Shown: piece after piece, positions 1-64,000 of the stretch
Numbering within the stretch: the first letter of the stretch is position 1
How the letters are laid out: every line of letters starts with the position of its first letter
Assembly: GCA_963781585.1 (NCBI GenBank)
Contig: CAWAGQ010000005.1
Span: 352,001-416,000 of the forward strand
From: an uncultured Gemmatimonadaceae bacterium
GTDB taxonomy: Bacteria > Gemmatimonadota > Gemmatimonadetes > Gemmatimonadales > Gemmatimonadaceae
DNA length: 64,000 bases
Reading direction: 5' to 3'
Translations under genes and position numbers: made by a program
Notes under the pieces: generated by a model
Seen by the model: only the letters and a program-made list of their open reading frames with translations
The model's database searches: none
What the model was told of the DNA's origin: nothing

Positions 1-36
1 CGTCGCAGGTCACGAAACCGTGAGTGGTCCGGTACC

Positions 37-1086
37 GTGAGAATTACGGTGCTCATGGGCGGAACATCCGCCGAACGAGATGTCTCCATGTCATCCGGGC
101 TGCGTATTGCGCAGGCGCTGCGCAGTCGCGGCCACGACGTGACGTCGCTCGATACGGCGCTGGGCGGGATCGATGTGGCGCAGGAACAGGCGTTGCTCGA
201 CTCGGGCGTGGGCACGGCACCGCCGTCGCAGGACGCGCTGGCATCGATGTCACGGTCGGCGATCTGGCCGGCGCTGGGGTCGCTGCCGGTGATCCGGGAG
301 GCAGACGTCGTTTTTCTGGCCCTTCACGGAGGAGACGGGGAGGATGGCACGCTGCAGGCGTTCCTGGATCTGTGCGGGGTGCGCTATACGGGGAGCGGGC
401 CCCTCGGCAGCGCGCTGGCAATGGACAAGGAGCTGTCCAAGAAGTTGTTTCGCGCGGACGGGGTACGGACACCGGATTGGCTGATGGCGCCGCCGACACG
501 AGGTACGGACCAAGGCTGGGATTCGACGGCCTTCCTCGAGGCGGTCGACCAGCACTTACGCTTCCCGGTGATCGTGAAGCCGTCGAAGCAGGGCTCAACG
601 GTGGGCCTAACGCTCGTGAAGAAGCGACCGGACCTGGTCGCGGCGATCGACGAGGCGTTTCGGTATGATGATGAGGTCATGCTGGAGGAGTACATTCCGG
701 GGCGTGAACTGACCGTGGCGATTCTCGGCGACTCGGCGCTGCCGGTGGGGGAGATCATCGCGGAGCACGAGATCTATGATTATGAGTGCAAGTACACGAA
801 GGGGATGGCTGTGGAGGAGTTTCCCGCCCGGCTCACGAGCGAGCAGGCCCGCACCGTCCAGGAGGACGCGAAGCGGGCTTTCACCTCGCTGAAGCTTCGC
901 GGGTATGGGCGGATTGACTTCCGTCTGAGCCCGCAAGGTGGTTCTTTCTGTCTGGAGGCGAACACCCTTCCGGGGATGACCGAGCTGAGCCTGGTGCCAC
1001 AAGCCGCGGCCGCAGCGGGGATGTCATTTCCGGAGCTCTGCGAGCGCATCGTACAGCTTGCATTCAACGAAAGGGGCGAACGGTAA
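37..1086 (+). CDS. ddl: D-alanine--D-alanine ligase
   Basis: MRITVLMGGTSAERDVS N-terminus, ALHGGDGEDG, VKPSKQGSTVG, YDYECKY omega loop (Tyr, D-Ala-D-Ala type), EANTLPGMT. Confidence 0.96.
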   Translation: MRITVLMGGTSAERDVSMSSGLRIAQALRSRGHDVTSLDTALGGIDVAQEQALLDSGVGTAPPSQDALASMSRSAIWPALGSLPVIREADVVFLALHGGDGEDGTLQAFLDLCGVRYTGSGPLGSALAMDKELSKKLFRADGVRTPDWLMAPPTRGTDQGWDSTAFLEAVDQHLRFPVIVKPSKQGSTVGLTLVKKRPDLVAAIDEAFRYDDEVMLEEYIPGRELTVAILGDSALPVGEIIAEHEIYDYECKYTKGMAVEEFPARLTSEQARTVQEDAKRAFTSLKLRGYGRIDFRLSPQGGSFCLEANTLPGMTELSLVPQAAAAAGMSFPELCERIVQLAFNERGER

Positions 1087-1087
1087 C

Positions 1088-1747
1088 ATGGGAGCTACAC
1101 CAGTACTTGCTGCGGCCCTGGCCGGCATTCCGGCGGGCATACAGAGGCAGGGCATCTGCGCTGGGCGGCGGCAGCTGTTCGTTCGGTTCGCCGGGCCGGC
1201 GGAGACCGCGCAGATGTATACGTCCGACGCATTGGCTCGCGAGCTGAATCGCGCGCTGTCACGCACGGTTTTCCATTCGGTGTGCGTCACGGGCCGGGAC
1301 GCGCTGGGCAACCCGGAGTTCCTGGCTGCCGCGTTTCGGCAACTCCCGCCGGCGTGCGAGATCGTGGTCGATACGGACGGGCAGCGTCCCGAGTCCCTGG
1401 CCGCGCTGCAGCCATTCGTGAAGCTCCTGCAGCTGACGGTAGAGCCGCCAGTTTCGGCCGCCGTACTCGAGCGTGGGATGGAGACCATTCGCACGGCAGC
1501 ACGCGCCGGTTGCGCACACGCGGTAACGATCGCGGGTACCGATGAGGCCAGTGACGCGGATTATCTGCAGATCGTCGAGCTGACGCGTGACGCCAGTTCG
1601 GCGGCGGCGATCGTGATTCACCCCGGGCCAGGCGCGGAACGGGGAGCGCTGGACAAGCGTTGGAGCGTGCTCATGGAGCATGCGTCGTCACGGCATCGCG
1701 ACGTGAGGCTGGTGTCGCGGTTGACCGGGCCGTCGACCATGCGCTAA
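1088..1747 (+). CDS. QueE-like (7-carboxy-7-deazaguanine synthase-like) protein lacking the radical-SAM CxxxCxxC motif
   Basis: GIQRQGICAGRRQLFVRFAG resembles QueE SIQGEG..GRRQxFVRFAGC; VCVTGRDAL resembles TGGEPL; VVDTDG resembles ETNG; ATG 1 nt after the ddl stop. Confidence 0.6.
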   Translation: MGATPVLAAALAGIPAGIQRQGICAGRRQLFVRFAGPAETAQMYTSDALARELNRALSRTVFHSVCVTGRDALGNPEFLAAAFRQLPPACEIVVDTDGQRPESLAALQPFVKLLQLTVEPPVSAAVLERGMETIRTAARAGCAHAVTIAGTDEASDADYLQIVELTRDASSAAAIVIHPGPGAERGALDKRWSVLMEHASSRHRDVRLVSRLTGPSTMR

Positions 1748-1838
1748 CGGGTGCCGCGTGTACGTCGTGTCGCCGGGTGGAGGAACAGATGCCTGACGGA
1801 CGTGATAGAAATATGGAATTCAGTCATCCCCGTGCCGC

Positions 1839-2756
1839 ATGACCGCCCTGTCTATCGAAGAGCTCGAGAGTTCGCATCGTCCACGCGCCGTGCAGTGGCT
1901 GATCGCGCTGAACGTCGCGGTCTTCTACGTGCAATGGAATTTCGTGGGCTCCGGCAACATGGGGCATGCGCTCGGGTTCACATCGCGCAACCTGTCCGAC
2001 GCGCCATGGACGGTGGTGTCGCTCGTCACGTACATGTTTGTGCACGCAGGCGTGTGGCAGCTGGTGCTGAACATGTACATGTTGTGGCTTTTTGGTCCCC
2101 GGCTGGAGCGTGTCTGGAGCGCTGGCGAATTCACGCGCTATTACATCCTGTGTGCTCTCGGGGGCTGGCTGTTCCATCTTCTGTTTGCGCGTGACAGTCT
2201 CCTCGTGGGGTCCTCGGCGGCGGTCCTGGGCGTGATGCTGGCATATGCGGCGCGGTGGCCGGACGACGAGGTCTATCTGTTCGGCATGATGCCCGTGCGG
2301 GCCCGTTGGCTCGCACCAGCGATGGGCGGCGTGCTCGTGGGCGCCGGCGTGCTTGGCGGTGGAGACGCTTCCGGAGTGGCGTATCTGGCGCACGTGGGGG
2401 GGATTGCGGCCGGATGGCTGTATCTCCGGTCGTCGATGTCGACCAGCATCGACCGATTGCGGCAGCGGGTCTCGCAGCTCCCCGATGTCGCCGAGGAATT
2501 GCCGCGCGCCATTCCGCGTTCGATGCCGCGGGTGCGGGAGCGGGGAGGCGTGATCGACGACGTTGTGGCGCGGAGCAATGCCGCGCTCAGCCAGCGGGCC
2601 GTCAAGGCGTCCCCGGCCCCTGGCCGGGAAGGGCATCAGCTGACCGATCTCAACGTGGTCCTGGACAAGATCTCACAGCAGGGGATCGACAGCCTAACGA
2701 GCGATGAGCGCAAGCTGCTGGAGGAGATGTCGCAGGAGTTGCGGCGCAAGGAGTAG
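1839..2756 (+). CDS. Rhomboid family intramembrane serine protease with C-terminal soluble domain
   Basis: TYMFVH, NMYMLWLFGPRLE, VGSSAA (catalytic Ser), AYLAHVGG (catalytic His), several TM helices, C-terminal VLDKISQQGIDSLTSDERKLL. Confidence 0.9.
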   Translation: MTALSIEELESSHRPRAVQWLIALNVAVFYVQWNFVGSGNMGHALGFTSRNLSDAPWTVVSLVTYMFVHAGVWQLVLNMYMLWLFGPRLERVWSAGEFTRYYILCALGGWLFHLLFARDSLLVGSSAAVLGVMLAYAARWPDDEVYLFGMMPVRARWLAPAMGGVLVGAGVLGGGDASGVAYLAHVGGIAAGWLYLRSSMSTSIDRLRQRVSQLPDVAEELPRAIPRSMPRVRERGGVIDDVVARSNAALSQRAVKASPAPGREGHQLTDLNVVLDKISQQGIDSLTSDERKLLEEMSQELRRKE

Positions 2757-2838
2757 AGGGCCCACCGCGAACTCGCCCTGGCGGCCGAGTGCCGCCCCCG
2801 GGGAGCAGGCGTCGGTCAGCGTGACTATCCAAGAAAGA

Positions 2839-2861
2839 GCCCCCCGGACATGCCGGGGGGC
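2839..2861. terminator. GC-rich stem-loop, possible intrinsic terminator
   Basis: GCCCCCCGG-acatg-CCGGGGGGC, 9-bp stem, preceded by AAGAAAGA (a U-rich tail on the minus strand). Confidence 0.4.
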
Positions 2862-3030
2862 GGGTGCCGCCACGCCGTTCTCGCGGCGGCGACTGCCGGC
2901 GCATACGCGCCAGCTTCCGGAAGGTACGGGCGGGCGCCGGAGCTGTCCATCCCGCGTACCGCATTTCGTGTCGACCGTGCGCCGCGGCGCGTTGCTGGCG
3001 TGACGGAGACCAAAGGTAGATTGTACTGTC

Positions 3031-3444
3031 ATGCCCCAGCCGGATCTCCTGGAAACGTTTCCGAATCCCCACCCGGGCCGGCCATACGAGGTTCATCTCA
3101 TCTGCTCGGAGTTCACCTCGCTCTGTCCCATCGGGGGAGTGGAGAGCGATGCCGCGGAGCTGTCACTGCTCAAAGGCGGAGCACCGGATTTCGGAGTCAT
3201 CGAAATCACGTACATCCCCGCCGAACGCTGCGTGGAGTTGAAGAGCCTGAAGCTGTATCTCTGGAGCTACCGGAACGACGGGGTCTTTTACGAACGCGCG
3301 GTGAACCGCATTCTGGACGATCTCCAGGAGCGGCTGGCGGCGCGGTGGATCCGGGTGAGGGGAGATTTCAACGTGCGCGGGGGAATCAAGTCGATCATCA
3401 GCGCAACGGCCGGGGCCCCACCGGTCGGGAGCGAGGGTCGTTAG
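3031..3444 (+). CDS. queF: NADPH-dependent preQ0 (7-cyano-7-deazaguanine) reductase, unimodular type
   Basis: LETFPNP, EFTSLCP (catalytic Cys), PDFG, QueF motif ELKSLKLYL, FYE, FNVRGGI. Confidence 0.92.
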   Translation: MPQPDLLETFPNPHPGRPYEVHLICSEFTSLCPIGGVESDAAELSLLKGGAPDFGVIEITYIPAERCVELKSLKLYLWSYRNDGVFYERAVNRILDDLQERLAARWIRVRGDFNVRGGIKSIISATAGAPPVGSEGR

Positions 3445-3540
3445 GCCGACAGGCGGAACAGACCTTTCTGACGGTCGATTCCCGCGGGGATTCGCGCCGG
3501 ACGTGACGCCAGTCCCGGTGTGCGCGATCGGCGGCACGAC

Positions 3541-3570
3541 TTGGCGATGCGCCTGGGGGCTGGTTACGTT
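3541..3570 (+). promoter_or_regulatory. Putative sigma70 promoter of tRNA-Phe
   Basis: TTGGCG-N18-TACGTT ending 10 nt upstream of the tRNA 5' end. Confidence 0.4.
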
Positions 3571-3580
3571 TCTCGCCTCC

Positions 3581-3653
3581 GGCTAGGTAGCTCAGTTGGT
3601 AGAGCAGCGGACTGAAAATCCGTGTGTCGGCAGTTCGATTCTGCCCCTAGCCA
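3581..3653 (+). tRNA. tRNA-Phe (GAA), CCA not encoded
   Basis: Acceptor stem GGCTAGG/CCTAGCC plus discriminator A; D arm AGCTCAGTTGGTAGAGC; anticodon loop CTGAAAA; T loop GTTCGATT. Confidence 0.97.
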
Positions 3654-3720
3654 CTGGCAACCCACGATGGCGGACGGTCCGATGCTCCATTTGCCGGCCG
3701 TCATGGCGATGGCCAACGTC

Positions 3721-3963
3721 TCAGGGCCGTGCTTCAGACTGCGGGCGCGCCGATGTCGCCTGGTTCGATGAAGACGGCGAGCCCGCGAACCCCTCGATCA
3801 TCCTCCGGGAGAAGGCCGGGAGGGCTGCGGGCGTGAGGCTGGTGACGAGGCGCTCTTCCCCAGCCACCTCGCGCGCAACCCAGTCACCGGCGGTGTTGCA
3901 AACGTCGGTTTGGAGCGATGGCAGGGAGGTCAATTCGCCGTGCGGGCATCCGCGGATGACGCC
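3721..3963 (-). pseudogene. Degenerate C-terminal remnant of a PfpI/DJ-1 (YhbO-like) protein
   Basis: LTSLPSLQTDVCNTAGDWVAREVAGEERLVTSLTPAALPAFSRRMIEGFA parallels the PfpI C-terminus LTSWPSLxTDLxNAGaxWVDxEVVVDxxLVTSRxPxDLPAFxxxMIExFA; no N-terminal part or ICHG nucleophile motif found. Confidence 0.6.
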
Positions 3964-4107
3964 CTCCCCGGGCGAAATTGGGCTGGTCCCCGCACGGACT
4001 TCCCGGGTAACCGGGGCGCGGTCCCGCACACGCCGCCCGGGTAACCAATTGTGCCCGAGGCCGCTGATGGCACATGATTGTCGCAGTGCGCGATTATTGC
4101 GCGCCCG

Positions 4108-5379
4108 ATGGCTCATTCCCCGCACATGAAGCCGCCACCGTTGCGATCGAGGTCCTCGCCGGTGGAGGTCCGTGATCCCAGAGTCCACGCCTTTCACCGG
4201 GCGCTGGCGTCACTTCCGGCGGCGTTGTTCCAGTTCGACCCGCGGATGCGAGAGGGATGGTATACCGATCGGTATTTCGTACGGACTGCGGAAACAATCG
4301 CCCTAAACGGCCGTGATCCGGTGGTGACGATGCAGGTGTTCGCCAAGCAGTATGGCGTCATCGCCGGCATCTACGAGGCGATTCGCATGCTGCACACCCA
4401 GCTGGCTCCGCATCCCGTGAGCGGACGACTGTATTCGCCCGACGAGTTCACAATTGACGCGCTCATGGATGGCGACGCGATCGCTCCGTTCGAAACGGCG
4501 CTGGTCATCAATGGACCGTACCTCGCCTACGCGCACCTGGAGACGGACTACCTCGGTGTTCTAGCCCGCCGGTCGTTGGTGGCGTCGAACGTCCGGCGCG
4601 TCATCGATGCGGCGAACGGCAAGCCGGTGATCTTCATGGGCGCCAGGCACGATGACTGGCGGGTGCAGACGCCCGACGGGTACGCCGCGCGGGTGGGCGG
4701 CGCGGGCAGCGTCGCGAGCGATGCGGGCGGAGCGTGGTGGGGCGCCTCGGGCGTCGGCACCATGCCGCACGCGATGATCGCGGCTTTCCGCGGCGACACG
4801 GTCGCGGCGACGCTGGCGTTCGCTCGCTATTGCCGGCAGGTGGAACCAGAGGTAAGGGTCGTGAGTCTGGTCGACTATGCCAATGATGTCGTGCGTGATG
4901 CCCTGGCCGTGGCGCGGGCGATGCGTGACACGTTCGGGGCCGGGGTGCTCGCGGCGGTCCGGGTAGATACGAGCGAGAGTCTGGTGGATGCATCCCTCGC
5001 CGAAGAAGCATCACGGCGAGGTCCCGAGGGGCTGCTTGGGGTGAATCCGAAGCTCGTCAGGCAGCTGCGTTCGGCGCTCGACGGCGCGGGCTTCCCGAAT
5101 GTGGGGATCATCGTCTCGGGTGGGTTCACCCCGGCGAAGATTCGCCGCTTCGAGAAGGAAGGGGTTCCGGTCACCGGGTATGGTATCGGGTCCAGCCTTC
5201 TCGGCCACAACGACGGCGTGGTGGACGGATTGCTGAACGATTTCGACTTCACCGCGGATGTCGTTGCAGTTGACGGCCAACCGGAGAGCAAGGCGGGGCG
5301 TGGACTATCGCCCAATCCGCGCCTGATTCGATTGGATCCCGATCTCCTCGGCCAGGCGGAGCGTCGGGACCCGCGATGA
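4108..5379 (+). CDS. pncB: Nicotinate phosphoribosyltransferase (QPRTase/NAPRTase fold)
   Basis: YTDRYF, FMGARHD, GTMPHA (phospho-His), LVDY, VRVDTS, IIVSGGF, FTADVV; start uncertain (4108 or 4126). Confidence 0.82.
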   Translation: MAHSPHMKPPPLRSRSSPVEVRDPRVHAFHRALASLPAALFQFDPRMREGWYTDRYFVRTAETIALNGRDPVVTMQVFAKQYGVIAGIYEAIRMLHTQLAPHPVSGRLYSPDEFTIDALMDGDAIAPFETALVINGPYLAYAHLETDYLGVLARRSLVASNVRRVIDAANGKPVIFMGARHDDWRVQTPDGYAARVGGAGSVASDAGGAWWGASGVGTMPHAMIAAFRGDTVAATLAFARYCRQVEPEVRVVSLVDYANDVVRDALAVARAMRDTFGAGVLAAVRVDTSESLVDASLAEEASRRGPEGLLGVNPKLVRQLRSALDGAGFPNVGIIVSGGFTPAKIRRFEKEGVPVTGYGIGSSLLGHNDGVVDGLLNDFDFTADVVAVDGQPESKAGRGLSPNPRLIRLDPDLLGQAERRDPR

Positions 5380-5515
5380 GGCGGTGGCACGATCAGTGAA
5401 CGTGCCTGGCTCCTGATGACACGCGCGGCACCTGCCCGGCGCAGTGGATGCCCAACCCGTGGCCTGGTGCTGGGGCCTGCGGGGGCACGATACCACTACT
5501 CAGCTTCCCGGCAGC

Positions 5516-6091
5516 TCAGAATGCAATGGCGATGCGAAGGCCGTTGCGTGGTCCTGGAAGGATCGACACACGGCGCGGCAGCGGGACACCGACCCATTGC
5601 TCGGCGCGAAATCGCGAGCCGACAAATCCGCCGATGACGGCTCCAGCGAGTGCACCCAGCCCGGTGGTCAATGGCCGGCTGTACTTGCGCGAGGTGTCAG
5701 ATGGTGTGAAGGACGCCGCGAAGATCAGCCCGCCCAGCGCACCGCCAGCCGCGCCGATGACCGCGCCGCGCCGGATAAACGGGCCGTAGGAGCGGCGCTG
5801 CCCGATGCTGGTCTCGATGCGTTGCACCTGGTCGAGCGTGACGGACCAAAGGCCTCGACCGACGCCCTCTTCGACGAGCACCAGGGTATCGGCGCGCATT
5901 TCGACGTAGTTGGCAATGAGGGGAGTAACAAAAACAGTGGCATGCACTCGCACACGCGCGCCCGGTACGAGCGGGGTGCTCCCCGGGGCGGCGGGGTCTC
6001 GCTGCTGCGCGCGCGCACGGTGTGCAGGCACCGCGAGGAACGCAACTGCCATCACTAAGGCTTGCAGACGCAAAAGGTTAGTCCTCGGCAT
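5516..6091 (-). CDS. Hypothetical exported or membrane protein with glycine-zipper-like segments
   Basis: Signal peptide (LVMAVAFLAVPAHRARA-Q); GAVIGAAGGALGG and GLGALAGAVIGGFVG segments. Confidence 0.7.
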   Translation of the reverse strand: MPRTNLLRLQALVMAVAFLAVPAHRARAQQRDPAAPGSTPLVPGARVRVHATVFVTPLIANYVEMRADTLVLVEEGVGRGLWSVTLDQVQRIETSIGQRRSYGPFIRRGAVIGAAGGALGGLIFAASFTPSDTSRKYSRPLTTGLGALAGAVIGGFVGSRFRAEQWVGVPLPRRVSILPGPRNGLRIAIAF

Positions 6092-6358
6092 CGATCGGCT
6101 CAGAGATCCACAACCAGACCTACCGCGAATAGTAAACCGTGTTACCTGCCAAGTCGTGGTGGCCAACAATCCGTACTAGGACGGTCCAGATCCCTGTCGC
6201 GTAATTCCTATTGCTGCCAACGCTTCCGGGCCGCCGTTGTACGCGCCCCACGCCGCGAGGCACTACGCCGGATCCAACCATTCGAGGGCAACCGGATCAG
6301 GGCGCCCTCTCGGCGGGGCAGGTGCCTGATTCCGCGCTTGTCGCCGGGCGGCTGCGAG

Positions 6359-6410
6359 GCGGACCGAGGGAGGCCGCCTCATGAGCGGACCGAGTGAGGC
6401 CGCCTCATGA
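6359..6410. repeat. Tandem 26-bp direct repeat (2 copies, 1 mismatch), each with an internal palindrome
   Basis: GCGGACCGAG(G/T)GAGGCCGCCTCATGA at 6359-6384 and 6385-6410; internal GAGGC-C-GCCTC. Confidence 0.85.
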
Positions 6411-6482
6411 ATGGTGTGCGGACCGTGACCGGTCTAACTTGGGTTGGTCAGAGTCGCATCGCCGCACCCAGAACCAGACGAC

Positions 6483-7802
6483 ATGCACTCCGTCCACACA
6501 CTCACCGACGTTCGCACGATCGTCGAACGACAGCGTGTCAGCCCCAGTGATGTCGCGCCCGTCGCCGGGTCCCTGGAAGGCTCAGAGATCCTGAGGATTG
6601 CGGCCGACGTTCGTGCACGCATCGCGGCGGGGGAGGGCGTCTGCAATCTCACCGTCGGCGACTTCGATCCCCGCCAATTCAGAATTCCGAAGGTCCTCGA
6701 AGAGGAAACGATCGAGGCGCTGCGGCAGGGGCAAACCAACTACCCCCCGTCGGCGGGAATGCCGGTGTTGCGGGAAGCCGTGGCGGCCTTCTACGAGCGC
6801 GAACTCGGCCTGCGCTATCCGGTGGAATCGATTCTGATCACGGCGGGGTCGCGGCCAGGTGTCTACGGCACGTATCGAACGGTAGTTGGGGAAGGTGACC
6901 GAGTGGCCTACGGCGTCCCATCCTGGAACAACAACTACTACTGCCATATGGCGCGCGCTGCGGAGGTTCCCGTGCCGTGTGCCCCGGCGGCCGCGTTCCT
7001 GCCGTCACGGGAACAACTCGAGCCGGCCCTGCGCGGGGCCAGAATGCTCGCGCTCAATTCTCCGCTGAATCCCTGCGGTACCGCCTACGATGCCGAAACG
7101 TTAGGCGATATCTGTGACCTGGTTCTGGAGGAAAACGCGCGGCGCGCTCCGAGCGACGGGCCCCTGTATGTGATGTACGATCAGGTGTACTGGCAGCTCA
7201 CGTTCGGCGCCACACAGCATGTCGATCCGGTGTCGCTGCGCCCCGAGATGGCGCGGTTTACGGTGTACGTTGATGGGATCTCCAAGGCGTTTGCGGCCAC
7301 CGGCATGCGGGTGGGCTGGGTGATCGGCCCCCGGCACGTTATCAGCGTGATGAACAACGTGCTGGGACATATCGGTACATGGGCACCGCGAGCCGAGCAG
7401 ATCGCCACGGCGAGGCTGCTGGGTGAGACCGAGGCCATCGAGGAGTTTCGTGCGCAACTCGTGGCTGGAGTGCAGGCCCGCCTTGACCTGCTCTTCCGCG
7501 GCATTCGGGAGCTTCACAAAGCGGGGCACCCGGTTGACGCGATCGAGCCGATGGGTGCGATCTACCTGAGTGCGCAAATCGACCTGTTTGGCCGGACCAC
7601 GCGTGAGGGAGCGCCCCTCCGCTCCAGCGACGATATCCGGGGGTGGCTGCTCCGGGAGGCCGGGCTGGCCGTGGTTCCGTTCAGTGCGTTCGGCGCAGGC
7701 GACATGAAGGCCTGGTTCCGCCTGTCCGTGGGCGCAGTGTCGCCTGCGGAAATAGAAGCTGCGCTTCCGCGCCTCCGCGCTGGTCTCGAGTCGCTCCGCT
7801 AG
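6483..7802 (+). CDS. Class I/II PLP-dependent aminotransferase (aspartate aminotransferase-like)
   Basis: NLTVGDFD, TNYPPSAG, NSPLNPCG, YDQVY, DGISKAFAATGMRVGW (PLP Lys), WFRLS. Confidence 0.92.
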   Translation: MHSVHTLTDVRTIVERQRVSPSDVAPVAGSLEGSEILRIAADVRARIAAGEGVCNLTVGDFDPRQFRIPKVLEEETIEALRQGQTNYPPSAGMPVLREAVAAFYERELGLRYPVESILITAGSRPGVYGTYRTVVGEGDRVAYGVPSWNNNYYCHMARAAEVPVPCAPAAAFLPSREQLEPALRGARMLALNSPLNPCGTAYDAETLGDICDLVLEENARRAPSDGPLYVMYDQVYWQLTFGATQHVDPVSLRPEMARFTVYVDGISKAFAATGMRVGWVIGPRHVISVMNNVLGHIGTWAPRAEQIATARLLGETEAIEEFRAQLVAGVQARLDLLFRGIRELHKAGHPVDAIEPMGAIYLSAQIDLFGRTTREGAPLRSSDDIRGWLLREAGLAVVPFSAFGAGDMKAWFRLSVGAVSPAEIEAALPRLRAGLESLR

Positions 7803-7872
7803 CGACTCGCTCCACTCGAGACCGTCCGCTCTTAACTGCTGTGTTATCTCTGATTCACAAGGAGAGTTATCC

Positions 7873-8463
7873 ATGTCACGGTTCCTGGCCGCCGCCCTCC
7901 TGGGCGCACTCACGCTGCCGGGCGCGGCGATCGGTGCCCAGCGCGGGCGCATTCCACCGCGTGACGAACAGATTGCCGCGGCGGTTCTGCCGTTGCCGCC
8001 GCACCTTCGGGCCCCGGCGACAGTGCTGGGATACAGTGCCAACGGGAAGCTGATCGTGCTCCGGAAAGGCACGGGAGACATGACCTGTCTCGCCCACAAT
8101 CCGAGCGAGAAGACCTTCCACGTCGCGTGCTATCACAATTCACTGGAGCCATTCATGGCACGCGGCCGAGCGCTGCGGGACCAGGGAGTCAAGGATCCGC
8201 AGGTTGACACTGTGCGGTTCGCCGAAGCGAAGTCAGGGAAGCTGAAGCTCCCGTCCGGACCGGCGAGTCTGTACCAGTTGTTTGGTGGCACGTTCGATCC
8301 CAAGAAGGGCACGGTGACCGGTGCGGAACCCTTGTACGTGGTCTACATCCCTTATGCCACCGGTGCCACCACCGGCTTGTCAGAGCGACCGATTGAAGGT
8401 GGCCCGTGGCTCATGTATCCAGGCACTCCAAAGGCCCACATCATGTACACGCCGAAGATGTGA
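7873..8463 (+). CDS. Hypothetical secreted protein
   Basis: AAGGAG RBS, signal peptide, two Cys, conserved-looking C-terminus PWLMYPGTPKAHIM. Confidence 0.75.
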   Translation: MSRFLAAALLGALTLPGAAIGAQRGRIPPRDEQIAAAVLPLPPHLRAPATVLGYSANGKLIVLRKGTGDMTCLAHNPSEKTFHVACYHNSLEPFMARGRALRDQGVKDPQVDTVRFAEAKSGKLKLPSGPASLYQLFGGTFDPKKGTVTGAEPLYVVYIPYATGATTGLSERPIEGGPWLMYPGTPKAHIMYTPKM

Positions 8464-8630
8464 GTTCAGATGAGACAAGTGGCGGAATACGTTACCGAAT
8501 AGTGACTTAGATCAGGTCCTCATCGTCGGGATGCATACAGCGCCGCCCAGTTACTTCACTGTGCGGCGCTGTCGCATAGATGCATGATGCTGTCGTCATG
8601 ATGTCCCATTGCGATTGGGCCATCAGTACT

Positions 8631-8658
8631 CTAGCGTTATATCCGGATATAGCGATAG
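8631..8658. promoter_or_regulatory. Palindromic operator candidate for the SahR-like regulator
   Basis: Perfect 14-bp palindrome TATATCCGGATATA (8638-8651) inside an imperfect 28-bp palindrome, ending just before the ATG at 8660. Confidence 0.6.
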
Positions 8659-8659
8659 A

Positions 8660-9598
8660 ATGGCGCAGCGACCAGTTGTACACGACCACCTCAGCACACT
8701 CGCCGAGCCAACACGGGGGCGGGTGCTGCTGACGCTGGAGAGCCAGGAACTCACGGTCGGCGAGCTCTGCTCGGTTCTCCGGCTCCCGCAGTCGACAGTG
8801 AGTCGACACCTGCGCGTACTCGGGGACGAGGAATGGATCGTGTCGCGCCAGGAAGGCACCAGCAGGTACTACGCACTGAGTCCGGGGCTCGAGGCCGGTG
8901 CCAAACGGTTGTGGGACGTGGTGCGCGACGATCTGCGAAACGGCCGAGCAGCGTCACAGGACCGTCTGCGGCTGGAGGGGGTGCGTGCCCGACGGAACGC
9001 GAAGTCTCGAGCCTTTTTTGCGGAATCGGCGTCTCAGTGGGATTCAATGCGCGCTGAGCTGTTCGGTGAGCGAACAGATCTCACGACCTTGCTCGGATTG
9101 CTGGAGGATCGGTGGGTCGTAGGCGATCTAGGCTGCGGAACCGGACGATTGAGCGAAGTGCTTGCTCCCTACGTGTCGCGGGTCGTGGCGGTCGACGCCT
9201 CGCCGGAGATGTTAGCGGGCACCCGCATGCGGCTCGCCGCACACCAGAATGTGGACGTGCGCCGCGGGGAGCTGGAGACGCTGCCAATCGATGCCGCTTC
9301 GCTGGACGCAGCGGTACTTTCGCTGGTGCTGCACCATGTCGCGGATCCGGTGCGCGTGCTCGCCGAAGTTCAGCGAGTGGTGCGTCCCGGGGGCCGGCTG
9401 CTGATTGTCGACATGCTTCCGCACGAGCATGAGGAGTACCGTCAGCTGATGGGGCACGTGTGGCTCGGGTTCGCGGAGAGCCAGGTTGAGGAGTGGCTGC
9501 AGAGCACGGGATTCAGGAACGCGATCATCCGTCGTCTGACCGCCGATCCGGCCGCGAAGGGACCAGCGCTCTTTGCGGCGTCGGCACGCCGAACATGA
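8660..9598 (+). CDS. ArsR-family HTH fused to class I SAM-binding domain (SahR-like regulator)
   Basis: N-terminal LTVGELCSVLRLPQSTVSRHLRVL; C-terminal GDLGCGTG, VDAS, LVLHH, RPGGRL; directly upstream of ahcY. Confidence 0.9.
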   Translation: MAQRPVVHDHLSTLAEPTRGRVLLTLESQELTVGELCSVLRLPQSTVSRHLRVLGDEEWIVSRQEGTSRYYALSPGLEAGAKRLWDVVRDDLRNGRAASQDRLRLEGVRARRNAKSRAFFAESASQWDSMRAELFGERTDLTTLLGLLEDRWVVGDLGCGTGRLSEVLAPYVSRVVAVDASPEMLAGTRMRLAAHQNVDVRRGELETLPIDAASLDAAVLSLVLHHVADPVRVLAEVQRVVRPGGRLLIVDMLPHEHEEYRQLMGHVWLGFAESQVEEWLQSTGFRNAIIRRLTADPAAKGPALFAASARRT

Positions 9599-9801
9599 GC
9601 CGCATGGCGTCACGGGGTGTTTCATATTCCACGACGGGCGCCGCCGCCGTACGAGGGGCGCGGCCGCAGATCCAGCCGAAAAGACAGAATCGTGATCACG
9701 CGGCAGTACGAGAGGGCACGGGGAACCTGCAGTCAAACTGTGAGCGACGCACGGACCGGTCCAGGCGAACGGTCCGTCCATGGACCTGCTGAGGACGAGC
9801 A

Positions 9802-11286
9802 ATGACCACGACCATTCGAGCGAACGTAAATGCCGCAGACGCGGTGGATCGGCCTGCCTTCAAGGTCAGGGACCTGGCCCTGGCGGAGTGGGGACGGAAG
9901 GAGATTCGGCTTGCCGAACACGAGATGCCGGGTCTGATGGCGATTCGATCGGAGCACCGTGATGCCAAGCCGCTCGCGGGCGCGCGGATCATGGGTTCAC
10001 TTCACATGACGGTCCAGACCGCAGTGTTGATCGAAACGCTGGTCGAGCTCGGTGCAGACGTTCGCTGGGTTTCCTGCAACATCTTCTCGACGCAGGATCA
10101 CGCGGCGGCAGCGGCCGTTGTCGGACCCACGGGCACAGCGGACGGTCCCCGCGGTGTGGCGGTGTTTGCGTGGAAGGGCGAGACGCTCGAGGAATACTGG
10201 TGGTGCACCGAGCAGGCGCTGATGTGGCCGGATGGGCGTGGTCCGAACCTGTTGCTGGACGATGGCGGGGACGCCACGCTCCTGGTTCACAAAGGGGCGG
10301 AGTTCGAGCGAGCCGGCGAGGTGCCGAGCTTCAATGCGGCGGGGGAGCCTGAAGAGTGGGGCGTGATCCTGGATCTGCTGCGCAAGGAGCAGCGGTTGCA
10401 TCCCGGGCGCTGGACGGAGGTCGCGGGGGGGATTCGCGGAGTGTCGGAAGAAACCACGACGGGCGTTCACAGGCTGTACGAAATGATGCGTGCGGGAACA
10501 CTGCTCTTTCCCGCGATCAACGTGAACGACTCCGTGACGAAATCCAAGTTCGACAACATCTACGGCTGCCGGCACTCGGTGGTGGATGGACTGAACCGGG
10601 CAACCGACGTGATGCTGAGCGGCAAGGTGGTGGTGGTCTGTGGCTACGGCGAGGTCGGGAAGGGATGTGCGCAGGCGCTGCGAGGACAGGGCGCCCGGGT
10701 GGTGGTGACGGAGATCGACCCGATCTGTGCGTTACAGGCCGCGATGGAAGGATTCGAAGTGACGACCGTGGATGACGTGGTGGAGCGCGCCGACATCTTC
10801 ATCACCGCGACAGGCAACAAGAACGTGCTCACGGTGGGGCACATGCATCGAATGAAGGACAAGGCAATTGTCGGGAACATCGGTCACTTCGACAACGAGA
10901 TCGACATGGCCGGGCTCAAGCGGGTGCCGGGAATCCGGCGGATCAACATCAAGCCGCAGTACGACGAGTGGGAATTCCCGGACGGCCACGGGGTCCTGGT
11001 TCTTGCCGAGGGCCGCCTGCTGAATCTCGGATGCGCGACCGGACATCCGAGCTTCGTGATGTCGGCGTCGTTTTCGAACCAGGTGCTGGCGCAGATGGAG
11101 CTGCATCAGCATTCTGACCGGTACCAGCGCCAGGTCTACACGCTGCCGAAGCATCTGGACGAGCAGGTGGCGCGACTACACCTGCCGAAGATCGGTGTCA
11201 AGCTCACACGACTGACGGAAGAGCAGGCAGCGTACCTGGGGATTTCCCAGGACGGACCCTTCAAGGCCGATCATTACCGCTACTAG
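9802..11286 (+). CDS. ahcY: Adenosylhomocysteinase (SAH hydrolase)
   Basis: [61 protein letters not shown]-terminal DHYRY. Confidence 0.98.
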
Positions 11287-11825
11287 CCGAGCGAGGCGAC
11301 CGAGGGGAGGCGTTGGGCGATAGTCGCGAGGGCGCTTGTCAGGCGGGCCGATCCGAGTCCCTGGACGGAGGCTACGGGAGCTCCCAGCCGGTCCAGCGCC
11401 CTGACGAATTCGGCGTGAAGTTCCGCGCGCGAGTAGGGGCGATCGCGCACACCGTCGGCCTCCCAGGTGACGTCGGTGTCCAGAAGAAGATAGAGATCGC
11501 CGAGGCGGTCGTGTGCGGTGGCCATGAGCCATGGTGGGGCCTCCGCGAAGTAGTGCTCGGCGTAGACGACGGTACTCACAAGATCAGTGTCGTGCACCGC
11601 CAGGCCGGACGCAGCGGCGATCGCGGCGTCCTCCAGTGCGACCTGGCCGCGCGCAATCGGCTCGACGTCGGCCACGGTGAGCGTCCTCCCGACCGACGCC
11701 GCGAACTGGCGTGAGTACTCCGCCGACCACGGCGCGTGGAGGTGATCAGCGAGCTGCCGTGCCAGGGTGGTCTTCCCGGTGCACTCAGACCCGGTAACCA
11801 CGATACGGAGGGGCCTGGCGCTCAT
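11283..11825 (-). CDS. NadR-like ATPase / ribosylnicotinamide kinase domain protein
   Basis: Walker [25 protein letters not shown]; adjacent to pnuC. Confidence 0.85.
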
Positions 11826-11870
11826 GGGTCGTGCCGGCCGCCGACTGCCTGATCCATGCGGAGCGCGAGA

Positions 11871-12476
11871 TCAGGCAAGGGCGGGAGCGCCATCTTCCCG
11901 CGGCTTCACGGTTCGCGCGGCGTGGTACGAGCGGAGCCACTGCAGGTGACCTATTGCGGCAAGGGCGAGGAAGGCCGTGTACTGGATGGACGTGAGATAG
12001 AGGTGCTTCAGAAAGATGAACATCCCGACATACACGATATCGAGGAGAATCCAGAGGCCCCAGTTCTCGAGGATCTTCCGCGTCATCATCCACTGAGCCA
12101 CCAGGGAGAAGACCGAAAGCGACGCGTCAAGATACGGAAGCGCCGCGTCGGTGGAGCGGCGCAGAAACGTGCCAAGGGCGACCGACACGAGAACTCCAAT
12201 CGCAGTGAGAACGGCAGTCTGGCGCACCGCCAGGCGTGAGACACGGAGCTCGCTGCGGTTCTCCCCGCCGTACAGCCACTGGTACCAGCCATAGAAGGAG
12301 AGGACGAGGTACACGACCTGGAGGCCCATGTCGGCATACAGCTTCTCGCGGTGGAAGATCAGCGTGTACAGGCCGACGTTGACGATCGCGGTGGGCCAGC
12401 TCCAGATGTTCTCGCGCGTGCTGAGAAAGACACTGACCAGGCCGAAGGTAACGGCGACCAGCTCGAGCGGGGACAT
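11871..12476 (-). CDS. pnuC: Nicotinamide riboside transporter PnuC family
   Basis: RENIWSWP, LYADMGLQ, YGWYQW, PYLDA, AQWMMTRKILENW; multi-TM. Confidence 0.93.
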   Translation of the reverse strand: MSPLELVAVTFGLVSVFLSTRENIWSWPTAIVNVGLYTLIFHREKLYADMGLQVVYLVLSFYGWYQWLYGGENRSELRVSRLAVRQTAVLTAIGVLVSVALGTFLRRSTDAALPYLDASLSVFSLVAQWMMTRKILENWGLWILLDIVYVGMFIFLKHLYLTSIQYTAFLALAAIGHLQWLRSYHAARTVKPREDGAPALA

Positions 12477-12546
12477 GGGTTCCTGGTGAGATCGTCAGGT
12501 GGGGCGCGAGGCGGAGGCCGTGGAGAGTGGCAGGTGATCGTGCGGG

Positions 12547-13059
12547 TCAGCGGGTTCGGGTCAGGAGGTGTCGCAGGATGGTGCCGGCGTGTTCCGCTGA
12601 ATCCGCGAAGTGGACCGCCGCGGCAGCGTCGAGTTTCTGGAAGAAGGAGCGGGTGGTGGCCTCGGCTGCCACGAAGACAATCGGACGTCGGGCTCGCACA
12701 GCGTGGGCGGCCTCGACCGCGGTGCCGGCACTCATTCCGCAGACCGCCAGTGCGTCACTGGAAAGAACAATGACGTTGTTGCGTGCCTGTCCCATGGCGG
12801 TGACGATGGCCACCGAGAGGAAGAGACTGGCGCCGGAGGCATTGGCATCGGGAAGGATGCCGATCACGGTGCCGCCTGCAGAGCGCGCTCCCCGGCTGGC
12901 GGCTTCCATCACGCCGCTGGCCACGCCGCCGTTCACCAGAATCCATCCTTCGCGGCCGGCCAGGGCGCCTAATGCTTCGGCATTTCGCAGGTCGTCAGGG
13001 CTGCCGCTCTGTCCGGGCCCCACGATCGCCAGTACCGGCGTCCGAGGGCGGTCGCCCAC
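12547..13059 (-). CDS. LOG/SMF-like Rossmann-fold nucleotide-binding protein (TIGR00725-like)
   Basis: LVNGGVASGVMEAASRGA, VIGILP, TAMGQARN, GTAVE; GTG start inferred after the THX stop. Confidence 0.85.
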   Translation of the reverse strand: MGDRPRTPVLAIVGPGQSGSPDDLRNAEALGALAGREGWILVNGGVASGVMEAASRGARSAGGTVIGILPDANASGASLFLSVAIVTAMGQARNNVIVLSSDALAVCGMSAGTAVEAAHAVRARRPIVFVAAEATTRSFFQKLDAAAAVHFADSAEHAGTILRHLLTRTR

Positions 13060-13078
13060 GGAATCCCTGGCGGGCGGC

Positions 13079-13198
13079 TCAGGGCTTGGGCGGCGGAGTG
13101 GGCGGCGCGGGTGCTTTGCGCTTCTTGCGGCGTCTGGTCTTTCCATAGCTGCCACGGTTGATCTTACCACGTCGTGAGCGCTGGTCTCCCTTTCCCAT
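13079..13198 (-). CDS. 30S ribosomal protein THX (bS31), 39 aa
   Basis: MGKGDQRSRRGKINRGSYGKTRRRKK matches the THX pattern MGKGDxxTRRGKIxRGxYGKxRxRK; AGGAG RBS upstream. Confidence 0.9.
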   Translation of the reverse strand: MGKGDQRSRRGKINRGSYGKTRRRKKRKAPAPPTPPPKP

Positions 13199-13502
13199 CG
13201 ACGACTCTCCTGGCCGGGGCGGATTGGCAGGCCGCCTATCGAGTGACGGCGGCACGAGTTGACAAGGTATGGAGTCGAGAGGGGGGCGGGCAGTGGCAAA
13301 GGCCCCCGCGCGTTCCGATCGATGTTGCCAAACGCGCGAGAGAAGTGTCCTCATTAGAGCGGGCGCCCGGCTCCCATCGTAAGCGTATGTCATCCAACGA
13401 GAAAGACCTTATGGGTCCGGTCGCAAGGCGCTGTGCTGGCGACTGGGACCGTTGTCGTGCGTGTGGAATCCCGCCCACGGAACGAACGTGACCGACCCCA
13501 GG

Positions 13503-14828
13503 ATGTCATCAGATCGCGCGCGTCGCACGCCGCCGATGAATCGGCGACTCGAGGAGCGCCGCACGCCGGTTGGTGTGCCGTCGACGCCGGCGGGACACCG
13601 GAAGCGGGTGTGTGTGGTGATCGGAACGCGTCCGGAGGCCATCAAGATGGCGCCGGTGATCACGGAACTCGAGCGACACGTCGAGGAATTCGAGACCGTG
13701 ATCGTGGCCACCGCGCAGCATCGAGAGATGCTCGCACAGGCGATGTCGGCATTCCAGCTGCGGCCGCACATCGACCTGGGTCTGATGGCGACCCGGCAAG
13801 CGCTTTCGGATTTCACGTCGCGCGCCCTCCTGGCGCTTTCGAGCTGCTTTACCGAACTCCGACCGGACCTCGTGCTGGTGCAGGGCGACACTACCACGGT
13901 CCTGGCGGCGGCTCTGGCGGCGCGGTATCTGGGCATTGCGGTGGGCCACGTCGAGGCAGGACTGCGCTCCGGGAGTCTGCACAATCCATTTCCCGAGGAG
14001 TTGAACCGTCGGCTGGCGAGCGTGATCGCGGAGCTGCATTTCGCGCCGACCGAATCGGCGCGGGCCAATCTGTTGCGCGAGGGCGTTCCGAGCGAGCGCA
14101 TTCTGGTGACGGGGAATACGATCGTCGACGCGCTGGCGCGGATTCCGCGTCGGGCAGGCTTCGACGACCCCCGGCTGAACGCGCTGCCATGGGTATCGCA
14201 TCGGACGTTGCTGGTCACGGTGCATCGGCGCGAGAGCATCGGCGCTCCGTTGCGCGGCATGTGCCGGGCGTTCGGCGTGCTGGTGGACCGCTATCCCGAC
14301 CTGCTGATTCTCTTTCCGGTGCACCTGAATCCGCGGGTGCGCGAAATCGTGCTCGAGGAGCTGGCGGGGCGGCCCGGGGTGGAGCTGCTGGACCCGCTGA
14401 GCTATCCCGACCTCCTGGAAGTCGCGCGTCGCAGCCTGTTCGTGATGACCGATTCGGGCGGGATCCAGGAGGAATGTCCGTCGCTGCGCAAGCCGGTGCT
14501 GGTGCTACGGGAAACGACGGAGCGACCGGAGGTGATTCAGGCCGGATACGGGCGGCTGGTGGGGACCGATCCCGCGGCGATCGTCTCGGCGGCGTCGGAG
14601 CTTCTGGACAATCCGCTGGCGCTGGACGCGATGATTGACGGCGATAACCCGTTTGGTGATGGGCTTGCGGCGGTGCGGATCGTACAGGCACTGCACCAGT
14701 GGGCGCGCGAGTCTGCACCAGAGGGGACGGCTGCGGGGCCGATTCCACGCTCACTGCCGGGTGGAGGAAATCGGAGCCCGCTGGCGCCGGATCCGGCGGA
14801 AGTGGTCCGGAAAGCGACGGCGTCATGA
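13503..14828 (+). CDS. wecB: UDP-N-acetylglucosamine 2-epimerase (non-hydrolysing)
   Basis: GTRPEAIKMAP, QHREML, VQGDTTT, HVEAGLRS, PFPEE, HRRE, TDSGGIQEE, TERPE, NPFGDG; start uncertain (13503 or 13536). Confidence 0.95.
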   Translation: MSSDRARRTPPMNRRLEERRTPVGVPSTPAGHRKRVCVVIGTRPEAIKMAPVITELERHVEEFETVIVATAQHREMLAQAMSAFQLRPHIDLGLMATRQALSDFTSRALLALSSCFTELRPDLVLVQGDTTTVLAAALAARYLGIAVGHVEAGLRSGSLHNPFPEELNRRLASVIAELHFAPTESARANLLREGVPSERILVTGNTIVDALARIPRRAGFDDPRLNALPWVSHRTLLVTVHRRESIGAPLRGMCRAFGVLVDRYPDLLILFPVHLNPRVREIVLEELAGRPGVELLDPLSYPDLLEVARRSLFVMTDSGGIQEECPSLRKPVLVLRETTERPEVIQAGYGRLVGTDPAAIVSAASELLDNPLALDAMIDGDNPFGDGLAAVRIVQALHQWARESAPEGTAAGPIPRSLPGGGNRSPLAPDPAEVVRKATAS

Positions 14829-15640
14829 GGGGAAGGGTGGCCGTCGCGACCCGGCTGGTGATGCTCTCAGCGGCGTGCGCCGCACTCGCCGGACGGGTCC
14901 TGGCGCAGTCACCCGACAGTTCGTCGGGTGGTGGTGGGCGCATCGACCTGTCCGTGGATCAGCATCAGGTGAGCCATGGGCTGGGAGACTGGCACAGTGC
15001 GGAACTTCGTCTGGTGGTTCCACAAGCGTCGGGGCGCACCGTGTGGTACGGGGATGCGTTGTGGCGGCGGGCGTTTGATGACGAGGGCGTGTACGCATCG
15101 GTGTCGGTGCAGCAGGTGTTGTCGCGGGACTGGTTCGTCTTCGCAAGCCTTGGCGGCGGCAGCGGTGACTTCCTCTTTCCGGACATCCGTGCCGACGCCT
15201 CGTTCTCGCACAAGTGGCTTGCCAGCCAGCGGCTGGTGACGACGGTGGGAGGGACGATGGTCGACGCGAAGCGGGGGTATCGGGAAGAGAGTGTCTTTGC
15301 AGCGTTCGACGCCTATCCCGTGGCGGGCATGGTCCTGGAAGCGGGAGTCCGGGGAAGCCGCAGCTCACCCGGGAGCGTCGATTCGCAGCGGGCGTTTGGG
15401 GCGGTCACGTTAGGTAGCGAGGGAACCCGCTACGTCACGTTTCGGGGATCCACCGGCACGGAGGGATACCAGCTACTGGGTCCGACCACGGTGATCACCA
15501 AGTTCACCAGTCATGAGGGTGCCGTGGGATGGCGTGAGTGGCTGGGTCGGACGTGGGGAGTGCTGGCGCAGGGCGAGTACTACACGAATCCCAGCTACCG
15601 GCGGACAGGAGTGACGATCGGTGTCTTCGCGCACTGGTAG
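14825..15640 (+). CDS. YaiO-like outer-membrane beta-barrel protein
   Basis: Signal peptide, alternating beta-strand pattern, YRRTGVTIGVFAHW with terminal aromatic residue; ATGA overlap with the wecB stop. Confidence 0.78.
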   Translation: MRGRVAVATRLVMLSAACAALAGRVLAQSPDSSSGGGGRIDLSVDQHQVSHGLGDWHSAELRLVVPQASGRTVWYGDALWRRAFDDEGVYASVSVQQVLSRDWFVFASLGGGSGDFLFPDIRADASFSHKWLASQRLVTTVGGTMVDAKRGYREESVFAAFDAYPVAGMVLEAGVRGSRSSPGSVDSQRAFGAVTLGSEGTRYVTFRGSTGTEGYQLLGPTTVITKFTSHEGAVGWREWLGRTWGVLAQGEYYTNPSYRRTGVTIGVFAHW

Positions 15641-15656
15641 GACGCCGCCGTATGTG

Positions 15657-16496
15657 ATGATGGCGAAGGGTCGCGAACGGCTGCTCGCGGAACTTCGCCG
15701 GCGCGGAGCGCGTGGCGGCATCATCGGGCCGCACCGGGCCCTGGTGAAAGGGCGACTCACGCCCTGGCGCCTGACGAGCATGGTCCTGATTCCACTGCTG
15801 CTGGCGGGAGGAACCGGACTGCTCCTGAAGCCGCTGAGCGACTGGTGGACATGGGTGCTGACACTGCTGCAACGGCCGCTGGGTTTGCCTGGCACGGTGG
15901 CGCGTGGCACGGTCACAATCGCCGGCCATTTCTCCTTCGCGGTGCCGTACTTCACGACCGACGCGCCGCTTCCCGCCACATCGCACTACTGGCTGGTTGG
16001 GGGGATTTGCGCCGTGGCGCTGGGTGCGTCGTTCATTCTGTCGCAACGCTTCACGCCGCTCATCTACTTCCTTCGCTTCGCGGTGCTGATCCAGCTCACC
16101 GCCGTGCTCAATTTCGTGCTCAGGCCCGGCTCATTTCCGTACGACCTCCCCCGATACCTGCTCAGTCTGTTCCACATCGGCACCGCAGTCCTGCTTCTCA
16201 TTCCACTGGTGCTGGGCTTCACCTACTTCCCGTTCAACATCGCCACCTGGCGCAAGGTGCTGCTAACGGCGCTTTGTGTGGGCCATATCGCGGTCCTGCT
16301 GCCGTTGCAGGTCACGGTGCATGCGTACCTCATCCATCACCTGTCATTGCTGGTGATGCCGACCCTGTTCTTCCTCTGGGGCATCCTGCTCCACCTGTTC
16401 GTGTTCGTGGCGCTCTACGCCTGGGCGATGAGCTGGCCGGACATTCCGCCTCGCGTTTCGGCGCGCGGCGTCGTGACCTCAGCAGGCAGGGTCTGA
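15657..16496 (+). CDS. Hypothetical polytopic inner-membrane protein of the polysaccharide operon
   Basis: About 6-7 hydrophobic segments; sits between barrel and GT2 genes with short gaps. Confidence 0.75.
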   Translation: MMAKGRERLLAELRRRGARGGIIGPHRALVKGRLTPWRLTSMVLIPLLLAGGTGLLLKPLSDWWTWVLTLLQRPLGLPGTVARGTVTIAGHFSFAVPYFTTDAPLPATSHYWLVGGICAVALGASFILSQRFTPLIYFLRFAVLIQLTAVLNFVLRPGSFPYDLPRYLLSLFHIGTAVLLLIPLVLGFTYFPFNIATWRKVLLTALCVGHIAVLLPLQVTVHAYLIHHLSLLVMPTLFFLWGILLHLFVFVALYAWAMSWPDIPPRVSARGVVTSAGRV

Positions 16497-16498
16497 CG

Positions 16499-17842
16499 AT
16501 GGTCACCACGATCCTGCTGGTCCTGCTGTACATCGTGGTCGCGGTGCTGGTGGCCTATACCATCCGCCACTATGTGTTCACGCTCAATCGGCTGTTCGGC
16601 CGGCAGCGCCAGCCGTACGTGGACGTCACGGAGGCCGACTGGCCGCAAACCGTGGTGTTCATCCCGTGCCACAACGAGGAGAAGGTCATCGCCGGATCCC
16701 TCGAGGCGCTCCTGGCGAACGACTATCCCCATGATCGCCTGACGATCATTCCAGTCGACGACCGATCGACGGACAGCACCGGCGAGATTCTCCGCGGCTT
16801 CGCGACGCGGTACCCGAATCTGGTCAAGCCAGTCTTCCGCACCGGGGGCCAGGCCGGAAAGGCGGCGGCCCTCGCGGAGACAGGTGCGCGGATTGGTGGC
16901 GACGTACATCTGGTGTTCGACGCCGACTACATCCCCGGGCCCCGGCTGCTCAAGCAACTCGTGGCGCCGTTCTTCGATCCCGAGGTGGGGGCGGTGATGG
17001 GGCGTGTCGTTCCCCATAACGTCGGTGATGGACTCCTGGTCCGACTGCTCGATCTGGAACGCGCCGGCGGGTATCAGGTGGATCAGCAAGCCCGCATGAA
17101 TCTGGGTCTCATCCCGCAGTACGGCGGGACGGTGGGCGGCGTGAGGCGGGAGGCCCTGGCGAGCGTCGGTGGCTGGCGAACCGATACCCTGGCTGAGGAT
17201 ACGGACATCACCTACCGGCTCTACCTGCGCGGCTGGGAGGTGGCCTACCAGAACCGCTCCGAGTGCTATGAGGAGGTGCCGGAAACCTGGAATACGCGGA
17301 TCCGGCAGATTCAACGCTGGGCACACGGTCACAATCAGGCGCTGGGACGCTACCTGGGTGCCCTGTTGCGGAAGCCTCGTCATTTCCCGCTGTCGAGGGC
17401 GACCGACGGCATCCTGTTACTGGGGGTGTTTGCCGTGGCACCGGTTCTCCTGTTCGGGTGGGCCGTTGCGATATCGCTTTACTACCTGGGATATCAGCTG
17501 CCCACCGGTGTCCTGGCCGTCCTGATCGTGTCGGCGTTCAGCACACTCGGTAACTTCGCGGCGTTCTTCGAAGTGGCGACGGCGACGCGCCTGGACGGCT
17601 CTCGTCATCGCGTGCGGCTGTTGCCGTTCCTGTTCTTCGGATTCCTGGTCAGTCTGATCTCCGTATCGCAGGAATCACTGCGGCAGTTGTTCCGGTGGCC
17701 GGGCAAGCGGGCCGTTGTGTGGCACAAGACCGAGCGCTACCGCGACAACAACCACGGGGTGACCGCGAACGGCGCGACGAACGATAGCGTGGTGAATGGC
17801 GGCGCCCTGAAGCGGCGCCTCGAAGACGAGGAGAAAGCGTGA
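16499..17842 (+). CDS. Processive GT2 glycosyltransferase (cellulose/PNAG synthase-like)
   Basis: IPCHNE, DDRSTD, GKAAAL, FDADY, LAEDTD, QIQRW (QxxRW); N- and C-terminal TM helices. Confidence 0.92.
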   Translation: MVTTILLVLLYIVVAVLVAYTIRHYVFTLNRLFGRQRQPYVDVTEADWPQTVVFIPCHNEEKVIAGSLEALLANDYPHDRLTIIPVDDRSTDSTGEILRGFATRYPNLVKPVFRTGGQAGKAAALAETGARIGGDVHLVFDADYIPGPRLLKQLVAPFFDPEVGAVMGRVVPHNVGDGLLVRLLDLERAGGYQVDQQARMNLGLIPQYGGTVGGVRREALASVGGWRTDTLAEDTDITYRLYLRGWEVAYQNRSECYEEVPETWNTRIRQIQRWAHGHNQALGRYLGALLRKPRHFPLSRATDGILLLGVFAVAPVLLFGWAVAISLYYLGYQLPTGVLAVLIVSAFSTLGNFAAFFEVATATRLDGSRHRVRLLPFLFFGFLVSLISVSQESLRQLFRWPGKRAVVWHKTERYRDNNHGVTANGATNDSVVNGGALKRRLEDEEKA

Positions 17843-18939
17843 GCGCGCTGATCTTCGCGGCCCTGCTGCTCGCCACCTCGGCGTGGTTTCTCCTGCCACT
17901 GGCACCTGCGCTCAAGGAGCTCTTCCGACCGACCGATGCCGAGCCGCTGACCATGGTCGGGCAGGACTCCGGAGACCTGATGATCTTCGCGGAGGGGTTT
18001 CGCAACTATCTGCGGAACCAGGTTCCGGAGGTGGTTTCGACGGGTGTGATGACGTCCGCTGCGGCGGATCACCTTCCCGACGGAACGCCGTTTGTCCACG
18101 TAAACGGGCGTCCCGAGGTGCTGCTGGAGGCGGCCGACGCGCAGCGGTTCATCTCGCAGCTCGTTCTGGCGAGTGGGCCAGTACAACTGCCGGGCGGGGA
18201 GACGTTTCTCCTGGAACTATATGCCCATGACACGTTCACGGGCGGGCCGGGGGCGGTGTACCGCGCGATTCTCGGTGAAAGCGACGTGAGAATCGGCGAA
18301 GGGTCCACGGTCCTGCGCTGGGTACACGCCGAGCACGATCTCACGATTGGCGACGGGTCACACCTGTCGAGCCGCGCCAGCGCGGTTGGCGAGATGCGGC
18401 TCGGCGAAGGCGTTCGCTTTTCCCGAGTGCGCGCCACCCGCATCATCGTGGGCGCTGACACTCCCTTGCCTGCCGGAGTCCCCGAGCCGCTTCTGGCAGG
18501 CACCATGAAGATGCCCCGGAGCGCGCGACAGGAGCGCGGATTCATTCGCGTGGGTGGGGACCTTGCGATTCCTCCCGGTGAATCGGTTCTCGGGACGCTC
18601 GTCGTGCGCGGAACGCTACGACTTGGAGCGAATGCACGAATCAGCGGGAGCGCGAAAGTGCACGGCGCCTGTCACCTGGAAGCCGGCGCAATCGTGGATG
18701 GGAGTCTTGTCTGTCGCGGTGACATTCATCTCGCAAAGGGCTGTCGCGTGGTGGGTCCGGTGATTGCTGACGGCGACGTGTGGCTCGGCGAAGGATGTTC
18801 AGTTGGCGTGCCCGGCCATCCGGCGTCGGTGGCAGGAGCCGATGTCGTGTGCGGAAAGGGATCGCAGATCTACGGTGCCGTCACGGCGCGGGTGGACGGA
18901 CAGACCGCCGCGGCGGAACCCGTCGCAGACGCTCGCTGA
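17839..18939 (+). CDS. Membrane-anchored beta-helix (bactofilin/hexapeptide-like) repeat protein
   Basis: N-terminal TM; repeats such as VRIGEGSTV, LTIGDGSHL, LRLGANARISG, IHLAKGCRVVG; GTGA overlap with the GT2 stop. Confidence 0.75.
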   Translation: MSALIFAALLLATSAWFLLPLAPALKELFRPTDAEPLTMVGQDSGDLMIFAEGFRNYLRNQVPEVVSTGVMTSAAADHLPDGTPFVHVNGRPEVLLEAADAQRFISQLVLASGPVQLPGGETFLLELYAHDTFTGGPGAVYRAILGESDVRIGEGSTVLRWVHAEHDLTIGDGSHLSSRASAVGEMRLGEGVRFSRVRATRIIVGADTPLPAGVPEPLLAGTMKMPRSARQERGFIRVGGDLAIPPGESVLGTLVVRGTLRLGANARISGSAKVHGACHLEAGAIVDGSLVCRGDIHLAKGCRVVGPVIADGDVWLGEGCSVGVPGHPASVAGADVVCGKGSQIYGAVTARVDGQTAAAEPVADAR

Positions 18940-19250
18940 ACCTCAGACCGCGCTGAAAACGCGCTCCGGCGCTTCCATCGTGCCCGGTCGGCCTTGCGAC
19001 GTGGGCAAGGCACGGCATGTGTCGACGCGCGATCGGCGCGGGATCGGTTCCGGATGATGGCAGGCGTTGGGTGAGCTCACGGCAGCGACATGTCCGAGTG
19101 GCATCCGTGCGGCAGTGGTTGTGTTGCGCGACCGCCACACGACGGCGTTCTCGATGGCGCGTGATCAGTCCCATTCCCAGGATCGCGATCTATCCTGTGG
19201 CAGGCTGGTGGTTGCGGAAGGCCACCGGATCATTTGATTTGTCCAATGCG

Positions 19251-19267
19251 AGGGCACAGGGATTGCG
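19251..19267 (+). promoter_or_regulatory. Putative sigma54 -24/-12 promoter
   Basis: GGCACAGGGATTGC, i.e. GG-N10-GC with GGCAC and TTGC cores, about 125 nt upstream of the PEP-CTERM gene. Confidence 0.6.
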
Positions 19268-19391
19268 AGGTACGTCACCGGGTTCGTGTGGCGCACGTTG
19301 TCGTCGAAACTCGCGATGGTGTGAAGGTGCGCGGGCGTAGTTCGCGAACGGACGCCCTGATCGTGCAATCGGTACGATCACGATCCGGCAC

Positions 19392-20279
19392 ATGAGGTCT
19401 TCTTCCATGCTGACCAAGCGGAGTTACCGGGTTGCGCTGGGCGCGACGTTGGTTGCGTTGCCCATCGTCGCGAGCGCGCAGCGCGTCGTAACGAACGGCG
19501 GCCCGTGGGTTCCTGACACACGCGGCTCGTCGGTCTTTGGGCTCATTACCGGTGCGAATCCCCGCTATGGCAATGGGTCGCTCCAGTTGAGTGTGACGGG
19601 CCAGCTGACTGACTGGTCGTGGTTCAACCTGTTTTCGGGGGATCCGTATCTCACCCAGGGTTGGGGGCTGCTGTCCGATGTCAGCGCCGTGGGTTTCGAC
19701 TGGTACCGGGTAGGAATGCCGCCGGTAGGCGATGTGCCGTGGCAGGAACAGACACCGGCTCTTCGGCTCTACATCCGCAGCGGCGATCCGAGCTCCCCTG
19801 AGTTTTCCGAGCTTGTGTGGGAGCGCTATTACAACGTGGCGAGTCCGACTCCGACTGACCAATGGGTCGTTGAGAACCTGCTGGCGGATCAGGTGTTCTG
19901 GCGATTCGTAATCGGAGAGGGGTACACGATCGCGGACTGCAGCAACCCAGCCACGATCACTCCGGGGATACCGTTGAAGACGGCGACGCCTGCCGACTGG
20001 GGCAACGGATCGAACTGCTTCCCGTCGAACGCGGTGGTTTACGGGGTCGGCGTCGGGCTCGGGAGCAACTGGCCGTACCCGTACGAGGCGTTCGTGGACA
20101 ACGTCAGGCTCGGCTTCGCGGGGGACGAGAATCTGACGGTGTGGGACAACTTCGAGCTGGCGGACGCCAATACGGCGCCGGAGCCCGCGTCGCTGGTGCT
20201 CTTGACCAGCGGCCTGGTGGGCATGGGTGGTGGGGCGATGGCCCGGCGCCGTCGTCGCCGCGCGGACACGCGAGCGTAG
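19392..20279 (+). CDS. PEP-CTERM sorting-domain surface protein
   Basis: Signal peptide; C-terminal APEPASLVLLTSGLVGMGGGAMARRRRR (PEP, TM, Arg cluster). Confidence 0.9.
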   Translation: MRSSSMLTKRSYRVALGATLVALPIVASAQRVVTNGGPWVPDTRGSSVFGLITGANPRYGNGSLQLSVTGQLTDWSWFNLFSGDPYLTQGWGLLSDVSAVGFDWYRVGMPPVGDVPWQEQTPALRLYIRSGDPSSPEFSELVWERYYNVASPTPTDQWVVENLLADQVFWRFVIGEGYTIADCSNPATITPGIPLKTATPADWGNGSNCFPSNAVVYGVGVGLGSNWPYPYEAFVDNVRLGFAGDENLTVWDNFELADANTAPEPASLVLLTSGLVGMGGGAMARRRRRRADTRA

Positions 20280-20364
20280 TTCCCGGTTCATACGCGGTTG
20301 CCGCCAACGGTCCGACGCGATGTGTGGGCCGAGCGGTTCGCGCCTAACGTTTCCAGAGCGCGAG

Positions 20365-20412
20365 ACGGGCTGCGGCGCCAGGATCCCCGGAGATCCTGGC
20401 GCCGCAGCCCGT
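20365..20412. terminator. Perfect 21-bp inverted repeat between convergent genes
   Basis: ACGGGCTGCGGCGCCAGGATC-cccgga-GATCCTGGCGCCGCAGCCCGT. Confidence 0.65.
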
Positions 20413-20738
20413 GAACGGCGACAGCCCTAGTCGCCAGCGTACAACGTAAGAAGATCCACGCATTTGCGCGAGTCCGCATTTGTGGAATCGCGCCCGGGCA
20501 TCTCGACCGTACGACGGTCAACCCGATGCCGTCCTCCAGTGTGGCGCCGACCAGCCGCACCCGCGATGACGCCGCCACCATGACCAAAGACCTCGGCAGG
20601 TGGCGATTCGGTCACCGTCTCAGGGCGACGGACGTCGGCGCCCGGGACGGTCTCTCCGGGCGGGACGGAAGTGAGTGCCCTCGCCGAGCACGCGCCTAAC
20701 GATGCCGGTGTCAGGCGGAGAGGCCCAGGTGCGTCCTG

Positions 20739-21998
20739 CTACATCTTCGGCTTGCCGTCCAGTTCTTCAATGGTCCGGTTCGAAGGCGGGCGCAGGCGCT
20801 GGAGCCGGGTGGCCACCGCCTCAGCAGCGGCGAGCACGCGGAGGATGTTCTCCCCGGCGAGCTTTCGCAGGTCTGCTTCGCTCCAGCCGCGGCGAGAGAG
20901 CTCGACGAGCACTGCGGGGAATCTGGAGACATCCTCCAGCCCGATGGGCAGGTTGTTATCGGTGCCGTCGAAGTCCGATCCGACGCCGACGTGATCGATG
21001 CCGGCGACCTGGCGCACGTGCTCGATGTGGTCCGCCACATCCTTGACGGTGGCACGCGGCGCCGGGTGGGCAGCGTCCCACTGGGTCATGGCGCGGCCCA
21101 CCGCGGCGGTGTCGTGGGGATTCCGGGCCTGCGCGTCGCGTTCCGCGTCGCTGCGGAGCCGGGCATGATCGGCCACCCGCTGTGAGACGAAGCCCGGCAC
21201 GAAGGTCACCATGACGATTCCGCCGTTCGCCGGGAGGCGCCTGAGGATCGAGTCCGGTACGTTACGGGGAACGTCAGTCAGGGCGCGCGCCGACGAATGC
21301 GAGAAGATGACAGGGGCTTCACTCACGTCGAGGGCGTCGCTCATGGTTCCAGGCGACACGTGCGAGAGGTCGACCAGCATCCCCAGTCGGTTCATCTCGC
21401 GCACGACTTCCCTGCCAAACGGTGTGAGGCCACCATGACGGGCGCTGTCCAGCGCGGCGTCCGCCCAGTCGAGCGTGACATTGTGGGTCAACGTCATGTA
21501 GCGAACGCCAAGGGCGTAGTAGGCACGCAGCGCGCCGAGGGAGTTCTCAATGGCGTGCCCTCCCTCCATGCCAAGGAGCGAGCCGATCCGGCCGGCGGCG
21601 TGTGCCCTGCGAACATCAGCGGCGGTGAGCGCGGGCTGGAAGACGTCCGGGTATCTGGCGATGACTCGTCGAGCCAGGTCAATCTGCTCGAGCTGCACCC
21701 TCGCGTACCCGGAGTCCCTGAACTCTCCAGGGATGTAGACGGACCAGAACTGACCGCCCACCATGCCCGCGCGGAGTCGGGGGATGTCGGTGTTTCCGGA
21801 GGTGTGCTGTCGCAGGTCGTAGGCGTCAACATCGCGGGGCGCCGCCTGGTTGTTCCGGATGTACCAGGGCAGGTCGTTGTGCCCGTCGACAAGGGGAACG
21901 GCGCGCAGCACGCGTCGGACCTTCTCGGCGTCTGCATCCTGAGCGGGCACGGGATGCGTGATGAGCAGCATCAGGAGGGCGCAGTACGAGGAATGCAT
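20739..21998 (-). CDS. Membrane (renal-type) dipeptidase, peptidase M19, secreted
   Basis: VDGHNDLP, QFWSVY, GMEGGH, YMTLTH, VDLSH, FSHSS, GVGSDFDG; signal peptide. Confidence 0.93.
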   Translation of the reverse strand: MHSSYCALLMLLITHPVPAQDADAEKVRRVLRAVPLVDGHNDLPWYIRNNQAAPRDVDAYDLRQHTSGNTDIPRLRAGMVGGQFWSVYIPGEFRDSGYARVQLEQIDLARRVIARYPDVFQPALTAADVRRAHAAGRIGSLLGMEGGHAIENSLGALRAYYALGVRYMTLTHNVTLDWADAALDSARHGGLTPFGREVVREMNRLGMLVDLSHVSPGTMSDALDVSEAPVIFSHSSARALTDVPRNVPDSILRRLPANGGIVMVTFVPGFVSQRVADHARLRSDAERDAQARNPHDTAAVGRAMTQWDAAHPAPRATVKDVADHIEHVRQVAGIDHVGVGSDFDGTDNNLPIGLEDVSRFPAVLVELSRRGWSEADLRKLAGENILRVLAAAEAVATRLQRLRPPSNRTIEELDGKPKM

Positions 21999-22028
21999 GA
22001 TGAAACCAGAGGAGGAGTTGAGTCCTGT

Positions 22029-22505
22029 TTACTGCACCAGGCTCACCTTGACCGCGAAGGCAACAGAATTGACGCCTTGCGCAACCATGGTGGCCGAAAT
22101 GAAATAGTCGCCCGCCGGAAGGCGCTGCGCCGATCCGGGCGGGTCAAAGTCGGAGCCGCCCTGCCAGATGAACTGTTGCTCCACCGTGCCGTTGCTGGGC
22201 AGCACCATCTGCGACGGTATCGGAACGCAGTCATACCGGCCACCCGGCGGCACCACGGTCTGCGAGGTCGTGTTGCGAATGAACACCTTGATCTGGCACG
22301 AGGTGGGGAAGAGGATGCGAACCTGGTCGGCGGTGGGATTCGTCGCGCTCACGGTGATCGTGTCCGTCTCACCCGGTGCGAGCTGACTCGAGCTCACCCG
22401 GATCTGCAGCCCGAAGGTCTGTTCCGGCGCTTTCGGAACCGTGCTTTCCTGCACGCACGCCGCCGAGACGACGAGAAGAGCTGGGATGAACGGACGTCGC
22501 AACAT
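22029..22505 (-). CDS. Lipoprotein with Ig-like (BsuPI proteinase-inhibitor-like) domain
   Basis: Lipobox-like VSAAC; ATNPT..C..C..W..LPAGDY pattern. Confidence 0.65.
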   Translation of the reverse strand: MLRRPFIPALLVVSAACVQESTVPKAPEQTFGLQIRVSSSQLAPGETDTITVSATNPTADQVRILFPTSCQIKVFIRNTTSQTVVPPGGRYDCVPIPSQMVLPSNGTVEQQFIWQGGSDFDPPGSAQRLPAGDYFISATMVAQGVNSVAFAVKVSLVQ

Positions 22506-22685
22506 GCTTCCATAGTATGGCGGATTGAAACGACGCGACACCCATGCTGGAGCTGCACAGGTGAAGTCGTCCCTTGCAACTCCGCGCCATCAGGGGAAGT
22601 TCCGCCGGATGGCAGAGGAGGATTCCATGCGTCCCTCGCTCCCAGCGATGAGCGCCGCAGGCCGGGTCGGTGAGGCCGGCCAGGC

Positions 22686-23501
22686 GTGAACACTGATCGG
22701 GAGGGGTCCGCCCACGGCGCATCGGCGCCCCAGCGGGAGATTCGGCGTCTCTCACACGACAGCACCAATCGCAGGATGTTCGAGCTGGCGCGTCCGTTCC
22801 TCGTCGCCGGGGCGCGGGCGCTCGACCTCGGCGCCGGTGAAGGGTACTTCTCGCAGCTGGTTGGCGAGCACTTGCGTCATGTCGCCGGCATCGATCCTTC
22901 GGCAGTGCTTTCGGCATGTGACGCGGTGCCGGAGCAGTTCCGGTATCCCGACGTGACGTGCAACGGAATCGGCGACGCCGGCGAGCTTCCCTACGCGGAC
23001 GAGGAGTTCGATCTGGTCCTCAGCCTCGAAGTGATCGAGCATGTGGAGGATCAGTTCTCGTTCCTTCGCGAGGCACGGCGCGTGCTCAAACCTGGCGGCA
23101 CGCTGGTCGTGAGCACGCCGAACGTGCTCAACATGAATTCGCGGTGGCGGTTCCTCCATTCGGGGTTCGCACAGCTGTTCGATCCACTGCCGCTGGACGA
23201 ACGAGACATCGTGCATACGTCCGGTCACATTCATCCGGTATCGTACTACTACCTGGCGTACGCCCTGCGAGCGACCGGATTTCGCGGCATTGCGGTGACC
23301 TACGATCACTTCAAGCGATCAGCGATTGCCCAGCTGGTGCTGCTGGCGCCGCTGATCGGACTCGGACGGCTGGGGTTCCGGTTGCGCATGCATCGCAAGC
23401 GGCCCAGGGAGATGGAGCAGAACCACGACTTCGTGAAGGCGATGGACTCATTCGCCATGCTGACGTCGCGGAGCATCATCGTGTCGGCGCGTCGGGACTG
23501 A
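22686..23501 (+). CDS. Class I SAM-dependent methyltransferase
   Basis: LDLGAGEG, FDLVLSLEVIEH, RVLKPGG, STPN. Confidence 0.88.
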   Translation: MNTDREGSAHGASAPQREIRRLSHDSTNRRMFELARPFLVAGARALDLGAGEGYFSQLVGEHLRHVAGIDPSAVLSACDAVPEQFRYPDVTCNGIGDAGELPYADEEFDLVLSLEVIEHVEDQFSFLREARRVLKPGGTLVVSTPNVLNMNSRWRFLHSGFAQLFDPLPLDERDIVHTSGHIHPVSYYYLAYALRATGFRGIAVTYDHFKRSAIAQLVLLAPLIGLGRLGFRLRMHRKRPREMEQNHDFVKAMDSFAMLTSRSIIVSARRD

Positions 23502-23528
23502 TATGATTGCCGCTCCCCATTCCGCCTC

Positions 23529-24410
23529 ATGCCCGAGCTGCCCGACATCACCGTCTATCTGGAAGCCCTCTCTGCGCGCATCCTGGGCGCGCGGCTGCAA
23601 GGGATCCGGGTGGTTCGCCCCTTTGTGCTGCGGTCCGTGGATCCGCCGCTCAGCCGGGTTTCGGGATGCCGAGTAGAGGGGCTGCGCCGCCTGGGAAAGC
23701 GCATCGTGGTGGTACTGGAGGACGATCTCTTTCTGGTCATCCACCTGATGATCGCCGGCCGACTGCGATGGCGTCCGTCGGGCAAGGCGATTCCGCCGTC
23801 ACTGGTGCTCGCCTACTTCGATTTTCCGGACGGCACGCTCGTACTGACGGAGGCAGGGAAGAAACGCCGTGCGTCACTCCACGTGGTGAGTGGGGAGACA
23901 TCCCTGCGCCAATTCGATCGCGGCGGCCTGGAAGTCCTCGATGCCTCTGTGGCGGCGTTCGGCGCGCGACTCCGGAGCGAGAACCACACGGTAAAGCGGT
24001 CGCTGACCGATCCGCGGCTCTTCAGCGGCATCGGCAACGCGTACTCGGACGAGATTCTGCATCGAGCGCGTCTCTCGCCGCTGGTGCTCACGTCTCGACT
24101 CACGGATGACGAGATCGCGCGCCTGCATGCCGCCACGCAGCGGGTGCTGGAAGAGTGGACGGCACGACTGCGCGACGAAACAGGCTCCGGTTTCCCGGAG
24201 CAGGTGACCGCCTTTCGCGACGGGATGGCGGTACATGGTCGTTTCGGCAAGCCGTGTCCGGAGTGCGGCGCGCCCGTGCAGCGGATTCGCTACGCCGATA
24301 ACGAGACGAACTACTGCGCACGGTGCCAGACCGGCGGGCGCCTCCTGGCCGACCGCGGACTTTCGCGCTTGCTGCGAGAGGACTGGCCGAGGTCGATAGA
24401 CGAACTGTAA
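23529..24410 (+). CDS. Fpg/Nei family DNA glycosylase/AP lyase
   Basis: MPELPD, GKR, HLMIAG, GIGNAYSDE (H2TH), CPEC...CARCQ zinc finger. Confidence 0.93.
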   Translation: MPELPDITVYLEALSARILGARLQGIRVVRPFVLRSVDPPLSRVSGCRVEGLRRLGKRIVVVLEDDLFLVIHLMIAGRLRWRPSGKAIPPSLVLAYFDFPDGTLVLTEAGKKRRASLHVVSGETSLRQFDRGGLEVLDASVAAFGARLRSENHTVKRSLTDPRLFSGIGNAYSDEILHRARLSPLVLTSRLTDDEIARLHAATQRVLEEWTARLRDETGSGFPEQVTAFRDGMAVHGRFGKPCPECGAPVQRIRYADNETNYCARCQTGGRLLADRGLSRLLREDWPRSIDEL

Positions 24411-24449
24411 GTGCGCCGGCGCGTTGGCACGCCGCCGCGACCACGGCGT

Positions 24450-26132
24450 TCACTCCCTGTTCAACATCGAATCACGTTTTGCCTTGAACTCCGTTCCGGG
24501 CTTCCATTCCGGCCGGGTGGTGCCTTGCGCGACCCGATACCCCACTTCGAACAGCAATCGCGCGTCGTCAACAGCACCGCTCAGGTCCCAGTCCGGTTTC
24601 ACCTCGTCGCTTGGCTTGTGGTAGTCGTTGGCGGTGTATTCATCGCGCTTCGTCCTGCCATAGTTGGCCGGCTTCCCGATGTACTCGATTCCGGCATCGG
24701 TGTAGAGCGCGGGGACGCCCTGCTTCGCGAACTCGAAGTGATCCGACCGATAGAAGTAGCCCTTTTCGGGCTCGGGATCGGCAGAGAGGGAACGGTGCTG
24801 GGCGTCAGCGGCGGCGCGGAGGTCGTCGTCCAGGGTGGAGTTGCCGAGTCCGATCACGACGATGTCGGAGGTGCGTCCCCACTGGTTGACGCCGTCCATG
24901 TTGATGTCGGCGAGCGTGCGATTGAGCGGATAGAGTGGATGCTGTGCGTAGTACTTCGAGCCCAGCAATCCCTTTTCCTCACCGGTCACGGCGAGGAACA
25001 GAATGGAGCATTTCGGAGCCGTGGGGAGGGCGGTGTAGGCCTTGGCGATCTGGAGCAGAGTGGCGATGCCCGACGCGTTGTCGATGGCGCCGTTGTAGAT
25101 CTGATCGCTCCTGAGCGAACTGTCCCTGCCGAGATGATCCCAGTGCGCGGTGTAGATCACGTACTGGTCCTTCAGCGCCGGATCGGAGCCGTCGAGCTTC
25201 GCGATCACGTTCCTGGACTGGATCCGGCGCACCTTGTTCCGGGTGTGAAACGTCGCCGTCCCGAACAGCGACAGTGGAACAAAGCTCTTGTCGCGTGCCG
25301 CGAGCTTGACGGCGCCGAAATCGCGACCGGCTGCCGTGAAGAGCTCCCTGGCCTTGTCGGCGGTGATCCAGGCTTCGACGAGGACGCGGCTGTCGGCGCC
25401 ACCATCGATGTCGAAGTTCTCTCGCGACCAGCTTCCTCTGACGACCTCGTACGGATATCCGGCGGGGCCGGTCTCGTGGACGATAATGGCGGCGGCGGCG
25501 CCATGACGGCTCGCTTCCTCGTACTTGTACGTCCAGCGTCCGTAGTACGTCATCGCCCGGCCCTTGAACATGGTGGAGTCGAGCGACGACGAATCGTTAG
25601 GATCGGGAATGGGCGGGTCATTGACCAGGATCACGACCGTTTTCCCCCTGACATCCGCGTCCTTGTAGTCGTCCCAGCCATACTCGGGAGCGACGACGCC
25701 ATATCCGACGAACACGAGATCGGAGTTGACGACGTCCACCTGGGACTGGTCATGCCGCGAGACCGCGACGAAGTCGTCGGGAAAGGACGCACCGACCTTG
25801 TAGCCGCGAAAGTCGAACGAGGCCGTGGGCGTGCTGGCGAAGCCGATCATCGCCACGTTCTGCGTGAACGTGCCGTCGGGGTTCCCGGGACGAAGGCCAA
25901 GGGCCTGGAACTGCCTGGTGAGATAGGCGACGCTGCTATCCTCGCCGGGGGTGCCTGGGGCGCGTCCCTGGTAGCTGTCCGACGCGAGCACCCGGATATG
26001 GGCAAGCAGCCCGTCCGCGGAAATGCTGTCGAATCCCGGCTGCAGAAGGTCGCGACTTACTGCGGAGCGCTCGCAGGCTGAGAGTGCCGCTGTCAGTACG
26101 ACGAGGGCCATGAAGCGGGATGGAGTATGCAT
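24450..26132 (-). CDS. M28 family aminopeptidase lipoprotein with PA domain
   Basis: LSAC lipobox, [39 protein letters not shown]. Confidence 0.92.
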
Positions 26133-26394
26133 GGCGGACATATGGAACGAGAGGCGTGATGGATTGCGTAGCCCGGAGAAGGGCACGGCGCATCGTTTCC
26201 GCAAACCGCGGGGATGGCGTGAAGGCACGGGCGCACCCTGACGCGCTGCCCCGGGTTGGCCCGAGAACGCGTCCCCCATACTGGTATTGCGTGTCCCGTG
26301 CGGAGACAAGCCGGGACGGTGCCCGGCTGGCCGCGGCGGCTACATTTCGGGCGACTGCCGGTGTGCAACACCACCACGAACGGGATCAACACTC

Positions 26395-26844
26395 ATGTAT
26401 CAAGTCGTTCTCGGGCTGCATAACCTGATGCGCTGGGTGGTGATCATTACCGGCGGCTGGGCGGTGGCGGTCGCCTGGCGAGGGTGGTTGCGGCGTTCGA
26501 CGTGGTCCGCCGGGGAGTCGCGGGCGGCGCGGGTGTTCGTGAGTGCGCTGGATCTGCAACTGCTCCTGGGGCTGCTCCTGTACGCGGTGTTGAGTCCGTT
26601 GACGCGGCGCGGTTTTGCCGATTTCGGTGCGGCGATGCGAGACGCCGGCGTTCGGTACTTCCTGGTGGAGCACGTTGCCATCATGCTGCTGGCCATCGTC
26701 GTAGCCCACATGGGCGTGGCGAGAGTGAAGCGGGCCGAGGGTGACGCCGCGAAATTCCAGACGGCGGCGATCTGGCTCGGCATCGCGCTCGCCGCGATCG
26801 TGGGGTTCGTGCCCTGGGCTCGGCCGCTCCTGCCGACCTTCTGA
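26395..26844 (+). CDS. Four-TM hypothetical membrane protein (cytochrome b-like His pattern)
   Basis: LHNLMRW, DLQLLLG, VEH...AH, C-terminal VPW. Confidence 0.7.
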   Translation: MYQVVLGLHNLMRWVVIITGGWAVAVAWRGWLRRSTWSAGESRAARVFVSALDLQLLLGLLLYAVLSPLTRRGFADFGAAMRDAGVRYFLVEHVAIMLLAIVVAHMGVARVKRAEGDAAKFQTAAIWLGIALAAIVGFVPWARPLLPTF

Positions 26845-26933
26845 GGGCCACCGGGGAAGCTGGGGCTCGCGGGCCCCGGCGCGGGGACAGAACGTCTGAC
26901 CGCGAGGCAGCCCGGGTTGGGTATCTTTCGGGC

Positions 26934-28433
26934 ATGCGAGGACTGCTCGTGGTGGGCCGGCTTTTTCCGTTCGTGGTCTCGTTCTTCCGGGACCGCCGGC
27001 GGTGGCTTCTGGCCGGGAGTCCGATGGTACGGACCGCGGCGTTTCACGAAGCCCGCGCAGAGCGTCTGGTTGCGACCATCGCGGAGCTCGGACCGTCGTT
27101 CGTGAAGCTCGCGCAGGTCTTTTCGGCCCGCGCCGATCTGATCCCCGAGCCGTACGTCGGGGTGCTCTCGTCGCTGACGGATCAGGTGCCACCGGTCCCC
27201 ACTCCGCTCATCCGGCACGAGGTGGAGCGTGCCTACGGCCGCGGGATCGAGGAGGTGTTCGAGCGCTTCGACAACGAGCCGCTCGCGGCGGCGTCACTGG
27301 GTCAGGTCCATCGCGCGCGCTATCGAGGCGAGGAAGTGGTGGTCAAGGTGCTGCGCCCCGGTGTGGAGTCGCTGGTCAGCAAGGATCTCGCGGCGGCGCG
27401 GCCGCTGATGCGGTGGCTCGAGCGCTGGTTCCCGAACGCGCACGTCCGGAATGCGCGTGCGGTAATCGAAGAATTCGCGGTTCGCATCTGGGAAGAGATG
27501 GACTTCGTGCACGAGGCGGCCAACGCCGAAGAGATCCGACAGAATTTTCGAGGCAATCGGCGTGTCGTCATCCCCCGGGTGATGCACGAACTCGTGCGGC
27601 CGCGCGTGCTCGTGCTCGAATATCTGGAGGGCACGCGCGTCGACCGCCTGACGCCGCATCCCGGGAACGGCGCGCATGACCCGCACGGTGTGGTGAGCGG
27701 GGTGATGGAATTGTACCTCGAGATGATGCTGGTGCACGGCTTCTTTCACGCGGATCCCCATCCGGGGAACCTGCAGGTGTCGCCGGACGGGAGACGCGTG
27801 ATCCTGCTCGATTTCGGCATGGTGGTGCGCGTACCCCGGGAGATGCGCTGGCATCTGGTGTCGACGGTCTTCGCGGCCATTCGCCGAGATGTCGACGGGG
27901 TCGTGGCCGGGTTCAGGGCGCTCGGCGTGATCGAGCCCGGAGCCGATCCGGAGCAGATCCGACAGCTGGCAGTGCGACTCATGGCCATCGCCTACGATCC
28001 GTCGTCGATGCAGGAACGCATTCAGCTGCTGGCGGACGAAGTGATGACCACGCTCTACGACTGGCCGGTGCGGCTACCGAGCGAACTGGTGTACTTCGCC
28101 AGAACCACGACGCTGATCGAAGGGTTGGGAGTGCGCTACGACACCCACTTCAACCCGATCACCTTCGCGGCGCCGATCGCGCTCCGGCTCCGCGGTCGAA
28201 TCCTTCACTCGCTTGGCCGGGGGGAGCCGCCCCCGATCGACATGGCCACGGTCGTGGGTGAAGTCCTGGGGCGAGTGGCGGGGTACGTGGTGCGCGCCGG
28301 GAGGGACCTGGCTTCGCGGCTGTCCCAGGAGGTCCGTGCCGTGGGTGCGCAATCGCTGGCGGCGTCGAAGCGAGGTCAGAACGGCAACGACCACGGCCCG
28401 GACGCCATGCCAAAGCTGCTGGCGGGCGACTAG
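26934..28433 (+). CDS. AarF/UbiB/ABC1 family atypical kinase
   Basis: LGPSFVKLAQ, AAASLGQVHRA, VVKVLRPG, FHADPHPGN, LDFGM. Confidence 0.93.
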   Translation: MRGLLVVGRLFPFVVSFFRDRRRWLLAGSPMVRTAAFHEARAERLVATIAELGPSFVKLAQVFSARADLIPEPYVGVLSSLTDQVPPVPTPLIRHEVERAYGRGIEEVFERFDNEPLAAASLGQVHRARYRGEEVVVKVLRPGVESLVSKDLAAARPLMRWLERWFPNAHVRNARAVIEEFAVRIWEEMDFVHEAANAEEIRQNFRGNRRVVIPRVMHELVRPRVLVLEYLEGTRVDRLTPHPGNGAHDPHGVVSGVMELYLEMMLVHGFFHADPHPGNLQVSPDGRRVILLDFGMVVRVPREMRWHLVSTVFAAIRRDVDGVVAGFRALGVIEPGADPEQIRQLAVRLMAIAYDPSSMQERIQLLADEVMTTLYDWPVRLPSELVYFARTTTLIEGLGVRYDTHFNPITFAAPIALRLRGRILHSLGRGEPPPIDMATVVGEVLGRVAGYVVRAGRDLASRLSQEVRAVGAQSLAASKRGQNGNDHGPDAMPKLLAGD

Positions 28434-28469
28434 CGTTATCGCAGACCCGACCAACGCCCCGTGCTTCCC

Positions 28470-29735
28470 ATGGCAGCCCCTCGGACCTTCTGGCGACGCG
28501 CACTGCGACCGCTGCTCACAGCCGCGATGTGTCTCCCGGCGGCCTCACTCCGCGACGCGCGGGTGGGCCGCATTCCCGGTGAGAGGGCAATGCAGGCGCG
28601 CGTTCGACTCGGGATCGAGGTACTGCTGACCGACTCACTGGCCCTGGTGCGGGGGAAACGCGTAGGCCTCATCACGAATCAGACCGGCGTCACGCCCGAT
28701 GGTCGGAGTACAATTGACCTGCTTTTTCACCAGCCGGGTGTGCGCCTGACGGCGCTGTTCGCGCCGGAGCATGGATTGCGTGGCCAGGGTGCCGCCGGCG
28801 AGCGAATCCTCTCTGGTACGGATTCAGCTACCGGCGTGCCGGTGTATTCGTTGTACGGCGAGACTCGCGTTCCCACGCCGGAGATGCTCAGGGATGTGGA
28901 TGTCCTGGTCTACGACATTCAGGATGTGGGCGCGCGCGTGTACACGTTCGAGTGGACGATGGCGCTCGCGGCCCAGGCCGGAAAGCGGAAGTTCATCGTA
29001 CTCGACCGTCCGAATCCGATACGTGGCGATCGAATGGAAGGCGGTGTGCTCGACACGGCGTTTCGCTCGTTCGTGGGCCAGTATCCAGTGGCGATGCGCT
29101 ATGGTCTGACACCGGGGGAGCTGCTTCGGTATCTGGTGGGTACCGGTCAGGTCGAAGCCGATGTCACCGTGGTGCCGATGGAGGGATGGCACCGCTCCAT
29201 GTGGTGGGAAGAGACGGGCCTCCCCTGGCGCAACCCCTCTCCCAATATCCGTTCCGTGGATGCGGCCCTGGTGTACAGCGGCACCGTGTTTTTCGAGGGC
29301 ACCAACCTGAGTGAGGGTCGCGGGACGCCGTTTCCGTTTCAGCTCGTCGGCGCCGGGTGGCTTGGCGATGCCGGTGCGATTGCGCGTGAATTGAACGGCA
29401 AGCGGATTCCGGGCGTGGTGTTCGATTCAAGCGTGGTAACGGTCGAAGAAGGGCAGAAGTGGGGCGGACAGCGGATTCCGATGCTTGTCGTGTCGGTGGC
29501 AGATCGCACGGTACTCAGACCGCACCAGGTCGGGCTGGAAATGCTCCGCGCGATCTATCAGCGGCATCCGCAGGACTTCCAGTGGAATCGAGCGGCGATC
29601 GATCGGCTCGCGGGCTCCGACCGATTGAGGAGGGCCGTCGAGACGGATGGCGGAATCGAGGCGTTGATACCCGTGCTCGACGCGGAGTCCCGCGCGTTCG
29701 CTGATCGCGTACGGCCCTTTCTGCTATACCCCTAG
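28470..29735 (+). CDS. Exo-beta-N-acetylmuramidase NamZ family (DUF1343)
   Basis: GLITNQTG, FAPEHG, YDIQDVGAR, LDRPNP, PSPN, EGTNLSEGRGT, C-terminal FLLYP. Confidence 0.9.
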   Translation: MAAPRTFWRRALRPLLTAAMCLPAASLRDARVGRIPGERAMQARVRLGIEVLLTDSLALVRGKRVGLITNQTGVTPDGRSTIDLLFHQPGVRLTALFAPEHGLRGQGAAGERILSGTDSATGVPVYSLYGETRVPTPEMLRDVDVLVYDIQDVGARVYTFEWTMALAAQAGKRKFIVLDRPNPIRGDRMEGGVLDTAFRSFVGQYPVAMRYGLTPGELLRYLVGTGQVEADVTVVPMEGWHRSMWWEETGLPWRNPSPNIRSVDAALVYSGTVFFEGTNLSEGRGTPFPFQLVGAGWLGDAGAIARELNGKRIPGVVFDSSVVTVEEGQKWGGQRIPMLVVSVADRTVLRPHQVGLEMLRAIYQRHPQDFQWNRAAIDRLAGSDRLRRAVETDGGIEALIPVLDAESRAFADRVRPFLLYP

Positions 29736-30103
29736 CAGGGCCCACCCCGGGCTTGCGTGACTCGTCATGCAACTACGGGAGTCATGCCGCCGCGAGAGGT
29801 GTCGTGTCAGGTCGCGTGGGGTAGTGCCCGCGTTGCGCCCAGGTCGGTGGCACGGGCAGGGCGTCTGGCCGCGGGCGGTCGGACGAAGTTGACGTCTGGT
29901 GTGGGTAGAGGGTCACCAGCGTTTCGCTCCCTAGTATCGGCTCGTCGTTTTGATGACTGGACTTCCGCGGACTGGATGCCGAAGATGGGGACCTTCGGGC
30001 CGCCGGTCCGCCTGGGTCCGTGTTAACAGCCGCCAATATTGCCGGGTCCATTCGTGCGGAGGCCCGGTGCTCTCATTATCCAGCTGCGACCCGGTCGCCA
30101 TTT

Positions 30104-30988
30104 GTGAAACTGAGCTTCGTGAGCTTGGCCCCGTGGATCGCGCTGGTGGTTGTCCTCGCCATTACGGGAATGCTGGCGATCGTCCGGCGCGCCAGGCGGG
30201 GGTCGGCTCAGGCCCCACCGGTGCCGGCCGTCCAGGGGGCACCACAGGCAGACGACCGCATGGTCCAGCGCTCGCAAGCACTCGATGCCCTCGGAGAGGG
30301 TGTCCTGATCCTGGATCGCGACGGGCGCGTGAGAGACTGCAACAGCTCGGCGCTGACGTTGTTCGACAGGCATCGAGGCGGCATAGAAGGGCAATTCGCG
30401 GCCACGCTGCGCCGCTTCGAGGGTCTGGATCAGAGTGATCCGCATCGGGTGGCCTCGGAGCACGCGGTTTGGGTGGGCGAAGCGTGGGCGCGGCAGCCCG
30501 ATGGCGGGGTGAAGCTCTGCCTGTCGCGCGTGATCGCGGTGCGCGATGGTCGGGCCCGGGTGACGGGGTACGTGGAGGCGTTTCGCGACGTGACAGCGGA
30601 GCCCGCACTGAGCGAGGAGTTCAGGGATCTGCTGTATGGGGTGCGCGCGTTCGATTCCATTTCGGCAACGCCGCGGGAGTTGGTACGGGCCGTTCGGGAC
30701 GAACTGCGCGTGCTGAGTGAGGCGTTTCGCGATCTCGATCTGGTAATCCGGCAGTACGAGCGGTTATTGCCGGCTCTGCGAGCCGACGATCCGCTCACCG
30801 AGTCGATCGCGGGGCTGGCCCATGAGGCCCGTGCGGTGGTGGCATCGGTGGGGGTTCCGGCACTACTCGAGGAGATCCCGCGCGCCCTGACTCGTCTGCG
30901 CAGCCATATGCAGCAGCTGGCGGTAGACCCTTCGACGGCTGAGGCTGAGCCGGCGCAGCCGGAGCGAGCGGTTCCGGAAGAACTCTGA
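30104..30988 (+). CDS. Membrane-anchored PAS-domain protein with helical C-terminus
   Basis: N-terminal TM; LDALGEGVLILDRDGRVRDCN..W.GE..RDGRARVTGYVEAFRDVT PAS/PAC; no kinase ATPase boxes. Confidence 0.75.
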   Translation: MKLSFVSLAPWIALVVVLAITGMLAIVRRARRGSAQAPPVPAVQGAPQADDRMVQRSQALDALGEGVLILDRDGRVRDCNSSALTLFDRHRGGIEGQFAATLRRFEGLDQSDPHRVASEHAVWVGEAWARQPDGGVKLCLSRVIAVRDGRARVTGYVEAFRDVTAEPALSEEFRDLLYGVRAFDSISATPRELVRAVRDELRVLSEAFRDLDLVIRQYERLLPALRADDPLTESIAGLAHEARAVVASVGVPALLEEIPRALTRLRSHMQQLAVDPSTAEAEPAQPERAVPEEL

Positions 30989-31065
30989 CACGGCGGTGGC
31001 TGCCACTTCCCGGTAACGCCGCGTAGGTTCCCGAACTTGCCGCGTGGCACTTTCTCTCCGGGGCC

Positions 31066-32766
31066 GTGCTCGCTCCCCTTCCCGAATCTCCGCAGGCCAT
31101 AGCCGCCGCCGTCTGGGCCGACCTGGCGCCCTACTACGAGGGGCTCGCCACGGTGCCGGTGGAGCCTAACGATGCCGAGTCCTGGCTGCGGAGCTGGTCG
31201 TGCCTGGAGGAGGTGATCGACGAGGCGGGGACGCTGGCGATGATCGCGTACACGTGTGACACGAGCGATGTCGAGAAGGAGGCGGCGAATCTGCGCTGGT
31301 CGGCCGAGATCTTCCCGAAGGTCGGGGAGCAACAGGTGCGGCTGGCGAAGCGGCTGATCGCGCTCGGGTATACGCGGGCGGATCTGGAGACGGTGCTCCG
31401 CGGATTTCGGACCGACATCGAGATTTTCCGTGAGGAGAACGTGCCGCTGTTCTCGCAGATCGAGGAACTGGTGGCCGCGTACCAGAAGATTACCGGAGGG
31501 CTGGAGGTCGAGTGGGACGGCGCGAAGAAGACCGTTCCGCAACTGCAGCCGTTTCTCAAGGAGCGGGATCGGGGCATCCGGGAGCGGGCATTTCGAGTGG
31601 GGACCGACGCCTACGCGAGTCGTCGGGAGGAGATGGCGTCGCTGTTCAACGGCATGTACGCACTGCGCCAGCAGGTTGCGCGCAACGCGGGGTTCCCGGA
31701 CTACCAGGCCTACGTGTTCCGGGCGAAACACCGGTTCGACTATTCGCCCGAGGATTGTGCGACGTTCCATCGGGCGGTGGAGGAGACCGTCGTGCCCGCG
31801 GTGGCACGGCTCATGGAGTATCGCCGGCGCCAACTCGGGGTGGAGGCGCTGCGGCCATGGGATACACAGGTCGAACTGGACACGTTACGGCCGGTGAAGC
31901 CGTTCGACTCGATCGAGGGGTTCATCGGGCCGGCGATCCGGATGTTCCGGGCGCTCGACGGGGAGCTGGGGGCGGCGTTTCAGCGCATGGCTGACGAGGG
32001 TCTGCTCGACCTCGAGAGCCGGCCGGGGAAGGCGCCGGGCGGCTACTGCACGAAACTCGCCTGGCGCGGCGTGCCGTTCATCTTCATGAACGCCGTGGGC
32101 GTACCGGATGATGTGAACACGCTGGTACACGAGGCGGGTCATTGCTTCCACGATTTCGCCGCGCACGGGCAACCGTTCATCTGGCAGCGCAGCGTGGGAC
32201 ACGAGGCTGCCGAGCTGGCCTCGATGAGCATGGAGTTGCTGGCGGCCGCCCACCTCGTGCAGCCCACCGGATACTACACGGCGGACGAAGCGCGGTCGGT
32301 TCAGATCGAGCATCTCGAAGACGTGCTGGCGAGCCTGGCACACATCGCGAGCGTGGATGCCTATCAGCGATGGATTTACACCAGCGGTCAGGGAGGCGAC
32401 GCCGAGGCTCGTGACGCGGCGTGGCTGGCGATCCGGGCGCGCTTTGAGCGCGGCGTGGACTGGCGGGGGCTGGAGCAGGAGCGGGTGGTACGGTGGTACC
32501 GGCAGCTGCACATCTTCGAGTATCCGTTCTACTACATCGAGTACGGGATTGCCCAGCTGGGCGCCTTGCAGCTGTGGCGCGCGAGCCTTGACGATCCCCG
32601 GGGGGTGGTGGAGCGGTACAAGCGGGCACTCGCGTTAGGTGGCACGCGCTCCCTGCCGGAGATTTACCAGACCGCGGGCGCTCGACTCATCTTTGATGCC
32701 GAGGGCATGGGCGAGCTGGTGGGGCTGGTGGAGCGGCGGATCGGAGCGCTACGGGGCGGCGCGTAG
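31066..32766 (+). CDS. Oligoendopeptidase F (M3B)
   Basis: LRPWD, GKAPGGYC, HEAGH zinc motif, AELASMSMEL, HIFEYPFYYIEY. Confidence 0.95.
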   Translation: MLAPLPESPQAIAAAVWADLAPYYEGLATVPVEPNDAESWLRSWSCLEEVIDEAGTLAMIAYTCDTSDVEKEAANLRWSAEIFPKVGEQQVRLAKRLIALGYTRADLETVLRGFRTDIEIFREENVPLFSQIEELVAAYQKITGGLEVEWDGAKKTVPQLQPFLKERDRGIRERAFRVGTDAYASRREEMASLFNGMYALRQQVARNAGFPDYQAYVFRAKHRFDYSPEDCATFHRAVEETVVPAVARLMEYRRRQLGVEALRPWDTQVELDTLRPVKPFDSIEGFIGPAIRMFRALDGELGAAFQRMADEGLLDLESRPGKAPGGYCTKLAWRGVPFIFMNAVGVPDDVNTLVHEAGHCFHDFAAHGQPFIWQRSVGHEAAELASMSMELLAAAHLVQPTGYYTADEARSVQIEHLEDVLASLAHIASVDAYQRWIYTSGQGGDAEARDAAWLAIRARFERGVDWRGLEQERVVRWYRQLHIFEYPFYYIEYGIAQLGALQLWRASLDDPRGVVERYKRALALGGTRSLPEIYQTAGARLIFDAEGMGELVGLVERRIGALRGGA

Positions 32767-32951
32767 GCACGCGAGGGTCGTGCCGGTACGCAACCGACAG
32801 TCCTGCCGGTCTGACGACGCTTGCCGGGACCGCGACCGCGTGACAGGGTATCGGGAGACTCCTGGCTGTGCCGGCCGGTGACGGACCGGCGCAGAGCACT
32901 TGGCAGCGGGGCCCGACCCGTCGTCGCAGGTTCAACGCGAGCGCATCGTCC

Positions 32952-33461
32952 ATGCTCACGACTACAGTCGCTGGAATGCTGACCCGCGAGCTCCGCACGT
33001 TTCGGCGCGAGCTGGAGGCATATCCGGACGAATCCCAGATCTGGCAGACGCATCCGGCGCTCCCCAATACGACGGGAACCCTCGCGCTGCATGCGGCCGG
33101 GAACCTGCTCCATTTTGTCGGGGCGGTGCTTGGGAACACCGGCTATGTTCGGAATCGCGACGGCGAGTTTCAGCGCCGCGACGTGCCGCGTGCGGAACTC
33201 ATCCGCGAACTGGAGCGGGCGGTCGAGGTGGTGCAGCAGTCGCTCGCCTCGGTAACCGATGCACAGCTCGACGACTGGTATCCCCTTCCCATCGCCAAAT
33301 GCCGGGTGCGGACGGGGGAGTTCCTGGTCCATCTGGCGGTGCACCTGGGCTATCACCTTGGTCAGGCCGATTTTCACCGCCGCATCATCACTGGAGAGAC
33401 ACGAGGAGCCGGCGCCGTCTCCCCAGCGGAGCTTCCGGGTGCCGTTCCGGTGGAGGCGTGA
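32952..33461 (+). CDS. DinB/DUF1572 family protein
   Basis: NTTGTLALHAAGNL, YVRNRDGEF, HLGYHLGQ. Confidence 0.85.
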   Translation: MLTTTVAGMLTRELRTFRRELEAYPDESQIWQTHPALPNTTGTLALHAAGNLLHFVGAVLGNTGYVRNRDGEFQRRDVPRAELIRELERAVEVVQQSLASVTDAQLDDWYPLPIAKCRVRTGEFLVHLAVHLGYHLGQADFHRRIITGETRGAGAVSPAELPGAVPVEA

Positions 33462-33549
33462 CCATTCCATGCGCCACCGAGCCATCGCTCCGGGGTATGT
33501 GGCGGGCTCAGGTTGCACGAGTCCTTTCACCACGACAGGATTGGCGGTC

Positions 33550-34005
33550 ATGGGAATGCTGCGGAAAGTCCTGATGCCGGTGCTGGTGGTGGCCGGCACG
33601 TCCTGCCTCAACCTCGACAGCCCGCCCGAAGAGAACGTCGTACTCAGCATCGGCGTGTCCAATCAGACGCCCACGGTCGGGGAGCAGATCGACATCACGA
33701 TCACCGCCACGAACGATGCCAAGGAGGGCGTGACGTTGAAGGGGGCCAGCGACTGCCTGTTGTTCTTCCAGGTCCGCGACTCCCGGAATGGTGTGCTCAT
33801 GTACGCGTCGACCGACGCGTGCACCGGCTCGACGACGTCGGAGTCTCTTCCCGCCGGGGGCCACCGATCGGGGACGCTGCAATGGGATGGGCGGACAGGC
33901 GCGGGTTCGTTCGTTCCGCCCGGATTCTACATCATCGTGCCTGGCGCGTCGCTCTCGACCGGTGCGATTCTGGGTCTGCCGATCACGGTGCAGCTGGTGG
34001 ACTAG
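33550..34005 (+). CDS. Lipoprotein with Ig-like (BsuPI/FlgD-like) domain, paralogue of 22029-22505
   Basis: AGTSC lipobox; ITATN..C..C..LPAG..WDG..VPPGFY. Confidence 0.65.
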   Translation: MGMLRKVLMPVLVVAGTSCLNLDSPPEENVVLSIGVSNQTPTVGEQIDITITATNDAKEGVTLKGASDCLLFFQVRDSRNGVLMYASTDACTGSTTSESLPAGGHRSGTLQWDGRTGAGSFVPPGFYIIVPGASLSTGAILGLPITVQLVD

Positions 34006-34177
34006 TGTGGGGCCGCCCCGCGGTCACGGGGCCGGTGGTGGTGCGAAGGGGAGGGACTGACCCGTGCCGGCGGGCACCTGGCGCGGCGGATGAGGCAGCC
34101 GGCGTTGCCGGCGAAGGGAGAATTGTTGCCGGGCCGCGCCCGCCTGGGCTCGGCGTACCTAACGAGGAAATGAAACG

Positions 34178-34516
34178 ATGCGAGCTTCCATGGTGACAAT
34201 GGCGATGTCGCTGGACGGCTACGTGGTGGAGGAGACGCTGGGCGTCGTGCGCGGGATCGTGGTGCGTTCCCGCTCGGTGTTCGGGACGGTGGGGGCGAAG
34301 CTCCAGACATTGCTGGGCGGGAACATCACCCTGCTGACCGAGCTCTGCGAGCGAACACGGGCGGACGCGTTTGCCCAGATGATCAGCCACGCCGAGTTGT
34401 TAGGCGCGAACGCCGTGGTCTGTGTGCGGTACGACGCCACGGAGGTCATGCAGGGTGTCACGGAAGTCCTGTGCTACGGCACGGCGGTTCGCGCGGCGCC
34501 GGCGCCGGTACGGTAG
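34178..34516 (+). CDS. YbjQ/UPF0145 family protein
   Basis: [33 protein letters not shown]. Confidence 0.92.
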
Positions 34517-34751
34517 GCGGGGCGGGGGCGCGCGGGCGGGGTGGTCACGGCGGGGCCGTGGCGCGGCCCCGGCGGACCTAACGGCGGCCTGCCTCACGAG
34601 AGGCGGCGGCCGGGTTCGCGCGGCGGCCGGGGATGGTGTATACTTGTGCGACACGGATCGGGCCCCCGGAGTTGCGGGCCGACAGGCGGTACTCACCTTC
34701 ACGCGCCGCTCTGCCGTCGTAAGGCGGAAGCGGCACTTCCGGAGCACTGTC

Positions 34752-35027
34752 ATGGCGAAGCGCAAGGCGAAGGCCGCGAAGCGCGGCACCGGGGCGGCGA
34801 AGCGGACGACACGCAGGGCCAGGACCGCCTCGATTGCCGGCATCAGCCGGATCGATCAGGTATCGACTCGCACGCACGGCTACTTCGTCCGCGTCGGCTA
34901 TCATCGCACCCGGGATGGCGCCTGGCGGCCCCGCCATCGGGCGTTCTTCGGGGACGCGAGCCACGGCGGCAAGATGAAGGCGCTCAAGGCAGCGACCAAG
35001 TGGCTGAAGAGCGTCTCGAAGAAGTAG
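34752..35027 (+). CDS. Small basic protein: Lys/Ala/Arg tail plus AP2-like DNA-binding domain
   Basis: GGAG RBS; MAKRKAKAAKRGTGAAKR; GISRID..THGYFVRV..FFGD..HGGK.KAL.AA; TATACT about 110 nt upstream. Confidence 0.7.
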   Translation: MAKRKAKAAKRGTGAAKRTTRRARTASIAGISRIDQVSTRTHGYFVRVGYHRTRDGAWRPRHRAFFGDASHGGKMKALKAATKWLKSVSKK

Positions 35028-35143
35028 CGTGATGACCCGCGCGCCCGCCGGACCGCGCGCGGGCGATCGATTTACTGCGCTGCTGCGCCGGATCGCGCAT
35101 TCCGCCCGAGCCGCCCGCCGGCGGCCCGGGGTGACGTGATGCC

Positions 35144-35467
35144 ATGAGCCTGGAGGGCGGCAGGTCGATGGACGAGTCGCCCGAACGCCTGCTGGGACGC
35201 TGGCGGCTGCTGCGCGCCGATGCCGCGCTCTCGTTCGCGCCGGACGTGCGGATGGAGTTCCGCAGTGGCGGCCGGTTGCTCTACGAGTTCGCCGCGGGCG
35301 CGAGACGCCAGGTCGTGCGCCTGCTCTATCGCGTCGACGGCGAGACGCTGCGCACCGACAACCCCACCGCGCAGCACGAGCTCACCACGCACTTCCACTT
35401 CGGGGCGGGCGGGGTGCTGGTCTTCGATTTCGCCGGCGCGCGCGCCTGGTTCGTGCGGGAGCTGTAG
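35144..35467 (+). CDS. Hypothetical small beta-rich (lipocalin-like) protein
   Basis: LLGRWRL start motif, YRVDGETL; coding-like codon use. Confidence 0.6.
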   Translation: MSLEGGRSMDESPERLLGRWRLLRADAALSFAPDVRMEFRSGGRLLYEFAAGARRQVVRLLYRVDGETLRTDNPTAQHELTTHFHFGAGGVLVFDFAGARAWFVREL

Positions 35468-35691
35468 CCGACGCGTCAGTACACCCGCCCGTGGACCGCG
35501 GCGTGAGGGGCCAGCGCGGTTGATCGACGGTCGGGGGGCGGCCCTGAGGGTCTGCTGCCGCGCCAACGGGCTGCGGGTAGATTGCACCGCCGGGCTCCGT
35601 GGCAGCGGGTGGACGCCGCCGCCCCACCCGGCGTGCCAGCTGACCCGGGTGACAGTGCGGATCTCCAACAGCCGCCTTCCGCGGTCCATCC

Positions 35692-35907
35692 ATGGCCATC
35701 TTCCGAAAGTCGATCTTCAAGACCGAATGCGACGAGTGCGGCAAGCCCTTCCCGATCAACAGCGGAGGGGTGTGCGAGCGATGTCGCCGCATTCTCTGCA
35801 ATCAGCACCTGCACGGCTCGGTGGTACGGCGTGCCGCGATCGCCTTCGGCGCACCGTATGTGTGCGTTCGGTGCCGGATGCAGAGCACCGCGGGCCCCAG
35901 TCGATGA
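35692..35907 (+). CDS. Small Cys/His zinc-finger protein
   Basis: CDEC, CERC, CNQH, CVRC in 71 aa; stop overlaps the alaX start (ATGA). Confidence 0.7.
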   Translation: MAIFRKSIFKTECDECGKPFPINSGGVCERCRRILCNQHLHGSVVRRAAIAFGAPYVCVRCRMQSTAGPSR

Positions 35908-37073
35908 CCGAGCGGCTCTACTACACCGATGCGTATCTCGCCGATTTCACCGCAACCGTGGTGGATCGTGCGGCCGACGGCCGACGCATCTACCTCGACC
36001 GGACCGGCTTCTATCCGACCTCAGGCGGCCAGCAGCACGATCTGGGTACGCTGTCCGGCGTTCAGGTCACCGATGTGGTGGATGAAGGGGACCGCATTGC
36101 GCATGTGGTAGCGGCGCCCGTGAACGACACCCAGGTGCACGGCGTGATCGACTGGCCGCGCCGCTTCGATCACATGCAGCAGCACACGGGGCAGCACCTG
36201 CTTTCGGCGATCTTCTCCGACGCGTTCGGGCACGCGACGGTGAGCGTGCATTTCGGGGAGGAGACGTCGACGCTCGACCTGGACTGCGACCAGCTCGCCG
36301 AGGGAATGCTGCACGATGTCGAACGCCGCGCCAACGAGATCGTGATCGGAAACCGGCCGGTTCGCGTGTCCTTCGCCGACGAGGGAGCCGACGTCGGGCT
36401 GCGCAAGGCGACCGAGCGAAGCGGGACGCTTCGGATCGTGGAGATTGACGGACTGGATCGAAGTGCGTGCGGTGGCACGCACGTCCGTTCCACGGCCGAA
36501 GTTGGTGCGGTGCTTCTTCGGCGGCAGGAACGGGTCCGGAAGGCCGCCCGCGTGGAGTTCGTGTGCGGGTATCGGGCGGTCGCACGCGCCAGGCGGGATC
36601 TCCAGGCGCTGGCACAGGCAGCGCACGATCTCTCCTCATCGCTGGACGGGGTGCCGGATCTGGTAAGGGCGCAGGCGGGCCAGCTGCGCGGTGCGGAGAG
36701 CCGTATCCGCCGGCTCGAGAGCGCCCTGTCGGAGTATCGTGCGCGCGAGCGGTTCCAGGCGACGGAGCCCGATGAACGCGGTCTGCGTCGGAGCGTCGAG
36801 CGCCATGCCGCGGGCTCGCCCGACGAGTGGCGGGGGCTCGCGACGGCGTATTGTGCGCTGCCGAAGACCGCCTTCATCGGCGCCTCGGAGAACCCGCCGG
36901 CGGTGCTGCTGGCGGTCTCGGATGATGCCGGCGTCGATGCCGGGAAGACACTGCGCGCCGTCCTGCAGGAGGTTGGCGGGCGTGGCGGTGGCTCACCCCG
37001 GCTCGCGCAGGGCTCCGTCCCGTCGCCCGAAGCCCTCGAGCAGGTGCTGCGTTCCCTGGGAGAGGTGCTCTGA
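35904..37073 (+). CDS. AlaX-type alanyl-tRNA editing protein with DHHA1 domain
   Basis: MTERLYYTD, FYPTSGGQ, HMQQHTGQH, ACGGTHV, GGRGGG..AQG. Confidence 0.93.
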   Translation: MTERLYYTDAYLADFTATVVDRAADGRRIYLDRTGFYPTSGGQQHDLGTLSGVQVTDVVDEGDRIAHVVAAPVNDTQVHGVIDWPRRFDHMQQHTGQHLLSAIFSDAFGHATVSVHFGEETSTLDLDCDQLAEGMLHDVERRANEIVIGNRPVRVSFADEGADVGLRKATERSGTLRIVEIDGLDRSACGGTHVRSTAEVGAVLLRRQERVRKAARVEFVCGYRAVARARRDLQALAQAAHDLSSSLDGVPDLVRAQAGQLRGAESRIRRLESALSEYRARERFQATEPDERGLRRSVERHAAGSPDEWRGLATAYCALPKTAFIGASENPPAVLLAVSDDAGVDAGKTLRAVLQEVGGRGGGSPRLAQGSVPSPEALEQVLRSLGEVL

Positions 37074-37289
37074 CCCCGAACAGGAGCACGACCCAGGCTG
37101 CCCTCCGTAGTCCTGGTGGTACACGCAATACCCGAGGCGCGCCGCGGAGGAGTCGGAAAACCCGGCGAGCCGCACGGATGTACTCGCGCGCAGTGCCGAT
37201 TCGCGCTACACTGTGCCCCATCCTGTCCGCTTCCGCTTGGCAGCATTCCGCTATCGCTGCAGGAAAGAGCTGGCATCAGGAGGTGCGCC

Positions 37290-37622
37290 ATGCAATCCGT
37301 AGTCGTCGAATGGCTGGATCGTATCGGAAAGACGGCCTTCACCTACTCGGCGTGGAGCTTCGTCCTCCTCAACGGATTCGGTATCGCGATGGTGGCGCTG
37401 AAGCGCGACCGTGCGATGGTGAATCGGTGGACGTCGCGATTCCTGGCCGTGAACGGACTGTTGCTGGGCACCGGGCTTGGCGTTCCCATCGTCACCCTGG
37501 CGATGCGGAGCGCGATCGTCGCGATCACACCGGCGTTGCACATCCGATTGAGCGCTGCCGACGCGCGGGACAGCGATGGGTCGGCGAGCGTGGACCAGAC
37601 AGCCGTGCCACGCCAGCCGTGA
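37290..37622 (+). CDS. Hypothetical two-TM membrane protein
   Basis: AGGAGG RBS before the ATG; two hydrophobic segments. Confidence 0.65.
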   Translation: MQSVVVEWLDRIGKTAFTYSAWSFVLLNGFGIAMVALKRDRAMVNRWTSRFLAVNGLLLGTGLGVPIVTLAMRSAIVAITPALHIRLSAADARDSDGSASVDQTAVPRQP

Positions 37623-37668
37623 GCACCAGCTGGACACGGGCCCACGCCGCTTCGGTGGCCGGGTTCCG

Positions 37669-38175
37669 GTGACGCTGAGCCTCACATCGCCGGCGTTTCG
37701 GCATGGGGAAGCCATTTCCCCGGAATACACGTGCGATGGGGAAGGCGGCAGCCCGCCGCTCGCCTGGCGCGATGCGCCGCAAGGAACACGAACGTTCGCC
37801 CTGATCGTGGACGATCCGGACGCGCCGGATCCGGCGGCGCCCAAGGGCGCGTACGTGCACTGGGTCCTCTATGACATTCCGGTGGTCACGATGCATCTGG
37901 CGCCGGGCGCAGGAAACATCGCTGCGCCGGCAGGGAGCCGGGACGGTAAGAATGACGGCGGGCGCACGGGGTATGCCGGCCCCTGTCCGCCGATCGGCCG
38001 CCACCGCTATTGCTTTCGCCTGTACGCGCTGGATGCTGCGTTAGGCGATCGACGGGAGCCGACGAAGTCGGACATCCTGAAGGCGATGGAGGGTCACATT
38101 CTGGCGCAGGCGGAGCTGGTCGGCACCTACGCACGGGGCGGTGGCGGGAAACACGCTTCCCTCGGCTTGCCGTAG
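37669..38175 (+). CDS. YbhB/YbcL family PEBP (Raf kinase inhibitor-like) protein
   Basis: LTSPAF, YTCDG, SPPLAW, DDPDAP, VHWVLY, YAGPCPPIGRHRY. Confidence 0.93.
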   Translation: MTLSLTSPAFRHGEAISPEYTCDGEGGSPPLAWRDAPQGTRTFALIVDDPDAPDPAAPKGAYVHWVLYDIPVVTMHLAPGAGNIAAPAGSRDGKNDGGRTGYAGPCPPIGRHRYCFRLYALDAALGDRREPTKSDILKAMEGHILAQAELVGTYARGGGGKHASLGLP

Positions 38176-38293
38176 CCCGCGAAATCCTGCATCGTCTGTG
38201 GCCGCCGGCGGGCGGCCTGGCGCACCGCATTCCCGCGTCGCGCCGGCACGGCAGGCCTGGGGTTCTGTCAATTCGGGAGTTGATGGAGAGCGT

Positions 38294-39253
38294 ATGTCGA
38301 TACGGTTGATGCGGCTGCTGTTCCTCGGCGTGGTGCTGGCGGCGTGCGACAAGGCGCCAGCCACGCGTGCCGGTGAGCCGGACACGGGAATCGCTCTGGC
38401 GCGTTCGTCGCGCGCCAAGGACTCGCTCATCCGCGTGAAGGACAGCGTGATCGCAGAGAAGTCGCGTCAGCTCAGTCTGCAGAGCCAGCTCATTGGCGAC
38501 GCCGCCACGAGTGCGCGGCTCGTCTCCGAGATCGACCGCGACCTTTCGGCGGTCCGCGGACTGCGGGTGAGCGGCGATTCGCTGAAGATCGAGGGCGCGG
38601 TCCCGAACGCGTCGGAGCAGCTGGCCCGGGTCCAGAAGAAGGTGACGGCGCTGCTGAGCCGGCTCGCCGCGAGTGAAGCGCGGGTGCGCCGGATGCGCGC
38701 CGACAGCACCACGCACGCGTCGCAGGACTCCACGGTTGCGGCCCAGCTGCGCGACTACGAGCGCCTGATCGCCGACTTGCGCGCCACGGGCGATCGCCAG
38801 CGACAGGAGATCGCGGTGCTGACGCAGCAGGTGGACAGTGTGGCCAGGGTGGCGGCCGAGCTGACGACACGCAACGAGGCGATCACCGCCCAGAACGAGG
38901 CGATGGCGGCGCACGAGGATTCGGTGTTCGTGGTGATCGGCACGGAGAAGGAGCTGATTCAGCGCGGGGTGGCCCGGAAGGAGGGCGGGAACAAGCTGTT
39001 GCTCGGCATGGGAAAGACCCTGGTGCCGGCGCGGTCGCTCGATCCGGCGGGATTCCGCGCGATCTCGAAGGCCCACGATCTCGAGATCGCGCTCCCGCGG
39101 GCAGACAAGAACTACGCCCTGGTCTCGCGGCAAAGCCTCGCGTACGTCGATCCGCCCAACCCGAAGGGTGGGGTGGTACGCGGGACGCTCCGGATCGCGG
39201 ATGCCGAGGCATTCTGGCGGGCCTCGAAGTTCCTGATTCTGGTGGAGCGGTGA
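38294..39253 (+). CDS. Coiled-coil lipoprotein
   Basis: LAAC lipobox; long heptad region; IGTEKEL..GV and FWRASKFLIL C-terminal domain. Confidence 0.75.
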   Translation: MSIRLMRLLFLGVVLAACDKAPATRAGEPDTGIALARSSRAKDSLIRVKDSVIAEKSRQLSLQSQLIGDAATSARLVSEIDRDLSAVRGLRVSGDSLKIEGAVPNASEQLARVQKKVTALLSRLAASEARVRRMRADSTTHASQDSTVAAQLRDYERLIADLRATGDRQRQEIAVLTQQVDSVARVAAELTTRNEAITAQNEAMAAHEDSVFVVIGTEKELIQRGVARKEGGNKLLLGMGKTLVPARSLDPAGFRAISKAHDLEIALPRADKNYALVSRQSLAYVDPPNPKGGVVRGTLRIADAEAFWRASKFLILVER

Positions 39254-39573
39254 CGCCGGCGGCCGGCACCGGGCTGCCGGACGACGCTGGACAGGCGGGG
39301 AGCTCCGATCGGGAGACGCGCCTGCGCGCGCTGGCGCAGGCGCGCTGGAAGGTCGCCGCCACGCTCACGGTGTGCATGGTGGCCGTGTACTTCGGCTTCA
39401 TCCTGCTGATCGCCTATGACAAGGCACTGCTGGCGACCCTGATCACGCCTGGGCTCACGCTGGGCATCCTGCTCGGCGCGCTGGTGATCGTGGTCGCCTG
39501 GCTGCTCACGTGGGTGTACGTGTGGTGGGCCAACGCCCACTACGATCGGGCCCTGCGGGATCTCGGGACGTAA
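39250..39573 (+). CDS. DUF485 (YjcH-like) membrane protein
   Basis: YFGFILLIAY, W.YV.WAN..YD; immediately upstream of actP. Confidence 0.88.
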   Translation: MTPAAGTGLPDDAGQAGSSDRETRLRALAQARWKVAATLTVCMVAVYFGFILLIAYDKALLATLITPGLTLGILLGALVIVVAWLLTWVYVWWANAHYDRALRDLGT

Positions 39574-39583
39574 CCAGCCGCCC

Positions 39584-41158
39584 GTGACCGCACTGTTGCA
39601 GTCCATTGTGCCGCAGCCGGTGACCCGGATCGGCGAGCCGAATCGGGTGGCGATGATCTTCTTCTTCGTCTTCATCGCCATCACGCTGCTGATCACGTAC
39701 TGGGCCGCGCGCCGGACACGGACCACCGAGGAGTTCTACGCCGCCGGGCGCACCGTCAGCGCCGGACAAAACGGGTTTGCGCTGGCCGGCGACTACATGA
39801 GCGCGGCGTCGTTCCTCGGGATCGCCGGGCTGGTGTCGACCAAGGGATTCGACGGGCTGATCTACTCCACCGGATGGCTGGTGGGGTGGCCGGTGGTGCT
39901 CTTCCTCATCGCCGAGCCGCTGCGCAACCTGGGCCGATACACATTCGCAGACGTGGTGGCGACCCGCCTGCGCCAGGGTCCGGTGCGGATGGCGGCCGCG
40001 CTCGGCACGCTGGCCACCGTCTCGCTGTATCTGATCGCGCAGATGGTGGGCGCGGGCGGGCTGATCAAGCTCATGTTCGGGCTGTCGTACGAGAGTGCGA
40101 TCGTGATCGTCGGATTGGCGATGATGGCCTACGTGCTGTTCGGGGGGATGATCGCCACTACGTGGGTGCAGATCGTCAAGGCGGCGCTGCTGCTGTGCGG
40201 CGCGGTGCTGCTGGCGCTGCTGGTCCTGGGTCGGTTCGGCATGAACCCGGTCGCGCTGTTCCGGGCGGCGGCGGCGTCGTATGGCGACGGCGTGCTGGCG
40301 CCCGGAGGACTGGTGTCGAAACCGCTCGATGCCGTTTCGTTAGGCATGGCGCTGATGTTCGGTACGGCGGGCCTGCCCCACATCCTGATGCGGTTCTATA
40401 CCGTTCCCGATGCGCGAGCGGCGCGGAAGTCGGTGTTCTACGCCACCGGGCTGATCGGGTTCTTCTATCTGATGACCTTCGTCCTCGGGTTCGGTGCCAT
40501 GGTGCTGGTCGGGCCGTCGGCGATCACGGCGGTGGACAAGGGCGGCAACATGGCGGCACCGCTGCTGGCGGAGGTGCTGGGGGGAACGCCGTTCCTGGGT
40601 TTCATCGCGGCGGTAGCGTTCGCGACCATTCTGGCGGTGGTGGCCGGACTGACTCTTTCCGGGGCCGCGGCGCTGTCACACGATCTGTGGGTGAGCGTGG
40701 TGCGTGGCGGGCGCGCCACCCCGCACGAACAGCTGCGCGTGGCGCGCATCGCGACGGTTCTGCTTGGAGGGCTGGCGATCTTCCTCGGGATCGCGTTCAA
40801 GGGGCAGAACGTGGCGTACATGGTGTCGCTGGCCTTCGCGATCGCCGCCAGCGGCAACTTCCCGGCGCTGCTCCTGTCGATCTACTGGCGCCGATGCACG
40901 ACCAGCGGTGTGGTGTCGAGCATGGTCGTGGGAACGGTTGCTTCGCTCGTGCTGATCTATCTCTCTCCCACGATTCAGGTGGACATCCTCAAACATGCGG
41001 CTGCTGCCTTTCCACTCCGAAATCCTGCGCTGGTGACAATTCCCCTGTCATTTCTCACGGCGATTGTCGTGTCGCTCCTCACCGGCGATCGAGCCACCCG
41101 CGATGCCTATTCGCGCGTGGAGCGGCAAATGCACGTGGGCGTGCAAGCGGAGGCGTGA
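39584..41158 (+). CDS. actP: Cation/acetate symporter (SSS family)
   Basis: QNGFALAGDYMSAASFLG, AEPLRNLGRYT, GTAGLPHILMRF, AFATILAVVAGL. Confidence 0.93.
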   Translation: MTALLQSIVPQPVTRIGEPNRVAMIFFFVFIAITLLITYWAARRTRTTEEFYAAGRTVSAGQNGFALAGDYMSAASFLGIAGLVSTKGFDGLIYSTGWLVGWPVVLFLIAEPLRNLGRYTFADVVATRLRQGPVRMAAALGTLATVSLYLIAQMVGAGGLIKLMFGLSYESAIVIVGLAMMAYVLFGGMIATTWVQIVKAALLLCGAVLLALLVLGRFGMNPVALFRAAAASYGDGVLAPGGLVSKPLDAVSLGMALMFGTAGLPHILMRFYTVPDARAARKSVFYATGLIGFFYLMTFVLGFGAMVLVGPSAITAVDKGGNMAAPLLAEVLGGTPFLGFIAAVAFATILAVVAGLTLSGAAALSHDLWVSVVRGGRATPHEQLRVARIATVLLGGLAIFLGIAFKGQNVAYMVSLAFAIAASGNFPALLLSIYWRRCTTSGVVSSMVVGTVASLVLIYLSPTIQVDILKHAAAAFPLRNPALVTIPLSFLTAIVVSLLTGDRATRDAYSRVERQMHVGVQAEA

Positions 41159-41302
41159 GCTTCGCTACTGCCCGGCGCACCGCGACCTGCGGTGGGCGCC
41201 GAACCAGCACCAGGATACTGGCGGATACGTCGCGCACGTGCTGTTTCCGGCACGTGACGGGCGTCGCCATCCCGTCCCGCCTTCATCGTTAACTTCCGCG
41301 CC

Positions 41303-43462
41303 ATGGTCGTTGATCGGACAAGGATTCCATACCTTCCGGAGCGCATCGAAGGCCTCGCCATCGTCGCCACGAATATCGCGTGGAGCTGGAACAGGGACGC
41401 CCGGCGCCTCTTCCAGCTCATCGATGACCCGCTCTGGCATCTCACGCGCCACAATCCGATCGCCATTTTCCGTCGGATCGACCCCCAGCGGTTGAACGAC
41501 TGCGCCCGGGACCCGGCGTTTCTCGAGCTCTACGACCGTGTGATGACGGAGCTCGATCTCCTTCGCACCACCCACGGCACGTGGATGGCACGCGAATATC
41601 CGGACATCGACCAGACACGACCGGTGGCGTACTTCTGCGCCGAGTTCGGGCTGCACAACTCGGTCCCGATCTACTCCGGAGGGCTGGGCGTGCTGGCCGG
41701 CGATCACTGCAAGAGCGCCTCCGATCTGGGTGTCCCGCTGACCGGTATCGGCCTGTTCTACACGAAGGGCTATTTCGACCAGCAATTGCGGCTGGACGGA
41801 TGGCAGGAGGACTCGGACGAGCAGTTCGACGTGATGAACACGCCGCTCGAACGGGTGTACGGCGCCGGTCGCGAGGCACACCTCACGAGTGTGCTCACCA
41901 GCGGCCGGGAGATCTTCATCGGCGCCTGGCGCATGCTGGTGGGGAGGGTGCCGGTGTACCTGCTCGACACCGATCTCGAACAGAATCACCCCGACGACCG
42001 CGAACTCACGTCGAAGCTGTACGCCGGCGGTCCCGAGGTCCGGCTGCGAACAGGAGTGGATCCTGGGTGTGGGCGGCGTGCGCGTGTTGCGGGCAATGGG
42101 CGTCGCTCCTGCGGCCTGGCATGCCAACGAAGGCCATGCGGCCTTCATGATGGTGGAGCGTGCGCGGGAACTGGTGGCGGCGGGCGACACCTTCGAGGGA
42201 GCCATGCGGGATGTGCGGGCGCGCTCGATCTTCACGACGCACACGCCGGTTCCAGCGGGCCACGACACGTTCTCGGTGGGGCAGGTGGAACAATGCACGG
42301 GCCGGTCTGGGAGACGCTGGGGGTGGACCGCGAGACGTTCTTCGCGATCGGCCGGCATCCGGAGCAGGCGCAGGATCAGTTTCACATGACGGTAGCAGCC
42401 ATCCGGATGTCGAAGTTCGTGAATGGCGTTTCACGGCGGCACGGTGAGGTTTCCCGCCAGCTCTGGGCGCCGCTCTGGCCGGGCCGTTCGGTGGAGGAGG
42501 TCCCTATCGGGTGCATCACCAACGGAGTGCATCTGGCCACCTGGATGACGCGGGACATGATGGGCCTGCTGGATGCGCAGTTCGGGGCCGACTGGGGGAG
42601 GCAGGTTGACGAGCCGCAGTTCTGGGACCGGATGCTGGAGCTGGACGACGAGCGGCTCTGGCAGTTGCGCACCGCACTGAAGTCGGCGCTCCTGAACTTC
42701 GTGCGCGAGGAGGCGCGGCGTCGCTGGGCGCGTCACTGGAAGGAGGCGACGCACGTGGTAGGCGCCGGGACGCTTCTCAACCCGAAGGCGTTCACGATCG
42801 GGTTCGCGCGACGATTCGCGACGTACAAGCGCGCGGACCTCATCTTCCGGGACATCGAACGCCTGCGGGTGCTGCTTGTGAACCCCGCGCGTCCGGTGCA
42901 GATCATCTTTGCCGGGAAGGCGCACCCGGCCGATACGCCGGGGAAAGAGGTGCTGCGCACGGTGTACGGATTCACACGCGACCCGCGGCTGGAAGGACGG
43001 GTGGCCTTTCTCGAGGACTACGAGCTCCATCTGGCGCATCGACTGGTGCAGGGCGTGGACCTCTGGCTCAACCTGCCACGGGTGCCATTCGAGGCGAGCG
43101 GGACGAGCGGCATGAAAGCGGGACTGAACGGCGTGCCGCAGGTCTCCACGCTCGACGGCTGGTGGCACGAGGGATACGAGGGACTCAACGGGTGGGCGAT
43201 CCCGCCGGCATCGTCGCGGTCGACGCCTGACGAGTGGGATGCCGATCAGCTGTATCGGCTGCTGGAAGAACAGGTTGTTCCGCTCTACTATACGCGAGAT
43301 GAGCGGGATGTCCCGGTGGGGTGGGTGGAGAAGATGAAGCACGCCATCCGCGTCGCGGGCCAGCAATTCACGGCCCGTCGCATGCTGCGTGAGTACGTGA
43401 CGCGGTGTTATGGGCCGGCCATGCGCGGCAATAACATCCCCGATGATCCGCCCGGAGGTTGA
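41303..43462 (+). CDS. glgP: Alpha-glucan phosphorylase, carrying two compensating frameshifts (about 42050 and 42301)
   Basis: YFCAEFG, YSGGLGVLAGD, ITNGVH, GFARRFATYKR, EASGTSGMK; the conserved QE..LG, NEGH and FTTHTPVPAGHD motifs lie in the +1 frame. Confidence 0.92.
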   Translation: MVVDRTRIPYLPERIEGLAIVATNIAWSWNRDARRLFQLIDDPLWHLTRHNPIAIFRRIDPQRLNDCARDPAFLELYDRVMTELDLLRTTHGTWMAREYPDIDQTRPVAYFCAEFGLHNSVPIYSGGLGVLAGDHCKSASDLGVPLTGIGLFYTKGYFDQQLRLDGWQEDSDEQFDVMNTPLERVYGAGREAHLTSVLTSGREIFIGAWRMLVGRVPVYLLDTDLEQNHPDDRELTSKLYAGGPEVRLRTGVDPGCGRRARVAGNGRRSCGLACQRRPCGLHDGGACAGTGGGGRHLRGSHAGCAGALDLHDAHAGSSGPRHVLGGAGGTMHGPVWETLGVDRETFFAIGRHPEQAQDQFHMTVAAIRMSKFVNGVSRRHGEVSRQLWAPLWPGRSVEEVPIGCITNGVHLATWMTRDMMGLLDAQFGADWGRQVDEPQFWDRMLELDDERLWQLRTALKSALLNFVREEARRRWARHWKEATHVVGAGTLLNPKAFTIGFARRFATYKRADLIFRDIERLRVLLVNPARPVQIIFAGKAHPADTPGKEVLRTVYGFTRDPRLEGRVAFLEDYELHLAHRLVQGVDLWLNLPRVPFEASGTSGMKAGLNGVPQVSTLDGWWHEGYEGLNGWAIPPASSRSTPDEWDADQLYRLLEEQVVPLYYTRDERDVPVGWVEKMKHAIRVAGQQFTARRMLREYVTRCYGPAMRGNNIPDDPPGG

Positions 43463-43502
43463 GCGGCAGGCGTGATGACCGAGGGTGAGGGGGAGACGGG
43501 CG

Positions 43503-45122
43503 ATGGCAGGGAAACGGAAGACTCCGGAGAGCGCACCAGGAGCACCGGAACGACCCCGTCGGCAGCGGCGGGCCCCGGCAGTCGTGCCCGTTGTGCCGGT
43601 GCCGCGTCCCGTAGTTCCTAACGAGTCTCCGCTGGTCGCCCCATCCGGCGAGCCGGTTACCGTGGTTCACCTTGCGGCTGAGCTCGCGCCCTTCGCGCGG
43701 ACCGGGGGCCTTGGCGAGGCGGTGTCGAGTCTGGCGCACTACCAGGCCCTGACCGGGCTCGCCGCGGTCATCGTGATGCCGTTGTACCGGCAGGTTCGGG
43801 ACGTGGTGTCCGACCTGGTTCCCGTGGGAGAGCCGTTCCCCGTGACGGTCGGGCCGCGAACCGAGCTGGCGCGGCTCTACGAGTCGCGGGCGCTCCAGTC
43901 GAACCCGGCGGAGGGCAAGCCGCGCATCCTGTTCGTCGAGAACGCGGAGTACTTCGACCGGGACCATATCTACGGAACGTCGCAGGGGGACTATCCGGAC
44001 AATCATCGGCGGTTCGCGTTCTTCTGCTTCGCCGCCCTGAACGCGCTCCCGTCGATTGCCGGGAAGCCGGTGATTCTCCACGCGCACGACTGGCATGCGG
44101 CTCTGGCGCCGGTGTACCTGCGCGTCTTCGACGGGGGTCCCGGGCGCGAGTTCTATCGAAACACGTCGTCGGTACTGACGGTGCATAACGCGGGTTTTCA
44201 GGGGCAGTTCGCGCCCGACGTACTCGCCGACCTGGGGCTTCCCTGGGAGCTGTACAATTTTGCCCAGCTGGAGTGGTACGGACGGGTGAACATCCTGAAG
44301 GGGGGCCTGGCATTCGCCGACGCCGTGTCTACGGTGAGCCCTACGCATGCGCACGAACTACGCACGCCGGCCGGCGGCTTCGGCCTGCACGACGCATTCA
44401 TCAGCCTGCGCGAGCGCTTCGTCGGTATCGTCAACGGCATCGATCAGCGCGAATGGAATCCGGAGACGGACCCCGTCATTACCAGTCGCTATAGCCGCGA
44501 GGACCTGTCGGGGAAGAAGCGATGCAAGAGTGCGCTTCAGCGGATCTTCGGGCTGCCACAGCGGTCGCGGGTGCCGATTTTCGGCATGAGCGCCCGAATG
44601 GTCTATCAGAAGGGCCTCGATCTCATTCTGGGCAGCCCCCGGTTCCTCTCGCTCGACGCACAGTTCCTGTTCCTGGGGCAGGGCGAGAAGCGGTACGTGG
44701 ATACGCTCACCGAGCTGGCGCTTCGGGCCCCGGGACGGATCGGCGTGCAGACCGATTTCACCAGTGTGCAGGAACATCGGTTGATGGCCGGCGCCGATGT
44801 GATCATCATGCCTTCGCAGTATGAGCCGTGCGGCCTTACCCAGATGCGGGCGCAGCGCTATGGCGCACTGCCGGTGGCGCGGCGTGTTGGCGGGCTGGCC
44901 GACACCATCGAGGACGGAGTCACCGGATTCCTTTTCGATGACTTCAGCACCAGCGATTTTCTTTCGGCGTGCGTGCGCGCGATCGACCACTACCAGCATC
45001 CCGCGACGTGGAATCCCATGCAGCGGGAAGCGATGTCGCGCGACTTCGGCTGGGAGCGATCGGAGCAGAAGTATCTGGAGCTGTACCGCCGGGTGCTGGC
45101 ATCGCCGCGATTCCGCCGGTGA
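43503..45122 (+). CDS. glgA: Glycogen/starch synthase (GT5)
   Basis: PFARTGGL, HAHDWH, TVHNAGFQG, NGID..W.P, QKG, EPCGLTQM, VGGLADT. Confidence 0.95.
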   Translation: MAGKRKTPESAPGAPERPRRQRRAPAVVPVVPVPRPVVPNESPLVAPSGEPVTVVHLAAELAPFARTGGLGEAVSSLAHYQALTGLAAVIVMPLYRQVRDVVSDLVPVGEPFPVTVGPRTELARLYESRALQSNPAEGKPRILFVENAEYFDRDHIYGTSQGDYPDNHRRFAFFCFAALNALPSIAGKPVILHAHDWHAALAPVYLRVFDGGPGREFYRNTSSVLTVHNAGFQGQFAPDVLADLGLPWELYNFAQLEWYGRVNILKGGLAFADAVSTVSPTHAHELRTPAGGFGLHDAFISLRERFVGIVNGIDQREWNPETDPVITSRYSREDLSGKKRCKSALQRIFGLPQRSRVPIFGMSARMVYQKGLDLILGSPRFLSLDAQFLFLGQGEKRYVDTLTELALRAPGRIGVQTDFTSVQEHRLMAGADVIIMPSQYEPCGLTQMRAQRYGALPVARRVGGLADTIEDGVTGFLFDDFSTSDFLSACVRAIDHYQHPATWNPMQREAMSRDFGWERSEQKYLELYRRVLASPRFRR

Positions 45123-45260
45123 ACGGGCAATGCATCGGTTTCAGGCGACTGTTGACCCGTGGCTGACGGCGATTGCCGCTGGCCATGACCTCGACGCCGG
45201 AAACATCAACGCAGGTCCCGCCGTCGGATCGGATGGCTTCCTTGAACGCGGGACGCTTCC

Positions 45261-46403
45261 ATGAAATGGTCGTGGCGAATCGGCCGCGTGGCCGGGATCG
45301 TGATCGAAATCCACGTCACGTTTCTCTTCCTGCTGCTGTGGATCGCACTCGTCGAGCAGCAGCGCGGTGGGACCGCGGCGTCCATCGCCGGGGCCCTGCT
45401 GTTCACGGTGGCGGTGTTCGTGTCCGTCGTGTTGCACGAATATGGCCACTCGCTCACCGCCCGACGTTTCGGCGTGCGGACGCGCAGCATCACGATCCTT
45501 CCCATCGGTGGTGTGTCGTCGCTCGAACGCATTCCGTCCGAGCCGCGTCAGGAACTGGCCATTGCCCTCGCCGGGCCGGCGGTAACGGTCGCCATCGTGG
45601 TGCTGTTGTTCCTGGTCCTCCTGGTCACCGGCCGGCCGGTCCTCGTGAAGGATCTGAGCTTCAGTGGTAGTCAGTTCCTGGCTCGGCTCATGTGGGTAAA
45701 CGTCGTGCTGGCGGTATTCAACGTCCTGCCGGCGTTCCCGATGGACGGTGGACGGGTGCTCCGCGCCGCGCTGGCGCTGCGGATGGAGTACGCCCGCGCC
45801 ACCAGAGTGGCCGCCACGATTGGGCGCGCATTCGCGGTCCTGTTCGCCATCGCAGGGTTCTTCAGCAATCCGTTTCTCGTCTTCATCGCGATCTTTGTCT
45901 GGATGGGCGCAACCGGCGAGAACTGGAGCGCACAGCTGCAATCGGCATTGCGCGGCTTGCCGGTGGAACGCGTGATGATCCGCGACCTTCGTACTCTTGC
46001 TCCGAACGACACGCTGGGACGTGCGGTGGAGCATCTCCTGGCCGGTTTCCAGCAGGACTTTCCGGTGCTCGACGGAGAGCACCTGGTAGGCGTATTGCCG
46101 CGCACCGATCTGATGAAGGCGTTGGCGCAGCGCGGCCCTGAAGCGCCGGTTCACGGGGCGATGCGCTCGGACTTCCCGATCGCTCATCCCGAAGAGCCGC
46201 TGGACGAGGCTTTTACGCGCCTGCAGCAGGCGAAATGCCATACGATGCCCGTGGTGAAGGGAGGCGTGCTGCAGGGGGTGCTGACGCTGGACAACGTGGG
46301 AGAATTCTTCATGGTGCAGGGGGCGGCGGGGAATCAGCGCGCGCGTTCCACAGGTCGGACGGCAGAGACCGGTCGCCGGCATCCTGCCGTCAGTCACCGG
46401 TAG
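45261..46403 (+). CDS. Site-2 protease (M50) with tandem CBS domains
   Basis: HEYGH, PIGG, AGP, FNVLPAFPMDGGR; C-terminal CBS pair. Confidence 0.93.
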   Translation: MKWSWRIGRVAGIVIEIHVTFLFLLLWIALVEQQRGGTAASIAGALLFTVAVFVSVVLHEYGHSLTARRFGVRTRSITILPIGGVSSLERIPSEPRQELAIALAGPAVTVAIVVLLFLVLLVTGRPVLVKDLSFSGSQFLARLMWVNVVLAVFNVLPAFPMDGGRVLRAALALRMEYARATRVAATIGRAFAVLFAIAGFFSNPFLVFIAIFVWMGATGENWSAQLQSALRGLPVERVMIRDLRTLAPNDTLGRAVEHLLAGFQQDFPVLDGEHLVGVLPRTDLMKALAQRGPEAPVHGAMRSDFPIAHPEEPLDEAFTRLQQAKCHTMPVVKGGVLQGVLTLDNVGEFFMVQGAAGNQRARSTGRTAETGRRHPAVSHR

Positions 46404-46477
46404 GCGCTGATGGGCGGTTACCGATCAGTGGGCGATCCTTGATCTTTCGCCCCTGATGATTGGCCGCTGGTTCCCAG

Positions 46478-48619
46478 GTGAACCCCCGACCTCCGACCCA
46501 CTTGGCATCTCTCGTCATTCACGGCCACTTCTATCAGCCACCGCGCGAGAATCCGTTTCTCGACGAGGTCGAGGCGGAGTTGTCGGCTGGACCATATCAC
46601 GACTGGAACCAGCGGATCGAGCGCGAATGCTATCGGGCGGTGGTAGCCGCCCGCGTAACCGGGCACGACGGCCGAATCGCGCGCATCGTCAATACGCTCG
46701 AGTGGATCTCCTTCAACTTCGGCCCGACGCTGCTCGAATGGCTGGAACGTGAGGCGAACGACACATATCGATCGATCCTGGCCGCGGATGACGCGAGCCG
46801 AAATCGGCTCGCTGGTCACGGCAATGCGATAGCCCAGCCGTATCATCACACCATCCTGCCACTGGCCTCGCGGCGCGACAAGCAGACCGAAGTGCGGTGG
46901 GGGATGGCAGACTTTCGCCGACGCTACGGTCGCGAACCCGAGGGGATGTGGCTCCCCGAGACCGCGGTGGACGACGAAACGCTGGACGTCCTCGCCGCCG
47001 AGGGAATCCGCTTCACCATTCTGGCGCCACACCAGCTGGTGCCGGTGCCGCCACTGGGTCGCCCGGGGCGGTATCGCACGTCGGGCGGCCGCAGCATCGC
47101 CCTCTTCACCTATGATGGATCTCTTTCCCACGGGATCGCCTTCGGCGGACTCCTGCACGACGCCGATGCCTGGGTGAGCCGGATGGCCACGGCCGGGTCA
47201 CACCTGGCAATGGAGGACGGAGTGGGCGACGCCAGAGCGGCGGGACAGGAGAGTCCTCAGAGACGTGCGCCGGAAGAAGACCGGCCGACTGCCGCCAAGA
47301 CGCCGGAGCTGCTGCTCGCCATGGCAACGGATGGCGAAACGTACGGCCATCATCACCGATTCGGCGAAATGGCGCTGGCGCACGCGGTGGAGAAGATGCG
47401 TGCGGCGCAGTGGCGCGTCGAGAATTTCGCGTCGTTCCTTGCGCGCTCCCCCGCCACCGTTGACGTGGCGATCGTCACACCAAGCGCATGGAGCTGCGTG
47501 CATGGTGTGGAGCGGTGGCGGTCGAACTGTGGCTGCCGACTCGACGGTGGGCGCAATCCGAGCCAGGCGTGGCGAGCACCGCTGCGACAGGGACTGGAGA
47601 AGGTCGCCGCCAGGGTGCACGCCGTTTTCGAGGAGGAAGGGCGCGCCTTGTTCGACGATCCGTGGCGGGTGCGCGACGGGTACGGTGCGGTCGTGGCGGG
47701 GGGCGCAGACGAGCTCGCACGATTCGCCGGGGAGCGCGTTCGCCATCCGGCGTCCGTGGAACAGCTCGTACGGGCACGGGAGCTGCTCGAGATGGAACGC
47801 GATACCCTGCGCATGTTCACCTCGTGTGCCTGGTTCTTCGACGATATCGGAGGATTGGAGGCACGCCAGGTCCTCCGCTACGCGGCGCGCGCGATCGACC
47901 TGGCGGGAAGGGACCGCGACCGGCTCGAGGTACAGCTCCTCGACGAGCTCTCGATGGCGGGCAGCAACGACGCGGCTCTCGGTAGCGGCAGCGACGTATA
48001 CCGCGCGGCCACCCGGGTGGCTGCTCCGGCTCCGGTTCGGATCGCCGCGGCGGCGATGGCCGGACTGCATGCTGGCGCACAGGCCGTGGTGCGCACCGGG
48101 AACGCCGAGGTGGAGATCGCGGGGGACACCGTTCGGGTGACGGAGTCCCGTACGGGCCGCCGTCATCAGCTGCGCGCGCGGGTCGTGCGCTCCTCACACA
48201 CCGAGGTCGTGACCGAGGTGGCCGACGAGCAGGACGTCCGATACCGACTCTCGCTGGCTGACCTGCCGGAGCGCCCCCGCCACGCCATTCGATCCCGGTT
48301 GAGGCGGTCCATTCTGCCCGGCTGCCTGACGCCGGGCGAGATCGACCTGCTGCTGGTGGGCGACGTGACACTGGGCGGATTGGTGCGCGTGGCCCTGGTC
48401 CGGACGGTGAAGCGGCTGGAGCAGGATCACGACGGGGAGGCGCTGCAGCTGGTCAACGCGCTCCTCGATCTGATCGAACAGTCCGAGGGCAAGGTTCCCT
48501 TCGACGCGCAGACCGCCTTCTGGCGTATCTGGCAGCGTGCCAATCGGGAGCGACGCGCGGATCTGCACGAACTCCACGTGCGGCTGGGGTTCGTGGACAG
48601 CGAAACAGGCGACGCCTGA
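46478..48619 (+). CDS. GH57 family glycoside hydrolase (DUF3536 type)
   Basis: HGHFYQPPRENP, SFNFGPTL, GMWLPETA (nucleophile Glu), TDGETYGHH, WSCVHGVERW, MFTSCAWFF. Confidence 0.9.
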   Translation: MNPRPPTHLASLVIHGHFYQPPRENPFLDEVEAELSAGPYHDWNQRIERECYRAVVAARVTGHDGRIARIVNTLEWISFNFGPTLLEWLEREANDTYRSILAADDASRNRLAGHGNAIAQPYHHTILPLASRRDKQTEVRWGMADFRRRYGREPEGMWLPETAVDDETLDVLAAEGIRFTILAPHQLVPVPPLGRPGRYRTSGGRSIALFTYDGSLSHGIAFGGLLHDADAWVSRMATAGSHLAMEDGVGDARAAGQESPQRRAPEEDRPTAAKTPELLLAMATDGETYGHHHRFGEMALAHAVEKMRAAQWRVENFASFLARSPATVDVAIVTPSAWSCVHGVERWRSNCGCRLDGGRNPSQAWRAPLRQGLEKVAARVHAVFEEEGRALFDDPWRVRDGYGAVVAGGADELARFAGERVRHPASVEQLVRARELLEMERDTLRMFTSCAWFFDDIGGLEARQVLRYAARAIDLAGRDRDRLEVQLLDELSMAGSNDAALGSGSDVYRAATRVAAPAPVRIAAAAMAGLHAGAQAVVRTGNAEVEIAGDTVRVTESRTGRRHQLRARVVRSSHTEVVTEVADEQDVRYRLSLADLPERPRHAIRSRLRRSILPGCLTPGEIDLLLVGDVTLGGLVRVALVRTVKRLEQDHDGEALQLVNALLDLIEQSEGKVPFDAQTAFWRIWQRANRERRADLHELHVRLGFVDSETGDA

Positions 48620-48632
48620 AGGCCGCGAGCCG

Positions 48633-50702
48633 ATGACCGCGATCCGGTTCTGCTTCGGACTGCACCTGCACCAGCCGGTGGGGAACTTCGACCACGTAAT
48701 CGAGCAGCACGTACGCGACGTGTACCGGCCATTCCTCGAACGCATCCGGGTGCACGGGTTCCTGCCGGTGGCGCTGCACATCTCGGGACCGCTGCTGGAC
48801 TGGCTCGAGAAACGCGATCATCGCTTTCTCGATCTGCTGGGCGATCTGACCGCGGACGGAAAGATCGAATGGTTGCTGGCAGGCTACGACGAGCCCGTGC
48901 TGGCGGCGCTACCGCGTGTTGACCGCCTGGAACAGATCGCGTGGATGCGCGAGGCGCTTCGGGCACGCTACGGAGCCGCGGCCACTGGTCTGTGGCTCAC
49001 TGAGCGGGTGTGGGAGCCGGACCTGGCTGCCGACCTGCACGACGCCGGTGTGCGCTTCGCGCTGGTCGACGACCGGCACTTCGTGGTCACCGGCTTCCGA
49101 CGCGACCAGCTGCACGCGCCGTACTGGACGGAACACGGAGGGAAGCAGCTGGCGCTCTTTCCGATCGACGAGCGACTGCGGTACCTGATCCCCTTCGAGG
49201 CGGTTGCGGAAACGGGGAACTACCTGCGCGGGCTGCGAGAGGCTGGTCACCGGCTGGCCGTGCTGGCGGACGACGGGGAGAAATTCGGCGGATGGCCGGG
49301 CACGAAGGAGTGGGTCTACGATCGTGGGTGGCTGGATGGGTTCTTCGCGGCGATGCACGAGCAGGTCTCCAATGGCGACGTGGTCCTCTCCACCTTCGCC
49401 GATGCGCTCGACACGGTGCCGAGCGGCGGCATCGCGTATCTGCCGACCGCGAGCTATCGCGAGATGGAAGCCTGGTCACTGCCGACGGCGCAAGCGCAAC
49501 GGCTCACCGCACTCGAACAGCAGCTTGGGGCCGACCGCATGGCGGGGCCGGATGGCGCGCTGGTGCGGGGCGCGCACTGGAAGAACTTCTTCGTCAAGTA
49601 TTCGGAAGCGAACCGGATGCACAAGAAGATGCTTGCGCTCTCGGTGCTGTGCCGCGAACGCGGCGATCCCGCTGCGGCGCGGCGCGCCGTCGGTCGCGCC
49701 CAGTGCAACGATGCGTACTGGCACGGGGTCTTTGGCGGCCTCTACCTGCCGTTTCTCCGGGCGGCTGTGTGGCGGAATCTGGCTGAAGCAGAGCGGCTCC
49801 TGCGTATGGGCGAGCCGCTCCGCGCGGAGGAGACGGACATCGATGGCGATGGTCACGCGGAGGTGTGGATCCACTCGGCCCACTTTTCGGCGGTCGTGAG
49901 TCCATATCGCGGCGGGGCGATCGAGGAGCTGACCCGGTTCTCGGTCGAGCCAGACACCGTCCCCGGTGCTTCGGAAGAGACACGTCCGGCAGCGGAAAGA
50001 CACATCGACGCCGGGCCTGCAGACGTGCCAGCCGCTGCCGACGGCTCGCCGGTCGGCGCGAATCACGCGGATGTGCTCACGCGGCGCCGCGAAGCGTATC
50101 ACGTGCTGGCCGACCCATGGTACGAGGCGCAGACGAACGCCGAGGCAACCATGCCAGGGGCAACGGCGCCGAACGAACCTCAGTCGGCGGCGAGTACACC
50201 CAGCATCCATGAGCTGGAGCACGGCTTTCGGCTTCGCGAACTGCCGGCCGTAGACCTCGACGATCGGGCGATCTTCATCGAGCGCGTGATCGCGGGCTCG
50301 GTGACGCGGGATGAGTTCGCGCGTGCGCAGTATCAGCCGGTGGCCTCGGCGGCACGGATCGCGATGGCCTGCCGCGTGCGTCGGTCGGAATCGCGCGTGG
50401 AGGTGGCGCTGGAAGCCCCGGACGGCCGGTTGCGCAAGACCCTGACGTTTCGACCGGATGGTAGAGTGCGCGCGGATTTCGTGTGGGACCAGCGGGCGTT
50501 TGCGGAGAGCGATTGGTTCACCATCGAGCTGTCCCTCGACCGTGCGCTCCCCGTGGCGTGCACGCCGAGCACCGAGGTGTGGGAGTATCCGATCGAGACG
50601 GTATCCAAATCGGAGAAGGGATTGGATCGCGTGCGCCAGGGTGTCGCGGTGGTCGTGCGGTGGCCGGTGGCGCAGGGGCGGGGCAGCGTGGACCTGGGGT
50701 GA
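48633..50702 (+). CDS. GH57 alpha-amylase / 4-alpha-glucanotransferase
   Basis: HLHQPVGN, GLWLTERVWE, DDGEKFG.WP, AQCNDAYWHGVFGGLY, ETVSKSE.G. Confidence 0.92.
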   Translation: MTAIRFCFGLHLHQPVGNFDHVIEQHVRDVYRPFLERIRVHGFLPVALHISGPLLDWLEKRDHRFLDLLGDLTADGKIEWLLAGYDEPVLAALPRVDRLEQIAWMREALRARYGAAATGLWLTERVWEPDLAADLHDAGVRFALVDDRHFVVTGFRRDQLHAPYWTEHGGKQLALFPIDERLRYLIPFEAVAETGNYLRGLREAGHRLAVLADDGEKFGGWPGTKEWVYDRGWLDGFFAAMHEQVSNGDVVLSTFADALDTVPSGGIAYLPTASYREMEAWSLPTAQAQRLTALEQQLGADRMAGPDGALVRGAHWKNFFVKYSEANRMHKKMLALSVLCRERGDPAAARRAVGRAQCNDAYWHGVFGGLYLPFLRAAVWRNLAEAERLLRMGEPLRAEETDIDGDGHAEVWIHSAHFSAVVSPYRGGAIEELTRFSVEPDTVPGASEETRPAAERHIDAGPADVPAAADGSPVGANHADVLTRRREAYHVLADPWYEAQTNAEATMPGATAPNEPQSAASTPSIHELEHGFRLRELPAVDLDDRAIFIERVIAGSVTRDEFARAQYQPVASAARIAMACRVRRSESRVEVALEAPDGRLRKTLTFRPDGRVRADFVWDQRAFAESDWFTIELSLDRALPVACTPSTEVWEYPIETVSKSEKGLDRVRQGVAVVVRWPVAQGRGSVDLG

Positions 50703-51508
50703 GACAGAACCTCCAGTATCTCCGGAAGTGGATTGCACGGCGGCGTGTCCCTCCCGGCGCCCTCGACGTGATTCCTGATGTGGAGAGCCGGGAACTCGGG
50801 AACCGGCGCGACGTGCTGGTCTATCGTCCGAGCTCCTACGATCGGACGGACGAACCCTATCCCGTCATCTACATGCACGATGGACAGAACCTGTTCGATC
50901 CGGCCACCAGTTTTGCGGGCGAATGGGGAGTGGACGTCGCCCTCGACAAGGCACCGCGCAAGGGCCGGCGGGCGCTCATCGTCGGGATTCCCAACACCGG
51001 AATCGACCGGGTTCGCGAGTATTCGCCATTCGTGGACCCGCGACAGGGCGGCGGGCTGGGCAACGCCTATCTCGACTTCCTGGTGGGGACCGTCAAACCC
51101 CTGGTGGACAGCCGGTATCGGACCCTTACCGACGCATATGGGACCGGAATCGCCGGGTCGTCACTGGGTGGTCTGATCAGCCTCCATGGCTTCTTCCGCC
51201 AGCCGTCGCGGTTCGGCTTCGCGGGGGTGCTGAGCCCGGCCCTCTGGTTCGCGGATGGCGCCATCTTCCACGCGGTCGAGGCGGCGCCGTATGTTCCCGG
51301 GCGCATCTATCTCGACGTGGGCGGGCGGGAGGGCGCCGGCGCAGTGCGCGATGCGCGCCGGATGCGCGATCTGCTGATCGCGAAGGGATACCGTCCGGGG
51401 AAGACATTGCTCTGGCGCGAGGATCGGACGGGGCTGCATAACGAGGCGGTGTGGGGCCGTCGGTTTCGCAGCGCCCTGCCGTTCCTGCTCAGCGGCGACG
51501 TCACCTGA
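50699..51508 (+). CDS. Alpha/beta hydrolase, putative esterase
   Basis: YPVIYMHDGQNLFD, GSSLGG nucleophile elbow, YLDVG..E, HNE..W; GTGA overlap with the GH57 stop. Confidence 0.9.
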   Translation: MRQNLQYLRKWIARRRVPPGALDVIPDVESRELGNRRDVLVYRPSSYDRTDEPYPVIYMHDGQNLFDPATSFAGEWGVDVALDKAPRKGRRALIVGIPNTGIDRVREYSPFVDPRQGGGLGNAYLDFLVGTVKPLVDSRYRTLTDAYGTGIAGSSLGGLISLHGFFRQPSRFGFAGVLSPALWFADGAIFHAVEAAPYVPGRIYLDVGGREGAGAVRDARRMRDLLIAKGYRPGKTLLWREDRTGLHNEAVWGRRFRSALPFLLSGDVT

Positions 51509-51509
51509 C

Positions 51510-52238
51510 ATGGGAACACGGCTCCATGGGCAGCATCATGCCTGGTACAGTCTGGTGGCCGGGCGCACGATGCACGTGCGCTGGTTCGGTCACGCGGGTG
51601 CCCGGGTGATCGCCTTCCCCACGACCATGGGGAACCACAACGAATGGCCGGATCGATCCATGCCCGATGTACTCGGCGAGCACATCGAGGAGGGGTGGAT
51701 TCAGCTCTGGTGCGTGGATCACAATCACGATGCGAGCTGGTACGACAAGTCGGCCCATCCAGGTCACCGCGCCTGGTTGCACCTGCAATACGATCGCTAT
51801 CTGCACGAGGAACTCCTGCCATTCACCGCGTACATCAATGCGACCCCATTCGTGATCGTCACTGGGGCCAGTTTCGGCGCGTACCATGCGATGACATTCG
51901 GCTTGCGTCATCCGCACCTGGTTCACCGTATCATCGGGATGAGTGGCTTCTACGATATCAAGGAGATGACCGACGGGTACTCCGACGAGAACGTGTATGC
52001 CTGCAATCCCTTCGACTTCATGCAGCACGAACACGACCCGGAGCGGCTCGACGCCTTCCGGCGGCAGGACATCATCATCGCGACCGGGCGGGGAGATCCC
52101 CACTACCAGGAGAATGCCGACTTCTCGGGCGTGCTGTGGAGCCGGGGAATCGGCAACGCCCTCCGCGTGTGGGACGGCTGGTGCCACGACTGGCCGTACT
52201 GGGAGCAGATGATCGTGAGGTACATGGGGGGGCATTAG
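51510..52238 (+). CDS. Alpha/beta hydrolase, putative esterase or transacylase
   Basis: FGHAG..VIAFPT, GASFGAYHA (GxSxG), HDWPYW. Confidence 0.88.
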   Translation: MGTRLHGQHHAWYSLVAGRTMHVRWFGHAGARVIAFPTTMGNHNEWPDRSMPDVLGEHIEEGWIQLWCVDHNHDASWYDKSAHPGHRAWLHLQYDRYLHEELLPFTAYINATPFVIVTGASFGAYHAMTFGLRHPHLVHRIIGMSGFYDIKEMTDGYSDENVYACNPFDFMQHEHDPERLDAFRRQDIIIATGRGDPHYQENADFSGVLWSRGIGNALRVWDGWCHDWPYWEQMIVRYMGGH

Positions 52239-52301
52239 AGAGGCCACAGGCCATAGGTCATCGCTCATAGGCCATGGCCACATCCGCTGCATCCACCGTT
52301 C

Positions 52302-53285
52302 ATGGAGCCCAACGCCACCATGTCGAAACGCATCGGCCTCTTCGTGGGCAGAGAGTGGTCCTGGCCGCCCGCCTTCATCGAGGAAGTGGAAAAGCGCGAC
52401 CAGGGGGTGACTGCGGAATACGCGAAGATCGGGGGCGAGCATCACGACGCGCCCTCGCCGTACGACGTCCTCATCGACCGGATTTCGCACGAGGTGCCGA
52501 TGTACCGGTCGTACCTCAAGAAGGCGGTGCTGGACGGACGAACGGTGGTGAACAACCCCTTCATGTGGACGGCCGACGACAAGTTCTTCGGCGCGGCGCT
52601 GATCCGCCGCCTCGGCGTGGCGTCGCCCAGGACCGTGCTCCTGCCGAACAAGGACTACATCGAGGGCATCGTGCCGCACGAGAGTCTGCGCAACCTCCGG
52701 TATCCGCTGGACTGGAAGGAAATCGTCGCCTGGGTGGGGCTGCCGTGCGTGCTCAAGGATGCGCACGGCGGGGGCTGGAAGGAGGTGCACGTCTGCCGCT
52801 CGCTCGACGAGCTGATCCACCGCTACGATCAGTCTGGCCGGCTGACGATGATCGTGCAGGAGTTCATCGAGTGGGACCACTTCGTGCGCTGCCTGTGCAT
52901 TGGCCGGCAGGGAGTGCTGCCCATGAAGTACGACCCCGGTGCGCGGAAGTATCTGGTGGAGCACGAGCACCTCACCCCCGAGCTGGGGGCCCGCGTGGTG
53001 ACCGATTCGCTGACCATTGTCCGCGCGTTAGGCTACGACATGAACTCGATCGAGTGGGCCATTCGCGATGGAATCCCCTACGCGATCGATTTCATGAACC
53101 CGGCGCCGGACATGGACGTGTATTCGCTGACGCCGATGTACTTCGAGTGGGCGGTGGAGAAAATGGCGACGATGGCGATTCGCCTGGCGAAGACGGCACA
53201 CCTCCAGGTCGCCGAACTCCACTGGAGTCGGCTGTTCAGCCACGATGCGCATCGCAGCGCGGCGCCATCCCCGGTCGCACGATGA
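52302..53285 (+). CDS. RimK/GshB-like ATP-grasp ligase
   Basis: IDRISH, NNPF..ADDKFF, LKDAHGGGWK, VQEFI, NSIEWA..AIDFMNPAPD; start 52302 or 52320. Confidence 0.88.
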   Translation: MEPNATMSKRIGLFVGREWSWPPAFIEEVEKRDQGVTAEYAKIGGEHHDAPSPYDVLIDRISHEVPMYRSYLKKAVLDGRTVVNNPFMWTADDKFFGAALIRRLGVASPRTVLLPNKDYIEGIVPHESLRNLRYPLDWKEIVAWVGLPCVLKDAHGGGWKEVHVCRSLDELIHRYDQSGRLTMIVQEFIEWDHFVRCLCIGRQGVLPMKYDPGARKYLVEHEHLTPELGARVVTDSLTIVRALGYDMNSIEWAIRDGIPYAIDFMNPAPDMDVYSLTPMYFEWAVEKMATMAIRLAKTAHLQVAELHWSRLFSHDAHRSAAPSPVAR

Positions 53286-53394
53286 TCCACCGCGGACGGG
53301 CGGTGATCAGGAGTCGCCGGTGGGCTGACGTGACGGCGCGCAGGAGGCATCGCGTCGGAAGCAGGATCGTACCGCCTTTGTCCCGCTGCCCGCC

Positions 53395-54744
53395 GTGCTG
53401 CACGACGCCATAGCGCGATACCACGACCTGCTGACGCCGGAGCTGGCGGAGGCATCAGCCGAGCACCTGGACCATGCGCTGCGCCGGCATGGGCTGGTGT
53501 TCGGCGACCGGCCACTGTGCACGGTGCTGCGGCCGCGTCTGCTGACCGCCGAAGCCTATCGGCGACTCCAGGGGCGCATCGTGCCGCTCATGCGGGCGTT
53601 TCGCGCCGCGCACGAACGGGCAATGATCGACCGCGGGTTCCGGACGCAGTTCCGGCTCGGGGAGTGGGAAGAAGCACTCCTCGCCGCAGACCCCCGGTTC
53701 GATGCGCCAAGCCCGACCTCGCGGCTCGACTTCTTCTACGCGCCCGATACGGACGTCCTGGGCCTGACGGAGTACAATGCCGAGACGCCGGCTGGTGCGG
53801 CCTATAGCGACGCGCTGGCAGAGGTCTTTCTCGATCTGCCGGCGATGCGCGCTTTCGCCGCGGACTACGAGATCCTGCCGGTGCCCTGTCGGCAGGGTGT
53901 GATCGGCGCACTGCTGGACGCCTACTATCAGTTCGCCGGCTCGCGCGATCGTCCGCGGATCGCGATCCTCGATTGGCACGACGTGCCCACGCGTACGGAG
54001 TTCGAGTTGTACGCCGAGCACTTCCTGGCCCTTGGAATCGAGTGCGTGATCGGTGACCCGCGCCAGGCGGACTATCGACAGGGACAATTGTGGATCGGTG
54101 GGACCCCGGTCACCCTGATCTACAAGCGGGTGCTGATCAGCGAGCTGGTGACCCGGTGCGGGCTCGACTCGCCGGTGGTGCGGGCGGTCCGGGACGGCGC
54201 GGTGTGCATGGTGGACGGATTCCGCTGCAAGATCCTGCACAAGAAGGCGAGCCTCGCGGTGCTGAGCGACGAACGGAACGCGCATCTGTTCGGGGCTGCC
54301 GAGCGGCGGGCCATCGCCGACTGCATCCCGTGGACCCGGGTGGTCGAAGAGCGCCACACGACCTGCCGGGACGAGGCGGTGGACCTGGTGCCGTTCATCA
54401 TCCGTGAGCGGGAGCGCTTCGTGCTCAAGCCTAACGATGATTACGGAGGGCGGGGAATCACCTTGGGCTGGCGCGTGGACGGGAGCCAGTGGGAGGCGGC
54501 GGTCCGCAACGCGCTGGCCGAGCCGTTCATCGTCCAGGAACAGGTGGCCGTGCCATCGGAACCGTATCCCGGCTGGGTCGACGGCCGGCTGCAGATTCTC
54601 GAGCGGCAGTACGATACCGCGCCGTTCATCACCAACGGTGCCTACATGGAGGGCATGCTGGCGCGGCTGTCGACCGACACGCTGCTCAACGTGACCGCCG
54701 GCGGCGGGAGCACGGTGCCCACGTTCCTGGTGGAGAAGCGGTGA
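53395..54744 (+). CDS. Circularly permuted ATP-grasp ligase (glutathionylspermidine synthase-like fold)
   Basis: [38 protein letters not shown]...LNVTAGGG. Confidence 0.86.
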
Positions 54745-54922
54745 GGGGGACCGGCGGCCCCGGCCGGCACGGCGGCCACAGGCCCGGCATGGCACCGGCG
54801 TGGCCCTTCGCCGTCCGCCGACGCCGCGCTCCGGGATCCGGAGGTTACGCCGGCCCACCGGCGAGGTTGATCCGTCGGCCGCGCCGCGCCATGATGGCGT
54901 CTCCCCTGCCCGACACCTCCGC

Positions 54923-56131
54923 ATGAACCGCCCAAGCCTGACGATCGGGGTCGAAGAGGAATACCAGATCATCGATCCCCGCACCCGGGAGCTGCAGTCG
55001 TACATCACGCAGATTCTCGAGGCCGATCACCTGATCATGGGACAGGTGAAGCCCGAGCTGCACCAGTCGATCGTGGAAGTGGGCACCAACGTCTGTCACA
55101 CACCCGGCGCCGTGCGCGACCAACTGCTCGCGCTCCGGCGCGGCGTGATGGAACTGGCGGCCAGGAACGGACTCAAGATCGCGGCCGCCGGAACGCATCC
55201 GTTCTCGCACTGGGCCGAGCAGGAGATCACGCCGCTGGAACGCTACATCGGCACGCGTGAGGCGATGGCGCAGCTTGCCCAGCAACTCCTGATCTTCGGC
55301 ACGCACGTGCACATCGGCATCGAGGATCGCGATTTCCTGATCGACTGCGCGAACGTCTCGCGCTATGTCCTCCCCCATATCCTCTGCCTCTCCACCAGCT
55401 CGCCCTTCTGGATCGGACGCAACACCGGCCTCAAGTCGTATCGGAGTGCCATCTTCCGCGCGTTCCCGCGCACCGGCATCCCGCCCTTCCTCGCTTCCTG
55501 GAACGACTACCAGGCCTACCTCCGCACCCTGGTCGCCACCGGTTGCGTCCCCGACGGGTCGAAGATCTGGTGGGACGTGCGCCCGCATCACCAGTTCCCG
55601 ACTCTCGAATTCCGGGTGTGCGATGTCTGCACCCGCGTCGAGGAAGCGGTGTGCATTGCCGCCATCCTGCAGGCGCTGGTGTTCAAGCTGTGGAAGATGC
55701 GCCGGGACAACGTCACCTTCCGCATCTATCCCGCCGAACTGATCGAAGAGAACAAGTGGCGCGCCGTACGCTACGGTCTCGATGGCAAGCTGATCGACTT
55801 CGGCCGCGAAACGGAACTGCCCGCCCCCGCGCTGATTCGCGAGTTTCTCGACTGGTTCCTGGGCGACGTGGTCGATGAGCTTGGAAGCCGGCGGGAAGTG
55901 GAATACGCCCAGCACATTCTGGAGCACGGCTCCAGTGCGGATCGCCAACTGGCTACCTTCGGGGAGACGGGGAGTCTGCAGGCGGTGGTGGACCGGCTCA
56001 TCACCGAGACGGAGGAAGGCGTTCACCCACCGCACGAGCCGGCAGGCGCCGTGAAGGACACCCACTATCGCGCGGTTTCGCAGTCCAGGCCCGAGGCGCT
56101 CGCTCCCGAGATCGGGCCGCCGCCGAGCTGA
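54923..56131 (+). CDS. Carboxylate-amine ligase, YbdK/GCS2 family
   Basis: [57 protein letters not shown]. Confidence 0.94.
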
Positions 56132-56145
56132 CGGCACACGCAGTC

Positions 56146-56919
56146 ATGCGACCGATTATCGGAGTCACCACCCAGACGCTGCAGGCGATCGATGGCATTC
56201 CCCCCGGACTGCCCGCGTCGGTGGTGATGAATCAGCGATACTATGACGCCGTGGCCGACGCCGGTGGAGCACCCATCCTCATTCCCCTGTTTGACGATGC
56301 CACCGACGTGTTGCGCGGCGTGTACGACGTGTGCGACGGGATCCTCATCCCCGGGGGCGTGGACATGCACCCGGCCTGTTTCGGTGAGGCTCCCCATGAG
56401 CGCCTCGGCCGCACGGACCAGGTCAGGGATCGGGTGGAACTGCAACTCACGCGGTGGGCCATCGACAACGGAAAACCGCTGCTGGGACTGTGCCGCGGAC
56501 TGCAGGTGATCAATGTGGCGCTCGGGGGCACGCTCTATCAGGATCTGGGGACGGAGCGCGCCGGCTCCATTCGCCACGACTACTTCCCGACCCACGGTTA
56601 CACGCGCGACTACCTGGCGCACGAGGTCGCACTCCACAGCGGCACGCGGCTGTTCGAGGCGATGGGCCGTGATCGGATCGCGGTCAACAGCATGCACCAC
56701 CAGGGCATCAAGGACCTTTCTCCCACGCTCGTCCCGGCGGCCACTGCGCCCGATGGGCTGGTGGAAGGAGTGGAGGGGCCGGGCGATCAGTACCTGGTGG
56801 GTGTGCAGTGGCACCCCGAGGTGTTCGAGTCCGCCGACGCGCATACACGGCGCCTGTTCGAGAGCTTCCTGGCAGCCAGCCGCACCTTCCGCGATCGGAG
56901 CGTCGCACGAACCGCGTGA
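56146..56919 (+). CDS. Gamma-glutamyl-gamma-aminobutyrate hydrolase family (peptidase C26, class I GATase)
   Basis: RPIIGVT, IPGGVD, GLCRGLQ (Cys nucleophile), NSMHHQ, VQWHPE. Confidence 0.93.
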   Translation: MRPIIGVTTQTLQAIDGIPPGLPASVVMNQRYYDAVADAGGAPILIPLFDDATDVLRGVYDVCDGILIPGGVDMHPACFGEAPHERLGRTDQVRDRVELQLTRWAIDNGKPLLGLCRGLQVINVALGGTLYQDLGTERAGSIRHDYFPTHGYTRDYLAHEVALHSGTRLFEAMGRDRIAVNSMHHQGIKDLSPTLVPAATAPDGLVEGVEGPGDQYLVGVQWHPEVFESADAHTRRLFESFLAASRTFRDRSVARTA

Positions 56920-57660
56920 GGAGCGCGGTGCTGGTCGCGACGCTGGCGTTGTCGCTCCCGGGCTGCACGCGCGGCCTGCGGCTGGTGGACGAGTCCGGGG
57001 CGCGGGTGGTCATCACCGGTGGTCCGTGGGCGAGCATGGTCTATCTGGCGGCCACCGATAGCGGCGTGATCGCCATCGACCTGGGCTGGGGTGGGGCGGA
57101 GCGGAAGATGCGGCAGGCGCTGACCGAGCTTGGCGCCACCCCTTCCGACGTGCGCTATGTCTTCCTCACCCACGCGCATCGTGATCATACCGCCGCCTGG
57201 CGCATCGTGCGTGGTGCCACGTTCGTACTCGGCGTGGCGGAGGTGCCGTTCTTCACGGGAACGGCCCGGTATCGCGGGCTGCTGCCGCGTATTGGCGATC
57301 GCCTGGTGCCGTACCCGCGGGCCGCAACCCGGCGAGCTGCACGTGCTGGCGTTAGGCGCGGACACGGCATTCGCCTTCGGTCGCGACACCGTCCTGGCCT
57401 TCGGCGTGCCGGGTCACACCGCGGGCAGCACCGCGTACCTGATGCGGAGCGTCCTGTTCGCGGGCGACGCGATCAACTGGCGGCCGTGGACCGGGTTTCG
57501 CGGGGCGCGTCCCGAGTTCTCGGATGATGTGGCGCGGAGCCGGGCCAGCATGCGAGCGCTCTGGCTGCGCGTGGATTCGTCGCGCGTGCACGTGGCGTGC
57601 AGCGCCCACGCCAAGTGTGGCCGCGTGACAGCGGCGGTTCGTGAGGCGACCAGCCGGTAG
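56916..57660 (+). pseudogene. MBL-fold metallo-hydrolase lipoprotein split by a +1 frameshift at about 57321 (pseudogene or sequence error)
   Basis: LPGC lipobox and LTHAHRDH in frame 56916; PGHTAGS, LFAGD and CSAH in the next frame ending at 57660; extra G in CGG-G-CCG. Confidence 0.75.
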
Positions 57661-57794
57661 GCGGGCGGACAACGTACCGACGGCCAGCCGAGGCACACCG
57701 TGCGCGCGAATTGCCACCCGGCAGCGCGGGCACTGCGGTTCAACCTCCGGGAGACCGTGCGGAGGAGCCACACAGACGGTTCCGGGTTGACCGT

Positions 57795-59516
57795 CTACTT
57801 CGGCCGCCGGGTCCGCAGGGTCCGTGCGGAGATCTCGCCTTGGCCGAGGGTGATCTGCGTGATGTGCACCGTGCGATCGTTGGCACGCACCGTCTCCACC
57901 TCGATCGGGATCCTGGTGGGGACATTGCAGAACACCACGATGCCCCTGGCGTCGGTGCGTGATTGCTGCCCGGGGAACCTCACGCTGGCGGGCTCCGACT
58001 CGGCCACGTCGGGAGCCGTCCAGTGAACCCAGACCCCCATCGTATCGAGCGGCGCATTCCGATCGGCATCGATCATCGTCAGGTGCAGCGTGCCATGTCC
58101 CCTGGCCGGCGTCTTGCCGTCACACAACCGTGCCGCAATCTCCGACGTGGTCGCCGCGCGGAGCGTGATGCGCTGCGTTTCCCCCTCGTCGAGCGAGACC
58201 GTCTCGTCGGCCGCCGGCATGCCGAGCGCGGAATACGCCGCGTGTTCGGCAATGATCGTGTGACTCCCGGCGGGCAGGCTGTCGAGCCGGAAGCGCCCCG
58301 CGCTGTCGACCGCGGTGGTGAACGGCGTTCCCGCCAGGCGCACGGTGGCACCGGCCAGCGGCGCTCCGGTGCTGTCGACGACCACGCCAGCTATGGTAGC
58401 CGGCTTCTCGAAGATGCGGATGCCCTCGGCGTAGACGTCGCCGCCTTCCTCGATGAGACGGTAGATTCCGGGGCGGATCAGGACGGTGGGCATGCGCGGA
58501 TCGACTCCCACCGGCGCGTCGCTGTAGTGGGCGAACTGCGGCATGCGAATGAACCACCGCCGCACGATCCAGGCACCGCTCTTGAGTCGAGCGAAGTGCA
58601 CTTCGCCGCCCACGTGTGACGTATCTCCGGAGGTCTGGAGACGCGTGTAGTGGAACTCCACCAGGCGAAGCTCGAAGGTCTTGGCATCGAGCCAGATCGT
58701 GCCGCGCACATCCGGGAGCTGGCGGGTCTTCACCGGTTCGAACGCGATGCCGACCATCCCACGCCGGTCCCGGCCACCGTTGACCGATGTGTAGCAATGG
58801 TCGCGCAGGAAGGCGTCCGACCTGAGCACGTCGGCGTCGGGCGCATTGAAGATGGTGGAACCGTCCGGCATTTCGCGCCAGTAACCCACCTTGGAGAGCG
58901 AGTCGCCGCTCAATCCGGAGAATCCCTTGTCCAGGATTCCCTTCATGTCGGAGCGGCTCTCGCTCAGCACGCGAAGATTTCGGGGATCGAGTTCGCGCAC
59001 GTAGCGCGAGATGCGGCCATTGAAGAGCCGGTCGCGGAGCGAGATCTGGGTGGCGGTGAGCGCCGTATGTGCCTCGTCCCAGAGCGACGCGACTTGCTCC
59101 GCCTGATTCGAGCGCGTCAGACAGAGCGAGCTGGCCGCCGAAACGACGACTTCGGGCAGCGTGTACAGCACCGCATCGAGCTCGACGTCGATCCGTTGCG
59201 TCTCGCCGGAACTGAGGGCGAGGACCGGTGAGACGAAGCGGCGTACCCCGATGCGTTTCGCCGTCACGACGTATTGTCCGGGGCCAGGTGCCTTCACCGA
59301 ATACTCACCGCGCTCATTGGTGAGAACGGACGCCAGCACGACCGGCGGTGCCTGAGAACCGGCAATCGGCGGACGTTCCAGCGACACCAGAACTCCCGAC
59401 AGCGCCAGCGAGGATGCGCGCTCGGTTACCGTGCCGCGCACCAGCTGGGCCGCAGCCGGTGCGGCCGGTGCGCAGAGGGCGAGGATGACGAGGAGTCTCG
59501 GCAACCGTTGGTTCAT
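57795..59516 (-). CDS. Secreted protein with two carboxypeptidase-regulatory-like domains
   Basis: Signal peptide; VRGTV..L.GV.V..TNERGEY..RIG and IAGVVVDSTGAPLAGATV..DSAGRFRLDSLPAG. Confidence 0.82.
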   Translation of the reverse strand: MNQRLPRLLVILALCAPAAPAAAQLVRGTVTERASSLALSGVLVSLERPPIAGSQAPPVVLASVLTNERGEYSVKAPGPGQYVVTAKRIGVRRFVSPVLALSSGETQRIDVELDAVLYTLPEVVVSAASSLCLTRSNQAEQVASLWDEAHTALTATQISLRDRLFNGRISRYVRELDPRNLRVLSESRSDMKGILDKGFSGLSGDSLSKVGYWREMPDGSTIFNAPDADVLRSDAFLRDHCYTSVNGGRDRRGMVGIAFEPVKTRQLPDVRGTIWLDAKTFELRLVEFHYTRLQTSGDTSHVGGEVHFARLKSGAWIVRRWFIRMPQFAHYSDAPVGVDPRMPTVLIRPGIYRLIEEGGDVYAEGIRIFEKPATIAGVVVDSTGAPLAGATVRLAGTPFTTAVDSAGRFRLDSLPAGSHTIIAEHAAYSALGMPAADETVSLDEGETQRITLRAATTSEIAARLCDGKTPARGHGTLHLTMIDADRNAPLDTMGVWVHWTAPDVAESEPASVRFPGQQSRTDARGIVVFCNVPTRIPIEVETVRANDRTVHITQITLGQGEISARTLRTRRPK

Positions 59517-59795
59517 GGAATCCCGTCGGCCGGCGATGAGAGTCACGACTTTCAGCGGCGACGCGACGGTGCCGCACAGATCGCCCCTCGCCGCGTCCAC
59601 ATGGCTCCGCCGCGCACGCCAGCCAATGGGTCACACTGTCCCAAATGGCGGCGGACCGCAAGCCGTCGACCACTTCTTCATCGAGAATTCATCTTCGTGT
59701 AATCCATCCCTCATGACGGCGTCACCTGCCGGGTGAACAATGACGGAGAGCGCGATGGGCGCTTGTGCCTGCTCACCCTGGCTTCGGAGATCACC

Positions 59796-60494
59796 ATGCA
59801 TCTCACGCTGCCCGAATCGGTTCACCCGCATGCCCGCGGTCCGGGCTGGGTGGTCGTGAGCGCCGCCGGTCACACGACGCTCCTGATCCTGCTGTTCGCG
59901 GCGCACGCGCGCCCCTCCAGCGCGGCCGCGGCTCCTCCGGAGGTGGTGCCCATCCAGTTCGCGGCGCTTCACCGGCCCGAGCCCACTCCCAGGACGGCGT
60001 TGTCCACGCCGGCGGCCCTGCCGCCCCGGGCTCCGACCGTCCCCAGCCTGCCCGTACCATCCGTGATCCTGCCAACGCTGCCGGAGCCATCCATCCGGGC
60101 CCCGGCGCTCGATCCTTCAGGCCACGGAATCGGGTCACCCATCGGCTTCGGGGATCCCGGTATATCGCCGGCCCCGTCGCTCCCGTCCGGCGGGGTGTTC
60201 GACGCGAGCGCCGTCGATCGGGCGGTGGAGCCCATTCGCGGGAACCCCACGCCGCAATACCCGCCGGCGCTCTCGTCCGCCGGCTTCGAGGGCAGCGTGA
60301 CGGTGCGCTTCGTGGTGGATACGTTAGGCACCGTGGAGCGGGGCTCGGTGACCGTGATACGTTCGAGCCACGCCCTGCTCGAGCAGTCGGTGCGCGAGGC
60401 ACTCATCCGCATGCGGTTCCTTCCGGCCGAAGCGCGCGGCAGGAAGGTGCGACAGCTGGTGGAACAGTCGTTCCAGTTTACCATCAGGCGCTAG
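59796..60494 (+). CDS. TonB family energy transducer (TonB C-terminal domain)
   Basis: N-terminal TM with SxxxH (SAAGH), Pro-rich linker, PQYP..G.EG.V..RFVVDT.G..F.PA..G.KV. Confidence 0.88.
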   Translation: MHLTLPESVHPHARGPGWVVVSAAGHTTLLILLFAAHARPSSAAAAPPEVVPIQFAALHRPEPTPRTALSTPAALPPRAPTVPSLPVPSVILPTLPEPSIRAPALDPSGHGIGSPIGFGDPGISPAPSLPSGGVFDASAVDRAVEPIRGNPTPQYPPALSSAGFEGSVTVRFVVDTLGTVERGSVTVIRSSHALLEQSVREALIRMRFLPAEARGRKVRQLVEQSFQFTIRR

Positions 60495-60546
60495 CCTCCA
60501 CGGTCCCGGCGGTACATTGGGGAGCATTCCCTCAGCCATCGTGCCC

Positions 60547-61506
60547 ATGTTCACGCTCTCGCTTCGCGAATTCGAGGCAACGCGCGCCCGCATCGCGCCG
60601 CACATCTACCGCACGCCGTTGCTCGGATCGCGCCAGTTGAGCGAACTCTCCGGGTACGAGGTCCGTCTCAAGGCGGAGCTGTTCCAGCGTGTGGGGTCGT
60701 ACAAGATCCGCGGCCCACTCAACAAGTTCGCCCTCATGCCCGAGGAGCAGAAACGGCGCGGCGTGGTGTGCTCGTCGGCGGGGAATCACGCGCAGGGGGT
60801 GGCGCTGGCGGCACGGATCCACGGGATTCGCGCCGTGGTCTGCATGGCGGAGAACGCCACCCCCTCGAAGATCGCGGCCACCCGTGGCTACGGCGCCGAA
60901 GTCGTGCTCCACGGCACCATCTGGGACGAGGCCGACGAGAAGGCCAGGGAACTGGTGCGCACCGAGGGCCTGACCTACGTCCACCCCTTCGACGACGAAC
61001 AACTCATCGCCGGACAGGGCACCCTGGGGCTCGAGATCGTGCAGGACTGGCCCGAGGTGGACGTGGTGGTGGTGCCGATCGGCGGCGGGGGTCTCATCTC
61101 CGGCGTCTCCATGGCGGTGAAAGCCCGCAATCCGGGTGCGCGAGTGATCGGCGTGGAGTCGTCGGACGGACCGGCCATGAAGGAAAGCATCCGGGCAGGG
61201 AAACTCGTGACCATCGACTGCAACACGATCATCGACGGTCTGCGGGTGAAACGGGTGGGGGAACTCAACTTCTCGGTGGTGCAGCGCTTCGTCGACGACA
61301 TCGTCGCGCTTCCCGATCGCGACATCTTCGACGCGATGATCTGGGTGATGGAACGATGCAAGCTGGTGGTGGAGGGCGCCGCGGCGGCGCCCGTCGCGGC
61401 GCTGTTGCACGGGCTGATCAAAGCGCCGCCGGGATCACGCGTGGCGGCCGTGCTGTCCGGCGGAAATCTGAATCTCGATCAGTTGCGCGGATTGAAGTGG
61501 AACTGA
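60547..61506 (+). CDS. Threonine/serine dehydratase (catalytic domain only)
   Basis: LKAELFQRVGSYKIRG (PLP Lys), SAGNHAQG, PIGGGGL, LSGGN. Confidence 0.92.
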   Translation: MFTLSLREFEATRARIAPHIYRTPLLGSRQLSELSGYEVRLKAELFQRVGSYKIRGPLNKFALMPEEQKRRGVVCSSAGNHAQGVALAARIHGIRAVVCMAENATPSKIAATRGYGAEVVLHGTIWDEADEKARELVRTEGLTYVHPFDDEQLIAGQGTLGLEIVQDWPEVDVVVVPIGGGGLISGVSMAVKARNPGARVIGVESSDGPAMKESIRAGKLVTIDCNTIIDGLRVKRVGELNFSVVQRFVDDIVALPDRDIFDAMIWVMERCKLVVEGAAAAPVAALLHGLIKAPPGSRVAAVLSGGNLNLDQLRGLKWN

Positions 61507-61545
61507 CCGGTAATCAGCAGCGGGCGGGCCACATGGCTCCTCCGC

Positions 61546-61905
61546 TCAGCTCGCAGCCGCGGCGCTTGCCTCTGCTGACTGGCGGCGCACCTCTGCCGCC
61601 ACCGTTGCGGCGACACTCGATGACGACATCCCGGACTCGCCCGCCAGCGACGTCAGCCCCAGTCCAAGCCCTTTGAGCGGATTCTTCCACAGTAGCGTGC
61701 CGGTAAGTGGGTCGAGACAGTAGACCTCGCCCCCGCAGGTCGCGAAGAGCACGTCGGCGTCCCGGAACACGCACACGAACGCCGATGAGCGAGCCATCGA
61801 ACCCCGCAGTAGGGTGCGCCAAGCCTCGCTGCCGTCTCGACGGTCGAGCGCGACGACGGTTCCCTTGATGCCGATGTACACGAGGCCGTGAGTGGGACGC
61901 GGCAT
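61546..61905 (-). CDS. Small PQQ-like beta-propeller repeat protein
   Basis: VVALDRRDGSEAW and VYCLDPLTGTLLW repeats; GGAG RBS. Confidence 0.78.
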   Translation of the reverse strand: MPRPTHGLVYIGIKGTVVALDRRDGSEAWRTLLRGSMARSSAFVCVFRDADVLFATCGGEVYCLDPLTGTLLWKNPLKGLGLGLTSLAGESGMSSSSVAATVAAEVRRQSAEASAAAAS

Positions 61906-62071
61906 GGGCAGGTCTCCTGGATGCGCCGCCAGCGCGTGACGGCAATGGCGTTCGGGATATGTCGCCTGGTGCGACGGGTGAGGCCGATCACAGCCGGCGC
62001 GCCGCTCTCGCGCCGGCGCCAGCCGCGCTCTATCGTATCGTCAGGTCCGCGGCTTCCTCCAGAGGTCGGTC

Positions 62072-63472
62072 ATGCACGTTCCTTCCACAGCACCCGCACC
62101 GGAGGCGCTCACACGCCGCGAGTTGCTCCGCGGTGCGCTCGCCGTGTCGGCCGCAACGGTCCTGCCGCCATTGAAATGGTCCGGAGCGACTCCGTGGGTA
62201 TTGACGGGATCGACGCTCCGTGGTTCGAACCTGGTCGACACCGCGCTCCGGGCGGAACACTGGATCGCGCGGTTCGCGCAGCAGAGCGAACGGGGAACCG
62301 CATGGCCGTGGAATCCCGCGGATGCCGCCGGAATCCAGTCGAATCTCTACACGGGCACGCCGGGCGTGGTGCTCTTCTACCTCGAGTTGCACCATGCCAC
62401 CGGCGACAACCGGGCGCTGGCGCAGGCACAGGCGGGCGCGAAATGGCTTGCGGCCATGCTGCCGGAAAACGCCAAGCTCGGTGACGGGGGGCTGTACACG
62501 GGGATGGCCGGCATCGCCTACACGCTCGAGATGGTGCATCGCGCCAGCGGCGAGGCACGGCACCGCGAGGCGTCGCTGCGTGCGCTGACCCTGTTGAAAC
62601 AGGCGGCCCAGCCGGCTGGGAAAGGCGTGGAGTGGTCCGAGAGCACGGACATCATCTCCGGCAGCGCGGGCATCGGCCTGTTCCTGCTGTGGGCGGACGC
62701 AGAAATGGGTGATGCGGAGTCGCGCGCGCTCGCCGTGAAAGCAGGGAGGCGCCTCATCGAGCGGGGAGTCCCTGAGCGGGGAGGCATGAAGTGGCTCGTC
62801 TCGCCGGCGATTCCCCGCAACTATCCCAACTTCTCGCACGGCACGGCCGGCGTGTCGTATTTCCTGGCGACGCTGCATCATGCCACGGGTGACCGGGCGT
62901 TCCTCGATGTCGCCGCGGCCGGCGCCCGTTACCTTGACGCCATCGCGGTGCCCACGCCTGACGATGGCCGGATGGTCTTCCACAGCGAGCCGGGAAACGA
63001 GCACCTCTACTACCTGAGCTGGTGCCATGGCCCGGCGGGTACCGCGCGGCTCTATCGCCGACTGGCCCAGGCGACCGCCGATCCGGCCTATGAGGCCCGC
63101 GTGGGTCAGCTCGCCCAGGCGATCGTCGACATGCACGTTCCCGAACGCTCGCCCGGGTTCTGGAACAACATCAGCCAGTGCTGCGGGAATTGCGGCGTGG
63201 TGGAGTTCTTCGTGGACCTGCATCGCCGCGACGGAGCGCCGCACCACCTGGAGTTCGCCGAACGCGTCACCGCCGACACGCTGCGACGCGGCTCCACCGA
63301 CAACGATGGCACGAAGTGGACGCAGGCGGAGAACCGCGTCCAACCGGACGTGCTCATCGCGCAGACCGGCCTGATGCAGGGGGCGTCCGGCGTCGGGATC
63401 GCCATGCTGCACCTGGATGGCGTGGCGGCCAACCGCGAGCCATTCGTGGTGCTGCCGGATAACCCGTTTTGA
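62072..63472 (+). CDS. LanC-like (lanthionine synthetase C-like) protein with Tat signal peptide
   Basis: TRRELL twin-arginine motif; seven GxxG toroid repeats (LYTGTPG, LYTGMAG, IISGSAG, FSHGTAG, WCHGPAG, CCGNCG, LMQGASG). Confidence 0.88.
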   Translation: MHVPSTAPAPEALTRRELLRGALAVSAATVLPPLKWSGATPWVLTGSTLRGSNLVDTALRAEHWIARFAQQSERGTAWPWNPADAAGIQSNLYTGTPGVVLFYLELHHATGDNRALAQAQAGAKWLAAMLPENAKLGDGGLYTGMAGIAYTLEMVHRASGEARHREASLRALTLLKQAAQPAGKGVEWSESTDIISGSAGIGLFLLWADAEMGDAESRALAVKAGRRLIERGVPERGGMKWLVSPAIPRNYPNFSHGTAGVSYFLATLHHATGDRAFLDVAAAGARYLDAIAVPTPDDGRMVFHSEPGNEHLYYLSWCHGPAGTARLYRRLAQATADPAYEARVGQLAQAIVDMHVPERSPGFWNNISQCCGNCGVVEFFVDLHRRDGAPHHLEFAERVTADTLRRGSTDNDGTKWTQAENRVQPDVLIAQTGLMQGASGVGIAMLHLDGVAANREPFVVLPDNPF

Positions 63473-63511
63473 GCACGGCCAGCGATTTGCTGCAGGCTCT
63501 CCCCCAGCGAG

Positions 63512-64000
63512 ATGCGGACGCTGGGGTATCGCGTGGTCGACATCATCATCGCGCATCTCGCCTCGCTCCCGGAGACCCGCGTTTCTCTGCAACGCACGCG
63601 AGCCGACCTCGAACAGTCTCTCGGCCGCGGGTTCCCCGACGATCCCACGCCGGCGGGCGATGTCCTGTCGCTGGTCGAACGGGAAGTCCTGACCGCGATG
63701 ATGCACGTGGATCACCCGCGGTTCTACGCATTCGTCCCGGGTCCGGGGAATTTCGTGGGCGTCATGGCCGATGCGCTGGCGTCGGGGTTCAACGTGTTCG
63801 CCGGACACTGGCTGGCGGCGTCGGGCGCCGGCGCCGTGGAGGTGCAGGCCATCGATTTTCTGCGACAGGAATGCGGGTTGCCCGCGGGTGCGGGGGGCCT
63901 GTTCGTGAGCGGTGGCTCGATGGCGAATCTCAGTGCCATCGCCACCGCGCGGCGCGTCCTGCTCGGCGACCCGGATCCGCAGGCGGTCGTGTACTACAGC
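63512..64000 (+). CDS. Group II PLP-dependent decarboxylase (aromatic-L-amino-acid/DABA decarboxylase-like), truncated by the window end
   Basis: Own translation: MRTLGYRVVD..HVDHPRFYAFVPGP..SGFN..GLFVSGGSMANL; not in the ORF track because the stop lies outside the window. Confidence 0.88.
   Translation, partial: MRTLGYRVVDIIIAHLASLPETRVSLQRTRADLEQSLGRGFPDDPTPAGDVLSLVEREVLTAMMHVDHPRFYAFVPGPGNFVGVMADALASGFNVFAGHWLAASGAGAVEVQAIDFLRQECGLPAGAGGLFVSGGSMANLSAIATARRVLLGDPDPQAVVYYS

Follow-up and report, generated by a model that had tools for sequence, protein, structure and literature searches.

The window, a 64,000-nucleotide stretch of DNA from a soil bacterium of the Gemmatimonadota, contains an unbroken co-directional array of eleven genes, all on the + strand, between positions 41303 and 56919. 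We interpret this array as one probable operon composed of two modules with separate evolutionary histories, and assign this explanation as a whole a probability of about 55%. The alpha-glucan module contains a GlgP-type phosphorylase, GlgA, an M50-CBS protein, two GH57 genes and a first esterase (esterase 1), and the ligase module contains a second esterase (esterase 2), a Ddl/RimK-like ATP-grasp ligase, an ATP-grasp ligase of glutathione-synthetase fold (GSS-fold), a GCS2 ligase and a C26 gamma-glutamyl hydrolase. The boundary between the modules is a 1-nt gap at 51.5 kb. The new point concerns esterase 1, which by sequence shares a supported clade with esterase domains found as C-terminal fusions to GlgX and GH57-DUF3536 proteins. 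Support for a link between the two modules is partial. The gene order reported in a preliminary description (glgP, glgA, S2P-CBS, GH57 and GH57, then the esterases, on one strand) is confirmed by the ORF list, Pfam and NCBIfam; its proposal that the ligase cluster is coupled to the glucan genes holds for physical coupling, but the GTGA overlap on which it relied joins two genes of the glucan set and not the two sets.

The first gene of the array encodes an alpha-glucan phosphorylase of the GT35 type (41303..43462; maltodextrin/glycogen, with Pfam DUF3417 and Phosphorylase domains), which belongs to the TIGR02094 subfamily with 644.1 bits against a cut-off of 191.7. It is followed by the glycogen synthase GlgA (43485..45122; TIGR02095, 491.9 bits against 328.45), which has the starch-synthase catalytic and GT1 domains (PF08323 and PF00534) and whose true start may lie 40–60 codons further in, as homologues align from residues 44–58. 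An M50 (site-2-protease-like) metalloprotease with two CBS domains (45261..46403; Pfam Peptidase_M50 and CBS) has no homologue in 80 related loci at E<=1e-8, and its position is occupied in relatives by a GH57 branching enzyme. GH57a (46460..48619) and GH57b (48633..50702) score 50.5 and 120.7 bits with PF03065 against a gathering score of 21.2, and differ in their accessory domains: GH57a carries DUF3536, and GH57b, of the alpha-amylase/4-alpha-glucanotransferase type, carries the AmyA middle and C-terminal domains (AmyA-A_glucT_m and AmyA-gluTrfs_C). The start of GH57b is most likely the ATG at 48633, 13 nt past the GH57a stop, rather than 48537. GH57a aligns with the N-terminal portion of a GH57-DUF3536-esterase fusion (P0282) at 42% identity over some 600 residues. 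The array resembles GH57-type bacterial glycogen clusters in combining a phosphorylase, an ADP-glucose-type synthase and GH57 in one co-directional array, and its relatives also share with those clusters a GH57 branching enzyme and GlgC. It departs from them in continuing with a CE1-type esterase gene and then five more genes, and in having M50-CBS at the branching-enzyme position; GlgC, GlgB and GlgX are all absent from the window.

The two esterase junctions are as previously described. At 50699–50702 the sequence GTGA (context ...CTG GGG TGA) contains both the GTG start of esterase 1 (50699–50701) and the TGA stop of GH57b (50700–50702), and a single base (51509) separates the esterase 1 stop (51506–51508) from the ATG of esterase 2 at 51510; both junctions therefore have the same-strand overlap or few-base gap typical of operons, and the remaining intergenic gaps in the array are 13–178 nt. 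The GTGA tetranucleotide alone means little, because a G precedes a TGA stop by chance about one time in three in DNA of 66% G+C. The weight for the junction lies with the unbroken co-directional array and with a homologue-backed start position: the GTG aligns with the ATG of the closest relatives that have a stop codon closing the frame upstream (loci L003 and L063), and all three proteins have the N-terminal motif LQYLRKW. From this layout, translation of the two esterases is probably coupled, and with the modules head to tail in this genome co-transcription is probable. The separate promoter or terminator that was expected to argue against coupling was not seen at 50.7 or 51.5 kb in a consensus scan of 39000–58500, a weak result given that the promoter consensus is uninformative for this phylum; the scan gave one promoter-like site (2.0 in shuffled sequences) and seven terminator-like sites (6.6 in shuffles). 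The junction RNA folds no better than shuffled sequences (z between -0.05 and 1.26).

Esterase 1 (50699..51508) is a single-domain PF00756/CE1-type serine hydrolase of 269 aa (102.7 bits against 22), with no CBM and no signal-peptide-like N-terminus. A Ser-Asp-His triad can be assigned from motif position, with G-S-S155-x-G present in 52 of 55 relatives, D206 in 52 and H247 in 54, and these three residues are conserved in both stand-alone and fused forms. Among the best 120 of 282 longer relatives, 53 carry alpha-glucan domains by Pfam annotation (39 with GlgX/GH13 parts, 11 with CBM20, two with GH57 and DUF3536, and one with GH31), the domain positions having been confirmed for 14. The fusion relatives share 47–56% identity with esterase 1 across 88–94% of its length, and a clade with SH-aLRT support of 96 unites 22 cluster esterases, including that of the window, with 31 GlgX-fused and two GH57-fused domains. 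Esterase 1 is thus a free-standing relative of the esterase domain that GlgX and GH57-DUF3536 fusion proteins carry, and on these grounds we regard the GTGA junction as internal to the glucan set. The preliminary description had also raised the prospect of CBM20- or CBM48-fused esterases; such fusions exist among esterase 1 relatives (GlgX with CBM48, GH57-DUF3536, GH13 amylases, GH31, CBM20), but domain searches find no CBM in the window's own esterases or ligases.

The likeness to antigen 85 that had been invoked for the esterases is not borne out, with no mycolyltransferase among 26 PDB sequence matches for esterase 1 (E<=0.01) and four for esterase 2 (E<=1). The best PDB matches of esterase 1 (E=4e-11 to 1e-9) are to Bacteroides feruloyl esterases of the CE1/PF00756 type (6mot/6mou and 7b5v) and to IroE-like siderophore esterases (6gud and 3gff), with which it has the alpha/beta-hydrolase fold and GxSxG in common. 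It lacks the N-terminal CBM48-like domain of the CBM48-bearing feruloyl esterases, and its close relatives are joined to GlgX, GH57, GH13, GH31 or CBM20 rather than to xylan or siderophore genes. Esterase 1, an intracellular serine esterase of the CE1 type, would in our view cleave an ester-bound group off glycogen or malto-oligosaccharides as these are turned over. The GlgX-type fusions of this group hint at ester decoration on bacterial glycogen, of which we know of no example.

Esterase 2 (51510..52238) is a single-domain, divergent PF00756 serine hydrolase of 242 aa (31 bits against a cut-off of 22), in which G-A-S121-F-G, D196 and H226, the triad predicted from motif position, are retained by all 43 sequences compared. 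The pair of ATP-grasp genes follows it directly in 25/37 Gemmatimonadota, 16/17 Chloroflexota and 1/1 Rhodothermota loci with enough flank. The next gene (52302..53285) encodes a classical ATP-grasp ligase of 327 aa; an overlapping longer frame at 52274–53413 was rejected as the gene after esterase 2, since it has no family match. The 327-aa protein has only sub-cut-off RimK matches, and its AF2 model (pLDDT 81) is similar by Foldseek to Ddl, RimK and LysX (TM 0.56–0.65).

The third gene of the module (53395..54744) encodes a 449-aa ATP-grasp ligase of the circularly permuted, glutathione-synthetase fold, with no Pfam or NCBIfam match above cut-off (PF14403 gives 16 bits against 32, and PF03738 12.6 bits against 29.3). 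The fold assignment comes from an AF2 model (pLDDT 93) whose top Foldseek matches are human, plant and yeast glutathione synthetases, including 2hgs, 3kal and 8fbz with probability 1.00 and TM 0.67–0.71, followed by 3n6x, Cp1B, GspS and YjfC/YgiC. The fungal ligase Cp1B of E-64 biosynthesis is described as an ATP-grasp in PMC12568646. Over eukaryotic-type glutathione synthetase, the glutathionylspermidine synthetase/YjfC/YgiC group and Cp1B, Foldseek E-values run from 5e-18 to 1e-11 and TM from 0.6 to 0.7. The 449-aa ligase adjoins GCS2, as in a two-step gamma-glutamyl peptide pathway, but is only 12–18% identical to these proteins, and its partners, esterase 2 and the Ddl/RimK-like ATP-grasp, differ from those of the glutathione or trypanothione pathways. 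The GCS2/YbdK-type carboxylate-amine ligase (54923..56131) belongs to its family by NF010039 (510.3 bits against 371) and PF04107 (193.8 bits against 21); its ORF is open from 54800, and homologue alignments begin at the ATG at 54923. The last gene (56146..56919) encodes a peptidase C26 / class-I glutamine amidotransferase-like gamma-glutamyl hydrolase (PF07722, 204.9 bits against 20.5), which scores 117.9 bits against 266 for the PuuD equivalog.

Iyer, Abhiman, Burroughs and Aravind are said to have described in 2009 predicted amidoligase systems comprising circularly permuted ATP-grasp enzymes, COG2170/GCS2 ligases and GAT-I peptidases, reportedly predicted makers of small peptides or peptide tags, and these are the enzyme classes of the window's ligase module. 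Their study is among the works cited in PMC6376114. We take the ligase module to be self-contained; most probably it makes and recycles a small peptide or amide of the gamma-glutamyl type.

The neighbourhoods of the ligase core were compared in 80 loci, the best-scoring of at least 593 confirmed matches; because the best-scoring matches were taken, this sample is biased towards close relatives. The ligase module is autonomous. The 327-aa ATP-grasp adjoins the GSS-fold ligase in every one of the 55 loci whose upstream flank reaches 2.2 kb or more (37/37 Gemmatimonadota, 17/17 Chloroflexota and 1/1 Rhodothermota), and in loci with at least 2.6 kb downstream the core is followed by GCS2 in 44/44 Gemmatimonadota versus 4/19 Chloroflexota and by C26 in 41/44 versus 0/19. 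The neighbours of the Chloroflexota core are unrelated housekeeping genes, for example those for DegV, a peptide chain release factor with PCRF/RF-1 domains, MaoC and a PBP.

Within the Gemmatimonadota the two modules are habitual neighbours. Homologues of glgP, glgA or GH57 occur in 17/54 Gemmatimonadota loci overall and in 10/16 with at least 19 kb of flank; one further locus (L056) has GlgC and GH15, so that 11 of the 16 full-flank loci have alpha-glucan genes within 10 kb and five have none. At least five arrangements in separate clades account for this linkage, and in four of them GH57b directly adjoins the esterase/ligase block. In one (L031, L042, L046 and L052) a co-directional series comprises glgA, a GH57 branching enzyme, a further ATP-grasp, both esterases and the ligases, with the branching enzyme and this further ATP-grasp no more than about 6 nt apart and overlapping by 4 nt in L042. 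In another (L016, L025 and L080) the ligase block lies between the two GH57 genes; a divergent gap of 125–170 nt separates the block from GH57b in L016 and L080, and one of about 1 kb in L044. The neighbourhood of ligase cluster and glycogen genes that the preliminary description envisaged is therefore a feature of the Gemmatimonadota, and is not found by tblastn in 25 Chloroflexota and one Rhodothermota loci, or by Pfam in nine full-flank Chloroflexota loci. The GH57b-to-esterase-1 junction of the window is absent from all 80 loci. It is missing as well from the nearest relatives with upstream flank, two loci of the window's clade: L003 carries a protein kinase gene ahead of esterase 1, and L004 shows no homologue of the alpha-glucan genes over some 7.4 kb on that side.

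These absences mean that the head-to-tail fusion may be recent and functionally meaningless, and the strongest alternative to the two-module explanation, albeit an unlikely one, is that there is no functional relation at all: esterase 1 would serve glycogen only, the ligase module would serve an unrelated peptide metabolism, and a local rearrangement of inherited Gemmatimonadota gene order would have placed them head to tail. A neighbourhood confined to one phylum can reflect inherited gene order with a few inversions, and each arrangement is indeed limited to one clade, with the Chloroflexota lacking the linkage. Moreover, the glucan genes of most glycogen-linked relatives run on the strand opposite to the ligases and so cannot be co-transcribed with them, and the window's right flank (CarboxypepD_reg, PALP and LanC-like) is syntenic with three loci (L034, L076 and L078) whose left flanks are free of glycogen genes, which suggests that the glycogen genes, rather than the cluster, moved. 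Against this, the proximity in 11 of 16 full-flank loci has outlasted several rearrangements across deep Gemmatimonadota clades, there are two different co-directional fusions, and three loci have the ligase block placed between both GH57 genes. Esterase 1 also accompanies esterase 2 where there is no glycogen gene nearby, in 20/36 Gemmatimonadota loci as well as in the Chloroflexota locus L037 (the single case, among 17 Chloroflexota loci, of esterase 1 beside the core) and the Rhodothermota locus L051.

A decidedly unlikely alternative, which is the reading of the preliminary description, is that the ligases build a glutamyl, aminoacyl or peptidyl group that is ester-linked to glycogen or a malto-oligosaccharide. 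The ATP-grasps would then be O-acyl ligases, both esterases and C26 would remove the group, and the cell would have carbon and nitrogen in one reserve or a storage glucan in modified form. The esterase 1 found beside the core is of the kind fused to GlgX, GH57-DUF3536, CBM20 and GH13, and therefore one conserved gene would tie the ligase module to alpha-glucan; the recurrence of the neighbourhood, with its second co-directional fusion, points the same way, as does L062, where an S8 peptidase with a CBM48/AMPK glycogen-binding module is directly upstream of esterase 2. Some ATP-grasp enzymes are able to form esters, namely D-Ala-D-lactate ligases and the microviridin/plesiocin macrocyclases, and both kinds are among the proteins that the 327-aa ligase matches in fold. 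The methylglucose lipopolysaccharide of mycobacteria, whose locus includes a GH57 enzyme, is an acylated alpha-1,4-glucan carrying short fatty acids and succinate added by acyltransferases, and so offers a precedent for an intracellular alpha-1,4-glucan with ester-linked acyl groups, but it involves no ATP-grasp ligases and belongs to a different phylum. A role on glucan is opposed by the Chloroflexota, where the core has no alpha-glucan genes nearby and seldom an esterase 1, by the lack of carbohydrate-binding modules in the window's ligases and esterases, and by a search for longer forms of esterase 2 that gave only two proteins, neither with a CBM. Distant plasmid relatives of the GSS-fold ligase lie in settings with exporters that resemble small-molecule biosynthesis, and literature searches aimed near this question, rather than exactly at it, turned up no account of amino acids attached to glycogen in bacteria.

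We consider it very unlikely that the ligase module serves to make a gamma-glutamyl thiol or amide of low molecular weight. In such a pathway GCS2 would make gamma-Glu-X, the GSS-fold ligase would add the next residue, C26 would degrade the product and esterase 2 would be a thioesterase acting as S-formylglutathione hydrolase does, with the tie to glycogen being only shared regulation under stress or starvation. The modelled glutathione-synthetase fold of the 449-aa ligase, the GCS2 score above the equivalog cut-off and the resemblance of C26 to gamma-glutamyl-GABA hydrolase are all consistent with this, and glutathione-synthase names or families occur in a minority of the Atlas neighbours of both ligases. 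PF00756 includes esterase D, and the best solved relative of esterase 2 by sequence is FphF, which is annotated by similarity as an S-formylglutathione hydrolase in 10.1101/2020.04.21.054437; however, that match is weak (E=3e-4), most Chloroflexota cores have neither GCS2 nor C26 adjoining, and esterase 1 is left unexplained. Some relatives have two to three further ATP-grasp ligases, suggesting a longer peptide. There is no sign of a nitrogen reserve system of the cyanophycin-synthetase kind: no gene in 41303–56919 has a Mur-ligase-like domain, which such a synthetase joins to its ATP-grasp, or an S51 peptidase (cyanophycinase) domain.

Returning to the 449-aa ligase of the two-module array, we note that it has 3389 representative relatives at E<=1e-3, and that distant ones borne on plasmids adjoin other ligases in addition to exporters.

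Eleven genes, all on the plus strand, occupy positions 41303–56919 of the window, as seen from the ORF list and from Pfam and NCBIfam searches; the window has a G+C content of about 66% and its best matches are to Gemmatimonadaceae. At the left are genes for an alpha-glucan phosphorylase (41303–43462), GlgA (43485–45122), an M50 (site-2-protease-like) metalloprotease with two CBS domains (45261–46403), a GH57 protein with a DUF3536 domain (GH57a, 46460–48619) and a GH57 protein of the amylase/4-alpha-glucanotransferase type (GH57b, 48633–50702), and those of the glucan set are unexceptional members of their Pfam and NCBIfam families. To their right are two PF00756 esterase genes (esterase 1, 50699–51508; esterase 2, 51510–52238), followed by genes for a 327-residue ATP-grasp protein (52302–53285), a 449-residue ligase (53395–54744), a GCS2 carboxylate-amine ligase (54923–56131) and a C26 peptidase (56146–56919). 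The gene coordinates of the preliminary description stand, with two calls mended, the start of GH57b and the frame of the gene following esterase 2. A 379-residue frame at 52274–53413, overlapping 52302–53285, was rejected as a gene; its translation is arginine-rich with no family match, 52302–53285 matches ATP-grasp families, and the longer frame is an artefact of high G+C content.

Two of the junctions are tight. The GTG start of esterase 1 at 50699 overlaps the TGA stop of GH57b (50700–50702), and only one base lies between the esterase 1 stop and the ATG of esterase 2; re-reading the sequence bears out the earlier placement of both this GTGA overlap and the 1-nt gap. The GTG start is backed by the related loci L003 and L063, which have an in-frame stop just upstream and an ATG aligned with the GTG of the window. 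The remaining intergenic gaps are 13–178 nt. Nothing resembling a promoter, no terminator and no known RNA was detected at the junctions by consensus scanning, by RNA folding (six junctions) or by an Rfam search, all weak tests for this phylum, and a repeat search of the window found nothing there; the only Rfam match in the entire window is a tRNA gene (3581–3653). Neighbouring genes on one strand that overlap or lie only a few bases apart are usually transcribed together, and on this basis we infer that the array is probably expressed as a single transcript, its two tight junctions being translationally coupled.

The relatives of esterase 1 point to a role in glucan metabolism. There are 282 matches to longer proteins, and by our own tally of a precomputed Pfam column the best 120 of these carry GlgX/GH13 parts (CBM48, alpha-amylase domain and isoamylase C-terminal domain; 39), GH57 with DUF3536 (2), CBM20 (11), GH31 (1), GH35 (1), a Por secretion tail (40), or other domains or nothing else listed (26). 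All but one of the best 34 of the 282 are glycogen-enzyme fusions, and these 34 share 47–56% identity with esterase 1 across some 90% of its length; the fused relatives are as close to esterase 1 as are many Gemmatimonadota orthologues (44–66% identical). A Pfam scan of 14 fusions gives the order CBM48-GH13-esterase for the GlgX fusions (about 990 residues) and GH57-DUF3536-esterase for the others (about 1090 residues), and GlgX-esterase fusions occur in some Chloroflexota, the taxa of several fusion proteins being taken from the names listed beside the matches. A tree of 143 esterase domains, made by a quick search and rooted on esterase 2 with a very long outgroup branch, has one clade (SH-aLRT 96) that unites 22 ligase-cluster esterases, including that of the window, together with 31 GlgX-fused domains, two GH57-fused domains and one other. 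GH57a of the window shares 42% identity with the GH57 portion of a GH57-DUF3536-esterase fusion, so that GH57a and esterase 1 correspond to the two halves of what is elsewhere one protein. Stand-alone and fused forms alike keep the Ser, Asp and His positions, and the N-terminus of esterase 1, read directly, has no visible hydrophobic leader. From these results we conclude that esterase 1 is probably an accessory enzyme of intracellular alpha-glucan metabolism. Esterases fused to CBM20 or CBM48, which the preliminary description had suggested looking for, are thus found among its relatives, but esterase 1 itself has no CBM. The suggested analogy to the antigen 85 transferases does not hold as a statement of membership; both esterases belong to PF00756/CE1, and a sequence search of solved structures gave neither a special relation to antigen 85.

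This placement of esterase 1 alters how the array is divided. The glucan genes had been described as coupled to the ligase cluster through the GTGA overlap; the tight junctions are there, but because esterase 1 is a likely glucan accessory the overlap joins two genes of the same set, and the boundary between the glucan and ligase sets is the 1-nt gap at 51509.

The composition of the ligase set is seen from its relatives. A single scan of species-representative genomes with a 19-sequence alignment of the 449-residue ligase (a 56-sequence alignment being too diverse for locus searching) gave at least 593 confirmed matches, of which the best 80 loci, the closest relatives, were kept: 54 from Gemmatimonadota, 25 from Chloroflexota and one from Rhodothermota. 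Genes were called as ORFs picked by length and third-position G+C, the window proteins were compared with the loci by tblastn, and the counts that follow, in the order Gemmatimonadota, Chloroflexota and Rhodothermota, use loci with enough flank. The ATP-grasp gene adjoins the 449-residue ligase gene in every case (37/37, 17/17 and 1/1), and esterase 2 is immediately upstream in most (25/37, 16/17 and 1/1), on which basis it is assigned to the ligase module. These three genes appear to form the core of the module, which we call invariant. GCS2 is downstream in 44/44, 4/19 and 1/1, C26 in 41/44, 0/19 and 1/1, and esterase 1 is present in 20/36, 1/17 and 1/1. In two Chloroflexota loci (L027, 12547–14598; L036, 12539–14611) GCS2 is followed by a gene of the S9 prolyl-oligopeptidase family carrying PD40 repeats, at the position of the Gemmatimonadota C26 hydrolase, and in L036 it is seemingly split into two ORFs. 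Some Gemmatimonadota clusters contain additional genes that the window does not, either a pair of ATP-grasp-like genes of about 405 codons or a PGM1-like ATP-grasp with a 408-residue protein (L029, 14113–16591; L042, 4976–7460; L014, 861–3441; L024, 4104–6132; L016, 3254–6220). Only two longer forms of esterase 2 were found, neither with a CBM; one of them (P0271, 469 residues, a single sequence) reads as residues 1–178 of an esterase 1 joined to a complete esterase 2, possibly as a real fusion or possibly as a frameshifted gene call.

The array thus comprises two modules, which are recurrent neighbours within one phylum. Among the best 80 loci, tblastn finds glgP, glgA or GH57 homologues in 17 of the 54 from Gemmatimonadota and, where the flank reaches 19 kb or more, in 10 of 16, to which a Pfam scan of neighbours adds L056, with GlgC and a GH15 enzyme (11/16). 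The preliminary description had taken a lack of linkage in other taxa to count against coupling; linkage is absent from the 25 Chloroflexota loci and the single Rhodothermota locus, and present inside the Gemmatimonadota. Pfam scans of picked ORFs, covering 142/185, 60/90 and 70/84 of these, identified no alpha-glucan genes in L003, L063, L068, L076 and L078, nor in 12 non-Gemmatimonadota loci. We favor the interpretation that the two modules are co-expressed and physiologically associated, with a probability of roughly 0.55.

The linked loci have distinct arrangements, each within one clade of a ligase tree (78 rows, quick IQ-TREE). In the window every gene is co-directional. In the Gemmatimonas type (e.g. 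L019) the ligases are followed by convergent GH57b, GH57a, glgA and glgP. In L016, L025 and L080 the ligase block is inserted between GH57b and GH57a in the opposite orientation, only 125–170 nt from GH57b in L016 and L080; L044 is similar at about 1 kb from GH57b, and L041 has the GH57a side only. L031, L042, L046 and L052 have a co-directional order of glgA, GH57 branching enzyme, extra ATP-grasp, 405-residue protein, esterases 1 and 2, and ligases, the branching enzyme and extra ATP-grasp being separated by about 6 nt at most and overlapping by 4 nt in L042. In L029 esterase 1 is convergent on GH57b. The GH57b-to-esterase 1 junction of the window is found in none of the 80 loci, and in its own clade a protein kinase gene lies upstream of esterase 1 in L003 and no alpha-glucan homologue occurs across about 7.4 kb upstream in L004. 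Inherited synteny of the two modules, with nothing further between them, we consider unlikely; were gene-order inheritance the only link, the array would still be resolved into two modules, with esterase 1 placed in the glucan set.

The physiological association that we favor would have esterase 1 removing an ester-linked group from glycogen or malto-oligosaccharide and the ligase module making a gamma-glutamyl-type peptide or amide. From their family memberships, the ligase genes together look like a pathway for making and recycling such a small compound: the 327-residue protein is a classical ATP-grasp (nearest Ddl, RimK and LysX; model pLDDT 81), the GCS2 protein passes the curated threshold for a carboxylate-amine ligase equivalog, and the C26 protein resembles gamma-glutamyl-GABA hydrolase with a score under that equivalog's cut-off. 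In combining a circularly permuted ATP-grasp with GCS2 and a peptidase of amidotransferase-like type, the array resembles the amidoligase systems that Iyer and colleagues reportedly predicted in 2009. A cyanophycin-like system was ruled out, no Mur-ligase domain being present.

Bacterial glycogen is regarded as a plain alpha-glucan. The fusion of a serine esterase to GlgX in dozens of protein clusters, together with its location within or next to glycogen gene sets in another phylum, implies that an ester-linked substituent or ester substrate would exist in glycogen turnover. A more specific proposal, close to that of the preliminary description, is that Gemmatimonadota glycogen or malto-oligosaccharides carry ester-linked aminoacyl or gamma-glutamyl-peptidyl groups, which would be installed by the stand-alone ATP-grasp/GCS2 ligases and stripped before debranching by a dedicated CE1 esterase (elsewhere fused to GlgX or GH57); the same ester chemistry may occur in Chloroflexota with GlgX-esterase fusions. 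ATP-grasp enzymes are known to make esters, and esterase 1, the sole gene bridging both modules, accompanies esterase 2 and the ligases even where glycogen genes are not nearby, and is beside the ligase core at least once in each of three phyla. However, the Chloroflexota core module occurs without nearby glycogen genes and mostly without esterase 1, none of the ligases has a sugar-binding module, and we regard the proposal as improbable. If true, it would give a bacterial storage glucan a kind of covalent modification not known before, and possibly a combined reserve of carbon and nitrogen. Literature searches on neighbouring topics, rather than directly on ester or amino-acid groups on glycogen, yielded no account of this cluster, of fusions between GlgX and an esterase, or of glycogen and ligase genes being linked in Gemmatimonadota.

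The 449-residue ligase reaches no Pfam or NCBIfam cut-off, yet its family is very large, with 7131 of 8000 scored candidates at E≤1e-3 in a word-index search and at least 3389 matching representatives in an exhaustive search of 50%-identity representatives. Esterase 1 is the habitual neighbour of an uncharacterised and very widespread ligase module, an association that offers a testable lead to the function of the module and to a possible storage-glucan modification. A confident AlphaFold model (pLDDT 93, built on 19 relatives) is closest to human, plant and yeast glutathione synthetases, and further to a putative glutathionylspermidine synthase, the fungal ligase Cp1B, GspS and YjfC/YgiC; the ligase has the glutathione synthetase fold, although by sequence it does not qualify as a member at family level. 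A thiol or gamma-glutamyl pathway whose ties to glycogen are purely regulatory is improbable. Plasmid relatives, about 25% identical, have as neighbours MATE/MFS exporters, other ATP-grasps and a glutamate-cysteine-ligase-family gene, and are too distant to weigh for or against a glucan linkage.

Other features of these loci deserve mention. The M50-CBS gene lies between glgA and GH57a, where relatives have a GH57 branching enzyme, and tblastn detects no homologue of it in the 80 loci. Neither GlgC, GlgB, GlgX nor a GH57 branching enzyme is encoded within the 64-kb window; the glycogen set of the locus is therefore incomplete, and the absent steps must be encoded elsewhere. In L062 (Anaerolineales) the gene immediately upstream of esterase 2 (6579–8243, plus strand) encodes an S8 peptidase of subtilisin-like type bearing a CBM48/AMPK glycogen-binding module at its C-terminus, with a LacI regulator and a sugar ABC transporter further upstream, and in L020 (Gemmatimonadota; 2176–4165) glutamine synthetase and a P-II nitrogen regulator are a few kb upstream of esterase 1. 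The flank 3′ of the window cluster (57795–64000) encodes a CarboxypepD_reg-domain protein (minus strand), a TonB C-terminal domain protein, a PALP enzyme, a LanC-like protein and the start of a PLP decarboxylase; among relatives lacking glycogen genes, L034 has PALP and LanC-like genes downstream, L076 a LanC-like gene and L078 a PALP gene. Upstream of the phosphorylase gene, 144 nt away, are genes for a small DUF485 membrane protein and a sodium:solute symporter (39250–41158), a pairing typical of acetate permease loci.

Follow-up and report, generated by a model that had tools for sequence, protein, structure and literature searches.

Gene neighbourhoods around the CP_ATPgrasp_2 family were reportedly already noted in the 2009 amidoligase survey of Iyer, Abhiman, Burroughs and Aravind in Mol Biosyst. 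They are said to combine a permuted ATP-grasp with a GCS2-like COOH-NH2 ligase, an alpha/beta-hydrolase and an amidohydrolase, and small peptides were reportedly predicted as their products. The survey's description is said to include a class-II amidohydrolase and an M20 peptidase, and the PF14403 family text names a prototype from Roseiflexus. Because amidoligase surveys already noted such neighbourhoods, the cluster described here is a further case of a known, uncharacterised kind. It shares with them a permuted ligase accompanied by a GCS2-like ligase, an alpha/beta-hydrolase and an amidohydrolase, and relatives exist in Chloroflexota. It differs in that our permuted ligase scores below the PF14403 cut-off and the amidohydrolase is of the class-I, C26 type. 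A classical ATP-grasp that is always adjacent and lacks a Pfam model, linkage to glycogen genes and an optional extra ATP-grasp pair may or may not be absent from the 2009 description.

The window, meaning the whole stretch of DNA that was analysed, comprises 64,000 nt from an uncultured Gemmatimonadaceae bacterium (GCA_963781585.1 CAWAGQ010000005.1:352001-416000). The cluster lies at window positions 50699-56919 and consists of six plus-strand genes encoding three ATP-dependent amide ligases and three hydrolases. In the order Est1, Est2, RimK-like ligase, permuted ligase, GCS2 and C26, the gaps are 1, 63, 109, 178 and 14 bp, and the first-pass annotation was right that six packed genes share one strand. 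Its family assignments also stood, with both PF00756 proteins, GCS2 and C26 above Pfam cut-offs and both ATP-grasps confirmed by fold. The catalytic motifs that it called intact are kept in at least 95% of aligned relatives (F and G of Est2 in at least 80%). Its phrase "three unrelated ligases" was correct in number and slightly off in kind, because two of the three share the ATP-grasp fold.

Est1 (50699..51508) is a cytoplasmic, CE1 / IroE-like alpha/beta-hydrolase of the PF00756 "putative esterase" family (101.6 bits; Pfam cut-off 22). CE1 and siderophore esterases head its PDB matches (E 4e-11 to 1e-9), and GSS.G, H and E are kept in at least 95% of 34 aligned rows. Its GTG start at 50699 shares the sequence GTGA with the stop codon of the GH57 gene upstream. 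Homologue alignments begin at residue 1 in 3 of 33 cases and at residues 19-30 in most, and the start position is uncertain, with a possible alternative near 50768. Est2 (51510..52238), the second PF00756 alpha/beta-hydrolase, scored 31 bits (Pfam cut-off 22), with 6vh9, an "esterase family protein", as its best PDB relative (E 3e-4). GAS is kept in at least 95% of 45 rows and F and G in at least 80%, and HDWP is also conserved. Both proteins thus belong to PF00756 and carry a conserved G-x-S-x-G nucleophile elbow. Est2 is the esterase most often retained beside the ligase pair.

The RimK-like ligase (52302..53285, 327 aa) is a classical, non-permuted ATP-grasp resembling RimK, Ddl and LysX. 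A longer off-frame ORF at 52274-53413 was rejected as the third gene; it matches nothing. By curated cut-offs the ligase falls outside the RimK family, with 16.4 bits against PF08443 (cut-off 21) and 35.5 bits against TIGR00768 (E 7e-9), far below the cut-off of 143.4. Its AlphaFold model (pLDDT 85.4) had Ddl (3r5x), RimK (7qys/5zk6) and ArgX (3vpc) as top Foldseek matches, with TM of 0.61-0.65 and E of about 1e-13 to 1e-12. This fold match, together with the ATP-binding Lys, Gly-rich loop and Mg ligands conserved in LKDAHGGGW, QEF and PYAIDFMN.APD, identifies a classical ATP-grasp fold, and the E-x-N and Gly-rich loops are conserved in aligned relatives. Among the 120 homologues in the matches listed, none has a precomputed Pfam domain, and Pfam has no model for this family. 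Identity to the ligase is at least 69% in all 120 and reaches 75% in one from Thermomicrobiaceae. Such unusual conservation would suit a small substrate no better than one from primary metabolism or a macromolecule.

The permuted ligase (53395..54744) is a circularly permuted ATP-grasp similar to glutathione synthetase and glutathionylspermidine synthetase (GspS), at the edge of CP_ATPgrasp_2. It lies outside PF14403 at 16 bits (E 0.006; gathering cut-off 32), a domain carried by 13 of 120 close homologues among the matches listed, and automatic naming labels its Atlas neighbours "circularly permuted type 2 ATP-grasp". The AlphaFold model (pLDDT 96.7) matched 2hgs, 3kal, 3n6x, 9cjn and 2io8 in Foldseek (TM 0.59-0.72, E 1e-17 to 1e-12). 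Human and plant glutathione synthetases were the best PDB matches (TM 0.70-0.72), followed by 3n6x, Cp1B and GspS, and the profile search gave 3n6x (1.9e-14), Cp1B (7e-9) and YgiC/GspS (3e-6). A ten-residue motif and VLKPND.YGG.G are conserved in 78 rows; the fold match with the conserved E-x-N and Gly-rich loop identifies the circularly permuted fold. The predicted structures confirm both ATP-grasp folds despite the sub-threshold Pfam scores. In NCBIfam hit lists extending to E 1 or 10, neither ATP-grasp had a glutathione synthetase model, be it of the bacterial GshB or the eukaryotic type.

GCS2 (54923..56131) belongs to the GCS2/YbdK carboxylate-amine ligase family, with 193.8 bits against PF04107 (cut-off 21) and about 510 bits (510.3) against NF010039 "carboxylate-amine ligase" (cut-off 371). 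Its PDB relative is YbdK (1r8g, E 5e-48). It scored below the cut-off of every glutamate-cysteine ligase model, the equivalogs PRK13517/13518 and TIGR02048 among them (best 345.6 vs 409 bits, all others lower). The ORF opens at GTG 54800, and homologue alignments begin at ATG 54923. C26 (56146..56919) is a class-I glutamine-amidotransferase-like hydrolase with 204.9 bits against PF07722 (cut-off 20.5) and with Lin1909 (2e-43) and PuuD (1e-29) as PDB relatives. CRG.Q and QWHPE are kept in at least 95% of 48 rows, and this Cys-His-Glu triad and the Pfam score place it in the peptidase C26 / gamma-glutamyl hydrolase type. Against the PuuD equivalog NF008471 (gamma-glutamyl-GABA hydrolase) it reached 117.9 bits, below the cut-off of 266.

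We compared neighbourhoods in 80 genome loci, the best of at least 593 related ones. Of these 80, 72 are from Gemmatimonadota, and co-occurrence was counted in the Gemmatimonadota loci with enough flank. The RimK-like gene lies less than 400 bp upstream of the permuted ligase in 54/56 loci, and GCS2 and C26 lie downstream in 49/51 and 44/49. Est2 is upstream on the same strand in 36/52 (and in 3/7 loci of other phyla), and Est1 is present in 25/46. RimK-like ligase, GCS2 and C26 occur jointly in 29 of 33 loci and all five partners in 14 of 33. The first-pass annotation had held that its reading would fail if the genes did not co-occur elsewhere, and that objection falls because they do. Beyond Gemmatimonadota, within the best 80 of at least 593 loci, only the ATP-grasp pair, sometimes with Est2, is kept; the pair is adjacent in 6/7 Chloroflexota and Planctomycetota loci. 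Among non-Gemmatimonadota loci with enough downstream sequence, GCS2 was near the pair in 0/5 and C26 in 0/4, and GCS2 appeared outside the phylum only in a short Chloroflexota locus (L073). Therefore the "gamma-glutamyl" part of the system may be peripheral. What stays constant is a core of the two ATP-grasps; GCS2 with C26 makes up a second module, seen almost only in Gemmatimonadota, and the esterases are optional.

The arrangement has also been reshuffled. One clade of 13 loci has GCS2 and C26 in swapped order, and two other clades carry the esterase genes in inverted orientation. Directly 3' of the permuted ligase, 51 loci have GCS2 and 14 have C26, a distribution that requires 2 changes on the tree. 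Adjacency is kept down to 52% permuted-ligase identity, and at some loci no gap is left between the matches to the permuted ligase and GCS2, which adjoin or overlap. With 72/80 loci from one phylum, inherited synteny could account for some of this conservation. Two further ATP-grasp ligases adjoin the cluster in 11 relatives; in a twelfth, a single copy lies 6 kb off.

The earlier remark that no precursor or carrier is visible holds. Across the 80 loci, tblastx and blastn found no syntenic conservation of a precursor or other small ORF in the 63, 109 and 178 bp gaps, the intergenic gaps contain no Rfam element, and the cluster contains no exporter, regulator or carrier gene. With no conserved small precursor or carrier ORF, the locus does not group with graspetides, other RiPPs or LysW-type carrier systems.

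Carboxylate activation followed by amine addition on short peptides is carried out by glutathione synthetase, GspS, YgiC/YjfC and Cp1B. From the observed gene content, folds, conserved catalytic residues and co-occurrence, we propose a cytoplasmic, ribosome-independent amidoligase pathway that would yield a small gamma-glutamyl-type peptide or peptide-amine conjugate and would bring hydrolases of its own for trimming or recycling; we judge its chances to be about even. Each chemical step is modelled on characterised family members, and successive ATP-dependent carboxylate-amine ligations would assemble the product. The GCS2/YbdK ligase would join the glutamate gamma-carboxylate to an amine, supplied by an amino acid or polyamine. 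A terminal carboxylate of a short peptide would be activated by the permuted ATP-grasp, which would add an amino acid or amine to it, and the RimK-like ATP-grasp would add a further residue. C26 would cleave a gamma-glutamyl amide bond, removing a transient handle or recycling the product, and the PF00756 hydrolases may serve turnover or editing by cutting an ester, thioester or peptide bond. The core of this route would be the ATP-grasp pair, and GCS2 with C26 an added gamma-glutamyl module.

The genes co-occur and stay linked through rearrangements, and a non-ribosomal "build and trim" peptide reading is therefore fair. The "build-and-degrade" system of the first-pass annotation stands to that extent, except that its six genes are not indivisible. 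Several points weigh against such a pathway. If the hydrolases neither mature the product nor are regulated, an operon with both ligases and hydrolases could run a futile cycle, and both ATP-grasps score below curated family thresholds. The absence of GCS2 and C26 near the pair in well-flanked loci outside the phylum, the lack of an exporter, regulator or carrier gene, the unusual conservation of the RimK-like protein and the predominance of one phylum among the loci also count against it. A small product would be favoured over a polymer or tag because all characterised permuted-ligase relatives act on small molecules; the solved ones yield glutathione, homoglutathione, glutathionylspermidine and an E-64 intermediate (Cp1B). 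Up to five different ligases would also fit a defined multi-step product. In one report, GCS2-like ligases beside amidotransferase-like thiol peptidases are assigned probably to glutathione-like peptides and not to protein tags (PMC2588565). Fungal E-64 is assembled by stand-alone ligases including Cp1B, and the paper on E-64 calls YgiC/YjfC peptidylpolyamine synthetases (PMC12568646). Our cluster resembles that pathway in having a permuted ATP-grasp (structural and profile match to 9cjn) with stand-alone amide-forming enzymes in place of an NRPS, whereas the E-64 pathway, as described, is fungal, carries an epoxysuccinate warhead and lacks GCS2, C26 and esterases (PMC12568646).

Glutathione biosynthesis and its derivatives share with the cluster a GCS2-family ligase, a glutathione-synthetase-fold ligase (TM 0.70 to 2hgs), a gamma-glutamyl-bond hydrolase and two-step acyl-phosphate chemistry. 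They differ in that our locus has a third ligase, matches no glutathione synthetase model and scores below the glutamate-cysteine ligase cut-off, and in that its core pair is found without GCS2 in other phyla. Judged from these profiles, "simply glutathione" is an unlikely product.

Upstream of the cluster, Pfam assigned a glycogen phosphorylase-like gene (41258-43462), the glycogen synthase GlgA (43485-45122), an M50+CBS protease (45261-46403), a GH57+DUF3536 gene (46460-48619) and a GH57 alpha-amylase/4-alpha-glucanotransferase (ORF 48537-50702). All genes in 41258..50702 are on the plus strand with short gaps, and the final stop overlaps the Est1 start. The first-pass annotation had proposed one operon of six genes: co-directional and packed they are, but they are not one indivisible unit, and the transcription unit probably begins further upstream, among the glycogen genes. 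Of the 23 Gemmatimonadota loci with at least 8 kb on both sides, 11 have glycogen genes within 10 kb, in three different arrangements with only 3 changes on the tree; the link was absent in 3/3 well-flanked loci outside the phylum. The coupling in Gemmatimonadota is genomic and probably also transcriptional, and it suggests a physiological role in a storage or nutrient-stress programme.

This linkage bears on an alternative that we regard as unlikely, a reserve or stress polyamide of cyanophycin-like logic. RimK makes poly-alpha-glutamate. The RimK-like ligase would polymerise a backbone, the permuted ligase or GCS2 would amidate side-chain carboxylates, and C26 and the alpha/beta-hydrolases would mobilise a nitrogen reserve co-regulated with the glycogen carbon reserve. 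The glycogen linkage within the phylum and the cluster start inside the GH57 stop codon would agree with this, as would the strong conservation of the RimK-like protein and the presence of RimK among its best structural matches. ATP-grasp chemistry, synthesis and breakdown genes side by side, as in storage-polymer loci, and a possible reserve role alongside glycogen are shared with cyanophycin synthetase and cyanophycinase. However, a multidomain CphA, the Mur-ligase-like domain of cyanophycin synthetase and an S51 peptidase are all absent from our six proteins, and the locus falls outside that system. A two-bond repeat would need fewer than the 3-5 different ligases, we know of no polymer-acting relative of the permuted ligase, and the glycogen link is missing outside the phylum.

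A related and rather improbable possibility is a novel cytoplasmic polyamide or peptide decoration coupled physically or regulatorily to glycogen, with the CE1/IroE-like esterases and C26 mobilising it. If true, the carbon reserve would have a nitrogen-rich partner. Its extreme form is an aminoacyl or peptidyl ester on alpha-glucan; an ester-forming ATP-grasp would then esterify the glucan and the carbohydrate-esterase-like proteins would remove the ester.

Equally improbable is salvage or catabolism of amines or polyamines by gamma-glutamylation, or plain glutathione or glutathionylspermidine metabolism. GCS2, of a gamma-glutamyl ligase family, would gamma-glutamylate an amine, C26 would free it as in PuuA/PuuD, and the permuted ligase, to which GspS, YgiC and YjfC are related, would make a peptide-polyamine conjugate. 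The best characterised C26 relatives are PuuD and the "probable glutamine amidotransferase" 7d4r, which we take to be Pseudomonas SpuA, and the pairing of a glutamate-amine ligase with a C26 hydrolase is as in PuuA/PuuD. However, the ligase here is GCS2-type and not glutamine-synthetase-type, two ATP-grasps are extra, and the cluster has no oxidase or dehydrogenase for the oxidising steps of a Puu-type pathway. Three ATP-dependent ligases would be costly for catabolism, and the sub-threshold PuuD and glutamate-cysteine ligase scores and the missing glutathione synthetase match also argue against it.

Protein extension or tagging is very unlikely. Its precedents would be RimK, which acts on ribosomal protein S6, and LysX/ArgX, which act on the carrier LysW; the hydrolases would remove the tag. 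The classical ATP-grasp shares the fold of these enzymes and has a weak TIGR00768 match (7e-9), far below the family cut-offs. The RimK and ArgX-LysW complexes among its best structural matches are in line with tagging, and the very high conservation would suit a conserved protein substrate. However, an S6-type or LysW-type partner, other carrier or target gene or conserved small ORF is absent in and between the genes, and intergenic gaps go down to zero in some loci. Published analysis favours metabolites where GCS2-like ligases stand beside amidotransferase-like peptidases without a Pup-like ORF (PMC2588565).

That the genes have no joint function, being merely syntenic in one phylum and each serving unrelated housekeeping metabolism, would suit the single-phylum majority of loci, the few rearrangements on the tree and the optional esterases, but it is highly improbable given adjacency kept at 52% identity through order swaps and strand inversions, the pair, and in some loci Est2, kept in other phyla, and short gaps or overlapping genes.

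On a Selenomonas plasmid, a distant homologue belongs to a gene run comprising a GCS-family ligase, a MATE exporter and a permuted ligase. Two features of the locus go beyond the first-pass annotation, namely the upstream run into glycogen genes (41258-50702) and the two more ATP-grasps often seen in relatives.

The six genes of the cluster lie on the + strand at 50699-56919 and are separated by gaps of 1, 63, 109, 178, and 14 bp, which bears out the co-directional, tightly packed arrangement described in the first-pass annotation. The G+C content is about 66% across the window, and among the matches listed, the closest relatives of the window proteins come from Gemmatimonadaceae. The first two genes, Est1 (50699-51508, +) and Est2 (51510-52238, +), encode alpha/beta-hydrolases of PF00756, scoring 101.6 and 31 bits, respectively, against a cut-off of 22. 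The third gene (52302-53285, +) encodes the RimK-like protein of 327 aa, an ATP-grasp by fold, and a longer off-frame ORF at 52274-53413 had no match in the family searches. The permuted ligase (449 aa) is encoded at 53395-54744 (+). The fifth gene (54923-56131, +) encodes a GCS2/YbdK carboxylate-amine ligase with 193.8 bits for PF04107 and 510 bits for NF010039 (cut-off 371). This protein matched YbdK at 5e-48 and stayed under the cut-off of every glutamate-cysteine ligase model compared. The sixth gene (56146-56919, +) encodes the C26 hydrolase (204.9 bits), which among proteins of solved structure is closest to Lin1909 and PuuD. The catalytic motifs of all six proteins had looked intact at first reading, and they are indeed kept in at least 95% of the 34 to 78 aligned relatives.

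The sequence scores of both ATP-grasp proteins were weak. The RimK-like protein reached 16.4 bits for RimK (cut-off 21) and 35.5 for TIGR00768 (cut-off 143.4), and the permuted ligase reached 16 bits for CP_ATPgrasp_2 (cut-off 32). Both were therefore aligned with their homologues, and their structures were predicted. The predicted model of the permuted ligase (pLDDT 96.7) has its top PDB matches in human, soybean, and potato glutathione/homoglutathione synthetases, with TM scores of 0.70-0.72, followed by the bacterial permuted ATP-grasp 3n6x, the E-64 ligase Cp1B, GspS, and YjfC/YgiC. A profile of 77 permuted-ligase relatives matched 3n6x at 1.9e-14, Cp1B at 7e-9, and YgiC/GspS at 3e-6. The predicted model of the RimK-like protein (pLDDT 85.4) matches Ddl, RimK, and ArgX with TM scores of 0.61-0.65. 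The earlier ATP-grasp assignments thus stand at the level of the fold, by predicted models and PDB matches, and do not extend to threshold membership of the named Pfam families for either protein. The RimK-like proteins form a family with no Pfam model, as none of the 120 homologues listed carries a precomputed Pfam domain. All 8000 of the 8000 scored candidates were significant for the RimK-like family, and 7131 of 8000 for the permuted-ligase family, which matched 3389 clusters at 50% identity. Both families are very large and occur across abundant soil phyla.

Related loci were collected with a 27-row alignment of the permuted ligase, using one genome per species, which gave at least 593 relatives among 600 pattern matches. 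The best 80 of these comprised 72 loci from Gemmatimonadota, 7 from Chloroflexota (including Anaerolineae), and 1 from Gemmatales. We queried the 80 loci with the window proteins, and a locus entered a count only if its flanking DNA was long enough. In this neighborhood conservation search, which the first-pass annotation had named as a check, the genes co-occur. The RimK-like gene lies within 400 bp upstream of the permuted ligase in 54 of 56 Gemmatimonadota loci and 6 of 7 loci from other phyla. Downstream of the permuted ligase, GCS2 is present in 49/51 Gemmatimonadota loci and 0/5 others, and C26 in 44/49 and 0/4. Est2 is found upstream on the same strand in 36/52 Gemmatimonadota loci and 3/7 others, and Est1 in 25/46 and 0/6. 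Joint occurrence was counted within Gemmatimonadota, where RimK-like, GCS2, and C26 are found together in 29 of 33 loci and all five partners in 14 of 33. Among the 80 loci, a GCS2 gene outside Gemmatimonadota occurs only in L073, a short Chloroflexota locus. Most of the co-occurrence signal comes from the single phylum Gemmatimonadota. A FastTree phylogeny of the permuted ligase included the window and 77 of the 80 loci; L063, L071, and L076 were excluded because of a partial match or an in-frame stop. The gene order with C26 first forms one clade of 13 loci that has no esterases, with two changes on the tree, and a further two clades show an inversion of the esterase genes. We conclude that the genes stay linked through rearrangement and also down to 52% identity.

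The cluster forms the end of a longer run of genes, all on the + strand, that begins at 41258. Upstream of the cluster (41258-50702, +), the run encodes a glycogen phosphorylase-like protein with DUF3417, GlgA, an M50 site-2-protease-like protein with CBS domains (45261-46403, +, inserted after GlgA and before the first GH57 gene), and two GH57 enzymes. At the junction with the cluster, a GTG that is a candidate start codon for Est1 overlaps the stop of the second GH57 gene. Of the 23 well-flanked Gemmatimonadota loci, 11 have glycogen genes within 10 kb, compared with 0 of 3 well-flanked others. The glycogen genes are arranged in three ways: on the same strand upstream, on the opposite strand downstream, or on both sides of the cluster, and in one locus GlgC is 3 kb downstream. 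The promoter/terminator scan and Rfam gave no signal above background. The link to glycogen genes points to a concrete, testable physiological condition.

The make-up of the cluster varies among its relatives. Two additional ATP-grasp genes, paralogues with about 32% mutual identity, directly adjoin the cluster in 11 Gemmatimonadota loci (L024 at 4952-7473, L020, L025, L031-L034, L048, L060, L070, and L072), and L004 has a single extra copy 6 kb upstream. These genes are of the general PurK/Ddl/L-amino-acid-ligase type, and none is found within the 64-kb window. The record of L020 is from a Roseisolibacter isolate, so isolates with the cluster exist. The trait of the extra pair changes five times on the tree (42 rows scored). 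In L070 and L072, the nearest relatives of the window, the pair occupies the place of the window's second GH57 gene. In two loci from Anaerolineae, a gene for an S8 peptidase (subtilase; L075:6920-8131 and L080:6941-8083) lies directly upstream of Est2, RimK-like, and the permuted ligase. An Acetyltransf_6 (GNAT-type) gene adjoins the S8 gene in L075, and L080 has a further ATP-grasp gene on the other strand.

Gamma-glutamyl amides are made by GCS2 enzymes and hydrolyzed by PuuD-type C26 enzymes, and RimK/LysX-type enzymes add an amino acid onto a carboxylate. The characterized relatives of the permuted ligase, known from its structure and profile matches and from PMC12568646, all join a small carboxylate and an amine via an acyl phosphate. 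Their substrate pairs are gamma-Glu-Cys with either glycine or beta-alanine, spermidine with either glutathione or a peptide, and epoxysuccinate with an amino acid. Operon-linked ATP-grasp and COOH-NH2 ligases often carry out successive ligations (PMC4431377, excerpt), and a GCS2-like ligase with an amidotransferase-like thiol peptidase and no Pup-like ORF probably makes glutathione-like peptides (PMC2588565, excerpt). On the basis of the relatives' chemistry and these comparative papers, we favor, with about an even chance, the reading that the cluster assembles a small gamma-glutamyl peptide or peptide-amine conjugate step by step. The ATP-grasp pair would be the core of the pathway, GCS2 and C26 would form a module putting on and taking off the gamma-glutamyl group, and Est1 and Est2 would serve in turnover or editing. 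A defined multi-step product fits the up to five ligases in the relatives. All of this chemistry is inferred, and what the analysis shows is the gene content, folds, motifs, and co-occurrence.

A cyanophycin-like reserve polyamide would also agree with the link to glycogen genes, the presence of synthesis genes beside breakdown genes, and the strongly conserved RimK-like protein. Against it stand the many different ligases and the fact that every known relative has small-molecule chemistry, and we give this product a small chance. The resemblances to PuuD and GspS would be expected for amine salvage, or for plain glutathione or glutathionylspermidine metabolism, but every equivalog test run came out negative and we regard such a role as quite improbable. 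Protein tagging is very unlikely, as no carrier or target gene and no conserved small ORF was found in the cluster, in agreement with the earlier remark that no precursor peptide or carrier is visible. Pure synteny with no joint function is hardly credible, since the adjacency outlasts rearrangement and spans phyla.

The closest described counterpart of the cluster is the CP_ATPgrasp_2 neighborhood of a 2009 amidoligase survey. That neighborhood reportedly contains a permuted ATP-grasp, a GCS2-like ligase, an alpha/beta-hydrolase, and an amidohydrolase, and small peptides are said to have been predicted as its product. Our literature search found no experimental characterization of such a cluster and no paper naming PF14403, CP_ATPgrasp_2, or RoseRS_2616. 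The cluster belongs to an already known but uncharacterized kind and its existence is no surprise; what stands out locally is its linkage to glycogen genes and its modular composition. It is a good and very widespread target for enzymology. Knowing the product would give function to thousands of "hypothetical" genes, and this product could prove to be a primary metabolite shared across the phylum Gemmatimonadota, for example a cofactor resembling glutathione, an osmolyte, or a reserve.

Other ideas were considered as well. A siderophore role was suggested by the likeness of Est1 to IroE/Fes esterases and by the downstream TonB-type genes. Among the 80 loci, L050 and L063 are the only ones in which the window's CarboxypepD_reg gene is again found next to the cluster, and a TonB-dependent receptor turned up once, in L042. 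A sulfur/cysteine link via PLP neighbors was rejected; the nearby PALP genes are unrelated housekeeping enzymes, namely TrpB (L077), cystathionine beta-synthase (L075), and threonine ammonia-lyase (window). The excerpted thiohistidine-dipeptide paper (PMC13674229) is unrelated to the cluster. Two metagenome predictions, P0223 and P0271, were discounted as fusion proteins, being frameshifted read-throughs of neighboring genes, and P0149 (permuted ligase and GCS2) may be the same type of artefact; these three records therefore show only gene adjacency. Such long "fusion" entries could mislead surveys of domain architecture. In the record P0234, an AMP-binding domain is joined to a 32%-identical homologue, and this fusion looks real.

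In the plasmid collection, only distant permuted-ligase homologues (about 25% identity) and no RimK-like homologue were found. One such homologue on the Selenomonas plasmid NC_017076.1 (L082) adjoins a MATE exporter and a glutamate-cysteine-ligase-family gene, and another on the Bacillus thuringiensis plasmid CP052064.1 (L081) adjoins a MATE exporter and a phenylacetate-CoA-ligase-like gene. The neighboring exporters suggest exported small peptides in these Selenomonas and Bacillus plasmid lineages. A conserved protein with no Pfam match is encoded upstream of RimK-like at L042:6881-8251, in the Gemmatimonas-type esterase-less clade, with equivalents in L010, L011, L018, L023, L026, and L064 (59-80% identity, 7 loci). 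In the window, C26 is followed by an MBL-fold gene (56808-57660, +) with a lipoprotein-like N-terminus, which scored 32 bits against B3 beta-lactamase models, far under the threshold of 240. It is split over two frames at about 57317-57322, whereas the homologues in L063 and L072 are intact; the split reflects either a pseudogene or a mistake in the assembly. Further downstream, the stretch 60517-64000 (+) codes for a short PLP enzyme resembling threonine ammonia-lyase, a LanC-like protein that stands alone (62072-63472, +), and the first part of a PLP-dependent decarboxylase. In L038, L043, L050, and L057, the first two of these genes are found again at 4-6 kb downstream of the cluster, and the LanC-like gene recurs also in L004 and L063.
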